In this document: positions 1 to 64,000 of the stretch, piece by piece | How positions within the stretch are numbered: the stretch's first letter is position 1 | Layout of the letters: each line of letters begins with the position of its first letter | Source: Malacoraja senta | Lineage: Eukaryota | NCBI GenBank assembly: GCA_038087875.1 | Contig: CM075992.1 | Location: forward strand, 7,132,001 to 7,196,000 | Length of the DNA stretch: 64,000 nucleotides | Direction: 5' to 3' | Made by a program: the position numbers and the translations under genes | Notes under the pieces: model-generated | What the model was told of the DNA's origin: nothing | The model's database searches: none | What the model saw: the letters and a program-made list of their open reading frames with translations, nothing else

Positions 1-1017
1 AAACAGTTCGAAACTGAAGTTACCTCTGAAGTCTCTGAAGTGGCTGCAGAAATGGATACAAGATCTAAGAAAGACTTTGATGACTTGAAAAAATCAATGA
101 AAAATTTGAAAGATGAGATCTCGGATAATAGGGTGGAAGATAAGAAGGAAATGAAGGAAAATTCGGCAAAAATGATGGAAGGAATGCAGAAGATGATGAA
201 GGATTTAAATGCTGGTAACCAGAAGAATATGACGGATTTACTGGACACTATGAATAAACGAATTGATGAGGTGAAAGATGGACTATCAGAGAAAATGGAT
301 AAGATGGATGTAATTACTACGGATAAGTTCACGGCTGTACTTGAAACAGTAGCTGCAAGTATGCAGACAATCACGGAATTGGAGAAAAATACGGCACGAC
401 TTGTTGAAGACATGGCGAAACTGAGGCAAGAACATGAGCAAATGAGGCGAGAAAACGAACAAGCATCACTACAAATGGGGACTCAATTAGAGAAAGTCTC
501 ATTCAAATGCCTGGACCTGGAAGCTCGTTCTAGACGCCAGAATCTGAGGATTCTTGGTGTTTCAGAGGGGGCAGAAGGGGAACAGGTACGTGAATTTGCC
601 ATGGGCTTGTTGAAACAACTGTTGAATCTTCCCAAGGAACCGAAAATCGAAGTGGCTCATCGTGTCCCAAGATTTGGAAAAAGATTTGATGCGGGAAAAG
701 CTTATCCACGACATATTATAGTGAAATTTCGAGATACTGCAGAACTGGAATATGTTATGACCCATATCAAATATGGTGTACAATTACGGCTGGACAAAGA
801 CACTATTAAGATATTCAGGGACTACCCACATGAAATTGTGCAAAAAAGAAACAAATTTGATAAGGTTAAAGATCTTTTAAGAGGGAGAGAAGGGGTCAGA
901 TTCGGGGTTTTTTATCCCGCTAAAATGCGTATTTCTTTTAATGGTCTTGAAAAGTCATTTGTTAAGCCTGAAGACGCTTTCAAATATGCCCAAACGATTG
1001 TTGAAAGACAGAAATAA
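1..1017 (+). CDS. L1 ORF1p (coiled coil + RRM/CTD), 5'-partial
   Basis: Frame is open from base 1; heptad-rich N-terminus followed by the L1 ORF1 motifs LEARSRRQNLRILG, AHRV, PRHIIVKF and FGVFYPAKMRI. Confidence 0.93.
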   Translation, partial: KQFETEVTSEVSEVAAEMDTRSKKDFDDLKKSMKNLKDEISDNRVEDKKEMKENSAKMMEGMQKMMKDLNAGNQKNMTDLLDTMNKRIDEVKDGLSEKMDKMDVITTDKFTAVLETVAASMQTITELEKNTARLVEDMAKLRQEHEQMRRENEQASLQMGTQLEKVSFKCLDLEARSRRQNLRILGVSEGAEGEQVREFAMGLLKQLLNLPKEPKIEVAHRVPRFGKRFDAGKAYPRHIIVKFRDTAELEYVMTHIKYGVQLRLDKDTIKIFRDYPHEIVQKRNKFDKVKDLLRGREGVRFGVFYPAKMRISFNGLEKSFVKPEDAFKYAQTIVERQK

Positions 1018-1823
1018 AAGGGAGCTTTGGCAGATCCGAATAATTCTCAGCTATGTTTTGTCTGGGGATAGTTACACTGTTATCTCCGGAATGTTGAAGC
1101 AAGGACATTTTCTGTTCAAAACGTGTAAACAACTTTATAACGGGATATGAATTAGAAAATAATTGCTTATTGATTAAAATGTTATAACCAATTGTAAGAA
1201 CTTATCCTATTAACAACTTTAAAAGTTATGCAGGTTAGATTAGAATACTAACAAAAAAAACAAAAAAAATAATGAACTAACATACTAATATGAATTTTTA
1301 ATAAATTGTAACCTTGTCTATAAGCAGGAGGAGGGGATGAGAAACGAGCTCCTGGCTTATGTCCAGGAGCACGTCTCGTTAACCCCTTCAACCAACAGCT
1401 GATTCTTATTGAAATCAAAAATATTGGTTTAATAATTAAACTCTGATATATATATATGTTATAAGGAAATATCAGGGTAAAATTGTATTATATATATGAA
1501 TGTGAGGCCTCGTTTTAATATTTTAATATGTTATGATTAACTAAGAGAGCGGAGCGAGTTGAGCAACAACGCAATGGAAGTCAAAATAAGGTTTTTTCCC
1601 ACCTACAGGTGGGTCACTTGCTACAGTGCCGACTATAGACACTGTAGCCTCACTCTTTTAGTTTTTTTTTTATTACATAAAATCACTTGTTTGTGTTTTG
1701 TGTTTAGTGATAAGAATAATATGGACATACCAACAAAAGTTAATAATTCAAAAACTCCCCCAATACCTAAAGACCTGGGATATGGACGCACCACAAGATT
1801 CAAAGGTACTATAATTATTCAAA

Positions 1824-4800
1824 ATGCATGACACCACACAAAAGAACCTAGGAGGAGTCTCATTTTGTAGTTGGAATATAAGAGGCATTAATGAACCTAT
1901 CAAAAGGGGTAAGATATTAGCTCAGCTAAAAATGTATAATTCTGACATTACCTTCCTACAAGAAACACACCTAAAACCTCAGGACCAAGTTAGGCTGAGG
2001 GCGAAATGGATAGGTCAAACATACCACTCTTCATTCACTTCAAAATCTAGAGGCACGTCAATTATCATAAGAAAAGGTATACCATTTAAAGCAAAGAATA
2101 TTATAACAGATATAGAAGGGAGATACCTAATAGTTAATGGAGAAATCCATGACACTCCACTTACTTTGGTAAATATATATGCCCCTAACTTTGATAACCC
2201 CCACTTTTTCAATAAAATCTTCAATATAATTGCAGAGTCAAACTATCAAAATGTTATAATAGGCGGAGACTTTAATTGTGTTTTAGACCCGTACTTAGAT
2301 AAATCAAGTCAAAAACAGAGAGGGAATATGAAATCGAAAACTGGGGAACTCCTCAATACCTACATAAACAACACTAATATAGCAGATGTTTGGAGAATTG
2401 TGAACCCAACTGGCAGGGAATATTCGTTTTACTCAATGGTACATAAGACATACTCACGTATAGACTACTTTCTGCTGGATACAAAATTAATCCCCCAAAC
2501 ATCTAATGCAATATATCATACAAATTCAATTTCAGACCATTCTCCACTAACTTTCTTTTTAAAACTGGAAGGATTGTCTAAGAATAATTCATTCTGGAGA
2601 TTTAACTCTCAAATTTTAAAAGATCCACAAGCGAGTATATATTTAAAAGAACAAATGGAGGTCTTTTTTCAAACAAATGATACTTCAGATATATCGCCTA
2701 CTTTACTTTGGGAATCTTTTAAAGCATACATTAGGGGTATTATAATTTCATATCAAGCTTTTCAAAATAAAAAGAATAAGAATGAACAAAGACAGTTAGA
2801 AGAACTTATTAGACAAATGGATATAGATAATGCTAAAGATCCAACAATAGATAAACATAATAAAATAATAATTTTAAAATTTAAATTAAATAAATTATTA
2901 TCTGCCAAACTTATAAGACTTTTTCAAATTACAAAACAAGAGCACTTTGAATTTGGGGATAAACCGCATAAACTTTTGGCTCGCCAGCTAAAAAAACGAG
3001 AAAAGGAACATACTATACCAAAGATCAAATCAGATAAAGGGGAATTATTAACAACACCGAAGGATATTAATAAAAGATTTGCGCAATTTTACGAGAATTT
3101 GTATACATCTAAAACGATAATTGATTCCAATAATATCACAAAGTTCTTGGATACCTGTAATCTTCCAAAGTTAGAGCTGAAGGAACAAGAGGAACTGGGT
3201 GCACAAATCTCAATTAAGGAATTAGAAGATACAATAAACTCACTAAAAAATGGAAAAACACCAGGCCCTGATGGATTTACTAATGAATTTTATAAAAACT
3301 TTTATGAAAAAATAATACCAAGATTACAAAAAATGTACCAATACGCTTTTAAAAAACGAATACTACCTGATACATTAGCGGAATCAACGATTACATTAAT
3401 ACCTAAGAAAAATAAGGATTTAGAAGATCCTGGCTCATATAGAGCTATAGCATTGTTAAACACAGATCAAAAAATATTAGCGAAAACATTAGCCAGAAGA
3501 TTAAGTAAATACATTAGTAAATTAATAAACCCAGATCAGACAGGGTTTATCCCTAAGAGATACTCTTCTAATAATATGAGACGTCTACTCAACATAATGC
3601 ACTCACACAAATCTGAAGATCAAGAATTATCAATTATTTCGCTGGATGCTGAAAAAGCATTTGATCAAGTAGAATGGAATTATATGGATAAAGTATTACA
3701 AAAATTTCAACTGGGAGAGAATTTTATTTTATGGATTAAGTTACTATATAACAAACCTACAGCTAGAATACTTACTAATAACATATTATCCTCGAAATTT
3801 CAACTATCAAGGGGAAATAGACAAGGATGCTCATTATCACCACAGCTGTTTGCTCTCATTATTGAACCGCTAGCAGAAAAAATTAGAATACACCCTGATA
3901 TTCATGGATATAATACTAAAGACTCATATAATAAAATATCTTTATACGCGGATGATATATTATTGTATATTACAAAACCTCAAATCACTATACCAAATAT
4001 ATTAAATTTAATTGAAGACTTCGGATCTTTTTCTGGATATAGAATAAATTGGAATAAAAGTGAAATTATGTCAATAAAACCGAAAGATTCAACACATCTT
4101 TTAAAATTCCCTTTTAAAATAGCTACAGAAAAATTTAAATATTTGGGAATCGAAATTACCAGAGCATATCAAGGTATGCTCAGGGCAAATTTTGACCCCC
4201 TACTTAATAAACTGAATACATTAATTAAATTCTGGAAAACGCTTCCGATGTCTTTAATAGGCCGAATAAACGCAATAAAAATGATCTTTTTACCACAAAT
4301 TTTATACCTATTTCAATCAATTCCTATATACTTACCTAAGAAGTTTTTTAAAAAACTCGACTCAGATATCACTAATTTTATATGGGACTATAAATCACAT
4401 AGAATACAAAAAACCCATCTGAATAAATCTAAAGTATTGGGAGGTCTAGCACTACCCAATTTTATGTATTATTATTGGTCAGTAAATATTAAAAACATGA
4501 TTCAACTGATGGATAACTCCGCCCAGCAAGTAGACTGGATTGTAATGGAGAAAGAGGATTGCTCCTCTAGAAACATTGGAGCGATCCTCCTCTCTCCAAT
4601 GAAATTGAATAACATAAACTATAATAAGAACCCAATTATTCATAGTACAATCCGTATTTGGAAACAAATAAAACAAAATTTAAAATTAAGAAACTTATCA
4701 CTTTTATTACCTATAGTCAATAACCCTTCGTTTAGTCCTTCTATTATAGATAAAGCTTATACACAATGGGATAGACTAGGAATTAAAACGCTTGGTGACT

Positions 4801-5615
4801 TGTATGAAACTGGAAAATTACTTTCATTTCAACAATTACAAATAAAATATAAACTCGGAAATAATCAATATTTTAAATACTTTCAAATATGCGACTATTT
4901 GAAAAAATATATAAAAGATCATCATAATAACCCAGCAGATGTACTGGACGAGGCAATGCAGACAAAAGCGGAATCAGCAAACTTAATATCATATTTGTAC
5001 AATATTATCTTAAATGTACAAATACCATCTACGGAGGGTATCAGAAGAGACTGGGAACAAGAGTTAGCTATTAAAATTTCAAAGGAAAGTTGGAATGAAT
5101 ACTTATTAAAAGTACATAAATGCTCGATTAATGTAAGACACACTTTAATACAATTTAAAATTTTACATAGATTATATTATTCGAAAACTAAAATTCATAA
5201 AATTTTCCCAAACGTATCATCTATTTGTGATAAATGTCAATCCCAAGAAGCAACTATAGCGCACTCATTTGTCTTCTGTACAAAAATTCAAAAATTTTGG
5301 AATGAAATTTTTGAAATCTTTACAAAGTTATTTAAAACAAGACTGATACCCAAAGCAGAATGGATTATCTTCGGAATAACGGAAGATGATCCAGAACTAA
5401 ATGTGTTTCAAAAGAAATTAATGGATTATGGGTTAATAACTGGAAAAAAGCTAATTCTAAAATTTTGGAAGAAGGCTCCAATACCAACTATAAATATGTG
5501 GATTTCAAATATGTTTGAAACACTACACCTTGAAGAGATAAGACTCCTCCTAGCAGGTAAACCAGATCACTTCCACCTGACGTGGTCTGCATTTATAGAA
5601 TTATTACAAACATAG
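1824..5615 (+). CDS. L1 ORF2p, 1263 aa: APE endonuclease, reverse transcriptase and C-terminal CCHC
   Basis: SWNIRG, LQETH, NIYAPN, GGDFN, SRIDY, SDH (EN); GPDG, DQTGF, LDAEKAFD, RQGCSLSP, YADD, KYLG (RT); CDKC..H....C; no stops or frameshifts. Confidence 0.98.
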   Translation: MHDTTQKNLGGVSFCSWNIRGINEPIKRGKILAQLKMYNSDITFLQETHLKPQDQVRLRAKWIGQTYHSSFTSKSRGTSIIIRKGIPFKAKNIITDIEGRYLIVNGEIHDTPLTLVNIYAPNFDNPHFFNKIFNIIAESNYQNVIIGGDFNCVLDPYLDKSSQKQRGNMKSKTGELLNTYINNTNIADVWRIVNPTGREYSFYSMVHKTYSRIDYFLLDTKLIPQTSNAIYHTNSISDHSPLTFFLKLEGLSKNNSFWRFNSQILKDPQASIYLKEQMEVFFQTNDTSDISPTLLWESFKAYIRGIIISYQAFQNKKNKNEQRQLEELIRQMDIDNAKDPTIDKHNKIIILKFKLNKLLSAKLIRLFQITKQEHFEFGDKPHKLLARQLKKREKEHTIPKIKSDKGELLTTPKDINKRFAQFYENLYTSKTIIDSNNITKFLDTCNLPKLELKEQEELGAQISIKELEDTINSLKNGKTPGPDGFTNEFYKNFYEKIIPRLQKMYQYAFKKRILPDTLAESTITLIPKKNKDLEDPGSYRAIALLNTDQKILAKTLARRLSKYISKLINPDQTGFIPKRYSSNNMRRLLNIMHSHKSEDQELSIISLDAEKAFDQVEWNYMDKVLQKFQLGENFILWIKLLYNKPTARILTNNILSSKFQLSRGNRQGCSLSPQLFALIIEPLAEKIRIHPDIHGYNTKDSYNKISLYADDILLYITKPQITIPNILNLIEDFGSFSGYRINWNKSEIMSIKPKDSTHLLKFPFKIATEKFKYLGIEITRAYQGMLRANFDPLLNKLNTLIKFWKTLPMSLIGRINAIKMIFLPQILYLFQSIPIYLPKKFFKKLDSDITNFIWDYKSHRIQKTHLNKSKVLGGLALPNFMYYYWSVNIKNMIQLMDNSAQQVDWIVMEKEDCSSRNIGAILLSPMKLNNINYNKNPIIHSTIRIWKQIKQNLKLRNLSLLLPIVNNPSFSPSIIDKAYTQWDRLGIKTLGDLYETGKLLSFQQLQIKYKLGNNQYFKYFQICDYLKKYIKDHHNNPADVLDEAMQTKAESANLISYLYNIILNVQIPSTEGIRRDWEQELAIKISKESWNEYLLKVHKCSINVRHTLIQFKILHRLYYSKTKIHKIFPNVSSICDKCQSQEATIAHSFVFCTKIQKFWNEIFEIFTKLFKTRLIPKAEWIIFGITEDDPELNVFQKKLMDYGLITGKKLILKFWKKAPIPTINMWISNMFETLHLEEIRLLLAGKPDHFHLTWSAFIELLQT

Positions 5616-6237
5616 GGTGCAAAAGTACTTTAAAAAAATAAAAAATTGAGGTCGGGTAAGGGGGGATGATAGTTGAAGAGTTGGTATGTCCTATTTACGT
5701 GATGCTCAAAAAAAAAACATTTGTTTTTCTTTTTTTTCTCTCTCTCTTTTCTTTTCTTAGGGCCTATTTCTTAACTCTTTTTTTTTTTTGTTTTTAATTT
5801 CGCTTTCATAGGGTCCTCGTCCTTTTTTTTTTTGTTGTTACATTTTCTACACTTTTCTACACTTGCACTTTTTCCTTCACTTTCTTCTCTCTTTCAATCT
5901 TTTCTTTCTTTAGCGTAAAAAAAAAAATAAAGGGAGTACATTAATTGTAAGAAGATATAAATGACGAGTATTAATGTATGTGGCTGTGATGTAATGTACT
6001 TCTAATAAATAAAAATTAAAAAAAAAAAAAAAAATAACTATTTGTTTTTCGATATAATGACTTTAATGTAATTAATATCCCAAGGCACCTCAGGAGCATT
6101 GACAAATAAAATTTCACACTAAGTCAAGCAATCAAAAGCTTCATCAAAGAAGTAGGTTTCAAAGAGCACTTTAAAGGAGAGTCTGAAGAAGGGTCTCGAC
6201 CCGAAACGCCACCGATTCCTTCGCTCCATAGATGCTG

Positions 6238-7649
6238 CGGGGAATTACAGACCAGTTAGTCTAACATCGGTGGTGGGGAAAATTCTGGAGTCAGTTATTA
6301 AAGATGGGATAGCAGCACATTTGGAAAGTGGTGAATTCATTGGACAAAGTCAGCATGGATTTATGAAAGGTAAATCATGTCTGACGAATCTTATAGAATT
6401 TTTCGAGGATGTAATAGAGTGGATAAGGGAGAACCAGTGGATGTGTTATATCTGGACTTTCAGAAGGCTTTCGACAAGGTCCCACATAAGAGACTAGTAT
6501 GCAAACTTAAAGCACACGGTATTGGGGGTTCAGTATTGATGTGGATAGAGAACTGGCTGGCAGACAGGAAGCAAAGAGTAGGAGTAAACGGGTCCTTTTC
6601 AGTATGGCAGGCAGTGACTAGTGGGGTACCGCAAGGCTCAGTGCTGGGACCCCAGCTATTTACAATATATATTAATGATCTGGATGAGGGAATTGAATGC
6701 AACATCTCCAAGTTTGTGGATGACACGAAGCTGGGGGGCAGTGTTAGCTGTGAGGAGGATGCTAGGAGGCTGCAAGGTGACTTGGATAGGTTGGGTGAGT
6801 GGGCAAATGCATGGTAGATGCAGTATAATGTGGATAAATGTGAGGTTATCCACTTTGGTGGCAAAAACAGGAAAGTAGACTATTATCTGAATGGTGGCCG
6901 ATTAGGAAAAGGGGAGATGCAACGAGACCTGGGTGTCATGGTACACCAGTCATTGAAAGTAGGAATGCAGGTGCAGCAGGCAGTGAAGAAAGCAAATGGT
7001 ATGTTAGCATTCATAGCAAAAGGATTTGAGTATAAGAGCAGGGAGGTTCTACTGCAGTTGTACAGGGTCTTGGTGAGACCACACCTGGAGTATTGTGTAC
7101 AGTTTTGGTCTCCTAATCTGAGGAAAGACATTCTTGCCATAGAGGGAGTACAGAGAAGGTTCACCAGACTGATTCCTGGGATGGCAGGACTTTCATATGA
7201 AGAAAGACTGGATAGACTCGGCTTGTACACGCTAGAATTTAGAAGATTGAGGGGGGATCTTATAGAAACTTACAAAATTCTTAAGGGGTTGGACAGGCTA
7301 GATGCAGGAAGATTATTCCCGATGTTGTGGAAGTCCAGAACTAGGGGTCACAGTTTAAGGATAAGAGGGAAGTATTTTAGGACCGAGATGAGAAAATCAT
7401 TTTTTACACAGAGAGTGGTGAATCTGTGGAATTCTCTGCCACAGAAGGTAGTTGAGGCCAGTTCATTGGCTATATTTAAGAGGGAGTTAGATGTGGCCCT
7501 TGTGGCTAAAGGGATCACGGGGTATGGAGAGAAGGCAGGGATGGGATACTGAGTTAGATGATCAGCCATGATCATATCGAATGGCGGTGCAGGCTCGAAG
7601 GGCCGAATGGCCGACTCCTGCACCTATTTTCTATGTTTCTATGTTTCTA
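6238..7649 (+). mobile_element. 5'-truncated CR1 LINE (RT C-terminal half and 3' UTR), inserted into a Penelope-derived repeat
   Basis: [35 protein letters not shown]; (TTTCTATG)n tail; frameshift near 6412 and TAG at 6815; the host repeat resumes at ~7650. Confidence 0.95.
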
Positions 7650-7781
7650 ATGCCTCACCCATTGAGTTTCTCCAGCATTTTTGTCTACTTTCGATTTTTA
7701 CAGCATCTGCAGTTCTTTCTTAAACACTTTGAAGAAGCATGCGGGTGAGGCAGTGTAGCTGCAAATAATCAAATAATGATA

Positions 7782-8700
7782 GGTAGACAAAAATGCTGGA
7801 GAAACTCAGCGGGTGCAGCAGACTCTGAAGACGTTGCCTATTTCCTTCGCTCCATAGATGCTGCTGCTGCAACCGCTGAGTTTCTCGAGCATTTTTGACT
7901 ACCTTAGAATTTCCAGCATCTGTATCAAATATCATTTATTGTCATTCAGACTTTTCAGTCTGAACAAAATTTCGTGCCTTGCAGTCATAACATAGAATAA
8001 AATAACAAAACACACAATAAACACAGATTTAACATCCACCACAGTGAGTCCACCAGGCCCTCCTCACTGTGATGAAAGGCAAAAGTCTTAAGTCTTTGTC
8101 TCTTCCCTCCTTGTTCTCCCTCTGCGTTGAGGCGATCCAAGCTTCCGATGTTGTGACCCCACCGGGTGATGGTAAGTCCTACGTCTGAATCCGAGCTCCG
8201 CAAACAGGCCGGTTTAAACTCCGCGGCCCGGGGCAGTCGAAGCTGCCACCCTCCAGTCCAGCGGACGAAGCTGTTGTTGCGGGAGCTCCGGAGAACAGGT
8301 TACCAACCTGGGACCTGCGAGCTCCCGACGTTATCGTCCACTGGGCCCGCGGCCGAAGTCGGGTCGCCGCCGCCGCCGCAACAGCCCCGAAGTCGGCCAG
8401 CCGCGCATTGGTAAGTCCTGGCTGGCTCTGCCTCCGGAGCCTCGAGGTCGGTCCCAGTTGGAGGCCGCCAGCACCGCCATTAGGCCTCAGCGCAGACGAC
8501 AAGCAAAGGTCGCATCCCCGCCAAGAAAGAGACTAAAACAGTTTCTCCCACCCCCCCACACATACACAACTAAAATAAAACTGAAACAAATTGTGATAAT
8601 GGGACGAAAAAACAACAAAAAAGAAAAAACAAATGGACTGCAGGCGAGCCGCAGCTGCTAGGGCAGCGCCGCCACTTCCATCTGCAGTTCCTTATTAAAC
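7782..8700. mobile_element. Penelope-derived fold-back repeat with a 14-bp TSD, interrupted by a second element
   Basis: Inverted GTAGACAAAAATGCTGG... arm plus forward arm; TSD ATCAAATAATGATA at 7768-7781 and 8701-8714. Confidence 0.8.
7923..8678 (-). mobile_element. Non-coding ~756-bp retro-element (SINE-like or internally deleted Rex1/L2-type)
   Basis: CATCTG TSD at 7917-7922 and 8679-8684; minus-strand 3' end ...ATGACAATAAA with a short tandem tail; GC-rich body; no RT ORF. Confidence 0.7.
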
Positions 8701-9045
8701 ATCAAATAATGATAAACAGCTTGTCAGTATGGAAGTGCTAAAATCTAAGGAATCAGAGAAGGTTATGGTTGGAGAGTAGAGAAACCTATGCCAGGTTGCT
8801 ACTGTGGTGAGACTGAGATGTTCCCGACAAGGATAAGAATAAACCTAACCATCTGGCCCTCACACTTACGCTGGGCTCCTACGGTTGATTGATCAAGTGG
8901 CAAGGACAACAGGTATGGAAATTCTGTGCTCCTGTGTCTTCATGCTGAGCAAAGAGGACCTGAGATAGTGAAAGAGTAGCTTTTGTTTCTACATGTTGTT
9001 ACTGCATGACCCAAGTCCTATCCACTGATGTGTGCAAATACTCAC

Positions 9046-9221
9046 ACTTCCTCTGGGACTCCGGGTTCGATGGTGCGACATTCTCGTGGCTTGTACGCTA
9101 CTTCAATATCGTCTGCAGGAAACTCGAGCAGTTCTCGGAGTGGGCCTGGTTCTGGAGCAGGGGGATGTGATGTCAGGTATTCCTCAAAATCCACAGGCTC
9201 CACCACTTCAGAAAGAGGTAC
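9046..9221 (-). CDS. DOCK6: DOCK6 (DOCK-C family GEF) coding exon 3, 176 nt
   Basis: AG/GT-bounded; encodes [58 protein letters not shown]; the EVVEP/EPGPLR/FPADD/PRECRTxEPG residues favour DOCK6 over DOCK7 or DOCK8 (from recalled sequences). Confidence 0.88.
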
Positions 9222-9284
9222 CTATAATGGGCGTAATAAATTACTGTGGCATCAGGAACATTCAATAGTGCTGTATGAACTATC

Positions 9285-9672
9285 CATAAGCTCGTAAGTG
9301 ATAGGAGCAGAATTAAGCCATCAAGTCTGTTCCGCCATTCAATCATGGCTGATCTATCTTCCCATCTCAACTCCGTCCATAAGTTCATAAGTGATGCGAG
9401 CAGAATTAGGCCATTCGACCCATCAAGTCTACTACACCATTCAATAGTGGCTGATCTATCTCACCCTCCTAACCCCATTCTCCTGTCTTCATCCCATAAC
9501 CTCCGACACCTGTACTAATCAAGAACCTATCCATCTCTGCCTTAAATATATCCACTGACTTGACCTCCACAGCCTTCTGCGGCAAAGAATTCCACAGATT
9601 CACCATCCTCTGACTAAAGAAATTCCTCCTCATCTCCTTCCTAAAGGAACGTCCTTTTATTCTGAGGCTATG
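9285..9672 (-). mobile_element. CR1 3'-end fragments (two tandem 3' tails)
   Basis: Reverse complement of CR1 3' ORF and UTR (…GGCCATTCGACCCATCAAGTC…, GAATTCCACAGATTCACC). Confidence 0.75.
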
Positions 9673-11355
9673 CGGATGAGGCTATCATCCGGTGGTGATA
9701 AAAGAAAAATAAATTAATACAAAGCTAACTTACAACTGACGTGGCAATGAAATATACCCTTGTTCTTGATAGTCAGGATTAAAGGTTAAGCAGTAAGGCT
9801 CAGCCATGTTATGTAACATGGTTATACCAAAGATAGACACAAACTGTTGGAGTAACTCAGCAGGTTAGGCGGCATCTCTGGAGAAAAGGAATAGGTGACG
9901 TTTCGGGTCGAGACCCGTCTCCAATCTCGACCCGAAACGTCACCTATTCCTTTTCTCCAGCGATGCAGCCTGTTCCTACTGTGTTACTCCAACCTTTTGT
10001 GTCTATCTTTATATAACAATGCAATGGCTCAAGAGGAGCCTGCTGCTCCTTTGTTACCATGCACTACACAAGGGTGAAAGGCCTCTAGTTATCGGTGTTT
10101 CACTGTTGATAGAAACCACCCTATCAGTGTGCCTGCAATGGGATTCAACATTCATTACGTCTGAGGGAATCATACGTGCAATCTCTGTGAAGTTCTGCGG
10201 CATGTGCCAAGCTGATTATAGTCACACTCCTTCTCTCATGGTCGCTATCAACAACAGACATAAGCTGTATATATTAACATTTCCATGCAGGAATGATTTA
10301 GATCAAATATTACCACTTTCCCATTACAAAGGCACAAAATGCTGGAGCAACTCAGTGGGTACATTCCAGGAGAACATAGATAAGTGATGTTCACAAAATT
10401 GAAGATAAATTATTGACTAATTTAGGAGATTAACTAACTTCTCGGGAGGAGGGCTAATAGGCAACTGGTGCAGTATGCAACTTTAACAATGCATTATTTT
10501 TATTAACAACTTAGAAACAATACACAATCATATATGTAGTGATGTCCCGCTAAGTTACTCCAGCATGTTGCGTCTATCTACAGAATCATATATGTTCGCT
10601 TGCTGATATCACAAAAAGTATTAACACTCTCACGAGTATAGAAGGAGGCATAGAATAACAAGGGAGACGTGAATAGAAACCTGGAGACATATTCTTGAAT
10701 GGTAAAAGATATGGCAAATAGTTTTCAATATAGTTCAGAATTGCTTGAAAAGTGATGGAATGATGCAGGAAACCGTTTGCTTATAAGTTCATAAGGGCAC
10801 CACTTATATACACAGATTATTAAAATGTAATGACTCTGTCTGGCGACAGTAATGCAGGGTTTCGACCTGAAATATCAACCATTCCATCCCCCTTCCCCCT
10901 CCTCCCTCAATGATGCTGCTCGACCAACTGATTTCCTTCAGTAGATTGTTTGTTGCATTAAAATAATACTGGTCAGGTTAAAAAAAAACCTTAAAGACTA
11001 ATGGAATGCAAGCCTTTATTTTTAAGAGGATTAGAATGCAAAGGGGTAGTAGAGGATACACTACACCAGCAGAAAACATTGGCTAGTGAATATATTAGTG
11101 CTGAAAGTTGTTCTGGGCATCAAATCCAAGGAAGGATATATTGGCCTTTAAGGAAACAGGGTCTAGGTATCTAATCCCATTTCTCTAAGTGATGAAAAGA
11201 CGGGTTGAGATCAAAAAGATTCCAATGAGGTTGCTAGTTCAATCACACATTCTCTTTTGTGTAGTAAAGAACTGCAGATGCCGATTTCGTTTAAATCGAA
11301 GGTAGACACAAATGCTGGAGTAATTCAGCGGGACTGAAGTCGAGACAGAGTCTGA

Positions 11356-11555
11356 NNNNNNNNNNNNNNNNNNNNNNNNNNNNNNNNNNNNNNNNNNNNN
11401 NNNNNNNNNNNNNNNNNNNNNNNNNNNNNNNNNNNNNNNNNNNNNNNNNNNNNNNNNNNNNNNNNNNNNNNNNNNNNNNNNNNNNNNNNNNNNNNNNNNN
11501 NNNNNNNNNNNNNNNNNNNNNNNNNNNNNNNNNNNNNNNNNNNNNNNNNNNNNNN
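11356..11555. other. Assembly gap (200 N), flanked on both sides by Penelope-derived repeats
   Basis: Run of N. Confidence 1.
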
Positions 11556-12239
11556 CTGGAGAGAAGGAATGGGTGACGTTTCAATCAGAAGAAGGGTCTC
11601 GACCCGAAACATCGCCCATTCCTCTCCAGAGATGCTGCCTGTCCCGCTGAGTTACTCCAGCATTTTGTGTTTACACGATGTGACTGGCTTCCTTAACTAA
11701 CCTTTCATTCATGATCAAATGGAATCCCTTTTAATATTTGTAATTTTACACAAAGATTCTATGAAGTCCAGAGATTTTCCACATTCATCTCTAACAAAAG
11801 CTGATATTGTGTTGGGCTACTGAGGAACATGTTTTTTTTCCTGACCCCTGTCATTTTTGCTGTGGATTATGCTCACATTTATAAGGTATTTACCCTAATG
11901 CATGTTGACAGTCAAACCCTGTACTCAATCAAGCAGCTCTGAATTTCCCCAAAACCTCTTTTTCTCCTAGTACTTTACTCTGGATAACAATCAGATTTAG
12001 AAATTACAACTGAAAAGCAATCCTTTAAACAAACTCTGAAACATAAGGGATAAAGAGATTAAACTACCATTCAAACTTTGAGTAGATACAAGCATATATC
12101 TCCAAATCCTAGGCAAGCTGAACACAGAATAGCGGATAGATACAGTATACATTAACCATGTGCTCTCAATGCACACTTTCATGCATCTGGCCACAGTTCA
12201 TGATGCAGTTTGACAATAAGAACAATGATTGCCCAGCGA

Positions 12240-12780
12240 ATCGTGAATTCTGCCCTCCTATTTGCTTTGTAGACCTGGACTATCTACAGCAGATGTCTCC
12301 AAGGCATTTGAACGACACCACCAATGTAAAATCCTCCAAAATCAATTCTCGGGTAAATAAACTATGTCAGCGTCCCCTAATTACAGTCGACTCCAGGGGC
12401 ACACCACACTGTTCAGCCACATCATTCACATGCCTGACACTGGAATGGATACTATTCTGAGCTCTGCCACAGGCTAAGATTACCAGACAGACGGAGAAAA
12501 AGACGCAAGAATGTGTTTAAAGCCTCCTTGAAAATGGCAACAACTTCATTGACTCTCGGGAATTCCTGGCCCATGAACCTATACTGAGAACTTCGAGTTC
12601 ATGCTTAAGGAGCACACAACAGAAGGAGCGCACCACATCACAAACTACCAATCCCATCAGACACTTCCTGGCCCATTTGTTGAGAAGTCTGAAACTGCCA
12701 CATTAGCCTCATTAGTCATCCCAGACTCCACCTATCAAATCAGAAGCAAGTCATCCCTAATCCCAAAGGCTGCCAAAAAG
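12240..12780 (+). mobile_element. Old, degenerate RTE-clade LINE fragment (a similar remnant lies at ~17630-17945)
   Basis: Broken translations resembling the RTE C-terminus (LRW.GH..RM.D, K.SLKKCNI); heavily mutated. Confidence 0.45.
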
Positions 12781-12991
12781 GAAGAAGACGTCAAAACAAT
12801 GATGTAACAGTGCAAATAGCAGTGCAAAACAAAAGTTAGTGTCTTTGTTACATGTTACAGAACAATACCAAAATCGCATGTGTCATTTATATCTCTGTGC
12901 CACTTTCAGATAATTCTACAACTTTAGCTACATTTAATTATAAGGCCATCTACTGTTAATTGGTGTGAAAGTCAAAGGTAAAATAGCATTA

Positions 12992-13562
12992 AAGCCCTGT
13001 CCCACGGTGCGAGTTAATTCCAAGAGCTCTCCCGAGTTTAAAAAAAATCAAACTCGTGGTAAGCACGGAGAATGAACGTAGCGGGTACATCGGAGCTCGT
13101 GGACGTCTCTTAGCGGCTCGTTACGCTAATGGCAGGTACTCGGGAAGACTCGCTAATGGCAGGTAAGCACGGGAAGACTCGTGAAGATTTTTTAACATGT
13201 TGAAAAATGTCCACGAGAGCCCCGAGTACCGACGAGTGGCCATTACCGTAAATCTCCGAGTTCGAATCAGGGCAAACTCGGGAGAGCTCTTCGAATGTCG
13301 TCGCATTGTACCGTCGCATTGCTGAACTCCGAGTCCCGCTGATAGATTCCTCCGGTCCCTCCGTCCCCATTGTTAATTATTCTGTATTTTTGATTATTCT
13401 GTATCCTCTTTTTTTTTAAATTTCTATATTGCACTACTACTACGGACTGACGCAAAACTGCATTTCGTTGTACCCATACTCAGTATTTGTGCAATGACAT
13501 TAAAGTTGAAATGAATTGAATTGAATTGAATTGAATTGAACTCGTACCGTGGGACAGGGCTT
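12992..13562. mobile_element. PIF/Harbinger-type MITE with a nested retro-element 3' end (~13292-13540)
   Basis: TIR AAGCCCTGTCCCACGGT… / …ACCGTGGGACAGGGCTT; TTA TSD at 12989-12991 and 13563-13565; nested piece ends in (TTGAA)n. Confidence 0.85.
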
Positions 13563-13679
13563 TTATTGAGGATATGAGAGAATCAAAAATGAAATTAATG
13601 TAGGATTGGTATAAATAGGAAGTTGGGCGTTTGGAACTGCGGTGGACTGAAGGGCCATGCTGTATTTTTAAATACTTTA

Positions 13680-13965
13680 GAGTGGTACAGCGTGGAAACG
13701 TGTCCTTCGGCCCACCGAGTACATGCTGGCCAGTGATCGCCCCCGTACACTGACACTACCCTACACACTAGGGACAATTTACAATTTTACCAAAGCCAAT
13801 TAACCTACAAACCTGCACGTCTTTGGATTGTGGGAGGAAATCGGAGCACCCATGCGGTCACAGGGAGAATGTAAAAACTTCATAAGACTGTACCCATTGT
13901 CAGGATCGAACCCTGGGCTCTGGTGCTGCAAGGCATCTGCTCGACCGCTGCGCCACCGTGCCGCA
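13680..13965 (-). mobile_element. tRNA-derived V-SINE (HE1-like)
   Basis: GGCACGGTGGCGCAGCGG head, GTTCGATCC B-box, V-core GGTTTCCTCCCAC..CCAAAGAC, CR1-like tail. Confidence 0.8.
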
Positions 13966-14734
13966 CTGTTTCTATGACCCCATCACAAGAAACCTTTTTA
14001 AAGAAAAATATTTTCTTTTAACTCATTTCTACAATGATTTTCTGCTCTTCTGTCACCTTTCCATCCTCTTAATCGCAGTACTATTCATTGAGTGTAAAGA
14101 GCAAATGTATTTTGTAAACTTAAATAGATAGGTTACATAGTTCACATCAAGGTGAGCTGTTCAGATCTCTGGAACTGCAAAATCAGAGTTAGGATAAGCA
14201 AATTAACCAACATTCACATTGCGGAATAATAAAACATAAATGTGGAAAACATTCAGCAGGTCAGGCAGCATTGGCGGGCAAAGAAACAAGAGGTCTGAAG
14301 AAGGGTCTCGACCCAAAACTTCACCCATTCCTTCTATCCAGAGATGCTGCCTGTCCGCTGAGTTACTCCTGCTTTTAGTGTCTATCTTCTGTATCTGCAG
14401 TTCCTTCCCAAACAGAGTTAATGTTTCAAACTGAAAACCCTTCGCCTGGCAGCTCAACATTACTCTGAAAGACCCACACAAACCCTTTAAAGTATAAATT
14501 CATGGGACATGGGAGGCATCTGTGAAAATTAAATTAACTTAAGTAACATGCATGTTTTTTTATGCATCCTGATATTTTCACGTTTGGTTTGTAAATGCAT
14601 AAGTTTATAAAGTGCACATTTTAAAAGTGTCCTACAGAAAAATACTGTTCACCCACTAACTGGTAAGGGCAATCGGGCTGGGATGCGAAACCAGTTAACT
14701 CCCAGAGTAGCCTTGGTTAAGAGAGCTGAAAAAG

Positions 14735-15030
14735 GCGGCACGAAGGCGCAGCAATATATTGCTGCTTTACAGCGCCAGTGGTCCGGGTTAGATCCTGACT
14801 ACGGGTGCTGTCTGTACGGAGTATATGGAGTTCTCCCTGTTACCTACGTGGGTTTTCTCTGGGTTCTCCGGTTTCCTCCGACAGTCCAAAGACATATAGG
14901 TTTGTAGGTTAATCGGCTTGTTAACATTGTAAATTGTCCCTAGATGTGTAGGATAGTGTCAGTGTGTGGGGATCGATGGTCGGACTCGGTGGGCCAAAGG
15001 GCCTGTTTCCGCGCTGTATCTCAAAACCAA
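14735..15030 (+). mobile_element. tRNA-derived V-SINE (HE1-like); further copies at ~21380-21570, 35640-35850, 36945-37160, 52270-52385 (-) and 52597-53130
   Basis: Same head, V-core and tail as the copy at 13680-13965. Confidence 0.8.
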
Positions 15031-18000
15031 TGTAAAGTCAATCTTAAATCATTCAAGAGGCAGTGGAATGCTGTGTCAAAAAGAGCTTACGTTTCCATGC
15101 AAGATATCTTTTCATCTACACTTTAATTTAAGTACTGGCATCAAAATGACTGGACATTCTGCTTTAAAAGTTTCTGCCAAGCTGGTGCACACGATGCACT
15201 TCACATTTTCACTCAAAAGCAAATGATGCATCAAAGCCTCAGCACTTATGAGTGGTTTTCAAATAGGAAAGGACACCAATAAATTCAAAATTCTCACAAC
15301 TCGATGCTTTCCACTTATTCCAATGAGGAACCTACAATTCTCAATGAAACTAACCATTAACCACAATGAACACAGGAACACATAATGCTGCAATCTGCCC
15401 ATATCTACTCAGTTTAAAAAAGTGAAAACTTGCCAACAACTCAGATTCTGCAGGAATGTCAATATCAAACAGATCAATCACAAAATTCAACGCTTTTCAG
15501 TTAATATTTCCAAACCAGATGATGTTTGTTTAGGAAAATTCAGAACTGCTTGATTAAGTGGAGAGAATCAAAAGACAGCAGATGCTGATGTCTGGAGGAA
15601 ATCTGGTAATCCAGAGGAAGGGTCTCAACCAGAAATATTGACGGTTCATTTCCCTCCACAGATTCTGCCCGACCTGTTGAGTTACTCCAGCAGTTTGTTG
15701 TTTGCTACTGAATTACCGTATGTGCAGACTTAGAATATTCTTCACCGTCATCTGGTCAAAATCCTGGAACTCCCTCGCTAACACAATTGTGTCCGCACCT
15801 CAAGGATGGCAGCGTTTCTAGAAGAAAGCTCACCACCCACCACCTCCTGAAGGGCACTCAGGGATTGGCAATTAAATGATGGCACGGCGTGCAAAACCCA
15901 CAACCCTTGAACGAATAAAGAAAATACTGTAATGTGTTTCTCCCTTGTATATATTGTAAATCCCTTGTACGTCTGTAAATCATCCAGGTTATAATTTTTG
16001 AAGCTGACTCTACGTTCAATTTCCACAAAGAACCCGATTTAATTCTGCTATGCAATATTATATACAATTTAAACCTCCAAGGAAAAATTAAAAAAAATCT
16101 ATGAGAAGATTTAGATAATGTTCAGTTAATTTTCATGTGATAGAAACAAGGAACAGCAGATCTTAGTTTACAAAAGACACAAAGTACTGGAGTAACTCAG
16201 TGGGTCAGGCAACACCTCTCGAGAACATGGATAGATAACGTTTTGGGTTGGGACCCTCTTCCGACTAATGATTTTCATGTGATAATAGGTTCTGACACCG
16301 TTTAAGATACATTGACACCTCTTGCAGTCGACAGTAATTGCACTAATTAAAGATTTGACTTGACTGTAACCAGATGTGATAGATGCTGGATAGGTTTTGA
16401 AGCACTGCTTCTATCAAATCAACAAATGTTAGTCAGAAATAAAACATTCAGACACAAATTTGTATGTGAGCTTTTCATTCCAGGGTCAAAAAATGGCATT
16501 AGAGGTGAATTTTACATTTCATTCCCCAGTACATTAAACACCTGCTCGTTCTACTCCAACACACAAGAGCATGCTAGAGAAAATGTTTTGGTCTGACAGA
16601 TTATCTTCAAGTCTGCAATAACACTAGAGGTTTATTTTCTACGATTCGTGCTAATTTTTAATCAGATAACCTGAAATTTAAACGGGGTGGGGGGGGGGGG
16701 GGGGGGGGGAAGGGAAAAGAAATATCACAGGCCACTCAAACCACTTGTCACATTAGAAGCAACACCATTTCTAGTAAAATAGCCCTTTGCAACATCAAGT
16801 TTTAACCCAGTGGAGACATTAGCCATCAGGTCCACATAAAATGCTTTTATTTTTTCAACTTCATTTCTGAAGTTCCAGTAATTAAAAACAATTAAATATA
16901 TTACTTTGCTGGCTTATATGATTACAGATCAATCTCATTAGTGTCTGGCGTGCATTGAATCCTAAAAAGAGTTGGTGAAAAGTGTCTGATCATTTCAGCC
17001 TCTCGTGGTTAAATGACAAAGGTAAAAAAAAACACTAATATCAAAACGAGATGTGAAGAGGGTTGATGTAGGAGGAAGAGATCCAACCTTGTCATCTCCA
17101 GTAAGCTTCTGCATGACAAATTAAAAGACAGTTACAACCCCAACAATCCTATGGGGTCAACTATTGCATATATTTGAAACAATTTTAATTCTGCTTAGCA
17201 ACATTAAACTGGCACTAGTTTTGAAAGCGCTGCCTGTAGAAGTCTCTGAACTGCCAGTTAATCATGCAAACACGTGACCAAATTTAAAAAAAAAACACTT
17301 TAAGAGAGAATAGTGAGAAGACAAGTGGGCCATTTATGGTCAGAAATAAATAGAATATTGGCAAATTTTAGAAGAGGTGGAATATACAAAATCATGGCAG
17401 AATAGCTTATACTAATTGTGCAAGATACCCTGATGCCGAGGACACATTAAAATCATCACATCTTTTCTCTTATTTACTCACTAATATTCAGAAAGAAATT
17501 GGGTAGTTATGAAACAGCACACCACTGTCACCTTAAAAATACCAGCACAACATTTGATCAATTAAGGAATGAGTATTTGAAAACCAAGCCCTTTCTTGGA
17601 ATTGAACTCATGGTCTGCTGAGCAGCATTGATTCCTTATTTGAGATATGGACTATTTACAGCAGGGATCTCAAGGCCAGGAAAAATACAACTAATGCAAA
17701 TGCCTTCAAATTTTACTCAAAGGATAAATAGATCAACATCCCCAGCATGAAATGCCTTGTTATTCTTAGTTGGACAGGACACAGCGTTCACATGGCTGGG
17801 ACATGATTCCCAAAGCAAATGCTCTTTTCTAAGCTATGTTCTGGGAGAGGAATACAGGACAGACAGAAAAAAAGAGGATATGTTCAAAGATTTCTTGGAG
17901 AAATGCAACATCCCAGTGACTACTGTGAACCTTTGGCGACTGACAAAGAAGAAAAATACATTTTCATAGGTCTGAAGCCGTTGAAGTTTGTTTGAGGACA

Positions 18001-21000
18001 GTTAACTGATAGATGACTATTTGTACTGTGAACCATGAGTGACAAAGAGTTACGGCTTCTTCCAAGCCTATGATTCAGGGAATTAATTGATCATGAGCTT
18101 GGGTGACATAAGCTGCAACAGTTCTTTTAGTTGTCCTTTAATGAGTAGCTGTGCTGATGATTATGAATGATACTGCTAAAACAGCAGTGTTCTGATGATA
18201 TATCCTACGCTCCATCCATACAGTGAATCACATTTTTTCCAATTGGCTTATATCAGACAGGCATTTTAAAGACATTTGTTTTAGGGAACAGTCACTTATT
18301 GCTCATACATGGTCTAGAGTCTGATACAGATGAGAGATTTAACTGATTTCACCTCATGCCATACAGTAATTTAGATAATTGCAGGGAATTATAAATTGCT
18401 AAGGCCATATAGAGGTTGGTAAATTTTAGCCTTCAGCTCAATGACTGACCATTTATTTTTATAAAAATAATTTATGATGTCTTACTATATATAAATAACA
18501 CACGACTTTAAAAAACAACCATAACATGGTACAAGTGGAAGATATGCATTTATTGTAACATTCAATGCAAAGTGTACACCAGACTTTCACATTACAAGCT
18601 CAAATATCCTATCTGCAAAATAAACATACAGCCAACAAACCAAATAAGGAATCAAAGCCTATTAGCTTTAGCAAACTATTGTAAAAGAGAAGTATAAATG
18701 ATCAAATGACTCAATCATTTCAGTTCCACAATTTCAAGAATTAACTTTTAGCAGTCAATTTGAAAAATTGTATTTTTGACCTAATTTTAAAAGTAAGTGC
18801 TAACAATATCAGGAAGCCTGGCCTAAATGTACCAACAATGATTAATTAGCACCTTGCTTGTGTGAAAATTGAAATAACTACATTTGCACTTAGCTCCATC
18901 ACAAAGTCAGGTCCAGTTACTTCCCCAGACAATGAGATGGTGCTTAGCCCCGTCTGAACAAACTACTAAATCTTTAAAAACATTCATAGCAAAATAAAAT
19001 AACAAGATCAACCATATAATGAAAGTTGGAGACTGAAAGGGAACACAAACTAAAATGGATGTACCATTTTGATTTTCTTTCCATTGATGCTGCCTGGCCC
19101 TGATGGTTTTCATTCTTTTCTATCTTTATGCATTTGCTCATTTTCATTCCCTGTCCTCCATCACCTGATTCAATATATTTTAGCATGTGCACTGCAACAA
19201 CTCTCTGAATCAAAACATATTTAGTTGTATTTTCTTTGCACACCTAATACAATGCTCAATCACAAACATGCATTCATTCATTCATTCATTCATTACCCTC
19301 CATGATCATAGCTTAATTCATCTCCTTACTCCACCTGTCCATGCAGACACAACATGAACATCCCTTGCATCTCCCTTTACCTATTAATAGCCTTTCACTA
19401 GGCTCAACACAGTAACTCAATTATAAAAGAACACTGTTGGCCACAATACATTTTGGAGTTCAGCAAAGTTGCAAAAGATGCAATATAAATACAAAACTTT
19501 TACTATCTCTTTGCCAACTCCAGTGTCTCTTTCTGTAGTACATGCTGTGCAAGTAATTCATGGCAGCACAGCCCAGATGTAAATAATCAGCCACCAGATA
19601 GATTATTAGCCTGGGAAAAGTCACAATATGGCTCTGCTGACGCACATCCCGCAAATTGAGTCACAAAGTGGGCTGCAAAGTGACAAGGCATGAAGAGTTA
19701 TCAAATAGGACTTCACAGGTTTTGTGATGAAATATGATCAGTCCTTTTTTGCAAGTTTTGACGTATTTCCTTATGCACCATGATTCTAAAGGATGTGTCT
19801 GTCCAACACACACAACATCTGTCACCCATCGTTTTAACTGGGCAGTTAAAATGACAGGCAACTTTAATAAATCTGAAACAAATTGGCAAGCCCATTACTG
19901 TGGACAGCATCTGTGAATCTATCAGTGGCAGAAGCTATGGGTGCATCGAGGACAAATGTCCCTGGTTGCAAATGGCCAACCCAGCATGAACCAAACATTG
20001 AAAAAGTACATTATCAATTTGTAGTGCTCGGTTAAATCATGAAACTGAAATAGTAGAAACCTACCAATTTCTGTACATTGCCAAAACATTTTAAAATAAG
20101 AGGAACTAGGATATCTTTACAGATCAGACACAATGGCAAAAAGCATAATGTATACTGATATTACAAACAAAATTTCTGCTATTTATGAAGTTGGATTTTA
20201 AGCAATTTTCACCTCTTCTGGACCCAAATATTTCCTTGAAGCATCCATAAAAGATAAATCAGTTTGTGTTCACACGACATACTAATGAAGACTAATACAA
20301 GACTAAGACTTGACAGGATCCGAAAATAAAAACGGCTTATTCTTGGTGATTCTTTTTTTTTGCACAAGAGATATCAATTATCCATTCATTTTAATTAAGT
20401 AAGTTTATTGGCCAAGTATTCACATACAAGGAATTTGCCTTGGTGCTCCGCCCACAATTAAGCAGTGGAAAATCAGCAAAGTGGGAATTTAATGATTAGA
20501 ATCATGTTCTATAAAACATTAGGAATTTGGTAGTGCCAGACTAGCAGATTTTCCAGACTATCAAATGTTTTTTCTTATCAGTACCCAGTCTGACGAAGGG
20601 TCTTGACCCGAAACGTCGCTAATTCCTTCTCTCCATAGATGCTGCCTCATCCGCTGAGTAATGCCTCATCCAGCATTTTTTGTCTATCATTACTTTTATT
20701 TCATTCTTTTTACATGTTACACAATAGTATAATAACAGGTCATGTCAACCCATAAGTTTAAAGGGGGTAAGAAATACAGAAGCACTCTAGACTCGGGGGC
20801 CCTGGCTGCAAATCCACCCACGTTCTTGGCTTCTAGTCTTCCAGGAACTATTCCTGGCTCCACCCTCACATCTGGCCCATTGTTCAGACCTCAGAACCCC
20901 AGCTCTGGCAACACACCCTGCTTGCACTCTGGATCCTGAATCACATTATGGACAAATTAGTACACCAGATGCCAGACTCTGACGATATCTGAACTGGATT

Positions 21001-24000
21001 ATTGGGGTTTCACCTGATGTTTAATTTTGGGATTAAGTTTATACAATTTCATTCTTAAAGCTGCATAAAATTAAAGGAACTAGAAAAAAGCATCAGCTTC
21101 TCTTTACAATCTCTAATACTTTATTATGGATATTTAATAAACCAGTAGACACCTGCATTTGCAATTCTGCAATGATCACGGATGAAGGAGGCCATTCATC
21201 GATCTGCTCATCAATCCAGTACAACATTACACTCCCTATTGAACCCACCATTTGTGCATTCAGTAATCTTACTTATTCTTTCTTCATCAATGAGGTCTGC
21301 CTGATATGAATCAGATTTTGACATGCTCCAAGCGTGATCATGTCTATCTGCGTTCTATGCTATTTGCTCAATTTTTGGGGGTTTTCTCCGAGATCTTCAG
21401 TTTGCTCCCACACTCCAAAGACTTACAGGTTTGTAGGTAATTTGACTTGGTATAAATGTAAAAATTGTCCCTAGTGCGTGTAGGATAGTGTTAGTGTGCG
21501 GGGATCGCTGGTCTGTGCGGACTCGGTGGGCCGAAGGGCCTGTTTCTGCACTGTATGTCTAAACTAAACTAAACCAAACCACATGAAGATACATTAGTAA
21601 CTGACAACCAAAACCTTAAGATTCAGGTTAGTTTATTGTCATTTTCACCAGGATGCAATGATGTTCTAGGTGCACCTGAAGCTCACAGACAAAATAGTAT
21701 AGTATAGTAATGATAAAATACAACAAATGCAGTGAGTGTGAAACAGCAGAATGATGCATGATTGTAGTGCAAAAATACATTAAAGGTCCAATATTGCAAT
21801 AACCGAATGTGGTAGAGTTAAAAGTATGAGTATGTGGCAGCATAACTGAGAAGGAAGTGTGAAAAGGGTGATTGGTTCAGGAGTCTGATAGCAGTGGGAA
21901 GAATCTGTTTTTGTCTGGATGTCTGAGCTCTCAATCGCTAGTATCTTCTTCCAGATGATAAAAGAGAGAAAAGGGAGTGGCCAGGATGGCAAGCATCCTT
22001 GACCACACTTTCAGCCTTCCTGATGCAACGTACCATGAAGGTGAATTGGATGGAATGAAGTGTCGAGCCTGTGATCGACTGGGTTGTGTTCACCATGCTC
22101 AACTTGTTTAGGCAGAGGCTCCAATCAAATCTTGATCAAAGCAGTAGGTTTCAAGAAGCATTTTCAAAGAAAGAATGGGAGATGGAAGGTGGTTGGGAGG
22201 GGGGATAGGAGGCAAATTTGTGGAACAAGGTCATCAACAGTGGAGCACATACATTTGGGGTTGATCTGGAGAAGGGCATGTATCATGATTGTAAGGCTGA
22301 AGATTATAGAGATATGGAAGGGATGTAGCAATGAAGTGATACCAATACCCCATTAATGAGTTTTTAAAAGCAAAGCCGAGATAGGGTTAAGGGAAACGGA
22401 TACTGTGTATGAGATACAGTGATAAAGGAACGAGTCTCACTCTTCTCATTGTCCCTCCCTGGACCTAAGGAAGCACACATTGCTGAAAAAGCACAATGCA
22501 TCCTGCGAAAATCGACTGTTATTTCCTTTACAATAGGAATAGGGAATACATGAAAAAAGACTATGGGATCTGACTTGGAGCTTTTACCAAGCCATATGCA
22601 GCACAAGTACAGATAGCATTGCACAATTCTTCATGTGTTCAATTATAATTAACATTGATAGACTAATATGAACTATAACATGCTGACTTATACACTGCAG
22701 TAGGTTTCTTTTTATACATAAGCATCCTCCCCTATATCACCACCACTATGATAGCATTACAATAATATGCAAACTGTTTAAAGTGATAATGTCAATAATT
22801 TTAATATAATACTTCAAAAGAAAAGGAGGGGCCAGTTCAGAATATTCAGGGAATAAGTGTAAAAGTACATTTAACTTTCTACATATACTGGATAGGTTAT
22901 AAAAGCTTCCACATAATCAGCATAGGAATAAACACATTATCCCAGGAAGGAATATATAACTCAGAAAATTCGCTATCCAAAACTCCTGATGGTTCAGCAT
23001 TTGGCTCACTGCTACTTTGGTCCTGCCCCCCTGACTTTGTGACCAAGATTCAGTGGAAGCTGGTGAATTATTCTGGGGTAAGAAGTCTCTGCTGAAGTTC
23101 AGAGTCTCCTGTTTGAGTCAGTCGCTAGTGTATGTCTAAATCTGGTGGCGACATTCTGCCTTTAAACCCTGTAGAGATACCTGTACGTTGAGCAGCCTGT
23201 AGAGATACCTGTACGTTGTGCAGCCTCCCTGACTGTTTGTGCTGGCAATGTATTTTATCTGCCACGTCACTGCCTTGACGATGACATGCAATACCCAATG
23301 CCAGGCATCAGGCATGATGGTCTCTGAGAGATGCCCGTCTTTTACTGAGACCTTATCGGATCCTGCGATTACCTCCAGTCAAAGGGCTCCCATGCTGGTG
23401 GAGGGAAGCACTCTGGCCGTGAGGGCAGAGGGACAGTGGAGCAATCAACGGCATGGATAGGGATGTGGAACTCATTGCTGTGGAGGCCACGTCAGTAGAT
23501 ATTTTTAAGGCAGAGACAAATTCTTGATTAGAACGCGTGACAAGGGTTATGGGGAGAAGGTAGGAAAATGGGATTAGGCAGAGATCAGCCGCGATTGATT
23601 GGCGGAGTAGTCTCAATAGGCCAAATGGCCTAATTCTACTCCTATAAACTTGTGTGAACTTGTGTATGCCACAACGTCTGATCCCTGATCAGCCATATTT
23701 GCTCCTTGGACCAAGCCCCTCCAGACTCTTCTAGGGAGCACAACATAAGCCGTCTCTCGGAAATGCCCTCTATGCCATTCAATACTGCACAGAGGTGTTT
23801 CCAATATGGGCTGCTCCTACACACTTGCAAATTCTTTGCGTTCATCTGCCTTCCATGGTGATAATATCCTCGAACCCAACCCCAGAATTTCAGGAACAGG
23901 TGCTGGATAGAACATGATACAGCAATAGCATAGGGAGAGGATAGGAAATAATGGATATAGATGCTTTATCTAGAAATGAAAATTATAGGGTGAGGTTGTA

Positions 24001-24649
24001 TTTGAGACTGGAGAACTCAGTTCAACGGGATAATAGAGTCCTACAGTCATAGAACCATACAGCACAGAGACAGGTACTACATTTCAACTTGTCCATACCA
24101 ACCAAAATAGTTCCAGTTGCCTGCTTTCCCCCAAATCTCTCCAAACCTTTCCTATCCATTTACCTGTCCAAATGTGTTTTATTTGTTATTGTACCTGCCT
24201 CAACTACTTCCTCTGGCAGCACGTTCCATCCTCTGTGTGAAAAAGATAGATACAAAAAGACACAGACAGGTCTTCTAGACCTGAAATGTCACCCATTCCT
24301 TCTCTCCAGAGATGCTGCCAGTCCCGCTGAGTTACTTCAGCTTTTTATGTCTATCCACGGTTTAAACCAGCATCTGCAGTTTCTTCCTACACTCTGCAAA
24401 AAAAAGTTGCTCTTAAGATTCCTTTCCAATCTTTCCCTTCTCATCTTAACCCTATGGCCTCCCGTTTCCGATTCCCCTATTCAGGGTAAAAGACTATAAC
24501 AATCACCCTATCTATCCCCTTCATAACCGTATGCACCTCTACAAGATCATCCCTCATCATCCAGAGCTCCAAGTCTTCTGCAGTAAAATTGTAGTCTCAG
24601 CCATGACTTGGACGGGTGATAGTTTTGTGAGAGGTGGGGCTATCCAGCT

Positions 24650-25865
24650 GTTATCATGCAACAGAATCATCCTACCACAACCAGAGTGCAAATCTGTGTA
24701 GGAAGGAACTGCAGATGCTGGTTTAAACCAAAGACGATGACAAAATGCTGGAGTAACTCAGCGGGACAGGCAGCATCTCCAGAGAGAAAGAATGGGTGAT
24801 GTTGCGGTCGAGACCCTTCTTCAAACAACTACTATCTACCTCTTTGGTGACCTTCGGACTATCCTTGATCAGACTTTGCTGGCTTTACCTTTCACTGAAC
24901 ATTATTCCCTTATCATGTATCTACACACAGTAAATGGCTCGATTGTAATCATGTAATGTCTTTCTGCTGACTGGACAGCATGCAACAAAAAGTTTTTTGC
25001 TTGGGCAGCTTACAGCCCAGTGGTATGAATATTGATTTCTCTAACTTCAAGTAACCACGGCATCCCCTCGCTATCCCTCCCCCACCCAAGTCGCACTTGC
25101 TTCTCGTTTTCACCCAACAAACAGCTATCAAACAATGGCCTGTTTCCTTTACAATCGTTACTTTTTTTTTTGCAGATCTTTCATTCATTGTTCTTTATCT
25201 CTCTACATCAGGGGTTCCCAACCTTTTTCATCCCGTTTACCCCGGCAACTTTAATAACACATAACAAAGGTAGACAAAAATGCTGGAGAAACTCAGCGGG
25301 TGCAGCAGCATCTATGGAGCGAAGGAAATAGGCAACGTTTCGGGCCGAAACCCTTCTTCAGACCCAAAACGTTGCCTATTTCCTTCGTTCCATAGATGCT
25401 GCTGCACCCGCTGGGTTTCTCCAGCATTTTTGTCTACCTTCGATTTTCCAGCATCTGCAGTTCCTTCTATAACACATAACAATGTTATTTCACTTGTTGA
25501 TGTACAACTAATGATGAACAGAACCAAACACAGTCAGTCAATGAGAAAATTATATATACAAATCCAGAATCAACAAATTTACCACTTGGGTAGGCGAAAT
25601 TTACCCCAGGTTGGGAACCATACTACATCACCGTCTATATCTCTCGTTTCCCTTATCCCTAACAAGTCTGCAGAACGGTCTCGACCCGAAACGTCACCCA
25701 TTCCTTCTCTCCAGAGATGCTGCCTGACCCGCTGAGTTTTTCGTGTCTATCCTTCTTTTTGTGTGTCTATCTATCTTCGGTTTCAACCAGCATCTGCAGT
25801 TCCTACACAAAAAGCTTTTCACTGTACCTCGGTACACGTGACAATAAACTGAACTGAAACTGCAC
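24650..25865. mobile_element. Nested cluster: Rex1/L2-type 3' end > Penelope 3' end > hAT-like MITE > Penelope fold-back
   Basis: PLE C-terminus LGSLQPSGMNIDFSNFK* at ~25000-25057; CAGGGGTTCCCAACC…GGTTGGGAACC ends at 25209 and ~25620; inner hairpin 25268-25469 with TSD TAACACATAACAA. Confidence 0.7.
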
Positions 25866-25879
25866 TGTGTCTCCAGTCC

Positions 25880-26605
25880 CGGGCAAACACATCTCGCACC
25901 TGGGCGGTGGGGAGCAGGCGGGGAGGGGGGAAGGGGGGAGCGGGGAGGGGGGAGGGGGGAGGGAGGGAGGCTGAGGTGAGGGGTGAGCGGTGCAAAGGTG
26001 AGCGGCGGGGACACGGCTGTAAACAAAGCCGCTTCCAGGAGCAACGAGCGGGAAAGGGTGCGGGACGGGAGGCCGGCTCGCACCTGCGGCCGCCCCGGCC
26101 TGGTCCCCGGCCCGGCCCGGCCCGGCCTCTGTCCTCATTGTTGTCGACTCCTGAGGTAAATTTGGGGATTCCTCAGAGTGAATTGAAACTCCCGCAGTTT
26201 CGCTCTATCTCTCTCCCCTCCCCTCCCTCCCTCCCCCCCCTCTCCCCTCCACGGACTGGACCCCAAAGCTCCTCAAGTCGGTGAAAAGTTACCGCCGAGG
26301 AATTAGAAATCCTCCCCTCCCCTCCCCAAGGAGGTTGATTCGAGCGAACTCACCGGTTAATCTTCTGAGCGAACGCGCGGCGCTCGGTTGAAGTGGCCAT
26401 GGTGCTGCCGACGGGCGGGCACCCGAGCGGCGGCTCGCTCGGCCCTCTCGGCAATCTCCGGAAACACTCGGCCAGACGGGGATGGATGGGGCGGGGACTC
26501 GGCAGTCTCCGGGAGCAGGGACTCGGGAATCTCCGAGAGCCAGGACTGAGCCGGGGACTCGGCAATCTCCGGGAGACGAGCTGGAGCTCGGTAATTTCCG
26601 CCAAC
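25880..26605. promoter_or_regulatory. CpG island / promoter region around DOCK6 exon 1
   Basis: Locally very high GC and CpG density, GC boxes, contains the start-codon exon. Confidence 0.85.
26354..26400 (-). CDS. DOCK6: DOCK6 coding exon 1 (MATSTERRAFAQKIN/R)
   Basis: Kozak GCACCATGG; ERRAFAxKI.R is the DOCK6/7/8 N-terminal motif; donor CG|GTGAGT. Confidence 0.9.
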
Positions 26606-28362
26606 TAGACACCCAAATGAAAGATGATAGACACAAAATGCTGGAATGACTCTGACTAACATAAGATGTTGGACTCTTGAGCAAACGACAAAGTGCAGGC
26701 AGAATCAGTGAGTGGAAATGGACATTCTGAAGAAGTGGCACGACCCGAAACATCGCCCATTCCTTCCCTCCAGATGCTGCCTGTCCTGCTGAGTTACTAC
26801 TCCAGCATGTTGTGTCTATCTTCGGTCTGAAGAAGGAAATTCATAAAAAAATGTTTTCTGTCCTTATCCCTGCACAGATCAAGAATGTTTAATTGTCCTA
26901 TGCACCAGGAACGGAACAATGAAATTCTTACTTGCAGCAGCTTAACAGGCCAATTAATACCAATAATTATACAATAAGTAATACTGGGTAACCAGACCTT
27001 ACAGTGCATAACTGAAGTACATAGTGTAACCAAAATGCAGTCCATAGTAGATTGTTGGTAAGGTGAGGTTTAGGTTAGTGTTGTGCAGAGTGGTTCAAGA
27101 ACCTCATGGGGGAAAAGCTGTTTTTGAACCTGGACGTGATGGTATTCCGGCTCCAATACCTTCCTCCTAATGATAGTGGTTGGATGAGAGTGTGGCCAGG
27201 GTGGTGAGGGTCTTTGATGATATTGGCTGCCTTTTTTCAGGCAGTGCCTCCTTTGATTGTGGTGTGGTCAATACCTGTGACGCTCACTAACCCACCGAGG
27301 TCCTCCAGCAGTTTGGCTTTTTCTCAGGCTGTCCAAACGTTTTTTTACAGATTACTTTAATCTGTAGAAAAGTACAGCTTCCACGTAAATGGGAAATATA
27401 ATTTACATTTGAATGCACAATATCTATGAAATATTTGACTTTTTTTCAGATGAACCACATTCTGTTCTTGGAGAAAACTTTGCAGAGTTGTTGCCAAATT
27501 GCATGGACTTTGTCCAATTGTCTGGAGAAAGGAAGATTCCATGCCTTCCCTTTATCTCAATGACACTGTTAGTCCAATTGCAGGTAAGGAGTAGACAAGA
27601 TGATCATTTATAGTGGTTTAGTATGTAAAAGCAGGAAAGGCACAGTGAACTACAGCAGAACTACAACTTGTACAGGTGCCAGGGGTTATGGGGAGAAGGC
27701 AGGAGAATGGGGCTAGGAGGGAGAGATAGATCAGCCATGATTGAATGGCGGGGTAGACATGATGTGCTGAATGGCCTAAACCTGCACCTATCACTTATTT
27801 ATGACCATATGAACCCTTATGAACACGTATCTAAAGCAGGATCCTGATTTGAAATATCATCTGTCCATTCCCTCTGCAAATGCTACCTGACCCACTGAGT
27901 TTCTCCAGTACATTGTGTTCAGAAAACTTGTAATCATCAGTTTGGACTCTGGTGGAACAATAACAGTGATTGAGGTGTACGGCACGGAAATAGGCCATTG
28001 AGCCCAATTTGCACATGTCAACCAAGATGCCCCATCTACACTCGCCCCAACTGCTCGCATTTGGCCTATATCCCTCTAAACCCTTCCTATTCATGTACCT
28101 GTCCAAATGCCTTTTAAATGTTGTTGTAGTATCTGCCTCAAATACCTCCTCAGGCAGCAAGTTCCATATACCCACCACCTTCTGTGTGAAAATGTTACCC
28201 TCAGGTTCCTATTAAATCTTTCTACTCTCACCTTACACCTATGCCCACAGGTTCTTGATTCCCGTAGTCTGGGTTAAAAGAACCCATTTCACATCTGGCA
28301 CAAGATTCAAGGATAGATTAGAAAGCTGAGTGTTTTATTTCCAAATGAGAAGGCTTGGGGTT

Positions 28363-30186
28363 TAAAATTGCAACAGAAAAATTTAAGTATTTGGGTATTC
28401 AAATTACTAGAAAATACAAATCATTATTTAATGCTAATTTTATGCCTTTATTAAATAAACTGAACGTGTTGATTAAATTCTGGAAAACACTTCCGTTGTC
28501 ATTAAGAGGCAGAATAAACGCTATAAAATGATCTTTTTACCACAAATATTATACCTATTTCAATCTATACCATTATATATACCAAAACACTTTTTCGAAA
28601 AACTAGACTCTAATATTACCAATTTTATTTGGGACTATAGATCACATAGAATTCAAAGAAAACACCTGTAAACCCAAAGACGTTGGGTGACTTTCACTTC
28701 CGAACTTTTTGTATTATTATTGGGCAGTGCATATTAAGAATATAATTTATTGGTTGGACAGTCCTACCCAACAGACAGAATGGATAAGAATGGAGAAGGA
28801 GGATTGTTCTCCTTGTAATATAGGAGCGATCCTCTTCTCCCCGATAAAACTGAACAACACAATATATAAGAATAACCCAATTATACATAATACAATAAGA
28901 ATTTGGAAACAAATAAAATTAACTTAAAAATTAAGAAACCTATCATTGTTAACGCCAATAGTGAATAATCCTTCATTTAAACCATCTCTTATCGATAAAA
29001 CATATAATCAATGGGAAAGAATGGGAATTAAAAGGATCGGCGATATGTATGAAATGGGAAATCTGTTATCATTCCAACAATTACAATTAAAATTTAAGCT
29101 GAAAAATAACCAATATTTTAAATACCTTCAGATCTGTGACTTCATGAAGAAATACATACAAAGACACCAAACTATAACTTTAGACCCACTGGAAGAAGCA
29201 ATGAATATTAAGGCTGACTCACAGAAATTAATATCATATTTATATAATAGTATTTTAAATATAGAACTACCATCGACAGAGGCACTTAGAGAAGATTGGG
29301 AACGAGAATTAATGATAAAAATCACGAAAGAAACATGGGAAAAGTATTTGATATATACACAAATGTTCGATTAATGTAAGACATAACTTAATTCAATTTA
29401 AAATTTTACATAGATTATATTATTCAAAAACTAGACTGAATAAATTCTATCCAAATACTTCCCCCATTTGTGATAAATGTTTATCTCAAAATGCCACTAT
29501 AACACACTCTTTTGTTTCCTGCATAAAACTTTATAAATTCTGGATCGATATCTTTGAAATATTTACAAAATTATTCAAGATAAAAATGGAACCTGACACT
29601 GAAATGATTATATTTGGAGTAACGGAAGACGGGAACAAATTGAACACATTTCAAAATTCATTTTTAAATTATGGGTTAATAACGGCAAAAAAACATACTT
29701 AAATTTTGGAAAAAATACACCCATACCAACGCTTAAAATGTGGATTTCAAACATGTTGGACACCGCACATCTTGAAGAAATGCGATTCCTCCTAATAGAT
29801 AAATCAGACCAATTCTTAACGAGTTGGTCTCCATTTATCAACTTTTTGGAAGCCTATGGTGCAACAAAATCGTAGAAACCAGCTGTTTCAGGACTGGGTG
29901 AAGGATGGTCAAGAATATAAATAACGATCTCCTATAATTTCCTACTCTCTACTCTTTCTCTTTCTCTCACCTTTTTTTTCTCCACTTTCCCTCTTTCCCC
30001 TCTTTTTCCTTTTCACACACCGTACATCACATGTTTTTCTATTTTTTATTATCTATTCTCTCTTTCTTTTATTATTTAAAAAAAATAAGCTGTACATAAA
30101 ATGTAACCTGCCAATATATATTAGGCACCTTGGTGCCACATTACTGTACTTCTAATAAAATAAAAAAATAAAAAATAAATAAAAAA
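28363..30186 (+). mobile_element. 5'-truncated L1 (ORF2 C-terminal part with stops/frameshifts, 3' UTR, poly A) inserted in an old CR1
   Basis: Homologous to 4110-5615; 16-bp TSD GAGAAGGCTTGGGGTT at 28347-28362 and 30187-30202. Confidence 0.95.
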
Positions 30187-30640
30187 GAGAAGGCTTGGGG
30201 TTAAATTTGATGGAAATATATCAAATAATGTGTGGTCTGGACAGAGATGTTAGTGGGGAGCTGTTGTCTTTTAGTGTGGGACAAGGATGAGAGGTGACGG
30301 ATCTGAAGTAAGGAGGAAGAGAATTAATAAGGACGTGAGGAAGACCGATCTTCCAGAGTGTGTGGTTGGAATCTGGTGTGCAGCACCTGAGGATGTGGTG
30401 GAAGCAGATTCTGTTGCAGTCTTCTCAACATAATTGGAAGAACGGTCCCAACTCAAAACATCACCTATGCATGATCTCCAGAGATGCTGCTTGACTCGCT
30501 GAGTTACTCCAGCACATTGTGTACTTTTGTGTAAACCAGTATCTGCAGTTCCTTGTTTCCACTAGATAAATATATAATTTAGGAAATCAGGTTTTGACAA
30601 TAGGTGGATTGTAAAGTGAAAGTATGACATAAACTGAACA

Positions 30641-31117
30641 ACGTTTCGCCGAACACCTCCGGTCGGTCCGCAATAACCAACCTGACCTCCCGGTGGCTCA
30701 GCACTTCAACTCCCCCTCCCATTCCGTATCTGATCTCTCTGTCCTGGGTCTCCTCCATGGCCACAGCGAGCAACACCGGAAATTGGAGGAAATGCACCTC
30801 ATATTCCACTTGGGCAGTCTACATCCTACATTGGGCAGTATAAATTCAATTGAACATTGAATTCTCCCAATTCTGCTAGCCCTTGCTGTCCCCTCCCCTT
30901 CATCATCCCTCTGGTTGTCTCCTCCCCTCCCCCAGCCCTCGGGCTCCTCCTCCGCCTTTTTTCCTTTCTTCTCCCCACCCCCTATCAGTCTGAAGAAGGG
31001 TTTCGGCCCGAAACGTGCCTATTTCCTTCGCTCCATAGATGCTGCTGCACCCGCTGAGTTTCTCCAGCATTTTTGTGTACCTTCGATTTTCCAGCATCTG
31101 CAGTTCCTTCTTTAACA
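30641..31117 (+). mobile_element. Penelope-like element 3' end: GIY-YIG C-terminus, UTR and hammerhead-containing terminal repeat
   Basis: RFAEHLRSVRNNQPDLPVAQHFNSPSHSVSDLSVLGLLHGHSEQHRKLEEMHLIFHLGSLHP; CTGAAGAAGGGTTTCGGCCCGAAAC at ~30990. Confidence 0.88.
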
Positions 31118-31284
31118 CATGTTCAAGAGGCGTCAGCCTAAAACTATCCTCCAGCTCACAAAATTATTTTCTTGACTTTTTGTCAAATTGTGGAAATAAT
31201 AAATATGGCAGTGTTTTGTTATGTGCCTTTTTAATAAAAGCATGTTCTTTAGTGAACTCAGCCCTTATTTACTATTAGAATCAA

Positions 31285-31680
31285 CCATGGCTCAGTGAAT
31301 AGCACCTTCATGTCATAGAGTTCTTGGCATAGAGTTCTGGGTTCAATTCCTGCCCCTGAGATTTGAGTGCAGAATCTAATCGACACAGAGAGAGGGCTTT
31401 AATCTGAGGCTTGGAGGTCTCGCCTGTTGTTCCTTTTTGATTTGAAATATGCCGTGATACTCTCGAACAAATGGAGAATGTCCTCCCTGATCTCTCGTAC
31501 TATATTTCATTCAATATCAGTAAAAACGATTGTTCTGTTCAATGTGATATTGTGATATGTGGGAACTCGCTATGTGCAAATTGGCAAGTGCTTTTTCTGT
31601 GCAGCGAGCAATGACCATATGTCAAAAGTATACCATTGACTGTAAAGCACTTAGGGACATCCTAAGATTAGATAAAGCCA
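31285..31680 (+). mobile_element. Ancient Deu-domain SINE (SacSINE1/AmnSINE-like), degenerate
   Basis: tRNA-like head (TGGCTCAGTG…GGGTTCAATTCC) and tail TGTGGGAAC..GCTATGTGCAAATTGG…CATTGACTGTAAAGCACTT.GGGACATCCT. Confidence 0.55.
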
Positions 31681-31969
31681 AGCCTTTTTCCCCCTTGAAC
31701 AAGCCATGAAGAACAAATGTGATTAAGTACAACTCTTAGCAAATGGAGTAAATTAATTTTAATCAGTAGAAAAATACAACTTCCTCATAAGTGGGGAAGA
31801 TATAATTTCCCTTATAAATAATAAATGGTAATACGGTGAGTAAATAACATCATCTTCAATGTCAGCAAGACGAAGAAGTAGTTATTGATTTCAGCAACCA
31901 GGGTGGGGTACATGCCCCAATCAGCATCAATAGTGTGGATGTGGAAATGGTTACTTCAAGTTCCTTGGC

Positions 31970-32565
31970 TTTAGTATAGGAGCAAGGAGGTCCTTCTGCA
32001 GTTGTACAGGGCCCTGGTGAGACCATACCTGGAGTATTGCGTGCAGTTTTGGTCTCCTAATTTGAGGAAGGACATTCTTGCTATTGAGGGAGTGCAGAGT
32101 AGGTTTGCGAGGTTAATTCCCCGGGATTTCATATCATGAAAGAATGGAACGACTGGGCTTGTATTCATTGGAATTTAGAAGGATGAGAAGGGATCTTATA
32201 GAAACATATAAAATTATTAAGGGATTGGACACACTAGATGCACAAAACATGTTCCTGATCTTGGGGGAGTCCAGAACCAGGGGCCACAGTTTAAGAATAA
32301 GGGGTAGGCCATTTAGAACTGAGATGAGGAAAAACCAGAGTTGTGAATTTGTGGAATTCTCTGCCTCAGAAGGCAGTGGAGGCCGATTCACTGGATGCTT
32401 ACAAAAGAGAGTTAGATAGAGCTCGTAGGGTTAGCGGAATCAAGGGATATGGGGAGAAGGCAGGAACAGGGTACTGATTGTGGATGATCAGCCATGATCA
32501 CATTGAATGGTGGTGCTGGCTCGAAAGGCTGAATGGCCTACTCCTACACCTATTATCTATGTATC
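31970..32565 (+). mobile_element. CR1 3' fragment inserted in a Rex1-type fragment (~31850-32640)
   Basis: LYRALVRPYLEYCVQFWSP, RRMRRDLIETYKI; flanks read FKFLG / NITNNLSWTNHIDATAKKAHQ. Confidence 0.8.
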
Positions 32566-33011
32566 TAATATTAACAATAATCTGTCGTGGACTAACCACA
32601 TTGATGCGACAGCCAAGAAGGCACATCAATGCCTCCAAACATAAATTCTTATTTCTACTTTTATGCAGACTCATCAACTGAAGAAAAGGTTTGTGTATGA
32701 AAATATAAATTGTTTGGATCTTAGACCTGGGAAACGTTAAACATTAAACGTTAAAAGCGGAGAACTGAGAGCACGAGAGCCTGCAGGTGCTGCAATCTTA
32801 AGTAAAAGACAAAGTGTTGGAGGAACTCAATGAGTCAGGCAGAATGTGTGAAGGTGACATTTTGAATCGGGACCCTTGATACTGGCGGAGTGGAGGGAAG
32901 ACAGCTGGTAGAAAGCATTGAAGGGTGGGGCACGTGATGGCATCTGATAGGTAAGGAGAGGTTGATTGAGGGGTGACTCAGGTGGGAGAGAAAAGGTGGA
33001 GGTGATGAATG

Positions 33012-34645
33012 GGTGCAGATGGTGGAATCTAGCGAGGAGGGAATTGTGTGATTAAGGTCAAGGTCAATGTCATGACTGAGTGGAGGTTCAGTCAAAGTCA
33101 TTATCAGTCAAAGTCATTATCAGTCACTGACATACTGTATTGCTCCCGGTAACAGGATCAATAGCACTGGCTTGACGACCACGGTTCAGCTGCAAGTGGC
33201 AGGTGGCGCAAAGCGATTATGTCAACTGGAACCAACCACAGGGAAAGTTCAGGAGTCATGTGCAAGGCATGAAAGAGACTGGCAGGGGAAAGACATAACG
33301 TGGTCACCTGCTGCCCTCTTGTGGCCGAGGCAGCGCGTTGAGCAGAAGACAGCGAGACAGCTCCAGGTTCCCAACAGAAGGAAGCACACTTCTTAAACAC
33401 CTGCTTAATTTTACTGCAGACACGAGGCGCTGGAATCCTGAGCCGAAAACAAAGTGGTGGAGGAACGTAGTAGGTCAGGCAGCATCAGGAGGGAATGGAC
33501 ATGACGTTTTGCGTTGGGACCGGAGATAAGGGAAGAAAGCTGGAAAAGAGCTGGGGCGGGACAAAGCCTGGCTACAATTGAGAGTTTTTTTGCCAACCAA
33601 AACCTATCTTAGTGTTTTATGTTCCATATTCTGTCCCAAATTGTGCGCAGCGCTTGCCCCTGCTTACAAGCTTCAGAGTACTACACATTCCCTGTGGAAC
33701 TATGTGGCATTTGTTTGACACGATTCATCCACCCCAGACTTTTCTCACTGATCAACTTTGCCATGAATGAGTGCCAGAGCAATCTATTGAAGGCGCGCCA
33801 GTTATGATTGAATACTTAACTAGCGATTCAAATGAATGGCGCCTGACTGAATTGGACAACAGACGTGAACGCATGGGGAGCAGGGGAGCAGGGGAGGGGT
33901 GAGGTGGGAGTAAAACACACACTTGTCAACCTGTTTTGCTATTCGTGCCCAAATAATTCTACCAGCTTTGATGACTGCCGTCTGAATTATTTTTTTATTG
34001 CGGTCTGTACAGCACGTTCATGTTTCTCGGCTGTTGGTGAGCAAACCAGTTATTGTAAACAAATAAATGAACGACAATTTCTATTTATTATTGAAAGCAC
34101 CTTCTTGGAAAATATCTCAATACAAAATTGGACTAAAGATGGACTGCTCTGCAAAGATGGACTAAATGTTGCAAACTTTCATAACTAGCAACTTCTTCAA
34201 GATCTATTTAGACAAGAGCACACGGCCCAACCCAATACAATTTATCCTGATTACTCCAATCTTGTTTGCACAGTTTGAATGTAGCCAACTTACCAGTGGC
34301 AATGACTAGGAACTTGTGACAGGTGCTGAAGGTGGGATCTGGTAAGGAAGGAACTGTGTGATTAAGGTCAAGGTCATGGCTGAGTGGAGGTTCAGTCACT
34401 GACATATTGCTCCCGATAACAGGACCAAGGCTGACGACCACAGCAGGCTGACCCCAGACCACAGTTCAGCTGCAATAGCAGGTGGCGCAAAGAGATTATG
34501 TCAACGGACACCAACCACTGGGAAAGTTCAGGAGTCATGTGCAAGGCATGAAAGAGACTTGCAGGGGAAAGACATAACGTGATCACCTGCTGCCAGCGCG
34601 TTGAGCGAGACAGCTCAATTTCCCGTCAGCAGGAAGCGCACTTCT
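33012..34645 (+). repeat. Pair of ~330-380-bp direct repeats (33012-33392 and 34322-34645)
   Basis: Shared blocks such as TGTGTGATTAAGGTCAAGGTCA and GGGAAAGTTCAGGAGTCATGTGCAAGGCATGAAAGAGACT. Confidence 0.9.
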
Positions 34646-34973
34646 AGAACAATGATCTATTCTACATTTTACTTGAGCCTCGTCCCCTTTGATCTCTCGT
34701 TTTCACACGTTACCCTTCCATATCTCCGTGTGTCCTTCTCCCCCGACTCACAGTCTGCAGCAGGGTCTCGACCCGAAACGTCACCCATTCCTTCCACCCA
34801 GAGATGCTGCCTGTCCCGCTGAGTTACTCCAGCAGTCTGTGTCGATCTCAAGTCAAGTCAAGAGAGTTTATTGTCATGTGTCCCAGATAGGACAATTAAA
34901 TTCTTGCTTGCTGCAGCACAACAGAATATTGTGGGCATAAATACAGATCAGATCAGTGTATCCATATACCATA

Positions 34974-34976
<3 letters not shown>

Positions 34977-35028
<52 letters not shown>
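34977..35028. repeat. (TA)n microsatellite within a minus-strand Rex1/L2-type 3' end
   Basis: Direct reading. Confidence 0.95.
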
Positions 35029-35038
<10 letters not shown>

Positions 35039-36661
35039 TAAATAAACAAATAAAGTGCAGTTCAGAGTTTGTTTGAAGTTGTGTTTAATAGTCTGATGGC
35101 TGTAGGTGTAAACCAGCATCTGAGGTGTAAACCAGCATCTGCAGTTCCTTCCTAGTTCTACACATTTCTTACACACCTGCTTTATTTTACTGGGGACACT
35201 GGTAACTGCAGATGCTGGATTCCTGAGCAGAAAGGCGGGTCCAGGCCTATGGTAATGACCAGGGGGTTGTGACAAGGGCTGAAGCCATGACTTCATGTTT
35301 CTGAACCTTCAACTGGAGGGAAGAACTGTTCTTTCTGGGCTGCGTGTAAGGCAGAGAGAGTGCAAAAGGAACACCGGGATGTTGGAGGTAGACAAAATCT
35401 GTCTACCTTCGATTTTCCAGCATCTGCAGTTCCTTCTTAAACACCGGGATGTTGGAGGAATGGATTCACTGGGATATGAGGACTTTGGTTATGGGAGGAG
35501 ATTGGACAGGCTGGTGGGAGTGATCGTATCTAGTACAGAGTGAATCGTGTTAGCTGGGCCACACAGAAAACAGCAATGAAAACCGAGTGGACTTTGTTTT
35601 GTGGGACCGTGGTTATGGGAGCAACAGGCAGCAGACATAGCGGCTCAGTGGCGCAGCGGTAGAGTTGCTGCGCTAGAGACCCGGGTTCGATCCTGACTGC
35701 GGGTGCTGCCTATACGTTCTCCCTGTGACCGCGTGGGTTTTCCTCGTGACTCCGGTTTCCACCCACACTCCAAAGACCACACTCCCAGACCTTCAGTAAA
35801 CTTGTAAATTGGCCCTCGTATGTAGCATAGTGCTAGTGAACGGAGTGAACAAATATCCACAGCTTGACGTTCCTGTATCCGATTTAAGATTATGCCATCT
35901 AGTGTTTAGTCTCCCTCTTCATTTTTCTTCTGATAAAATGTAAGCCTTTGCATTCCTCAACTTTAAATTGCATCTGCCATATCTCCCCCGTTCGGGCATT
36001 CTGTGCAGATGATCTATAAGACCGTTACCATGGTTAGTTGTTCCCCTGAGTTTTGAGCTATCTGCAAAGTGTGGCACTGTAAACCAAAGCCAGGTATTGG
36101 TTGAACGTGATGAAATCCAGTGCTCCCAGCACCGAATCCCTGGGGCCGCACCATCCCTGTAGTGTACGTACATTGTATCCTTTGAGCCCTGGACATCACA
36201 ATAAGGCTATTAAGACACGCTGGGCATAGAATCAGTCAAACAGCACAAACCAGGCCCTTCGGCCCAATCATCCATGCGGCCCAAGATGTCCCAGGCAAGC
36301 TAGTGCCAATTAACCGCGGCTGACCACATCCCTCCAAAACATTCCTGTCCTGTCCTGCTTTGTCCCATCTCGAGGTCACTTTAGCAAATGGGCTTGACTG
36401 CCAGCGAGTGCCCAGAAACATCTGCATCAAATGTCCAGATCAGAGAGTACATTCGGAGCTGGAATATCTGACTGGCACCAGGAAGCAGAAATGGTCACAT
36501 TTCATCTGAATACAAGACTCATTTAAAGTTGTGCGTTTTAACCCGATATATTGAAAGTAACTCACGAGGAACCGAGTGGAACAAAAAGGGATAACATGTT
36601 TCACAACGCTAACTGCTCCTCACATTCGTTCAAAGACCAAGAAGATCTTCCATCTGAAGAA

Positions 36662-36692
36662 ATGGAATTAGAGGAGACACGTGGGGAGCACA
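36662..36692 (+). CDS. Lectin A putative exon 1 (MELEETRGEH), cytoplasmic
   Basis: GAAATGG Kozak, CA|GTAAGT donor, phase 1 compatible with downstream exons. Confidence 0.55.
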
Positions 36693-36846
36693 GTAAGTTT
36701 CATCTTCATAAGTTCATAAGCTGTAGGGGCAGAATTGTAGCAGAATCTTGATGAACACAGACCGTAGAGAGATATTGGCGGGAAAGGCTGGTCGCGTTCA
36801 CACCCGTAGGCTAATAGTTGCAGTATTTTTCACATTATGCTTTCAG

Positions 36847-36894
36847 TTCAATTCGCCACATCGGCTGGGAGGCAAAACCGTCCAGGGAGGCTTG
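36847..36894 (+). CDS. Lectin A putative exon 2 (IQFATSAGRQNRPGRL), cytoplasmic
   Basis: TTTCAG| acceptor, TTG|GTGAGA donor, 48 nt, phase 1-1, open frame. Confidence 0.55.
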
Positions 36895-37273
36895 GTGAGA
36901 TTGACAGAGGATGATGACATTCTGAAGTTCTGTAATCCACGCGGTCTCCCTGTGACCGCGTGGATTTTCCCCGGGTGCTCCGGTTTCCTCCCACACTCCA
37001 AAGGCGTACAGGTTTGCAGGTTAATTTGGCTTCGGTAAAAATTGTACATGCTCCCAAGTGTAGGATAGTGCTAGTGTGCGGGGATCGCTGATCGGCGCCG
37101 ACTAGGTGGGCCGAAAAACCTGTTTACACGCTGTATCTCAAAACTAAACTAAACTAAATATCGATTCGAGGGGCGGGTGTGAGTCAGGTGGTGTATTTCT
37201 GCTCCTATTTCCGTTTCTTCTCGTCCCCTTATGCTGGCGAATGGGCTCTTTGTTCTTTACAACAGCAGGGTAA

Positions 37274-38550
37274 TTAAGAAACCTATCATTGTTAACACCG
37301 ATAGCGAATAATCCTTTATTTAAACCATCTATGATGGACAAAATATATAATCAATGGGAAAGTTTAGGAATTAAAAGGATCGGGGACATGTATGAAATGG
37401 GAGATTTACTATCATTTCAACAATTACAATTAAAATTTAAACTGAAAAACAATCATTATTTTAAATATTTTCAGATTTGCAATTTCTTGAAGACACACAT
37501 ACAGGGATATCAAAAAATAATTCCTGATTTATTGGAAGAAGTAATGAATATTAAAGCTGATACACAAAAATTAATATCATATTTATATAATAGTATTTTA
37601 AATATAGATTCACCTGCGACTGAGGTAATTAGAGAAGAGTGGGAACGGGAATTAATGATAAAAATTACGAAGGTTACATGGGAAAAGTATTTGACATACA
37701 TTCACAAATGTTCGATTAATGCAATACATAATCTAATTCAATTAAAAATTTTACATAGATTGTATTACTCAAAAACAAGATTAAATAAATTTTACCCAAA
37801 TATATCCCCCACTTGCGATAAATGTTTAATCCAAGATGCAACTATAACACACTCTTTTGTTTCCTGTATAAAACTTTATAGATTTTGGAGTGATATTTTC
37901 GAAATATTCACAAAATTATTTAAGATAAAAATGGAACCTAATAATGAATTGATTGTATTTGGGGTAATGGAAGATGGGAATAAATTGAATCCATCTCAAA
38001 AATTATTTTTTAATTATGGTTTAATAATAGCAAAAAAATTAATACTTAAATTTTGGAAAAATACACCAATACCAACGCTCAAAATGTGGATTGCAAGTAT
38101 GTTGGACACTGCACATCTTGAGGAAATGCGATTCCTCCTAATAGATAAATTTGACCAATTCACAACGAGTTGGTCTCCATTTGTCGTCTTTTTGGAATCA
38201 TATGGTGCAACACAATTGTAAAAGCTAACTCGTGACTGGGCGAGGGATGGTCAAGATTATAAATAAGATCTCCTTACTTCTTTTTTCTTTTTCTTCCTTT
38301 TTTTACTTTTATTCTCTTTTTCCTATTTTCTCCTCTTTAACTTTCCTCTTTCACTCTCTATTTTTCTTCTCCACACACTATATATCTCACATTTTTCTAT
38401 ACTTCATCATCTAATTTATTTTTCTTTTCTTCTTTATTATAATAAAAAAAATAAGAAGCTGTACATAAAATGTATTATGAAAATATGATTGTATACAATT
38501 GTACTTACTTCTAATAAAATAAAAAAAAATTAAAAATTAAAAAAAATAAA
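37274..38550 (+). mobile_element. 5'-truncated L1 in lectin A intron; ORF2 C-terminal 310 aa uninterrupted
   Basis: CDKC..H....C motif; poly(A); 15-bp TSD ACAACAGCAGGGTAA at 37259-37273 and 38551-38565. Confidence 0.95.
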
Positions 38551-39476
38551 ACAACAGCAGGGTAAAATACTTTTGGATGATTGTGCGTAATGTGCAGGAT
38601 CTGCAACATATCCAATCTTGAGACTGAAGAAGGGTCCTGACCCGAAATTACACTTATCCATGTGCTACACAGAAGCTGCCTGACCAGCTGAGTTACTCCA
38701 GTATATTGTGTCTTTGTTTTTGTAAACCAGCAGCAACTGTTCCTTGTTGAATACATCTGTTCCTACCCATTTGAAATGTGGCGAGGCCCACAGTTGGAAT
38801 ATTGTGTTCAGTTTTGGTCACCCTGTTGCAGGGAAGATGTCATCAAGCTGGAAAGGTGCAGACAAGTTTTGTGAGGATGTTGTCAGGGCTCAAGGGCCTG
38901 AGCTATAGGGAGAGGCTGAGCAGGCTGGGACTATTCATTGGAGCGCAGGAGGACGAGGAAATCTTATAGAGGTGTATAAGATCACGAGGGGGATAGGGTA
39001 AATGCACAAAATACCCAGAGTAGGAGAATCAAGAGCCAGAAGACACGGGTTGAAGGTGCGGGGAAAGATTTGATAGGATCCTGAGGGGCAACCTTTTCAC
39101 AGAAAGAGTGATGGGGGTATGGAACAAGCTGCGAGATGAAGTAGTTGAGGCAGGTACTATCGCAACAGTTAGACAGGTACATGGATAGGATAGGTTTAGA
39201 GGGAATGGACCAAACGCAGGCAGGTGAGACTCGTGTAGATGGGACATGTGGTCGGTGCGGATAAGTTGGGCCGAAGGTACTAATTCCACGCCGTATGACT
39301 CTATAACTCTATGACTGTGGCCAAATGTTCTAACCTTGATGGAACGTGTGTTGAACATTTTAAACGTTCAGTCGCAGAAAATACTTGGCTATTCTGTCCG
39401 TTCCCTGGGTCTCTCCCAGGAAAGGTTTGGAGTCTTTTTCACTGGTCTATTGCTGACTGCCGCTTCCACTTCGCAG

Positions 39477-39596
39477 AACGTGGCGTTCAGCCAGCGGAGA
39501 CTGCCCGAGGAAAACCGAGCCCTTCGGTCGTCTACTCTCTCCTGGGCGTCACCATCCTGCTGTTCGTTCTGACTCGCGGCATTGCTGTGATATTGA
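39477..39596 (+). CDS. Lectin A transmembrane (signal-anchor) exon, 120 nt
   Basis: TCGCAG| … TTGA|GTAAGT; RGVQPAETARGKPSPSVVYSLLGVTILLFVLTRGIAVIL; paralogous to 63177-63296. Confidence 0.85.
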
Positions 39597-41031
39597 GTAA
39601 GTTTGGGGAAATATTGAATATTGGAAATGGGGAACTTGTTCTGCTGTATTTGTGATTGAGCAAGACTGCTGTGGTGGAAAGGAAGTGATCATTGACTTCA
39701 TAGCTTCAGGAAGAGCGTGACAATACATACGGAAGTGTGAAATACATTCATACAGAGACACACGTCATGGGTAAAGGCCATTCGGCCCGCCACATCCGCA
39801 CTGGCCAGTGGGACACATCATTATTAATCCCATGTTCCAGCCTTCTACGTCTAAGTGATTGAAGTCCTAGTCTGCAGACATTACTTAAATGCTGTCAGCG
39901 ACTTTACTTCTATTGTTGTCCCAGGCAGTGTATTGCAGGTACATCTCAAAATTCCATACTTCATTACCGTGTAATTATGCCCTTTAGGTTTATCTACGGT
40001 AGGATTTTTTGTAGTGCATTCTATCTATAATCCTCATAATTTCACATACCCCAATCTTATCGCCTGTTATCCTTTCCTGCTGCAGAAAAAACCCAGACAT
40101 TGTTTCCTCTTTTCATCATAACTGAAACACTTCATCCCAAACAATATCCTGGTCAATCTCCTCTGTACCATTTCCAGCACTCTCACGTCATTCCTGCACC
40201 GTGGTGATCTGAACTGCACTAGAATTCCAGTTGAGGTCTGACTAATATTTTATATATTTTGACTATACCCTCCTTGTTATTGCATTCAATGCACTGACTA
40301 ATGATTACAAACTTCAGGGGTCCCGGTATCTATCCTCGTGGGGCGCAACTAGTCACGGGCAACCGATCACAAAACAATCCTTTATTTTCACTGCGTATAT
40401 AGATAGAAAGGTTCAACACAAGAACCAGTCCTTTCGCCTACCGTATCTGGAATAACTATGAAGCCAGAATAAAACAACCTCATCTGCCCGCAGATAGTCG
40501 TTGTGCCTCTGGTACCTGCTTGTTGATATGTTTCAGGGAGTTATGCAATTGCAACCCAAGATCCCAATGTACATCAACGTTTCTGCAGGATATCCCAAAA
40601 AGCAACACCTCACAGTCGTCTGGGTTGAACTCCGCATGTCATTTGACAACCTTCCTCACTGTTTACCATGCCCCCATGTTTCACGCACCGCTTCATCTAT
40701 ATTGTCATTCAAAATCCGTGATACATATTGTAAAGAGCAGAGGCCCTAACACTGATCCTTATGAAACACCACTGGTCACAGACCGCCAGGCAGAAACACC
40801 ACCACCACCACCACTACTTTTTTGTCAATTTTGGAATCGATGAACTAATTCACCGGCTACAACTGATACAATGCTCGCAGGTCTCAAATGACCAAACGTT
40901 ACTCCACCAGTAGAAGCGCCAGTTTATTTATTGCAGAGCCCGGCTAATAGGAGCTGATAATCCTTGGGGATGGCGGCGGAAAATCCCGCGTATGTTGACG
41001 TATGAAATTCAAAAAATTGTTTCACTTTCAG

Positions 41032-41100
41032 TGGCACAAATGTTGAGTGGAAAGCAAATGTCTGACAGTGGTTTTCGGGTGGAGAATTCCCAGGCTCATG
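41032..41100 (+). CDS. Lectin A neck exon, 69 nt
   Basis: TTTCAG| … ATG|GTGAGT; phase 1-1; AQMLSGKQMSDSGFRVENSQAH; same length as the lectin B neck exon. Confidence 0.7.
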
Positions 41101-43043
41101 GTGAGTGCGAAATCCAATCTGATTTATTTCTATATCCCTAATTCAGAGAATTATGTAGCCGTTCAGGATGTTTGGGCATTCTGCAGACTACCGACATAAA
41201 ATCACATGGAACTACTTTTCAGGGTTCAATTCGCAACAGGGGAAGACGTACCGTCTGGGTGAAACCCGGGGCAACAGAAATCATGTATTTTTATCTAAGG
41301 TTTGATGCTGAAACTAGAATTGATCACAGAGCTCTACACCGATGGCACGTTGTACCGTTCATTGTTATTCTGTCTCGGGGTGGCAAGATAGAACCTGCGT
41401 TGTGGAATATTTCCACACCCGGGTCCAGCGGACCGAGAGAGAGCACGAAATTACGGTGTCAAATAGCACGGAATCAAACCATTTGGCCCAACGTGTACAC
41501 GCGTCGATAAATACCTATCAATACTAATCCCATTTACCCGCACTCAGTATCCTAATGACCTCGAGATTCCGATGTACCTCTAGATACACAATTTCCTAAA
41601 TGTAATGAGAGCATTTGTCTCCACCATTCACTCAGGCACCCCTCAGAATCCAATATTATTATTGGATACCTTATTATCCTCTCCCTAAACATTATTGTCC
41701 TCTCCTTAAACCCATGTGCCCTAGTGCAGGTATCGCTGCTATGGGATCGTGTGCTGCTATCCACTGTCTACAGCCCTTAGAATTCTGTATGCCTCTATCA
41801 GTGCAGCCTCTGCCTCTGTGCTTCAGCTATACATTCTAAGTCATTTGGTGTTTCCTCTTATGACTAATCTCCTCACTCGCACTTCTCCGATTTTTGCATC
41901 ATCTACATATCTACTAATCATACCTCCCGCGTACGAATTCAAATCGTTTGTGCGTGGGTAACAAACAACAAGAGTCCCTGCACCAATAACTGTGATACAT
42001 CAATTGTAAGAGGCAACCATCACAAAACTAATGACCACAATTACCAACTATATCCCATTAGAAAGCCAATTTTGGATTCATTTGGCTAACCCACCTGGAC
42101 ATAGATGCCATCTTCCATTATAGGATCGTATCAAAGGCCATAAATAAGTCTATGAAAACTATATAAACTGCATTGGCTTCACCAAAACAATTTGTTAACT
42201 TTGAAAAAACTCATACTTGTCAGACCGGATCTGCTCCTTTCAAAACCAAGTTGACTATCTTTGATTAATTCCCGTCTCTGCAAGTGCATATTAATCCCCT
42301 TCCCTCGTTTTCCCTAGACTCACAAATGTATCCTGATGCGCCCCCTTCTGCAGTAAGGGTGCCAGATTTTCGGTGCTCCAGTCATCAAGCATCTCATCTG
42401 CGATGAGAGACGATTTAATAAGGTGAGAAGTTAACCAGGGGTCTATCGGAACACAAGGTCGAGAGGAAACCAACTCCTGGATAAGGGTTGAACTGGAAAA
42501 GAAAGAAGCAGAGATGCAGAGGGTTTAACAGGAGGTGAAGGATGCAGAAGAACAGTCGAGCGATCTGGATCAATCCCAGATAATTGCCAGAGAGCGGGCT
42601 TTGAGATCCCCAGAATTCCCTGTTGGAGTTAATAGTGACTCGGTCATATCCCTCGGTTTGGGATCTCCCACAACTAGATAGACCATCTCTCTTTCCATGC
42701 CCTTGGCGATTTACCATTTCAATTGAGCCTCCTTTGAAACAACTCACCGTGGAAAGGTCCAGGCTGATAGGTCCTGATGGGGATGACCTTTATGTACTAG
42801 AATCAACCACATAACTATTTCCTATAGCGCCCCTTGTGCGCCACTCTCCATCGTGCAAAACGGTGATCTGAGCAAGCGCTGCCTTTGAATGAGCGGCTGG
42901 CTCGATCATTCGATCAGGAGGCTTGAAGCTGCCACTCTGCTCCCTATGGGATTTGCAGACATCCTTGAAACACCCTCACCTTCAAGATGCTCCATTCTGT
43001 GGAATGACAGCTACCTCTGATGTTTCCTTCAATATTTTCACAG

Positions 43044-43189
43044 ATCGGCTTTATTGTGCAGTAGAATGGACTCGGTTCAAGCAAAACTGTTATCACTTTT
43101 CCACAAAGGCAAACGGGTGGGTGGAGGCCCAGAGATCCTGTGCGTCAGTGGATGCTCATCTTGTTGTCATTAACAATGCTGAGGAACAG
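43044..43189 (+). CDS. Lectin A CTLD exon 1
   Basis: DRLYCAVEWTRFKQNCYHFSTKANGWVEAQRSCASVDAHLVVINNAEEQ; canonical splice sites. Confidence 0.93.
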
Positions 43190-44236
43190 GTAGGAATGAA
43201 GCGTATAATTACACTAACCGGCAGTTAAATGTTCGTCGGCCGTTGAATGATGGTGCTGACACTTATGAGCACAGAGAAGCCTCGGCCGCTGCTGGATGTG
43301 TAATGGGCAATATACAACAAATAATAATCACTGAAGTCACAAAGAGGCAGGAGCAGCGGGTCAGGTAGCATCTCTGGAGAAAAGGAACATGACCCTGCTT
43401 CAGATTGAGAGTCTGGAGAGAGGGAAATGAGAGATGTAAAATTCTGTCTGAAGAAGGGACTTGATCCGAAACGTCACCCATTCCTTCTCTCCAGAGATGT
43501 TGCCTGTCGCGCTGAGTTATTCCAGGTTTTTGTGTCTATCGTCGAGAGATATGACAAGGTCCTCCTACACATAATACACACTGCCCCTTTAAGTAAAGTT
43601 TGAAAGGTTGTTGCCTGTGTTGGACGGCTTGGATTATAAAGAGATATTGAATAGGCTGGAGAAAATAAGGCCGAGAGCCATAGGTAGCCAAAGTGTAGAT
43701 AGTCAAAGTGTCCTTTTCCTCATGGTAGCGGAGACTACAACTAGAGGGTATATATTTAAGGGGAGATTTTAAGGGGATGTGAGGACAATGTTTGTGTACA
43801 GAGGATGGTGGGTATATGGAAGGAGGTAGTAGAGGCAGGTACAAATACAAAGTTTCATGTACACGGAGAGGAACGTTTTATAAGAAATGGACAAAACGTA
43901 AACAGATATGGTTATCTTAGACGTGCATCTTAGTCGTCCTGCATGGGATGGGTTGAAGGGCCTTTATCTGTGCTGTGTGACACAATGAATCTGTGAATCT
44001 ATGTATTATTATCTCCACAGTGTACTGTACTGTGGAGATAAGAATACGGCTCACTGCTCACTGCCAACTGACGCAATCAAAAACTGCACTCATTCCAATT
44101 TCAGCAATGCATTCGATTAGTTAGAAACAAATAGTTATTAGGCCTCTGGAGAAAGTGGCCAATGGAGAGTTTACCACAAATGCTACTAACGGCCATTGTT
44201 ATCTCCTGCACTGAAACTCGTTCGCTTACATGACAG

Positions 44237-44349
44237 GCATTTCTAAGAAAAGCGCTTCCGAACCAAACGCACTGGATTGGCCTCAGTGATATGGTTCACG
44301 CAGGTGACTGGCGCTGGGTGGACGGAACGGATTATTTCTCCTCTGTAAC
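44237..44349 (+). CDS. Lectin A CTLD exon 2 (113 nt)
   Basis: AFLRKALPNQTHWIGLSDMVHAGDWRWVDGTDYFSSV; WIGL motif; AG/GT. Confidence 0.93.
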
Positions 44350-45161
44350 GTGAGTTCCATTACAGTCGCATGTTGTGTGGCACATAGAGACAAGGAACTC
44401 CAAAGTGCACGATTACAAGCGAGACATCTACGATGTACAGTAAAGGGAATGACATGAATAACATTAAGCAAGGCACCCATCAGTGGTATTTAATTACTCT
44501 CTTCTATATGTAATTCTCTTTGGTTGCTTGGCTGAGCACAGTTCCAATCTCACTCAAGAAGATTGGCATTTTACAGGACAATCAGACCATCCAGACAATC
44601 AGGACAAGCACCCCACTAAATATACTACCTGACCATTCACGCCGTCGTTGATGCACACAGCTGCCACGTGTACCATCTACCAAATGCACTGTGATTACTC
44701 GCCCAGGCTTGACCACAATACCTCACTAACCCATAAACACTAAGTCTAGAGAGGGTAGAAGGCTTTTTATCCAGAGACACTGTCTGACCCACTGAGTTGC
44801 TCCAGCACTTTGTGTCTATCTTCGGAATAAACCAGCACCTGCAGTTCCTTTCTCACAAACTATAAGCACTAGCAGCTGGAAGGGCAAGCATACGGAAACA
44901 CCACCATCTTTCTTTTCTCTCCTTATCACGAATTGGCCTGACTTGGAAATGTAAGGCTGTTTTTTCATCGTTGACGGGTCAAATCCTGTACGTTCAGTAG
45001 TTCAGCAGCAGCTCAAGAAGGCTGCCCTTACCGTCTTCTGAAGGTCACTTAGGGATAGGCAGTAAATACTACTGGGACAAAATGCTGGAGTAACTCAGCG
45101 GGACAGGCAGCATCTCTGGAGAGAAGGACTGGGTGACGTTTCTGGTTGAGACCCTTCTTGT

Positions 45162-45189
45162 CTGAAGAAGGGTCTCGACCCGAAACGTC
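45162..45189 (+). ncRNA. Minimal hammerhead ribozyme-like motif in a Penelope-derived repeat (best-preserved copy)
   Basis: CTGAAGA-A-GGGTC-TC-GACCC-GAAAC-GTC; other good copies at ~20590-20617 (+), ~30990 (+), ~25334-25361 (-) and ~47784-47811 (-). Confidence 0.65.
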
Positions 45190-45420
45190 ACCCATTCCTT
45201 CTCACCCATTCCTTCTCACTATAGATTCTGTCTGTCCCGCTGAGTTACTCCAGCTTTTTGTTTCTATCTTCGGTGTAAACCAGCATGTGCAGTTCCTTCC
45301 TACACTGTAAATATACTGGGCTTGCTTGACACACTAACATCCAAAAAATGAATAAGGAAATAAAAGTGCGAATCGGGTAAGAAAAACATGATAAAAACTA
45401 ATATATTTTTCGTGGTTTAG

Positions 45421-45580
45421 ATTTTGGACTGAGGGAGAACCAAATAACCCACAATCCGAATGCTGTGTGGAGACGTATGCTAATGGCATGTGGAATGATC
45501 GGCAATGTAATGTTCATCGACGTTGGATCTGTGAGAAACCAGCTTCCACAACCTCCCCCTCCACACTACAACTGCCCTAA
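45421..45580 (+). CDS. Lectin A CTLD exon 3 (terminal); CD209/CLEC4-like
   Basis: FWTEGEPNNPQSECCVETYANGMWNDRQCNVHRRWICEKPASTTSPSTLQLP*; EPN and WND; candidate AATAAA at 46283. Confidence 0.93.
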
Positions 45581-46381
45581 ATCTAATGGGTCACATTCCG
45601 TTTTGCTCCTTTATATTAATCAGGCAGTGCTGACTCCCGAATGGCGCAATGGTCCCATTGCCCCTCATTGTGTGGACGCAAATCCAATTTTTTGAAACGC
45701 TTCAAAATGCCAGTGTTCACCGGGACAGGCAGCATCTCTGGAGAGAAGGAATGGGTGACGTGTCGGGTCGAGATCCTTCTTCTGTAGACTCGAAACGCCA
45801 CCCATTCCTTCTCTCCAGCCTGTCCCGCTGAGTTACTTTAGCATTTTGTGCATATCTTCGGTGTAAACCAGCATCTGCAGTTCCTTCCTACACACGTTTT
45901 CACCGGTCCTTCCCGTTTCCCGTCAGCTATCCAGCTTTGATCTCTATCTCTATCGCCGACTTGAGGGACCCAATGGTTTCCCCACAGCACCCTCTACCGT
46001 CGGCGATCAGAGCGCAGACTAATAGGTAGGTGGACTGGGTTCACCAACATCATAGCTCATCACAGGTAGACTGGCTTCCAGTGTGTAGCGTTGGCTCATT
46101 CTTGCCCCCCCCCCCCCACCTTTCCTCGCTCTCCTTCCATCTTCCACATCTCCAGGGTAGACGCAAAAAAGCTGGAGTAACTTAGCGGGTGAGGCAGCAT
46201 CTATGGAGAGACGGAATTATCGACGTTTCGTCCTCCATCTCTATCCTGATCATTGTGGTACCGTTCCTTTATGCATTGTTCCAATAAACACATTTCTCAC
46301 ACTCCATCGTCTTCAGCATGTGCTTTTGCAATGAAGTTTTAATCGCCTTTCCTCTGTGGGTTTGTGAGAACAGCATACATC

Positions 46382-46805
46382 TTGAGGGGGGATCTAGAAG
46401 ATTGAGGGGGGATCTTATAGAAACTTACAAAATTCTTAAGGTGTTGGACAGGTTAGATGCAGGAAGATTGTTCCCGATGTTGGGGAAGTCCAGAACAAGG
46501 GGTCACAGTTTAAGGATAAGGGGGAAGTCTTTTAGGACCGAGATGAGAATTTTTTTTTCACACAGAGAGTGGTGAATCTGTGAAATTCTCTACCACAGAA
46601 GGTAGTTGAGGCCAGTTCATTGGCTATATTTAAGAGGGAGTTAGATGTGGCCCTTGTGGCTAAAGGGATCAGTGGGTATGGAGAGAAGGCAGGTACAGGA
46701 TACTGAGTTGGATGATCAGCCATGATCATATTGAATGGCGGTGCAGGCTCGAAGGGCCGAATGGCCTACTCCTGCACTTATTTTCTATGTTTCTATGTTT
46801 CTATG
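46382..46805 (+). mobile_element. Short 5'-truncated CR1, same young family as 6238-7649
   Basis: RRLRGDLIETYKIL…; (TTTCTATG)n tail. Confidence 0.93.
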
Positions 46806-47718
46806 GGAAACCCCATATGTTAAATGATTACCACTTCTGCAAAGTTCTCAGCTGCCCTCCTCGTGTTCCACTCTCACCTCCCTCATGTATATGGGAGACC
46901 AATCGGCGCCGGGGGCTGTTTAATGGCCGGGACTTTAATTATAGGATTATTCACCAAGACTTGAAATTGTAAACGCTGCTGAAACCGGTTTAATTTTACT
47001 TGCTAACCACGATTCTTAATAAAATGGCTTTTTGTTTCCAGTTCCAGTTCTGGAATGTCATGAGTAACAGATCCAAATTCCCTAATTTTGGGTAAACCCT
47101 CCTTTTCATCCCTTTCTCCCCCCCTCCCCCCACGCCGATGTTCACCCATTCCTTCCTCTGTCCCGCCCCTCGCAATTCCTCTTTCACCTTTATTGCTCCC
47201 CCCTTATATTTCACTCCCCTTCTCCCCCTTTTGTCTTCTTTCCATCTCTAGCCTTTGCCCACCCATCAGCCAATAACCACCACCCCCATACCTGTATCCA
47301 CCTATCATTTGCCGGGCTTTGTCCACCTCTTTTCCACCTTTCACTTCCCTACTACAGTCAGTCATGGACGAAATTGTAAATGGGTTGGTTGGGATTGCTG
47401 GGGTCGTGGACTGTGAGGAACGCTGTCCAAGTATACAGTGGGATATAGATCAGCTACAGAAATAGGCGGATGGAGTTTAATTCGACCAATTGTGAGGTGT
47501 TGTACTTTGGGAGGTCAAATCGATGGGTGAAATATACAATTAATGGAATGTCACGACAGCATTGACGTACAGAGGGATCTTGGGGTCCGTCCATAACTCC
47601 CTGAAAGTGGCATCTCAGGTAGATAGAGTCATAAAGTAGGCATACGATATGCTTGCTTTCGCAGGTCGCATTGAGTGGAAGAGTCAGAAATAAAATGATG
47701 CAGCTTTATAGGACAGTG

Positions 47719-48003
47719 GTACACAAAAATGCTGGAGAAACTCAGCGGGTGCAGCAGCATCTATGGAGCGAAGGAAATAGGCAACGTTTCGGGCCGAAAC
47801 CCTTCTTCAGACTGATAGGGGGTGGGGAGAAGAAAGGAAAAAAAGGCGGAGGAGGAGCCCGGGGGCTGGGGGATGGGAGGAGACAACCAGAGGGCTGATG
47901 AAGGGGAGGGGACAGCAAGGGCTAGCAGAGTTGGGAGAATTCAATGTTCATGCCCCCAGGATGTAGACTGCCCAAGCGGAATATGAGGTGCATTTCCTCC
48001 AAT
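47719..48003 (-). mobile_element. Penelope-like 3' end (inverted), same subfamily as 30641-31117
   Basis: Reverse complement of LEEMHLIFRLGSLHPGGMNIEFS, UTR and hammerhead repeat. Confidence 0.88.
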
Positions 48004-49070
48004 ATTCCGCTGTGGTAAAAATTGGTAACCATGTCTCACTGGCTAGGTTCCTGAACATCGGCGCCCCCCAGGGTTGCATTTTATCACCTCTTCTGTACTC
48101 TGTATACACACATTTTTGCTGTTCACACTCTGACTCTGTCTTGTTATTTAAGTTTGCAGATGACACATCTGTGGTAGGTCTTATTACCAATAACATCGAA
48201 ACCGTTTACCGTAGGGAAGTAGAGGAGCTAGTAAGGTGGTGTGAGAACAACAACCTCATACTTAACATCTCAAAAACTAAGGAGCTGGTTGTTGATTTCA
48301 GAAAGAAGGCCACCCCCCTCCTCCCTCTCTTCATCAATGGAGAGGTGGTTGAGAGGGTCACCTTCTTTAAGTTCCTCGGGACCACCATACATCAATCCCT
48401 ATCATGGGAGCTCAACACTAGTCTCATAATCAGTAAGTGCCACCAGCGACTCAACTTCCTGCGGCAGCTCAAAAAATTCAGGGTCAGTCGACCAGCCATG
48501 ACACACTTCTATAGGTCTACCATAGAAAGCATACTCACATTCTCCATGCTTGTCTGGTATGGTCACACAACCTCGCAGGATAAGATTCGGCTGGAGAGAA
48601 TAGTGCGCCGAGCTTCTAAGATCATCGGTTGCAGCACACTTCCCTCAGTGACATCACTTTACTCAACAAGACTCACCAGAAAGGCCAAAAAAATCATAGC
48701 AGACCACTTTCACCCGGCACATCACCTCTTTAATCTCCTCCCATCAGGAAGGAGATATAGAAGCATTAAAAGTAAAACATCTCGCTTCAGAGACAGTACC
48801 TACCTCCAAGCCATCAGATATTTGAATTTGCACTAATCACTTTGCATTTTCTTTTGCACTTGCACCTACGTTTAACATGACGCTGCTGGGTACTGTCCTT
48901 CCTGTATATATTGTCCTTCGTACGATATTGTCTGTATTATTTATTATTTATTGTGGTGTATGTGGTGGATGTATTGTACTGAATTGTATCTGTCTGAGAG
49001 CGAACCAAGACACATTCCTATCAACTTGTTGACGTGGCAATAAACTTCTTGAATCTTGAATCTTGAATCT
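48004..49070 (+). mobile_element. 5'-truncated Rex1/Babar-clade LINE (RT C-terminal part open to 48836, 3' UTR, (TCTTGAA)n tail)
   Basis: GAPQGCILSPLLYSVYT, KFADDT, KTKELVVDFRK, FKFLG, LLPSGRRYRS. Confidence 0.92.
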
Positions 49071-51510
49071 TGGTTGGGCTGCATTTGGAATATAGTATGC
49101 AGTTCTGGTCGCCCCATTACAGGAAAGATGTGGCGGCTTTGTAAAGGGTGCATTTTCAATATCACTATAATGATACCTAGATTAGGAGTGTTAGCTAGAG
49201 AGAGAGGTTAGACACTTTGATTTTTTTCTATGTAATGCTGGAGTTCGCGGAGAGACCAGATAGAAGTATATAAAACTATGAGATGCATAGAAAGGGTAGA
49301 CAGTCAGAACCTTTTTTCCAGGATGAAAAACTCAAATGTTAGAGGCCATACATTTAAGCTGAGAGGGACAAAGTTTAAAGGAGATATGTGGACTAAGCAT
49401 TTTCCACAGAAGCTGGTGAGAGCCTGTAACACATTGCCAGGGGTGGTGGTTAAGTTAGATATGATAGTGGCATTGAGAATTTGGGATAGGCATATGGATA
49501 CACAAGGAATTGATTATCCATGCACGTGAGTTAGTCTTGGCATCATGTTCGGCACAAAAATCGTGGGTGGAAGGGATTGTTCTTGTGCTACAATGTTCTA
49601 TGTTCTATGTTCTATGTTCTAAATGAGGTGAATTTTGCTGAAGAGCTGAAATGCGTAATAAAGATTTAATCACACAGTGCAAAGCATGCCCAGGAATAGA
49701 GGGGCTGTTGTGGAGTGTGGAGATGCTCAAAGGTGCCAGGACAGAGTGAGAAGTAAGGAAACCATATGAAAACTTGCACTTAAAAAAGTAGCAACATCAG
49801 AACAGTCTGCTCATTGCAATAGCAAATTCAGTACACTACAGGACCACAAGTCATTAAAATGCAAATCATTTTTATTCATGAATCAGTAAACATGAGATTA
49901 AAAGCAAGTAGTAGATTGCATTTGATTGTAAACATTCAGATTGTGGATCACGACCATGCAGGCACATATTTACCTTTTGAAGTTGGTGGTCCGAGTTTCC
50001 GATGCGCCCCCCCAAAACTGAATAATGAGCAAGAAACAGGGGGGAGTCTGCAGACCGATGTAGAGGGAACGAGGAGGGTAGAGGAAAGTGGGGGTTGTGG
50101 GATGATGAGTGGAACATTAATAGTAGCCTTGCATTTCAATAAAATGAATTGCATAATTTTGGACACATCACCACCCTGACAGAAGCTAGGGCTGACAGCC
50201 CATCTATCGAGAACTAGGTTTGATTGGAATGCAGCCCAGTACACTGGCCGTTCAGTCTGCGTTCTCAGTGCCCTTGACACAGGAAACTAGTCCAGCCTTC
50301 AGAGAAAGACACATATCATGACTTGGAAGCCATGCTGCTGTTTCTGAGACACCCGGGGTGTCTCGGATCCATGGGGCCAAAGCTGAATGGATGTGGGGGC
50401 ACCAGTAAGCAGCGATGTACTTCGTTCATGGTATTGAGTATAGACGTTGGGATGTTATGTTACAGTTACACACGGTGCTGGTGAGCTCACCTTTGGAGTA
50501 TTGTATTCAGTTTTGGTCACCCTGCCATAGGAAAGATGTTGTTAAGCTGGGAAGAATGCAGAGATGTTTTACAAGGATGTTACTGGGACTTGAGGTGCTG
50601 ACCTATAGGGAGAAGATGGGCAGGCTGGAACTATATTCATTGGAGCGTAGGGGGATAAGAGATGTTTTTGTATCAGTGTTGAAGATAATAAGGGGAACAG
50701 AGGTAGATGCATAACCTCTTACCCAGAGGAGGGGGACCAAGAACCAGAGTTTAGGTGAGAGGGGGGAAGGATTAATATGAAACCGAGGGGCAACTTTTTG
50801 ACACAAATTATATGGAATGAGTTGCCAGAGGAGGTAGTTGAGGCATAAACTATAATAACGTTTAAAGGACATTTGAACATGTACATGGATATGATAGGTT
50901 TAGAGATATATGGTCCAAACGCGGACAGTTGGATGGGTCCCCGTGGTCGGCATGGGCAAGCTGGGCCGAGGCTATATAACTCCATCAGATTTTTCTTAGA
51001 GTGGCACCTCGACCACTGGCTGTTCAGTCACCACCCTGAGGTATACACAATCCATTCCACGTCTCAATGGACAATAATAAAGGACAAATCACAACTTTCA
51101 GACAGTCCACCACTGGTTGAAGACTCCCAGGGCAGCTTAGTTCCAAAGAGTCCGAGTGGGAGAGATATGAGGTAGCTGGAAGCATGGGTGAGCACATTAC
51201 GTTTGCACATTTCAACACTGCGGAGAATTGGATCTGGGTCCCCACTATGAAGGACAGTGTGAACATTCCCCTTTGGTTCCCTTGTGGCTCGTTACACTGT
51301 TGGGTCAGGACAACGGAGTAAAAGGGGCTGTGTGTGCAGTGGGGTTTCAGATAGTTGTAGAGGTGAAAGGAATGGAGTTGGAGAGAGTTCTGATCACACA
51401 ACCACCGCACTAATTCCAGTTCAGGACTGCACACTCGATATACAGTCGAGGGACATTTACAAATTGATTCACTTCCCCACTCCGCCCCATCTGTAACCTG
51501 AACGGACGTG

Positions 51511-51637
51511 TCACGGTGCTGTTTTTTCACAGATGGGGAAATGTTCGGAACTGCACGGCCGATATTGCCACGACCCATCGTCAGAGACCACAGCACAATC
51601 TCCAGCTGTACCATTCTGTTGATCGCTCGCCCAGAAC
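51511..51637 (-). CDS. Lectin B CTLD exon 3 (terminal)
   Basis: TCTCCAG| acceptor; FWASDQQNGTAGDCAVVSDDGSWQYRPCSSEHFPICEKTAP*. Confidence 0.9.
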
Positions 51638-53294
51638 CTGGAGAAGGAGAGAGATGTGAATTGGAACGAGTGGGCAGTGTATAATTCAGGAAGGGATTCT
51701 TTCCAATGCCCGCGTTCCTCCTGTTGATCGGTGGTTAAATATTTAACTGCAGCTTTATACCTTTATAATTAAACAAGTAGCGTTAAGGTAATGGTGCCAG
51801 GGTTGGATTCCTTGCATGTTCCTGCTCGTACCATCATCCATCTATGATGCTGCAGATATTTTGTTCACAGACACTGAAGTCCTTTCTTAGTTTTATCTCA
51901 TATTTCAATCATTCCTACAAAGACCCAGGAATTGGACGCAGGTGTATTCCGAGGAAAATTCCTAGACAATTTAGTGGATTTCTGCAGCCCGATTCCAGCT
52001 TAGTTTCATCCCCACACTGCCGCCGCTTTGTCAACTAGACCATCCAGTGTTCCCGAAACTCAATGTAAATCCCCATCTCTTGTTCTTGCTCCTCGCGTCT
52101 GTCAGCTTGCATTTCCCCACCCTCCCTTTTATCTGCCACTTGTCTGACCATTAACTCCCTGTCCATGACTCCGTTTCTCTCTCCACATGGGCTTCTCGAC
52201 TTGCTGAGTATTGCACTTTCACAGATCTCCCAAGTCCACTGCGAGTTTTATGCTGTATTGTAGGTTTTTCAGTTTTAGTTTGGTTTAATTTAGTTTAGTT
52301 TAGCTTAGAGATACAGCGCGGATACAGACCCTTCGGCCCAGCGATTCCGCGCCGACCTGTGATCCCCGCATTTTCACACTATCCTTTGTTTCGTATCCAC
52401 AAAACTTTTGTTCTCCCTCTTTTTAAACCGGAGAGGCAACATTTTTACTCAAAAGGTGGTGGAATGGAATGAGCTGCCAGAGGAGGTAGTTCAGATAGAT
52501 TTAATAGCAATATTTATAATACACCTGGTACATGGATAGGAAATATTCAAGAGGGATATGGGCCAAATGCAGGCAATTCCAATTCAGGAGTCACTCGGGC
52601 GGCGCAGCGGTGGAGTCGCTGATTTACAACGCCAGCGACCCTGACTACATGCGCTGTCTGTGCGATCCTGACTAGAGGCGCTGTCTGTGCGGAGTTTGTA
52701 TGCTCAACCTGGGACCTTGTGGGTTTCCACCAGGTGCTCTGGTTTCCTCCCACACTCCAAAGACGTGCAGGTTTTCAGATTGTGTAGGAAAGAACTGCAG
52801 ATGCTGGTTTAAATCGAAGGTAGTCACAAAATACTGGAGTAACTTAGCGGGACAGGCAGCATTTCTGGAGAGAAGGAATGGGCGACGTTTCGGGTCGAGA
52901 CTCTTCTTCAGCTGAATGTTGCCTATTCCTTTCTTCCAGCGATGCTGTCTGTCCTGCTGAGTTACTCCAGCATTTTGTGCCTACCCAGGTTTGTAGGTTA
53001 ATTGACTAATTTGAAAACTGTCCCTAGTGTGTAGAATAGTGCAAACGTACAGGGTGATCGCTGGTTGGCACTGACTCGGTGGGCCGAAGGGTCCGTTTCC
53101 ACGCTGCGTCTCTAAAGTCTAAAGTCTAAAGATGCATCCGAGAAAAAACAGAGGTCGTTGACTGGAAACTAAGGGTTAGCGGGAGGGCAACACGAGATTT
53201 ACTGCACAAAACTTGAAATTAACAAGTTAACAGGGACCTCCAGGAATGCCGTGGGTAAAGATACCTCACTGTGGGGATATAAACCAACACTCAC

Positions 53295-53401
53295 TTGACA
53301 TTCGTGGTATAATCACTGCCATCCACCCAGCGCCACGTCCCTTCAGTCGTACAATGGAGTCCAATCCAATAGTCACAATTTCTATACCGTCGAATATATT
53401 C
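53295..53401 (-). CDS. Lectin B CTLD exon 2 (107 nt)
   Basis: EYIRRYRNCDYWIGLHCTTEGTWRWVDGSDYTTNV; AG/GT; phases match the neighbouring exons. Confidence 0.92.
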
Positions 53402-53706
53402 CTGCCGTATAAACAACAGCGTCCATATGAACAGATTTTGTAGTATTAGTGACACGACAAACATATTATTTGGCCCTGTATCGGGACACAATGGGTCACG
53501 GCAGTCAATGGGTTAAAGTGGAGAGTGGGCGAAGGCAGAACAAACTATGTTGCAAACTGGCTAATTAGAGAAACACGTGTCTCAGTTACAAAACAATTTT
53601 AGGTCGGTACAACCCCCCCCCCCCACACACGCGATATTCTTCCATCTTACCCCACACCCACGCTTTCTCCCCTCCCCTCTGTCCAACCTGGTCTATTAAC
53701 CTATTT

Positions 53707-56700
53707 CTGGAGAAGCAAGTGGATGACCTCAGGTTCGTCCGAGAAACTGAGTCATTCCTCGACAAGTCCTACAGTAAGATTGTTACACCTAAGGTACTGG
53801 AAGAGAGAAGGTGGGTGATGGTGAGAAAGGGAGGGAAGCATGGAATGCAAACGTTCCCGGGTGTTGTACCTCTTGTGAACAGGTTCACCCACTTAGAAGC
53901 TGTCGGGACAGAAGACGTTATTACACTGAGCGGCGGACTGGCTTGCGAAGCAAAAAGGGCTGTTGAGCCAAAACCAAAGAGGCCAACGTCAGGCAACGCC
54001 ATTGTAGTGCGAGACTCCATTGTGAGAGGTACGGACAGGGGTTTCTGCGGCAACAGACGGGATTCGAGGATGGTGTGCTGCCTTCCTGGTGCCAGGATCC
54101 AGGATGTCACGGACAGAGTGCAGAAAATCCTCAAGGGCAAAGGTGAACAGCCGGAAGTGGTAGTGCATGTCGGCACAAACGATGTCGGAAAGAAGGGGAT
54201 GAATATTCTGCAGCGTGACTAGAGAGCTCGAAAAAATGCTGAAAAGCAGGCCCTCCAGGGTTGTTATTCTCTGGTTTGCTTCTAGTTCCTCGTGCTGGCG
54301 AGAGCAGGAACAGGCAGATACGGGACCTGAATGTGTGGCTGAGGAACTGGTGCACGGGGCAGGGATTTAGATTCTTGGATCACTGGGATCTGTTTTGGAG
54401 TAAGGGGGAACTGTACAAAAGGGACGGATTGTATCTTAACAGGTGGGGGCCCAACATTCTGGCAGACAGGTTTGCCACTGCTACACGGGTGGTTTTAAAC
54501 TTAATAAGGGGGGTGGAGTGTCAAATGGGATAGTCGAGGATGGAGTTAAAGGGAAAGGGTTTCTTAAATGTGTGAGCAGAGAGACAGAGGGGGTGTAAAA
54601 TGAGGGTAGAAGCAATAGGTAGCAAGGTGAAAAGTAAAAGTGGCAGGCAGACAAATCCAGCCCAAAAATCAAAAAGGGCCACTTTTCAACATAATTGTAT
54701 AAGGGGTAAGAGTGTTGTAAAAAGAAGCCCGAAGGCTTTGTGTCTCAATGCAAGGAGCATTCGTAATAAGGTGGACGAGTTGAATGTGCAGATAGCTATT
54801 AATGACTATGATATACTTGGGATCACGGAGAACATGGCTACAGGGTGACCAAGGCTGGGAGCTGAACATCCAGGGATATTCAATATTCAGGAGAGATAGA
54901 CAGAAAGGAAAAGGAGGTGGGGTAGCGTTGCTGGTTAGAGAGGAGATTAACGCAATAGAAAGGAAGAACATTAGCTTGGAGGATGTGGAATCGATATGGG
55001 TAGAGCTGCGAAACACTAAGGGCAGAAAACGCTAGTGGGAGTTGTGTGCAGGCCACTTAACTGTAATAGTGGAGTTGGGGATGGCATCAAACAGGAAATT
55101 AGAAATGCGTGCAACAAAGGTAAAACAGTTATAATGGGTGACTTCAATCTACATATAGATTGGGTGAATCAAATTGGCAGGGGTGCTGAGGAAGAGGATT
55201 TCTTGGAATTTATGCGGGATAGTTTTCTAAACCAACATGTAGAGCTATTCTAGACTGGGTATTGAGTAATGAGGAAGGGTTAGTTAGCAGTCTTGTTGTG
55301 CGTGGCCCCTTGGGCAAGAGTGACCATAATATGGTTGAGTTCTTCATTAGGATGGAGTTCTTCATTAGGATGGAGAGTGACATAATTAATTCATAAACAA
55401 GGGTTCTGAACTCAAAGAAAGGTAACTTTGAGGGTATGAGACGTGAATTGGCCAAGATAGACTGACAATTGATTCTTAAAGGGTTGACGGTGGATATGCA
55501 ATGGAAGGCATTTAAAGGCTGCATGGATGAACTACAACAATTGTTCATCCCAGTTTGGCAAAATAATAAATCAGGGAAGGTAACCGTGGATAACAAGGGA
55601 AATCAGGGATAGTATCAAAACAAAAGATGAAGCATACAAATTAGCCCGAAAAAGCAGCCTACCAGAGGACTGGGATAAATTCAGAGTCCAGCAGAGGAGG
55701 ACAAAGGGCTTAATTAGGAAAGGGAAAATAGATTATGAAAGAAAACTGGCAGGAAACAAAAAAAACTGACTGCAAAAGTTTTTATAGATATGTGAAAAAG
55801 ATTAGTTAAAACAAATGTAGGTCCCTTGCAGTCAGAAACAGGTGAATTGATCATGGGGAACAAGGACATGGCAGACCAATTGAATAATTACTTTGGTTCT
55901 GTCTTCACTAAGGAAGACATAAATAATCTGCCGGAAATAGCTAGCAGCCGGGGGTCAAATGAGATGGAGGAACTGACTGAAATCCAGGATGGCCGGGAAT
56001 TGGTGTTAGGTAAATTGAATGGATTAAAGGCCGATAAATCCCCAGGGCCAGATAGGCTGCATCTCTGTACTTAAGCAAGTAGCCCCAGAAATAGTGGATG
56101 CATTAGTGATAATTTTTCAAAACTCTTTAGATTCTGGAGTAGTTCCTGAGGATTGGAGGGTAGCTAATGTAACCCCACTTCTTAAAAATGGAGGGAGAGA
56201 GAAAACGGGGAATTACAGACCAGTTAGTCTAACATCGGTAGTGGGGAAACTGCTAGAGTCAGTTATTAAAGATGGGATAGCAGCACATTTGGAAAGTGGT
56301 GAAATCATTGGACAAAGTCAGCATGGATTTATGAAAGGTAATTAATGTCTGACGAATCTTATAGAATTTTTCGAGGATGTAAATAGTAGAGTGGATAAGG
56401 GGGAACCAGTGGATGTGTTATATCTGGACTTTCAGAAGGCTTTCGACAAGGTCCCACATAAGAGATTAGTATACAAACTTAAAGCACACGGTATTGGGGG
56501 TTCAGTATTGATGTGGATAGAGAACTGGCTGGCAGACAGGAAGCAAAGAGTAGGAGTAAACGGGTCCTTTTCAGAATGGCAGGCAGTGACTAGTGGGGTA
56601 CCGCAAGGCTCAGTGCTGGGACCCTAGCTATTTACAATATATATTAATGATCTGGACGAGGGAATTGAACGCAACATCTCCAAGTTTGCGGATAACATGA

Positions 56701-57616
56701 AGCTGGGGGGCAGTGTTAGCTGTGAGGAGGATGCTAGGAGGCTGCAAGGTGACTTGGATAGGCTGGGTGAGTGGGCAAATGCATGGCAGATGCAGTATAA
56801 TGTGGATAAATGTGAGGTTATCCACTTTGGTGGCAAAAAACAGGAAAGCAGACTATTATCTGAATGGTGGCCGATTAGGAAACGGGGAGATGCAACGAGA
56901 CCTGGGTGTCATGGTACACCAGTCATTGAAAGTAGGCATGCAGGGGCAGCAGGCAGTGAAGAAAGCGAATGGTATGTTAGCATTCATAGCAAAAGTAATT
57001 GCGTATAGGAACAGGGATGTTCTACTGCAGTTGTACAGGGTCTTGGTGAGACCACACCTGGAGTATTGCGTACAGTTTTGGTCTCCTAATCTGAGGAAAG
57101 ACATTCTTGCCATAGAGGGAGTACAGAGAAGGTTCACCAGACTGATTCCTGGGATGTCAGGACTTTCATATGAAGAAAGACTAGACTTGGCTTGTACTCG
57201 CTAGAATTTAGAAGATTGAGGGGGGATCTTATAGAAACTTACAAAATTCTTAAGGGGTTGGACAGGCTAGATGCAGGAAGATTGTTCCCGATGTTGGGGA
57301 AGTCCAGAACAAGGGGTCACAGTTTAAGGATAAGGGGGATATCTTTTAGGACCGAGATGAGAAAAACATTTTTCACACAGAGAGTGGTGAATCTCTGGAA
57401 TTCTTTGCCACAGAAGGTAGTTGAGGCCAGTTCATTGGCTATATTTAAGAGGGAGTTAGATGTGGCCGTTGTGGCTAAAGGTATCAGGGGTTATGGAGAG
57501 AAGGCAGGTACAGGATACTGAGTTGGATGATCAGCCATGAATGGCGGTGCAGGCTCGAAGGGCCGAATGGCCTACTCCTGCACCTATTTTCTATGTTTCT
57601 ATGTTTCTATGTTTCT
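53707..57616 (+). mobile_element. Long CR1 LINE (ORF1 SGNH-esterase part and disrupted ORF2 EN/RT) in a lectin B intron, antisense
   Basis: DSIVRG…CCLPGA…VVVHVGTND (ORF1); [33 protein letters not shown] (ORF2); several stops and frameshifts; (TTTCTATG)n tail. Confidence 0.95.
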
Positions 57617-58227
57617 CGCCTCCTTTTCCCCTTTCACTTACGTTCCTCCCTCAAGCTGCACAATTCGTATCTCTTCAATCCGCTTGTCTCACACATTCTG
57701 GCCTTTTTTAACCATCTGCCTCGCCAGTATTAACCTATTACCTGTCAGACCTTCCACTGCCCCTCTGCTTACTTTTAGCTGGTCCCCCCCCCTTCTACCC
57801 TCCACCCCCACCATTAGTCTGAAGAAGGGTCCCGAACCAAAACATTATCTATCCCTGCTCTCCAGAGATGCTGCCTGATCCACAGAGTTACTCCAGCACG
57901 TTGCGTCTTTTTTAGTGCCTTGCTGTAGCCTTTGAGCACACTGATGGAGCAAATGGAAGTCGATACGCACTGTTTATCGATCAATTAATTGTGTGTCCTG
58001 CAGCGGCACCAAACGTGGTGAATAAACAGTTGCTTATTCAATGAGATAAGAGGTTCGAAATACATACACGTTGGGTCCACTAACATTTTGTCATTGTTGC
58101 TGCAGCTGGGCGAGGGTGTTGACTGGAGCTCAGCTACCTGTCGACTGGGTGATCTCAAGGTGAGATATGCTTACGTACTAAGACTCTCCCTTTAACCCAT
58201 GACGTCAAGTGACAGCCCTCGTAACCA

Positions 58228-59290
58228 TGTTTCACATGTGGAACATATTTACATATAATCTCGCGTATACAGCCTTTCTCATGACATGTTCTCATTTACT
58301 GAGCATGTCATCTCTTGAAATGACTGCACAGATTAATGCTGACGTTGCTGTGTTGAACTCACAGCATTTAAGATGAACGATAGAAACAAGAGCATTGTGG
58401 ACCAGTGAAACATTATCGGGGTGAGGTGAAGGTGTGTAGGAGCTCGTAAAGGGTTCGACCGTAAGTGGTCTGACTATCAGCTGACACCATAGTCATTCAG
58501 TTGGGAATAATTACCCTTGTTATTTATGCATCATCAATGTCAGTGTCCATTAATAGCTACCCCTTATTTTCCACATGGAATGTGAGGAATGAGATGCCCG
58601 AAGTGAGACAGAAATGTAAATAAATGTAATGCAAAAAAAAAAAAAAAAAAATCCTACCTGTGCCCTGTCACTATCAATGACCACAAGAGTAGCGTTCATT
58701 ACGGTACAGAGATTCTGAGCTTCATTCCATGTTTGTTCAGTGGACGAGAAGAAGTAAAGGGTTTGATTGAACAGCCTCCATTGGTCGAAAGGCTGGCCAA
58801 AGGATAGATCTACAAAGACAGTTAGATCAATGTTAGGTGTAAGAAGGAACTGCAGATGCTGGGTTAAATCGAAGATAGACACAAAAACTGGAGTAACTCA
58901 GCAGGACAGGCAGCATCTCTGGAGAGAAGGAATGGGTGATGGACGTTTCGAATCGTCACCCATTAATTCTCTCCAGAGATGTTGCCTGTCCTGCGGAGTT
59001 ACTCCGGCTTTTTGAGTTTACCTTATATAAATGTTATGATCAGCTGGGCAGTACCGACCTTCACAAATCTCACTGCTCACCCGTGTTTCACATGTGGAAC
59101 ATATTTACATATAATCTCACGTGTACAGCCTTTCTCATGACATGTTCCCATTTACTGAGCATGTCATCTCTTGAAATTACCACACAGATTAATGCTGACG
59201 TTGCTGTGTTGAACTCACAGCATTTAAGATGAACGTTAGAAACAAGAGCATTGTGGACCAGTGAAACTTTATCGAGGTGTATAGGAGCTT
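58228..59290 (+). repeat. ~200-bp direct repeats (58228-58445 and 59084-59290) flanking lectin B CTLD exon 1
   Basis: Near-identical TGTTTCACATGTGGAACATATTTAC…GACCAGTGAAAC blocks. Confidence 0.92.
58658..58809 (-). CDS. Lectin B CTLD exon 1 (152 nt)
   Basis: LSFGQPFDQWRLFNQTLYFFSSTEQTWNEAQNLCTVMNATLVVIDSDRAQ; TTTGTAG| and |GTAGGA. Confidence 0.9.
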
Positions 59291-60618
59291 GCGGCTGTTA
59301 AGCATAAACATTGTGGTCAATGGAACATCTGATTCTTCTCCGGGTTTAATGGCGGTGGCCGGGTTCAGCGAATAAAGGTAGTTCGTGGACCCTTGGGGAC
59401 ACGTTGGAGCCCAGACGTTGCTACGAGCAGTTTCAGTTACACAGGCGTCACCCAGAGAATTGGACATCGCTCACCCCGAAGTCCAGCTGAAGAGCAGGTC
59501 ATCTGATGTGAGCCATCCTGTGGTTGTGGATGCTAGCCATGACCTGGCCCGCGGTGGACCCCGGTTCCAAATTTGCAGGGCACCCCCAGAAACGGGGGCT
59601 GAAATCCAAGCCTTCATGCTGGTTTACAGCTAAAGCCATGATCTCACTGAGTAGTTTCATGTCTATTGCACGACACGCAAAAAATAACAACTGGTGCATT
59701 GGTGGAAGACGAGAAGACCATTGACTACATGGAACTTGGAGGATCTCAGCCGAAATGTTGCTCGCTCAATACAACTTCATGATGACAACACAACTGGTGT
59801 CACAGAAGGTGATCAATCTCGAAGTGTTGATGAAATCACACAGGTACAGATCCATGTTATCTCATCACTTGCCGGTGAGATCCCACCACTCAATTACCAC
59901 CATTACGAGAGCAACTTGGATCAGGTGGAAATTATCCTCTACCCCTGTCAATTTGGAGGGGAAGGGGGGAAACTGCTCACAACAATTCCGATCCATTCAG
60001 AGACTAGAGGATATGGGACGATGATCAATTTTTAGCCCTCGCATTGTCAACATTCAGATAGTTCCCAGGTTGAATGATTCAATGACTGGAGTCGGATCAG
60101 CTGGTCATTGAACTTACCTTCCCTTAGCCGTGAAACCACAGCCTGGATTTCGCCGATTGAGTGGTGTATCTTCTCGAAGGCTTTCGTTTATCAGCTTTCG
60201 TTTATCAGCCCCATTCCTGCCCTCGCTCTAAATTTGCCCGGCGAACGCTATGCTACTCCAACACAGGAATTTCCGTTTTCCCTGGTCCACGTGTCACTAG
60301 ACTTACCGGATTCCCGATTCCCACTCTACCCGACACTCACTGAGTTTCCCAGCTCCCCCCAAGAATTACTCATTCCTGCGCCCTGCTGATTCCCCACAGA
60401 TCCTACCCTCCACAAACTCACGTGTCCACGCTCCAACGCGGCTCGGTGATAGATTTTACATTTAGTCAGTTTTCAGCATTCTGAAGTTGGTCTCGAATCT
60501 TCAAGTAAGGGAATGAAATGCGGACCATCTCATCGCGAGGGTCTGGTGAATGACTGCCCCATATATTCGGCTCGACAATTCTCTGAACTGGAGAGTGCAA
60601 CTTCACACTTATCATTAC

Positions 60619-60687
60619 TCCTCCACTTGGAAACATCCATAAGGTAGTCAGCATTTGATATCTTCACTTCACTGAACTTGTGTTTGA
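60619..60687 (-). CDS. Lectin B neck exon (69 nt, weak GTAATG donor)
   Basis: TTTCAG|; KHKFSEVKISNADYLMDVSKWR; phase 1-1; patterned like the lectin A neck exon. Confidence 0.6.
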
Positions 60688-63176
60688 CTGAAATGGGAAA
60701 AAATATTTGACACTCACATGAATATCTCGAATCGATTTACCTCGGAGCTCTCCTTTTGCCCATAAGGTCTTGTTAGCTGGGTCATATGATATATAAAACA
60801 GGGAACATTTGCTGGAATACAACATTAACTAGACCATAGACTGGATTGCGTGCTTAGCTCTGGTTGTCACGTCACTGTAAAGTTAAAAATGCACCCGTGA
60901 GGTCGCAGAGGAGACTTAAGAGGATTGTGATTCTGGTCTCTGGCGTAGAGAAAGTTGAGTGTTGACATATCAGTTGTATTAAATAATGTGGGGCCTTGGA
61001 GTAAATAGAAATGATCTAATTACCCGAGCGGTGAAGTCAAAAGCCAATGGAATGGAAATAGAACGAAGAGCGAGAGATGAAGGCACGATTTGCACCCAGT
61101 GTGTGAAGGAGAGAAGAGGCAGGAACTCTCAACACATTTTTAACAATGCCCGGATTTCAAAAACCATCATGCAGTACTTGAAGTTGGCATTAGGCTGACT
61201 TTTCTAATTTGATTGTTATAGAATAATTTTCCAAATTGCCTTTACTGCACTGGGCGTTCTCCGGGGCGACAAACAAATCCCCAGTCCTAGGTTTCCCCGC
61301 AAACTCCTCAGGGATTGTTCAATCATGATTCAGTGTAAAGTGCAGTAAGCTGTCTTGCAAGACGTTCCTCTGAACTGGCAACATTGTAAAGTAAATTTAA
61401 TATCAGACAGAACATGAGCAGGTAAAATAATTTGGTCCCACACACCTACCCTGATAATGTTCAATGATGACGAAGTGTCTCCCTAAAGAACATATTCCAT
61501 TTCCCCTTTATTTTGACTAACGTTTTGTATTGGACCAATGTTCCTTAACATGGAGAAAGGTTGGAAGTGGAATTCCAAGGACTAGAGATCTTCCAAATTG
61601 TTTTGATGCTCTTGTGTAAGGGGTTGTGCAATCCCAGGGACTTCGGATTATTTGTGCAGCCTTCACCAGGCCTGGACTGGTCAAGTTGCCAGTGCAGTTT
61701 CCTAGAAAGAAATGTGAGTTTTGGCGAGGAAGATACATGTATTTTGTATGAGACGGGGCTTCAGGCATAGAGAAATATCACCAAAAGCTGCAGTGTGTGG
61801 CCAGCGGTGAGTGGGCTATGGAACCAGCCAGGCAGAAAAGAATGAACATGCGTTGCATCTGATAAGCAAAAACTTCAATGTAAACCAAGGTCTCCAGGTC
61901 GAGATTCTGTTCCCTCCACATGTCCAAGCAGTGGAACATCAGAAGGCTCAGGCCGTCCTACAAGGGGGACAATCACCAGAGCTTCCAGAAGACCTTCGCC
62001 TTGCTACGGGAGGCGTGTGTGTGGTGTGTGTGTGTGGTGGTGGTGGTGGTGTTGGGGGGTGGGGGGGCAACAAAAAATAGCTGTTCGGAAAACAAAACAT
62101 GGTTTACTTGGCCAGGGTGGGGCGTCAGAGTGAGGGCGCATAATAAAGAGGTGGGGAGAGGCGGAAGAGGAGGAACTGGCGGGAAGAGTAGGAAGTACAT
62201 AGTACTTCTGCAGCCTAGTCTAGCTACAGACTAATAATTCTGTGGAGTAACACCATGGGGCAGCTTGAGTAGGCACAATAAATGGATCAAAAACATAAAC
62301 TTCTTAGGGACACGATAAGATAATCGAATGTTTGCTGTACTGCTCGTCTAAAAGCAAGGGCATATTTCGATCTCCCATTTTCTGGGAAGTATTATTCCTA
62401 CCTGTCTGCAGGCAGCCCCACAAAAAGGAGGCAATCGGTAGTGTGCAACCGAAATGCTGAAAAAATTTCAGTGTTTTCTACTTCTCCCCCATCCAGCCGG
62501 ACCAAATTGCATCTTTGGACTGCCCCTTTAAATGCTGGAGTTCAGATTTCATCACGGGCCTCTGCTGCCGGTTAGAGAGGCGGGGTTAATAATCACAGGG
62601 TCGATCAGTGAAAATGCCTTTGACCGAGGGAATTAACCGCTTGGTGCCTTCGATACTGTACTGTACACCTCTATGCACAGTAAACTCCCATTAATATTAT
62701 GACTTTTTAAAATGCACATTAAGTGGAATTGCTGTTTGTATTATTATTACCACCTATACCACGCAATAATGAGATGGTGTGTCTGCCTATTAAATCATGT
62801 CATACATGAGTTCAATCAAGCTATACATGAGTACAACAATGCAAAGAGAGAAAAAACTGCACACTATAGCGATATCGCATTACAACGTTAAACTTACAGA
62901 AAGAAAAGTGTAAAATACCAATGAAGTCGATTGGAAGATCGGGTTTGCAGCCTGGCTTGTGGGAGGACGGTCACTTACATTATGAATACATGCTGATTTA
63001 TATATAAGACAGACACAACATGCTGGGGTAATTCAGCGTGTCAGGGAGCATCTCTGGAGAAAAAGGATGGGTGACGTTTCGGACCCTTCTTCACACACAT
63101 ATGCATTTCCTTTTATTAATTTATAGTCAATCACATCTGCGACTCGTTTCAAAGTTTAAAGTTGCACAAAACTTAC

Positions 63177-63296
63177 CCTGTATAACCGTGGTACCGAGAG
63201 CAACGATAGACACCATGATAGAAAGACTCAGGAGAGTGTAGGCGATGGGGGCTGAGAGTATTCCTCGGCCAGGCTCTATTAGTCTGACACCATCTT
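63177..63296 (-). CDS. Lectin B transmembrane exon (120 nt); upstream exons probably beyond the window
   Basis: TTTGCAG| … CAGG|GTAAGT; DGVRLIEPGRGILSAPIAYTLLSLSIMVSIVALGTTVIQ. Confidence 0.85.
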
Positions 63297-63539
63297 CTGC
63301 AAAGTGCAAATTAAATGAATGATTGAAAGAACGAGAGGGAATTGTCCACTGATAAAGACTCCTAATATTTCCCGGTTTACTCCCGGGATCAGGCAGACAA
63401 ACCGGCGACTGCTTTTAAAACTATTCAGCTCATAATATTTCAATTTAAGAACCATCATATGCAATATCTTCGAGATCTAAATATCGCATACAAAGGAAGT
63501 GTGACACATTCTGGACAGTTTCACACAGCAATGTATCAC

Positions 63540-63925
63540 AATGAGGGGACCTCATTGAAACGTACAGAATAGTGAAAGGCTTGGATAGAGTGGATGTGGA
63601 GAAGATGTTTCCACTAGTAGGAGAGTCGAGGACTAGAGGTAATTGTCTCATAATTAAATGACGTTCTTTTAGAAAGGAGATGAGGTGGAATTTCTTCAGT
63701 CAGAGGGTGGTGAATATGTAGAATTATTTGCCACAGAAGGCTGTGGAGGCCGTCAGTGGATATATTTAAGGCAGAGATAGATTGATTCTTGATTAGCACT
63801 GGTGTCAGAGGTTATGGAGAGAAGGCAGGAGAATGGGGTTAGGAGGGAGAGTTTGACCAGCCATGATTGATTGGCAGATTAGACTTGATGAGCCGAATGA
63901 CCCAATTCTGCTCCTATCACATGAT
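63540..63925 (+). mobile_element. CR1 3' fragment; many older CR1 remnants also at ~23460, 24040, 27680, 27980, 38780, 39760-42350, 43600, 47370/49075 and 50415
   Basis: MRGDLIETYRIVKGLDRVDVEKMFPLVGESRTRG and 3' UTR. Confidence 0.8.
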
Positions 63926-64000
63926 CTTGTGTTCTCCAAGTATCATTCGCTCAGATAAGCCCGAGGTACGAGGAAGGTAGCACTCGGCCATCTCTCCCCT

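What the first reader, a model, noticed from the sequence alone, without database searches (positions are those of the whole stretch)
6181..63090. Window-wide family of Penelope-derived repeats carrying a minimal hammerhead ribozyme core
Seen: roughly 30 copies (hand count) of a ~130-bp repeat, many retaining CTGAnGA-A-[GGGTC/GACCC or GGGTT/GGCCC stem]-GAAAC-GT(C/T). At 30641-31117, 47719-48003 and ~25000 it is attached to a GIY-YIG C-terminus, which ties it to Penelope-like elements. Known: the hammerhead core is CUGANGA…GAAA…NUH, and PLE termini carry minimal hammerheads whose palindromic stem III (ACGU) is thought to act as a dimer. Here stem I is only ~2-3 bp and there is an extra A after A9. 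Inference: one of the commonest short repeats in this genome is a ribozyme-derived module, with at least two subfamilies (GTC vs GTT triplet) showing stem II variation that preserves pairing.
Basis: partly seen in the sequence, partly recalled or inferred. Interest (0 to 1): 0.7.

Follow-up and report, generated by a model that had tools for sequence, protein, structure and literature searches.

The report
Penelope-end stubs with minimal hammerhead motif
This skate-like genome region is littered with short leftover ends of a known jumping gene that begin with a minimal self-cutting RNA motif; most copies are decayed or folded shut, so it is a new example of a described pattern, useful mainly as a record of how these elements insert.

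Summary
The repeat is real: 47 profile hits in 34 loci, 6.8% of the window, none in controls. It is the terminal ~95-130 nt of Neptune-like Penelope-like elements (PLEs), attached to a GIY-YIG C-terminus three times. Source lineages carry a textbook minimal type I hammerhead (extra base after A9, ACGU palindrome), described for metazoan PLEs (PMC4209133). Stem II variation is one-sided, not compensatory; within one subfamily the core decays like its flank. The anatomy argues against these copies acting as ribozymes: no tandem neighbours, 11 of 12 close neighbours are head-to-head and fold into long hairpins, and no copy starts at the cleavage site. Copies start at the core and end at two sites ~35 nt apart, the known PLE 'tail'. 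Best reading: short cDNAs from uncleaved RNA, often primed from both nicked strands. Cleavage and expression untested. New member of a known kind.

The parts
6180..63097 (.). Span of the repeat family: 47 profile hits in 34 loci, at least three subfamilies
30635..31117 (+). 5'-truncated PLE, subfamily A: GIY-YIG C-terminus (30642-30845), pyrimidine-rich 3' region, module from ~30985 with tailed end; core lacks base 17
47718..48003 (-). 5'-truncated PLE, subfamily A: GIY-YIG end (48002-47931), intact minimal hammerhead (C3 at 47810), tailless end
25000..25808 (+). 5'-truncated PLE, subfamily B: GIY-YIG end, 3' region split by a nested insertion, module at 25664-25808 (core damaged); 13-bp target-site duplication
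25209..25621 (.). Nested ~413-bp element with short terminal inverted repeats that splits the subfamily B copy and hosts an inverted pair (hAT-like label is recalled, from no call)
25267..25470 (.). Head-to-head pair, subfamily A: minus arm tailless with intact core (C3 at 25361), plus arm tailed starting inside stem II; arms 75 of 78 identical; 16-bp flank duplication with one mismatch
45077..45304 (.). Head-to-head pair, subfamily B: plus arm tailed with intact core (C3 at 45162), minus arm tailless; lies in an intron of a C-type lectin gene
45723..45892 (.). Head-to-head pair, subfamily B: tailed plus arm, very short minus arm
52783..52984 (.). Head-to-head pair: tailed minus arm (core bases intact, stem II mismatch), tailless plus arm
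58838..59020 (.). Head-to-head pair joined at the GAAA strand; tailed minus arm, short plus arm
11262..11678 (.). Head-to-head pair across a 200-N assembly gap; tailed minus arm (assumed continuous across the gap), tailless plus arm
9822..10009 (.). Head-to-head pair, both arms short (ends +103 and +95)
7781..7922 (.). Head-to-head pair, subfamily A, with internal deletions (ends +93 and +111)
6180..7727 (+). One module split by a LINE reverse-transcriptase fragment: 6180-6238 plus 7651-7727; 13-bp flank match with two mismatches (read by eye)
20586..20692 (+). Solo tailless copy with intact core and 3-bp stem I (C3 at 20590)
16140..16267 (-). Solo tailed copy of the older subfamily C, core decayed, 16-bp target-site duplication

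Best explanation
The repeat is the pseudo-LTR end plus tail of several Neptune-like PLE families of a skate-like fish (shown for PLE origin; clade inferred from relatives). The source elements keep a minimal type I hammerhead that can at best cleave as a dimer or with help from protein (inferred from the literature; not tested). The dispersed copies are dead-on-arrival cDNAs: the element's RT starts inside its RNA at one of two sites about 35 nt apart (about +92 and +128 from C3; shown as two end classes), copies through the uncleaved ribozyme (shown: copies bridge the site, none starts at it) and usually stops at the 5' edge of the core, most likely the RNA's own 5' end at an initiator-like TCAGT (inferred). 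When both nicked target strands prime, one at each start site, the two cDNAs join head to head, giving palindromes with one tailed and one tailless arm between a duplicated target (inferred). After insertion the motif decays neutrally and, in palindromes, is locked in a long hairpin, so these copies are not working ribozymes.
For: PLE link in three copies; window fragment 85%, 77% and 65% identical to Leucoraja and Chiloscyllium proteins with GIY-YIG hits below Pfam's cut-off; linker CX2-5CxxC in 56 of 61 scorable relatives, the Neptune/Nematis marker (PMC8557442). Core better conserved than downstream columns across subfamilies (25 of 293 vs 351 of 2180 mismatches, p=5e-4) but not within subfamily B (13 of 146 vs 100 of 1001, p=0.77). 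5' starts of 39 hits without native upstream: 20 at model position <=10, 11 at 11-30, 0 at 31-39 (cleavage gives 35), 8 at >=40. In public contigs, summed depth steps up at the module start and listed joints land at 30981-30992; heterogeneous loose ends lie at 31073/31082 and 31117 in runs of three organisms. 11 of 12 neighbours within 150 bp are head-to-head, 0 tandem (p=2e-6; 8 abutting pairs vs 1.0 expected). 6 of 8 abutting pairs have one tailed and one tailless arm, 0 of 8 have two tailed arms. Flank duplications score >=10 in 5 of 27 units vs 6 of 702 mismatched pairs. Hammerhead fold costs 30-33 kcal/mol in the two palindromic intact copies and 8-9.5 in the two others. Anolis PLE: both strands nicked and extended, two internal RT starts define the tail, uncleaved RNA is the substrate, cleavage needs protein (PMC11167929).
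Against: No cleavage, transcription-start or expression data. The tailed/tailless asymmetry is not significant alone (p=0.22, or 0.09 counting the +111 arm); 2 of 8 pairs do not fit cleanly and one spans a gap. Only 1 of 9 inverted units reached a flank score >=10; one of the five high scores (26724) is a match to the core itself. No strand-change joints appear among the 15 joints shown (51 not shown), so palindromes were not confirmed genome-wide. The depth step in relatives partly reflects subfamily-specific upstream sequence. The initiator-like motif is also a splice-acceptor-like and a near-palindromic motif. No frame of the module matched an N-terminus among 155 fetched proteins, so overlap with the ORF start is unshown. 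The profile was built from window copies, which biases where alignments begin and end; copies are not independent samples.
Confidence: 0.72

Rival explanations
1. Fold-back rather than twin priming: one cDNA (or an antisense template) self-primes at the near-palindromic TCAG-T-CTGA or at stem II and copies itself; the 5' boundary marks a template-switch hot spot, not the RNA's start.
For: Junctions lie in or at the core and several are palindromic; arms are 86-96% alike; self-priming on an antisense template was proposed for head-to-head PLE palindromes (PMC3846280, passages).
Against: Solo copies share the same 5' boundary without any inversion; short arms end in the same zone as solo tailless copies, including the non-inverted long copy at 47718, which fold-back does not predict.
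Confidence: 0.25
2. The ~130-nt unit is a non-autonomous, retrozyme-like mini-element amplified from tandem master loci in which dimeric hammerheads cleave and circularise the RNA.
For: Single contigs join the tailed end back to the module start (31109-31118 to 30984-30992) in runs X1, X8 and X18, one at depth 217; solo copies far outnumber copies with upstream sequence (39 vs 8); non-LTR retrozymes derive from PLE ends and were found in one chondrichthyan (bioRxiv 10.64898/2026.07.22.740005).
Against: 0 tandem neighbours in the window; monomers cut by the ribozyme would begin and end at position 17, and none does; most joints carry unrelated letters between the units.
Confidence: 0.12
3. Many dispersed copies are active ribozymes that cut host transcripts, for example the C-type lectin pre-mRNAs they sit in.
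For: 4 copies meet the descriptor; one (45162+) lies in sense in a lectin intron.
Against: Neutral decay within subfamily B; that copy is in a hairpin with P(stem II)=0.00; nearest same-strand core-intact copies are 1.7-22 kb apart; minimal monomers were inactive in vitro (PMC4209133).
Confidence: 0.04
4. The boundary is a splice acceptor: as in Drosophila virilis Penelope an intron ends at helix I and the spliced RNA gets a longer stem I.
For: Upstream 40 nt are 72-88% pyrimidine in the 8 copies with native upstream, followed by AG in most; intron end maps to helix I in D. virilis (PMC4209133).
Against: Solo copies share no upstream exon; listed joints keep the AG and none is GT..AG (RNA status of the runs is a guess, 51 joints not shown).
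Confidence: 0.12

Closest known systems
Minimal type I hammerheads of metazoan PLE pseudo-LTRs (Cervera and de la Pena 2014, PMC4209133)
   Same: CUGANGA and GAAA core, extra base between 9 and 10.1, G10.1-C11.1 pair, palindromic 15.2-16.2 with no helix III, mostly single motifs from truncated PLEs, several consensus families per genome, some pairs on opposite strands.
   Different: Stem I of only 2-3 bp (4-5 bp given for Schistosoma; 2 bp in D. virilis) and stem II of 4-5 bp; host is a cartilaginous fish, not named in the two text parts read or in 2 of 3 supplementary files searched.
Canonical EN+ PLE insertion anatomy (Craig et al. 2021 PMC8557442; Arkhipova et al. 2013 PMC3846280)
   Same: Heavy 5' truncation, adjacent inverted 5'-truncated copy, head-to-head palindromes, optional 30-40-bp tail on one end, 8-10-bp target duplications, initiator-like motif in the pseudo-LTR.
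   Different: Here the whole insertion is often reduced to two ~100-nt arms, truncation is concentrated at the hammerhead, and the clearest duplications are 13-17 bp.
Poseidon element of Anolis carolinensis (Frangieh et al. 2024, PMC11167929)
   Same: Hammerhead about 100 nt upstream of two 3' ends; insertions made from uncleaved RNA; AC-rich long end.
   Different: Other clade (relatives here have the Neptune-type linker); there the ORF starts at stem II, here no ORF start could be placed.
Animal non-LTR retrozymes (Li, Clavereau, Pollet, bioRxiv 10.64898/2026.07.22.740005)
   Same: Short PLE-end-derived non-coding units with type I hammerheads, many monomers.
   Different: Defined by tandem units each with a complete hammerhead; none in this window.

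Membership tests
Minimal type I hammerhead (PLE type) | Invariant core C3-A6, G8, A9, G12-A14, A15.1, U16.1 and H17 | tested here: met
   Majority sequence has all; 7 of 47 hits (7 of 21 spanning) keep them
Minimal type I hammerhead (PLE type) | Helix II closed by G10.1-C11.1 with an extra base after A9 | tested here: met
   89% of stem II cells paired in 20 copies; extra A in 26 of 27
Minimal type I hammerhead (PLE type) | Palindromic 15.1-16.1 strand for dimer helix III | tested here: met
   ACGU in 14 of 21 spanning hits by the 15.2/16.2 columns; CpG-prone
Minimal type I hammerhead (PLE type) | Helix I | tested here: inconclusive
   2 bp, third pair formed in 5 of 20 copies; not favoured in folding
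Minimal type I hammerhead (PLE type) | Compensatory covariation | tested here: inconclusive
   Stem II: 1 two-sided cell; whole-structure score 0.239 reached by 2 of 500 shuffles, a control that related sequences can pass; slid controls show as many two-sided cells
Minimal type I hammerhead (PLE type) | Self-cleavage as dimer or with protein | not testable with these tools
   Bench test; in silico the two-strand minimum is an alternative duplex, 8-19 kcal/mol below a partial dimer-hammerhead structure
Rfam hammerhead families | Match to a curated model | tested here: not met
   No hammerhead family among 13 matches at E<=1
EN+ Penelope-like element | C-terminal GIY-YIG endonuclease upstream of the pseudo-LTR | tested here: met
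   Three copies; relatives P0002-P0004 hit GIY-YIG below cut-off, P0012 reaches cut-off for RT and GIY-YIG; the window fragment alone has no Pfam hit
EN+ Penelope-like element | Tail, inverted 5' copy, target duplication | tested here: met
EN+ Penelope-like element | Full RT-EN ORF in this genome | not testable with these tools
   No genome held; none in the window
Neptune clade | CX2-5CxxC linker between RT and EN | tested here: inconclusive
   Present in P0003 and in 56 of 61 scorable relatives; window copies are truncated 3' of it; no tree built; Nematis shares the motif
Non-LTR retrozyme | Tandem units each with a complete hammerhead | tested here: not met
   0 tandem among 12 close neighbours; only single-contig hints elsewhere

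The most novel reading that the evidence does not exclude
Skate genomes hold a very large fossil record of the PLE insertion reaction in minimal form: palindromic ~200-bp inserts made by priming from both nicked strands, one cDNA from each of the two internal RT start sites, both running to an RNA 5' end placed 2-4 nt before an uncleaved hammerhead. This would be in vivo evidence for two-strand priming, would map the element's transcription start from DNA alone, and would show that the hammerhead is selected in source elements for a role other than making the insertion template.
Probability: 0.3. Interest if true: 0.55.

Novelty: new member of a known kind. Interest (0 to 1): 0.3.

Why it matters
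As a ribozyme finding it adds a host group to a described class and little else; about 7% of this window is a decayed PLE end. Its value is mechanistic: how PLEs integrate and what their hammerhead does are open questions (PMC8557442, PMC11167929), and the sharp boundaries and one-tail palindromes, at the copy numbers suggested, would let the two-strand-priming and fold-back models be told apart from one assembly. Practical note: the palindromes mimic microRNA precursors and the module will inflate genome-wide hammerhead counts.

Tried and rejected
Whole-genome copy count: no genome held. Rfam: no hammerhead family; miRNA-precursor matches are below gathering scores and several coincide with the palindromes. 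No RNA holder listed among 24 runs; X18 and X21 are RNA by guess only and all four laid runs are contigs, so expression, start sites and cleavage ends could not be read. Splice joints: none canonical among those shown. ORF start inside the module: no match of 12 translated frames to 155 fetched proteins. My first count of the linker motif (68 of 74) was inflated because the pattern also matched the endonuclease core; redone as 56 of 61. Poseidon clade, my first guess, was dropped because of the linker motif. Isolated motifs fold no better than shuffles (z between -0.74 and +0.47 for 6 sequences), as expected for a minimal hammerhead, so uninformative. The link to mammalian Clec2 hammerheads (PMC6155905 legend) was rejected as coincidence: the motif here is a dispersed repeat, not tied to the lectin genes. 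Lunse et al. 2016 (PMC5785218) is not held; known here only through a citing review (PMC6765202). Searches for a prior report in cartilaginous fish found none relevant: (open-access library only; Repbase and Dfam not searchable). Earlier scan notes: no hit by sequence or by the long word list.
Full report
OBSERVATION. A strict pattern search found only 9 core-like matches that belong to the repeat among 16 matches in the window, so I built a profile from 14 of the more complete copies. It gives 47 hits at E<0.01, with 0 in the reversed window and 0 in each of 5 shuffles. 35 of 47 are at E<1e-10, 28 span 90 nt or more, and they form 34 loci covering 6.8% of the window. Hits are not copies: 6180-6238 and 7651-7727 are one copy split by a LINE fragment, and 11269 and 11556 are probably one arm across the N gap. 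21 of 47 hits span the core; 7 keep all 11 invariant bases and NUH; 4 meet the full minimal descriptor. Rfam has no hammerhead match here.

ORIGIN. The 65-residue fragment at 30633-30827 is 85% and 77% identical to two predicted Leucoraja erinacea proteins and 65% to a Chiloscyllium RT-endonuclease protein (4 hits among 21 candidates), so the host is probably a skate or close relative (inference). The fragment alone has no Pfam hit; the relatives hit GIY-YIG below cut-off, and a full-length relative, P0012, reaches both the RT and GIY-YIG cut-offs. tblastn places endonuclease C-termini at 30642-30845, 48002-47931 and 24983-25048. The third belongs to the module at 25664 across a nested insertion; the whole copy has a 13-bp flank duplication. 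56 of 61 scorable relatives carry the CX2-5CxxC linker, which marks Neptune and Nematis (PMC8557442, passages). The window copies do not reach the linker and no tree was built, so the clade is inferred.

THE MOTIF. It matches the minimal hammerhead of metazoan PLEs, whose published traits include the extra base between 9 and 10.1, the G10.1-C11.1 pair and the palindromic 15.2-16.2 (PMC4209133, parts 1-2 of 4 read; 2 of 3 supplementary files searched, one unavailable and it may list further hosts). Subfamily A has a U.G and subfamily B a U-A at the fourth stem II pair; in 20 aligned copies 4 of 5 stem II pairs vary on one side only. The same G/A variant is common in public contigs (place 31006). 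Across all subfamilies non-CpG core columns differ less from the majority than downstream columns (25 of 293 vs 351 of 2180, p=5e-4), but within 19 B-type copies they do not (13 of 146 vs 100 of 1001, p=0.77) (43 of 47 hits with 45 or more aligned bases used). This fits selection on source elements and neutral decay of copies. Against a ribozyme-specific reading, the free position N7 and many downstream columns are about as invariant.

(1) Orientation: of 12 neighbours within 150 bp, 11 are head-to-head, 1 tail-to-tail, 0 tandem (p=2e-6, and 8 abutting pairs against 1.0 expected). (2) 5' ends: 8 hits, picked by eye, continue into pyrimidine-rich native upstream sequence; of the other 39, 20 start at model position 10 or less (C3 is 7), 11 between 11 and 30, none between 31 and 39, and 8 later, two of which are explained by the LINE split and the gap. 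A template cut by the ribozyme would start at 35. (3) 3' ends fall mainly at about +85 to +104 or +119 to +131 from C3, with a few between. Contigs of public runs show heterogeneous loose ends at 31073 (377 in X8, 66 in X18), 31082 and 31117 (342 in X8, 52 in X18, 10 in X21); the 31073 ends run on like the reference for several more bases, so the two sites are about 35 nt apart (1,244 rows not shown, and no such rows were shown for X1). (4) In 6 of 8 abutting pairs one arm is tailed and the other not; 0 have two tailed arms; this alone is not significant (p=0.22). (5) Flank duplications scoring 10 or more occur in 5 of 27 units against 6 of 702 mismatched pairs; one of the five is a match to the core itself, and only the pair at 25267-25470 among 9 inverted units reaches that score.

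CAN THE COPIES CLEAVE? The pair at 25255-25480 folds into one hairpin of -157 kcal/mol. Forcing the hammerhead fold costs 30 and 33 kcal/mol in the two palindromic intact copies and 8 and 9.5 in the other two. Same-strand core-intact copies are 1.7 to 22 kb apart. Published minimal monomers were inactive and dimers weak (PMC4209133); the Anolis ribozyme needed the element's protein and its mutants did not affect insertion (PMC11167929, parts 1-2 of 4 read; supplementary text gave no hits, figures not held). Single contigs that join the tailed end back to the module start show that head-to-tail neighbours may exist elsewhere.

MECHANISM. Shown: PLE origin, boundaries, two ends, head-to-head pairing, passage across the cleavage site, neutral decay. 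Inferred: internal RT initiation at two sites and priming from both strands, by analogy with the Anolis element, which nicks and extends both strands (PMC11167929); an RNA 5' end at the TCAGT before the core, by analogy with the initiator-like TCACT in a rotifer pseudo-LTR (PMC3846280, passages) and the internal promoter of Penelope (PMC2377424, passages). The vertebrate initiator consensus is recalled and comes from no call. Rivals are fold-back self-priming, a retrozyme-like master, a splice acceptor, and active host-cutting copies.

WHAT IS KNOWN. Inverted 5'-truncated copies, a 30-40-bp tail at one end and head-to-head palindromes with target duplications are described for PLEs (PMC8557442, PMC3846280). 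Retrozymes with type I hammerheads were reported in one chondrichthyan (bioRxiv 10.64898/2026.07.22.740005, parts 1-2 of 5 and passages; supplements closed). I found no paper on this repeat in skates (search listings only; repeat databases not searchable). PMC6155905 and PMC6765202 were seen as passages. An earlier scan note from another genome (e1-7788996) describes the same pattern; it is an unchecked note, not support.

VERDICT. Real feature, correctly tied to PLEs; a new member of a known kind. Interest 0.3.

Noticed in passing
window 43040-45560 (+) and 53300-58760 (-): Two convergent C-type lectin genes: lectin-domain exons near 43088, 44273 and 45491 on plus, 58729 and 53368 on minus (Pfam hits below cut-off for single exons). 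Several repeat copies lie in their introns.
   Followed up: partly
window 1815-5615 (+): Uninterrupted 1,266-residue ORF with endonuclease, RT and zf-RVT domains: an apparently intact L1/Tx1-type LINE ORF2 in AT-rich DNA; related 3' fragments at 28928-29875 and 37274-38221.
   Followed up: partly
window 47967-48836 (+): 289-residue open RT fragment with an ALKBH8_N hit, abutting the 5' end of the PLE copy at 48003.
   Followed up: no
window 25209-25621: Small element with terminal inverted repeats and a 6-8-bp flank duplication, single copy in the window; four nested layers of insertion between 24829 and 25875.
   Followed up: partly
window 53569-57560 (+): Long decayed CR1-like LINE including an ORF1-like segment (no Pfam hit); a 5'-truncated relative at 6239-7650 splits a repeat copy.
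   Followed up: no
window 20586-20630 (+): Variant with C at position 7 lets the two core strands pair with each other, an inactive alternative fold.
   Followed up: no
window 26724-26840 (+): The first ten bases of the core recur directly after the copy's 3' end: target match or start of a second unit.
   Followed up: no
window 25853-26700: GC-rich stretch with GGGCC-type repeats that looks like a CpG island or promoter (translations).
   Followed up: no
window 25290-25416, 45115-45215, 7799-7886, 58896-58999: Palindromic pairs score as microRNA-precursor or plastid hairpin families below gathering thresholds: a likely source of false annotation.
   Followed up: yes

What the first reader, a model, noticed from the sequence alone, without database searches (positions are those of the whole stretch)
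36662..45580. Candidate Mincle-like activating C-type lectin receptor in a cartilaginous fish
Seen: seven AG/GT exons (31+48+120+69+146+113+160 nt) splice into one 228-aa type II receptor. It has a cytoplasmic tail with no Tyr motif away from the membrane, an Arg (CGC, 39575-39577) near the extracellular end of the TM helix (LFVLTRGIAV), a short neck, and a CTLD with EPN and WND. Known: EPN/WND specifies Ca2+-dependent mannose/fucose/GlcNAc-type binding, and mammalian Mincle (CLEC4E) has a similarly placed TM Arg (CFITRCVV) needed for FcR-gamma coupling. Inference: an ITAM-adaptor-coupled glycan sensor, either ancestral to or convergent with Mincle. The ECC (usually E-D/N-C) adds a spare Cys.
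Basis: partly seen in the sequence, partly recalled or inferred. Interest (0 to 1): 0.72.

Follow-up and report, generated by a model that had tools for sequence, protein, structure and literature searches.

The report
Ray lectin receptor with membrane arginine
A real shark/ray-family sugar-binding receptor gene has lost its usual tail tyrosine and gained a charged membrane residue, so it may be a separately evolved activating immune receptor, but it is not Mincle.

Summary
The seven-exon, 228-aa model is in the sequence as described; no reads confirm the splicing or the Arg codon. It is not Mincle: it falls in a chondrichthyan CD209/CLEC17A/hepatic-lectin-like clade (96/97), gene+Mincle is rejected (AU p=0.033), and Mincle's lipid groove is absent. 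Arg60 lies three alignment columns deeper than Mincle's Arg. Only 1 of 45 shark/ray relatives has a basic residue in the TM core, at another column. The neighbouring paralogue has CTC (Leu) where this gene has CGC. The family's tail tyrosine (39 of 42 relatives) is replaced by Arg7. At 7-9 residues from the outer TM end, the Arg fits the DAP12/DAP10 depth better than the FcR-gamma depth. The primary Ca2+/sugar site is intact, but two auxiliary-site ligands are changed (E>A160, and D>C190, the spare Cys); Ala at either position abolishes DC-SIGN binding. Best reading: an independently derived activating paralogue (0.45). Main rival: a recently relaxed duplicate (0.35). New variant of a known kind.

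The parts
36662..36692 (+). Exon 1 (start codon, tail); codon 7 (36680-36682) is Arg where the family has Tyr of a YEN/YQN motif
36847..36894 (+). Exon 2 (tail, 16 aa); least certain exon, frame-neutral
39477..39596 (+). Exon 3: juxtamembrane tail and type II TM helix
   Evidence: 43 relative hits up to E 1.7e-7
39575..39577 (+). Arg60 codon CGC; Leu (CTC) in the neighbouring paralogue; 7-9 residues from the outer TM end
41032..41100 (+). Exon 4: single neck exon (the relatives' second neck segment is absent from the model)
43044..43189 (+). Exon 5: CTLD part 1 (Cys94, Cys105, Cys122)
44237..44349 (+). Exon 6: CTLD part 2; Asp156 (DC-SIGN D320 equivalent) kept, Ala160 (44300-44302) replaces the E324 equivalent; one N-glycosylation sequon at 147
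45421..45580 (+). Exon 7: CTLD part 3; EPN 45437-45445, Glu189, Cys190 (45461-45463, replaces the D355 equivalent), WND, stop
51500..63296 (-). Neighbouring tail-to-tail paralogue of the hepatic-lectin-like subclade (no TM Arg, no EPN/WND); context, 5' exons not found in the window

Best explanation
A lineage-specific member of the tandemly expanded shark/ray group II (CD209/CLEC17A/hepatic-lectin-like) receptor family that has switched signalling mode. SHOWN: relatives have a neutral TM and an N-terminal Tyr motif (YEN/YQN); this copy has Arg at the Tyr position, has Arg60 where relatives have an apolar residue (one base from the paralogue's Leu codon), lacks the second neck segment, keeps all five primary Ca2+/sugar ligands and has changed two auxiliary-site ligands. 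INFERRED: Arg60 pairs in the membrane with the Asp pair of a dimeric adaptor, by depth more likely DAP12/DAP10-type than FcR-gamma. The receptor would reach the surface only with the adaptor and signal through the adaptor's Tyr motif, as the activating member beside Tyr-bearing paralogues, with weakened or altered glycan binding. This is convergence on the Ly49H/NKG2D/Mincle design, not descent from Mincle.
For: Family placement: 96/97 in the CTLD tree, 82/92 in the full-length tree; 51-52% identity to sawfish and skate proteins against 34.5% to a bat Mincle. Tyr present in 39 of 42 relatives with a full N-terminus and absent here; TM-core basic residue in 1 of 45 relatives. The CTLD has evolved under constraint: 1 of 48 conserved columns changed against 43 of 76 others, p=2.6e-11; ORF and splice sites intact. 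PMC1440944 (passages and Discussion): one properly placed basic residue in poly-Leu suffices for DAP10/DAP12 assembly; DAP12 partners have it at position 7-12, the FcR-gamma partner FcalphaRI at 3; type II Ly49 and NKG2D use Arg; such receptors arose repeatedly by point mutation. Arg60 is at 7-9 from the outer end, Mincle's at 5 or less in 11 of 11.
Against: The Arg is a single-base change seen in one assembly, with no orthologue sharing it and no read confirmation. Tyr loss and Arg gain are not significantly associated (Fisher p about 0.2 on a hand-entered approximate table): the sawfish Arg-bearing gene keeps its Tyr, and 3 relatives lack the Tyr without an Arg. The other derived features (lost neck segment, E>A160, D>C190 with an unpaired Cys) are losses, as expected of a relaxing duplicate; in DC-SIGN, Ala at either position abolishes binding (PMC2193797, PMC2213143 passages). 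I found no source showing DAP10, DAP12 or FcR-gamma in cartilaginous fish (the papers read reach only bony fish). TM boundaries come from hydropathy windows and can shift by 2-3 residues.
Confidence: 0.45

Rival explanations
1. Recently relaxed duplicate in a birth-and-death cluster. The Arg, Tyr loss, short neck and broken auxiliary Ca2+ site are accumulated neutral or mildly damaging changes; the protein is poorly expressed, ER-retained, or a non-signalling decoy or partner subunit.
For: All derived features except the Arg are losses. E is invariant (29 of 29) and D common (26 of 29) at the two changed sites in relatives. The spare Cys is unique among 52 sequences. The end branch is long (0.46-0.55 against medians 0.20-0.22). 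The neighbouring paralogue also looks damaged (AT at a donor). L>R is one base.
Against: No stop, frameshift or splice lesion in 7 exons; only 1 of 48 conserved CTLD columns changed, fewer than in most relatives. Both Ca-ligand changes hit the same auxiliary site and spare the primary site. Langerin has Lys at the D320 column and, from recall, binds sugar without the auxiliary site.
Confidence: 0.35
2. Convergent Mincle analogue: Arg60 couples specifically to FcR-gamma, and the EPN site senses mannose- or glucose-type glycans.
For: FcR-gamma prefers Arg (PMC1440944). The Arg is in the outer half of the helix and about one turn from Mincle's. Pufferfish 'trMincle', annotated CD209-like, needs FcR-gamma for surface expression (PMC11929736).
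Against: Deeper than Mincle's Arg (7-9 against 5 or less); no hydrophobic groove; auxiliary site changed.
Confidence: 0.15
3. True orthologue or ancestor of Mincle (CLEC4E), with the Arg inherited from the gnathostome ancestor.
For: Similar size, EPN/WND, Thr-Arg in the TM, no tail Tyr; deep branches in CTLD trees are poorly resolved.
Against: AU p=0.033 against gene+Mincle. Gap-free TM alignment puts the two Arg three columns apart. The nearest relative P0233 has Leu between near-identical flanks. 68 of 197 aligned residues match Mincle.
Confidence: 0.03
4. Arg60 is an assembly error or a rare allele.
For: Single base, single assembly, not checked in reads.
Against: The rest of the CDS shows no lesion; substitution errors are rare in modern assemblies (own knowledge).
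Confidence: 0.02

Closest known systems
Chondrichthyan 'CD209 antigen-like / CLEC17A-like / hepatic lectin-like' RefSeq models (Pristis XP_051898147.1, Amblyraja XP_032868215.1, Hemiscyllium and Hemitrygon paralogues)
   Same: Exon-scale architecture, 10-aa first segment, TM, neck 1, long-form CTLD with EPN/WND; 51-52% identity; several paralogues per species on one scaffold.
   Different: They keep the YEN/YQN Tyr, a neutral TM, usually a longer neck and the auxiliary Ca2+ ligands. Their names are automatic annotations, not tested functions.
Mincle (CLEC4E) and pufferfish trMincle
   Same: Type II, EPN/WND, TM Arg, no tail signalling motif.
   Different: Separate clade; Arg three columns shallower; Mincle has the hydrophobic groove and keeps both auxiliary-site residues. 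PMC11929736 reports homologues down to bony fish and does not mention cartilaginous fish.
DC-SIGN (CD209)
   Same: Best PDB match for exon 7 (E 5.5e-10); all primary-site ligands kept.
   Different: E324 and D355 equivalents changed; no long repeat neck; no TM Arg in the CD209 sequences examined.
Activating Ly49 / NKG2D (type II CTLD receptors with a central TM Arg; DAP12/DAP10)
   Same: Proposed working principle and Arg depth; origin by point mutation from a paralogue (PMC1440944, PMC4701786 passages).
   Different: Those are group V, Ca2+-independent, protein-binding receptors (own knowledge); this is a group II EPN/WND domain.

Membership tests
Group II type II C-type lectin receptors | N-terminal tail, one TM, neck, single long-form CTLD over three exons | tested here: met
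Group II type II C-type lectin receptors | Primary Ca2+ site ligands (E, N, E, N, D) | tested here: met
   E182, N184, E189, N201, D202 align to DC-SIGN (PMC2193797 and PMC2213143 passages)
Chondrichthyan CD209/CLEC17A-like expansion | Groups with shark/ray paralogues in the tree | tested here: met
   96/97, 82/92; position inside the clade unresolved
Mincle (CLEC4E) | Forms a clade with mammalian CLEC4E | tested here: not met
   AU p=0.033
Mincle (CLEC4E) | TM Arg homologous to Arg42 | tested here: not met
   column +5 against +8 in a gap-free TM alignment; Arg42 from PMC10235688 passage
Mincle (CLEC4E) | Hydrophobic groove beside the sugar site | tested here: not met
   Pro-Gln where bovine Mincle has Leu172-Val173 (PMC10235688 passage); Asn-Val where Mincles have Phe-Phe/Tyr (their role in the groove is recalled)
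Mincle (CLEC4E) | EPN motif and no tail signalling motif | tested here: met
   (only tail-side Tyr is Y46, at the membrane)
Mincle (CLEC4E) | FcR-gamma-dependent surface expression | not testable with these tools
   needs co-expression
Mincle (CLEC4E) | Dectin-2-cluster synteny | tested here: inconclusive
   no non-lectin, non-retroelement Pfam match above noise among 120 ORFs scanned; no whole genome held
DC-SIGN (CD209) | Auxiliary Ca2+ site (D320, E324, N350, D355) | tested here: not met
   D156 and N185 kept; A160 and C190 changed
DAP12/DAP10-coupled activating receptors | Basic residue near the TM centre (position 7-12), no inhibitory Tyr motif | tested here: met
   7-9 by hydropathy windows against PMC1440944; boundary uncertain
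DAP12/DAP10-coupled activating receptors | Physical assembly with the adaptor; adaptor present in the species | not testable with these tools
   no adaptor sequence or genome available; literature searches gave no answer for cartilaginous fish

The most novel reading that the evidence does not exclude
Rays have evolved activating, adaptor-coupled lectin receptors more than once from their own CD209-like cluster by single-base TM changes (this gene at column +5, a sawfish gene at +6). This one is a DAP10/DAP12-coupled group II lectin whose auxiliary Ca2+ site was remodelled for a new ligand: a paired-receptor system in the oldest jawed-vertebrate lineage, independent of Mincle and of the NK complex.
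Probability: 0.25. Interest if true: 0.65.

Novelty: new variant of a known kind. Interest (0 to 1): 0.38.

Why it matters
If Arg60 recruits an adaptor, it would show charge-based activating lectin signalling in cartilaginous fish, for which my searches found no report (open-access library only). It would be another independent origin of a design already known to have arisen several times. It also bears on the origin of Mincle: a TM Arg plus EPN is not enough to call a fish lectin a Mincle homologue. The principle is textbook, so the surprise is moderate; the gene is a compact, directly testable case (R60L).

Tried and rejected
Reads: no RNA holder listed. No read-level check of junctions or of the Arg base was obtained. 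No whole genome is held, so adaptors, other paralogues and synteny could not be searched. TM-exon homolog search: 0 of 27 candidates scored (weak evidence). Representative-library search was swamped by multi-CTLD proteins; I fetched 5 new hits of the 150 and two (P0233, P0235) were family members. ESM Atlas on the TM exon: best score 0.76, uninformative. HMM search for a hidden second neck exon failed its positive control; tblastn found that segment in the paralogue but not in intron 4, so absence is likely, not proven. A shared origin of this Arg and the sawfish Arg: clade not rejected (AU p=0.36), but the columns differ and the free tree pairs this gene with Arg-less P0233 (92/82), so independent gains are preferred. 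Exon 7 was first given in the wrong frame; those results were discarded and redone. Earlier-findings look-ups were empty. No structure or complex was predicted, so the fold of the changed loop and adaptor binding remain open. Zebrafish Illr3 as a fish group II lectin with a TM Arg is recalled only; one search did not confirm it. dN/dS was not possible without relatives' DNA.
Full report
Observation. The seven exons splice through GT..AG introns into a 687-nt ORF of 228 aa, none in a within-window repeat. Exons 5-7 match Pfam Lectin_C and exon 7 matches DC-SIGN best in the PDB. Exon 3 is hit by 43 relative alignments. Exon 1 is the best of 16 start-plus-donor candidates. Exon 2 is plausible but weak and frame-neutral. 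Arg60 is CGC at 39575-39577. Nothing here is confirmed by reads.

What it is. Exon 5 finds ray and skate proteins annotated CD209-like or CLEC17A-like at 68-74% identity. A profile search returned 156 proteins, 120 listed, including shark and ray paralogues and mammalian CLEC4E, CD209, CLEC10A and ASGR2. In a CTLD tree of 64 rows and 131 columns, the gene lies with 40 chondrichthyan sequences, separated from all 23 others at 96/97. Holding it with five Mincles is rejected (AU p=0.033). A full-length tree of 36 rows gives the same group at 82/92 and pairs the gene weakly (92/82) with sawfish XP_051898147.1. Both trees warn of long branches among the non-chondrichthyan rows. Identity is 111 of 218 to that protein, 112 of 214 to skate XP_032868215.1 and 68 of 197 to a bat Mincle. 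No close orthologue is in the database. The family looks tandemly clustered: paralogues share a scaffold within species, skate accessions XP_032868211-216 are consecutive, and the window holds a second, tail-to-tail paralogue.

The Arg. The TM aligns without gaps across sharks, rays and Mincle. Counting from the conserved Gly-x-x-Ile-Leu-Leu anchor, the Arg is at +5 here and +8 in Mincle. Of 57 chondrichthyan relatives I set aside 12 (11 models without a TM, 1 redundant isoform). Of the remaining 45, isoforms included, none has a basic residue at +5, one (sawfish XP_051898113.1) has Arg at +6, and two have one at +10, the helix boundary. The window's paralogue has CTC at the same codon, and the nearest relative has Leu between near-identical flanks. 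The Arg is therefore a derived one-base change, not a residue shared with Mincle. It is followed by 8 apolar residues against 5 in 11 of 11 Mincles, and sits 7-9 from the outer end against 5 or less. PMC1440944 (passages and Discussion read) places DAP12 partners' basic residue at 7-12 and FcalphaRI's at 3, shows that a single positioned basic residue suffices, and notes that type II Ly49 and NKG2D use Arg. Depth therefore favours DAP12/DAP10, within the error of hydropathy-based boundaries.

The tail. 39 of 42 relatives with a complete N-terminus carry a Tyr in the first 14 residues, mostly YEN or YQN with a hydrophobic fourth residue (three models starting at an internal Met were excluded). 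This resembles the CLEC10A-type internalisation motif and the Grb2-type YxN motif (own knowledge), not clearly an ITIM. This gene has Arg at that position. Tyr loss with Arg gain is the signature of adaptor-coupled receptors (PMC4701786 passage), but with two Arg-bearing genes the association is not significant (p about 0.2, hand-entered approximate table). The sawfish gene keeps its Tyr.

The ligand site. All primary-site ligands are present. Of the four auxiliary-site ligands, the E324 equivalent is Ala160 (Glu in 29 of 29 relatives counted, of 31 given) and the D355 equivalent is Cys190 (Asp in 26 of 29). In DC-SIGN, Ala at either position abolishes binding (PMC2193797 and PMC2213143, passages), although langerin binds sugar without this site (recalled; Lys at the D320 column). 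Mincle's groove residues Leu172-Val173 (PMC10235688, passages) correspond to Pro-Gln here. The ~25-aa second neck segment of the closest relatives is missing (the HMM check was inconclusive), although some relatives' models also have short necks. Against decay, only 1 of 48 conserved CTLD columns has changed against 43 of 76 others; this shows past constraint, not present function.

How it most likely works. Shown: family membership, derived Arg, lost Tyr, intact primary site, changed auxiliary site. Inferred (0.45): an activating paralogue that assembles through Arg60 with a DAP12/DAP10-type adaptor and has weakened or altered glycan binding. Rivals: relaxed duplicate (0.35), FcR-gamma-coupled Mincle analogue (0.15), Mincle orthologue (0.03), base error (0.02). 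Whether rays have these adaptors was not established: PMC1440944 and PMC11929736 document them down to bony fish.

Comparison and novelty. It may work like Ly49H, NKG2D or Mincle, but it fails three membership tests for Mincle. PMC11929736 (parts 1-4 of 6 of the text, i.e. abstract to discussion; the spreadsheet supplement whole; the Word supplement searched only; figures not seen) traces Mincle-like receptors to bony fish and never mentions cartilaginous fish. Searches showed no paper on activating lectin receptors in sharks or rays; the library omits most subscription journals. PMC13107469, PMC3395205 and PMC7916673 (passages) added nothing decisive. Killifish group II lectins with a TM Arg also appear in my hits, so the feature recurs in fishes. 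Verdict: real gene, new variant of a known kind, interest 0.38.

Noticed in passing
window 63296-51500 (- strand): Second CTLD gene of the hepatic-lectin-like subclade, tail-to-tail with the finding. It has QQN and WQY in place of EPN and WND, AT instead of GT after the first neck exon (ends 60613), and a weak acceptor at the second neck exon; possibly decaying or non-glycan-binding. Its 5' exons were not found in the window.
   Followed up: partly
P0025 (Pristis pectinata XP_051898113.1): Second batoid paralogue with a TM Arg, at column +6 and Mincle-like depth (4-6), which keeps its YQNV motif and has a long repeat neck; probably an independent gain.
   Followed up: partly
P0087, P0091 (Fundulus clusters): Killifish group II lectins with a TM Arg followed by 6 or more apolar residues; P0091 has QPD.
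   Followed up: no
window 1-5615 (+): LINE-1-like element: ORF1-like frame (1-1014, weak L1 RBD match) and an uninterrupted 1266-aa ORF2 frame (1815-5615); related 3' fragments at about 28930-30180 and in intron 2 of the gene (about 37270-38550).
   Followed up: no
window 47967-48836 (+): 289-aa reverse-transcriptase fragment (Pfam RVT_1 and ALKBH8_N matches), another retroelement family.
   Followed up: no
P0017 vs window 54097-54195: The RefSeq model for Mobula protein P0017 contains a segment matching a repeat-derived frame in this window (E 8e-5), probably a repeat exon included in that gene model.
   Followed up: no
window about 11356-11555: Assembly gap of 200 N.
   Followed up: no
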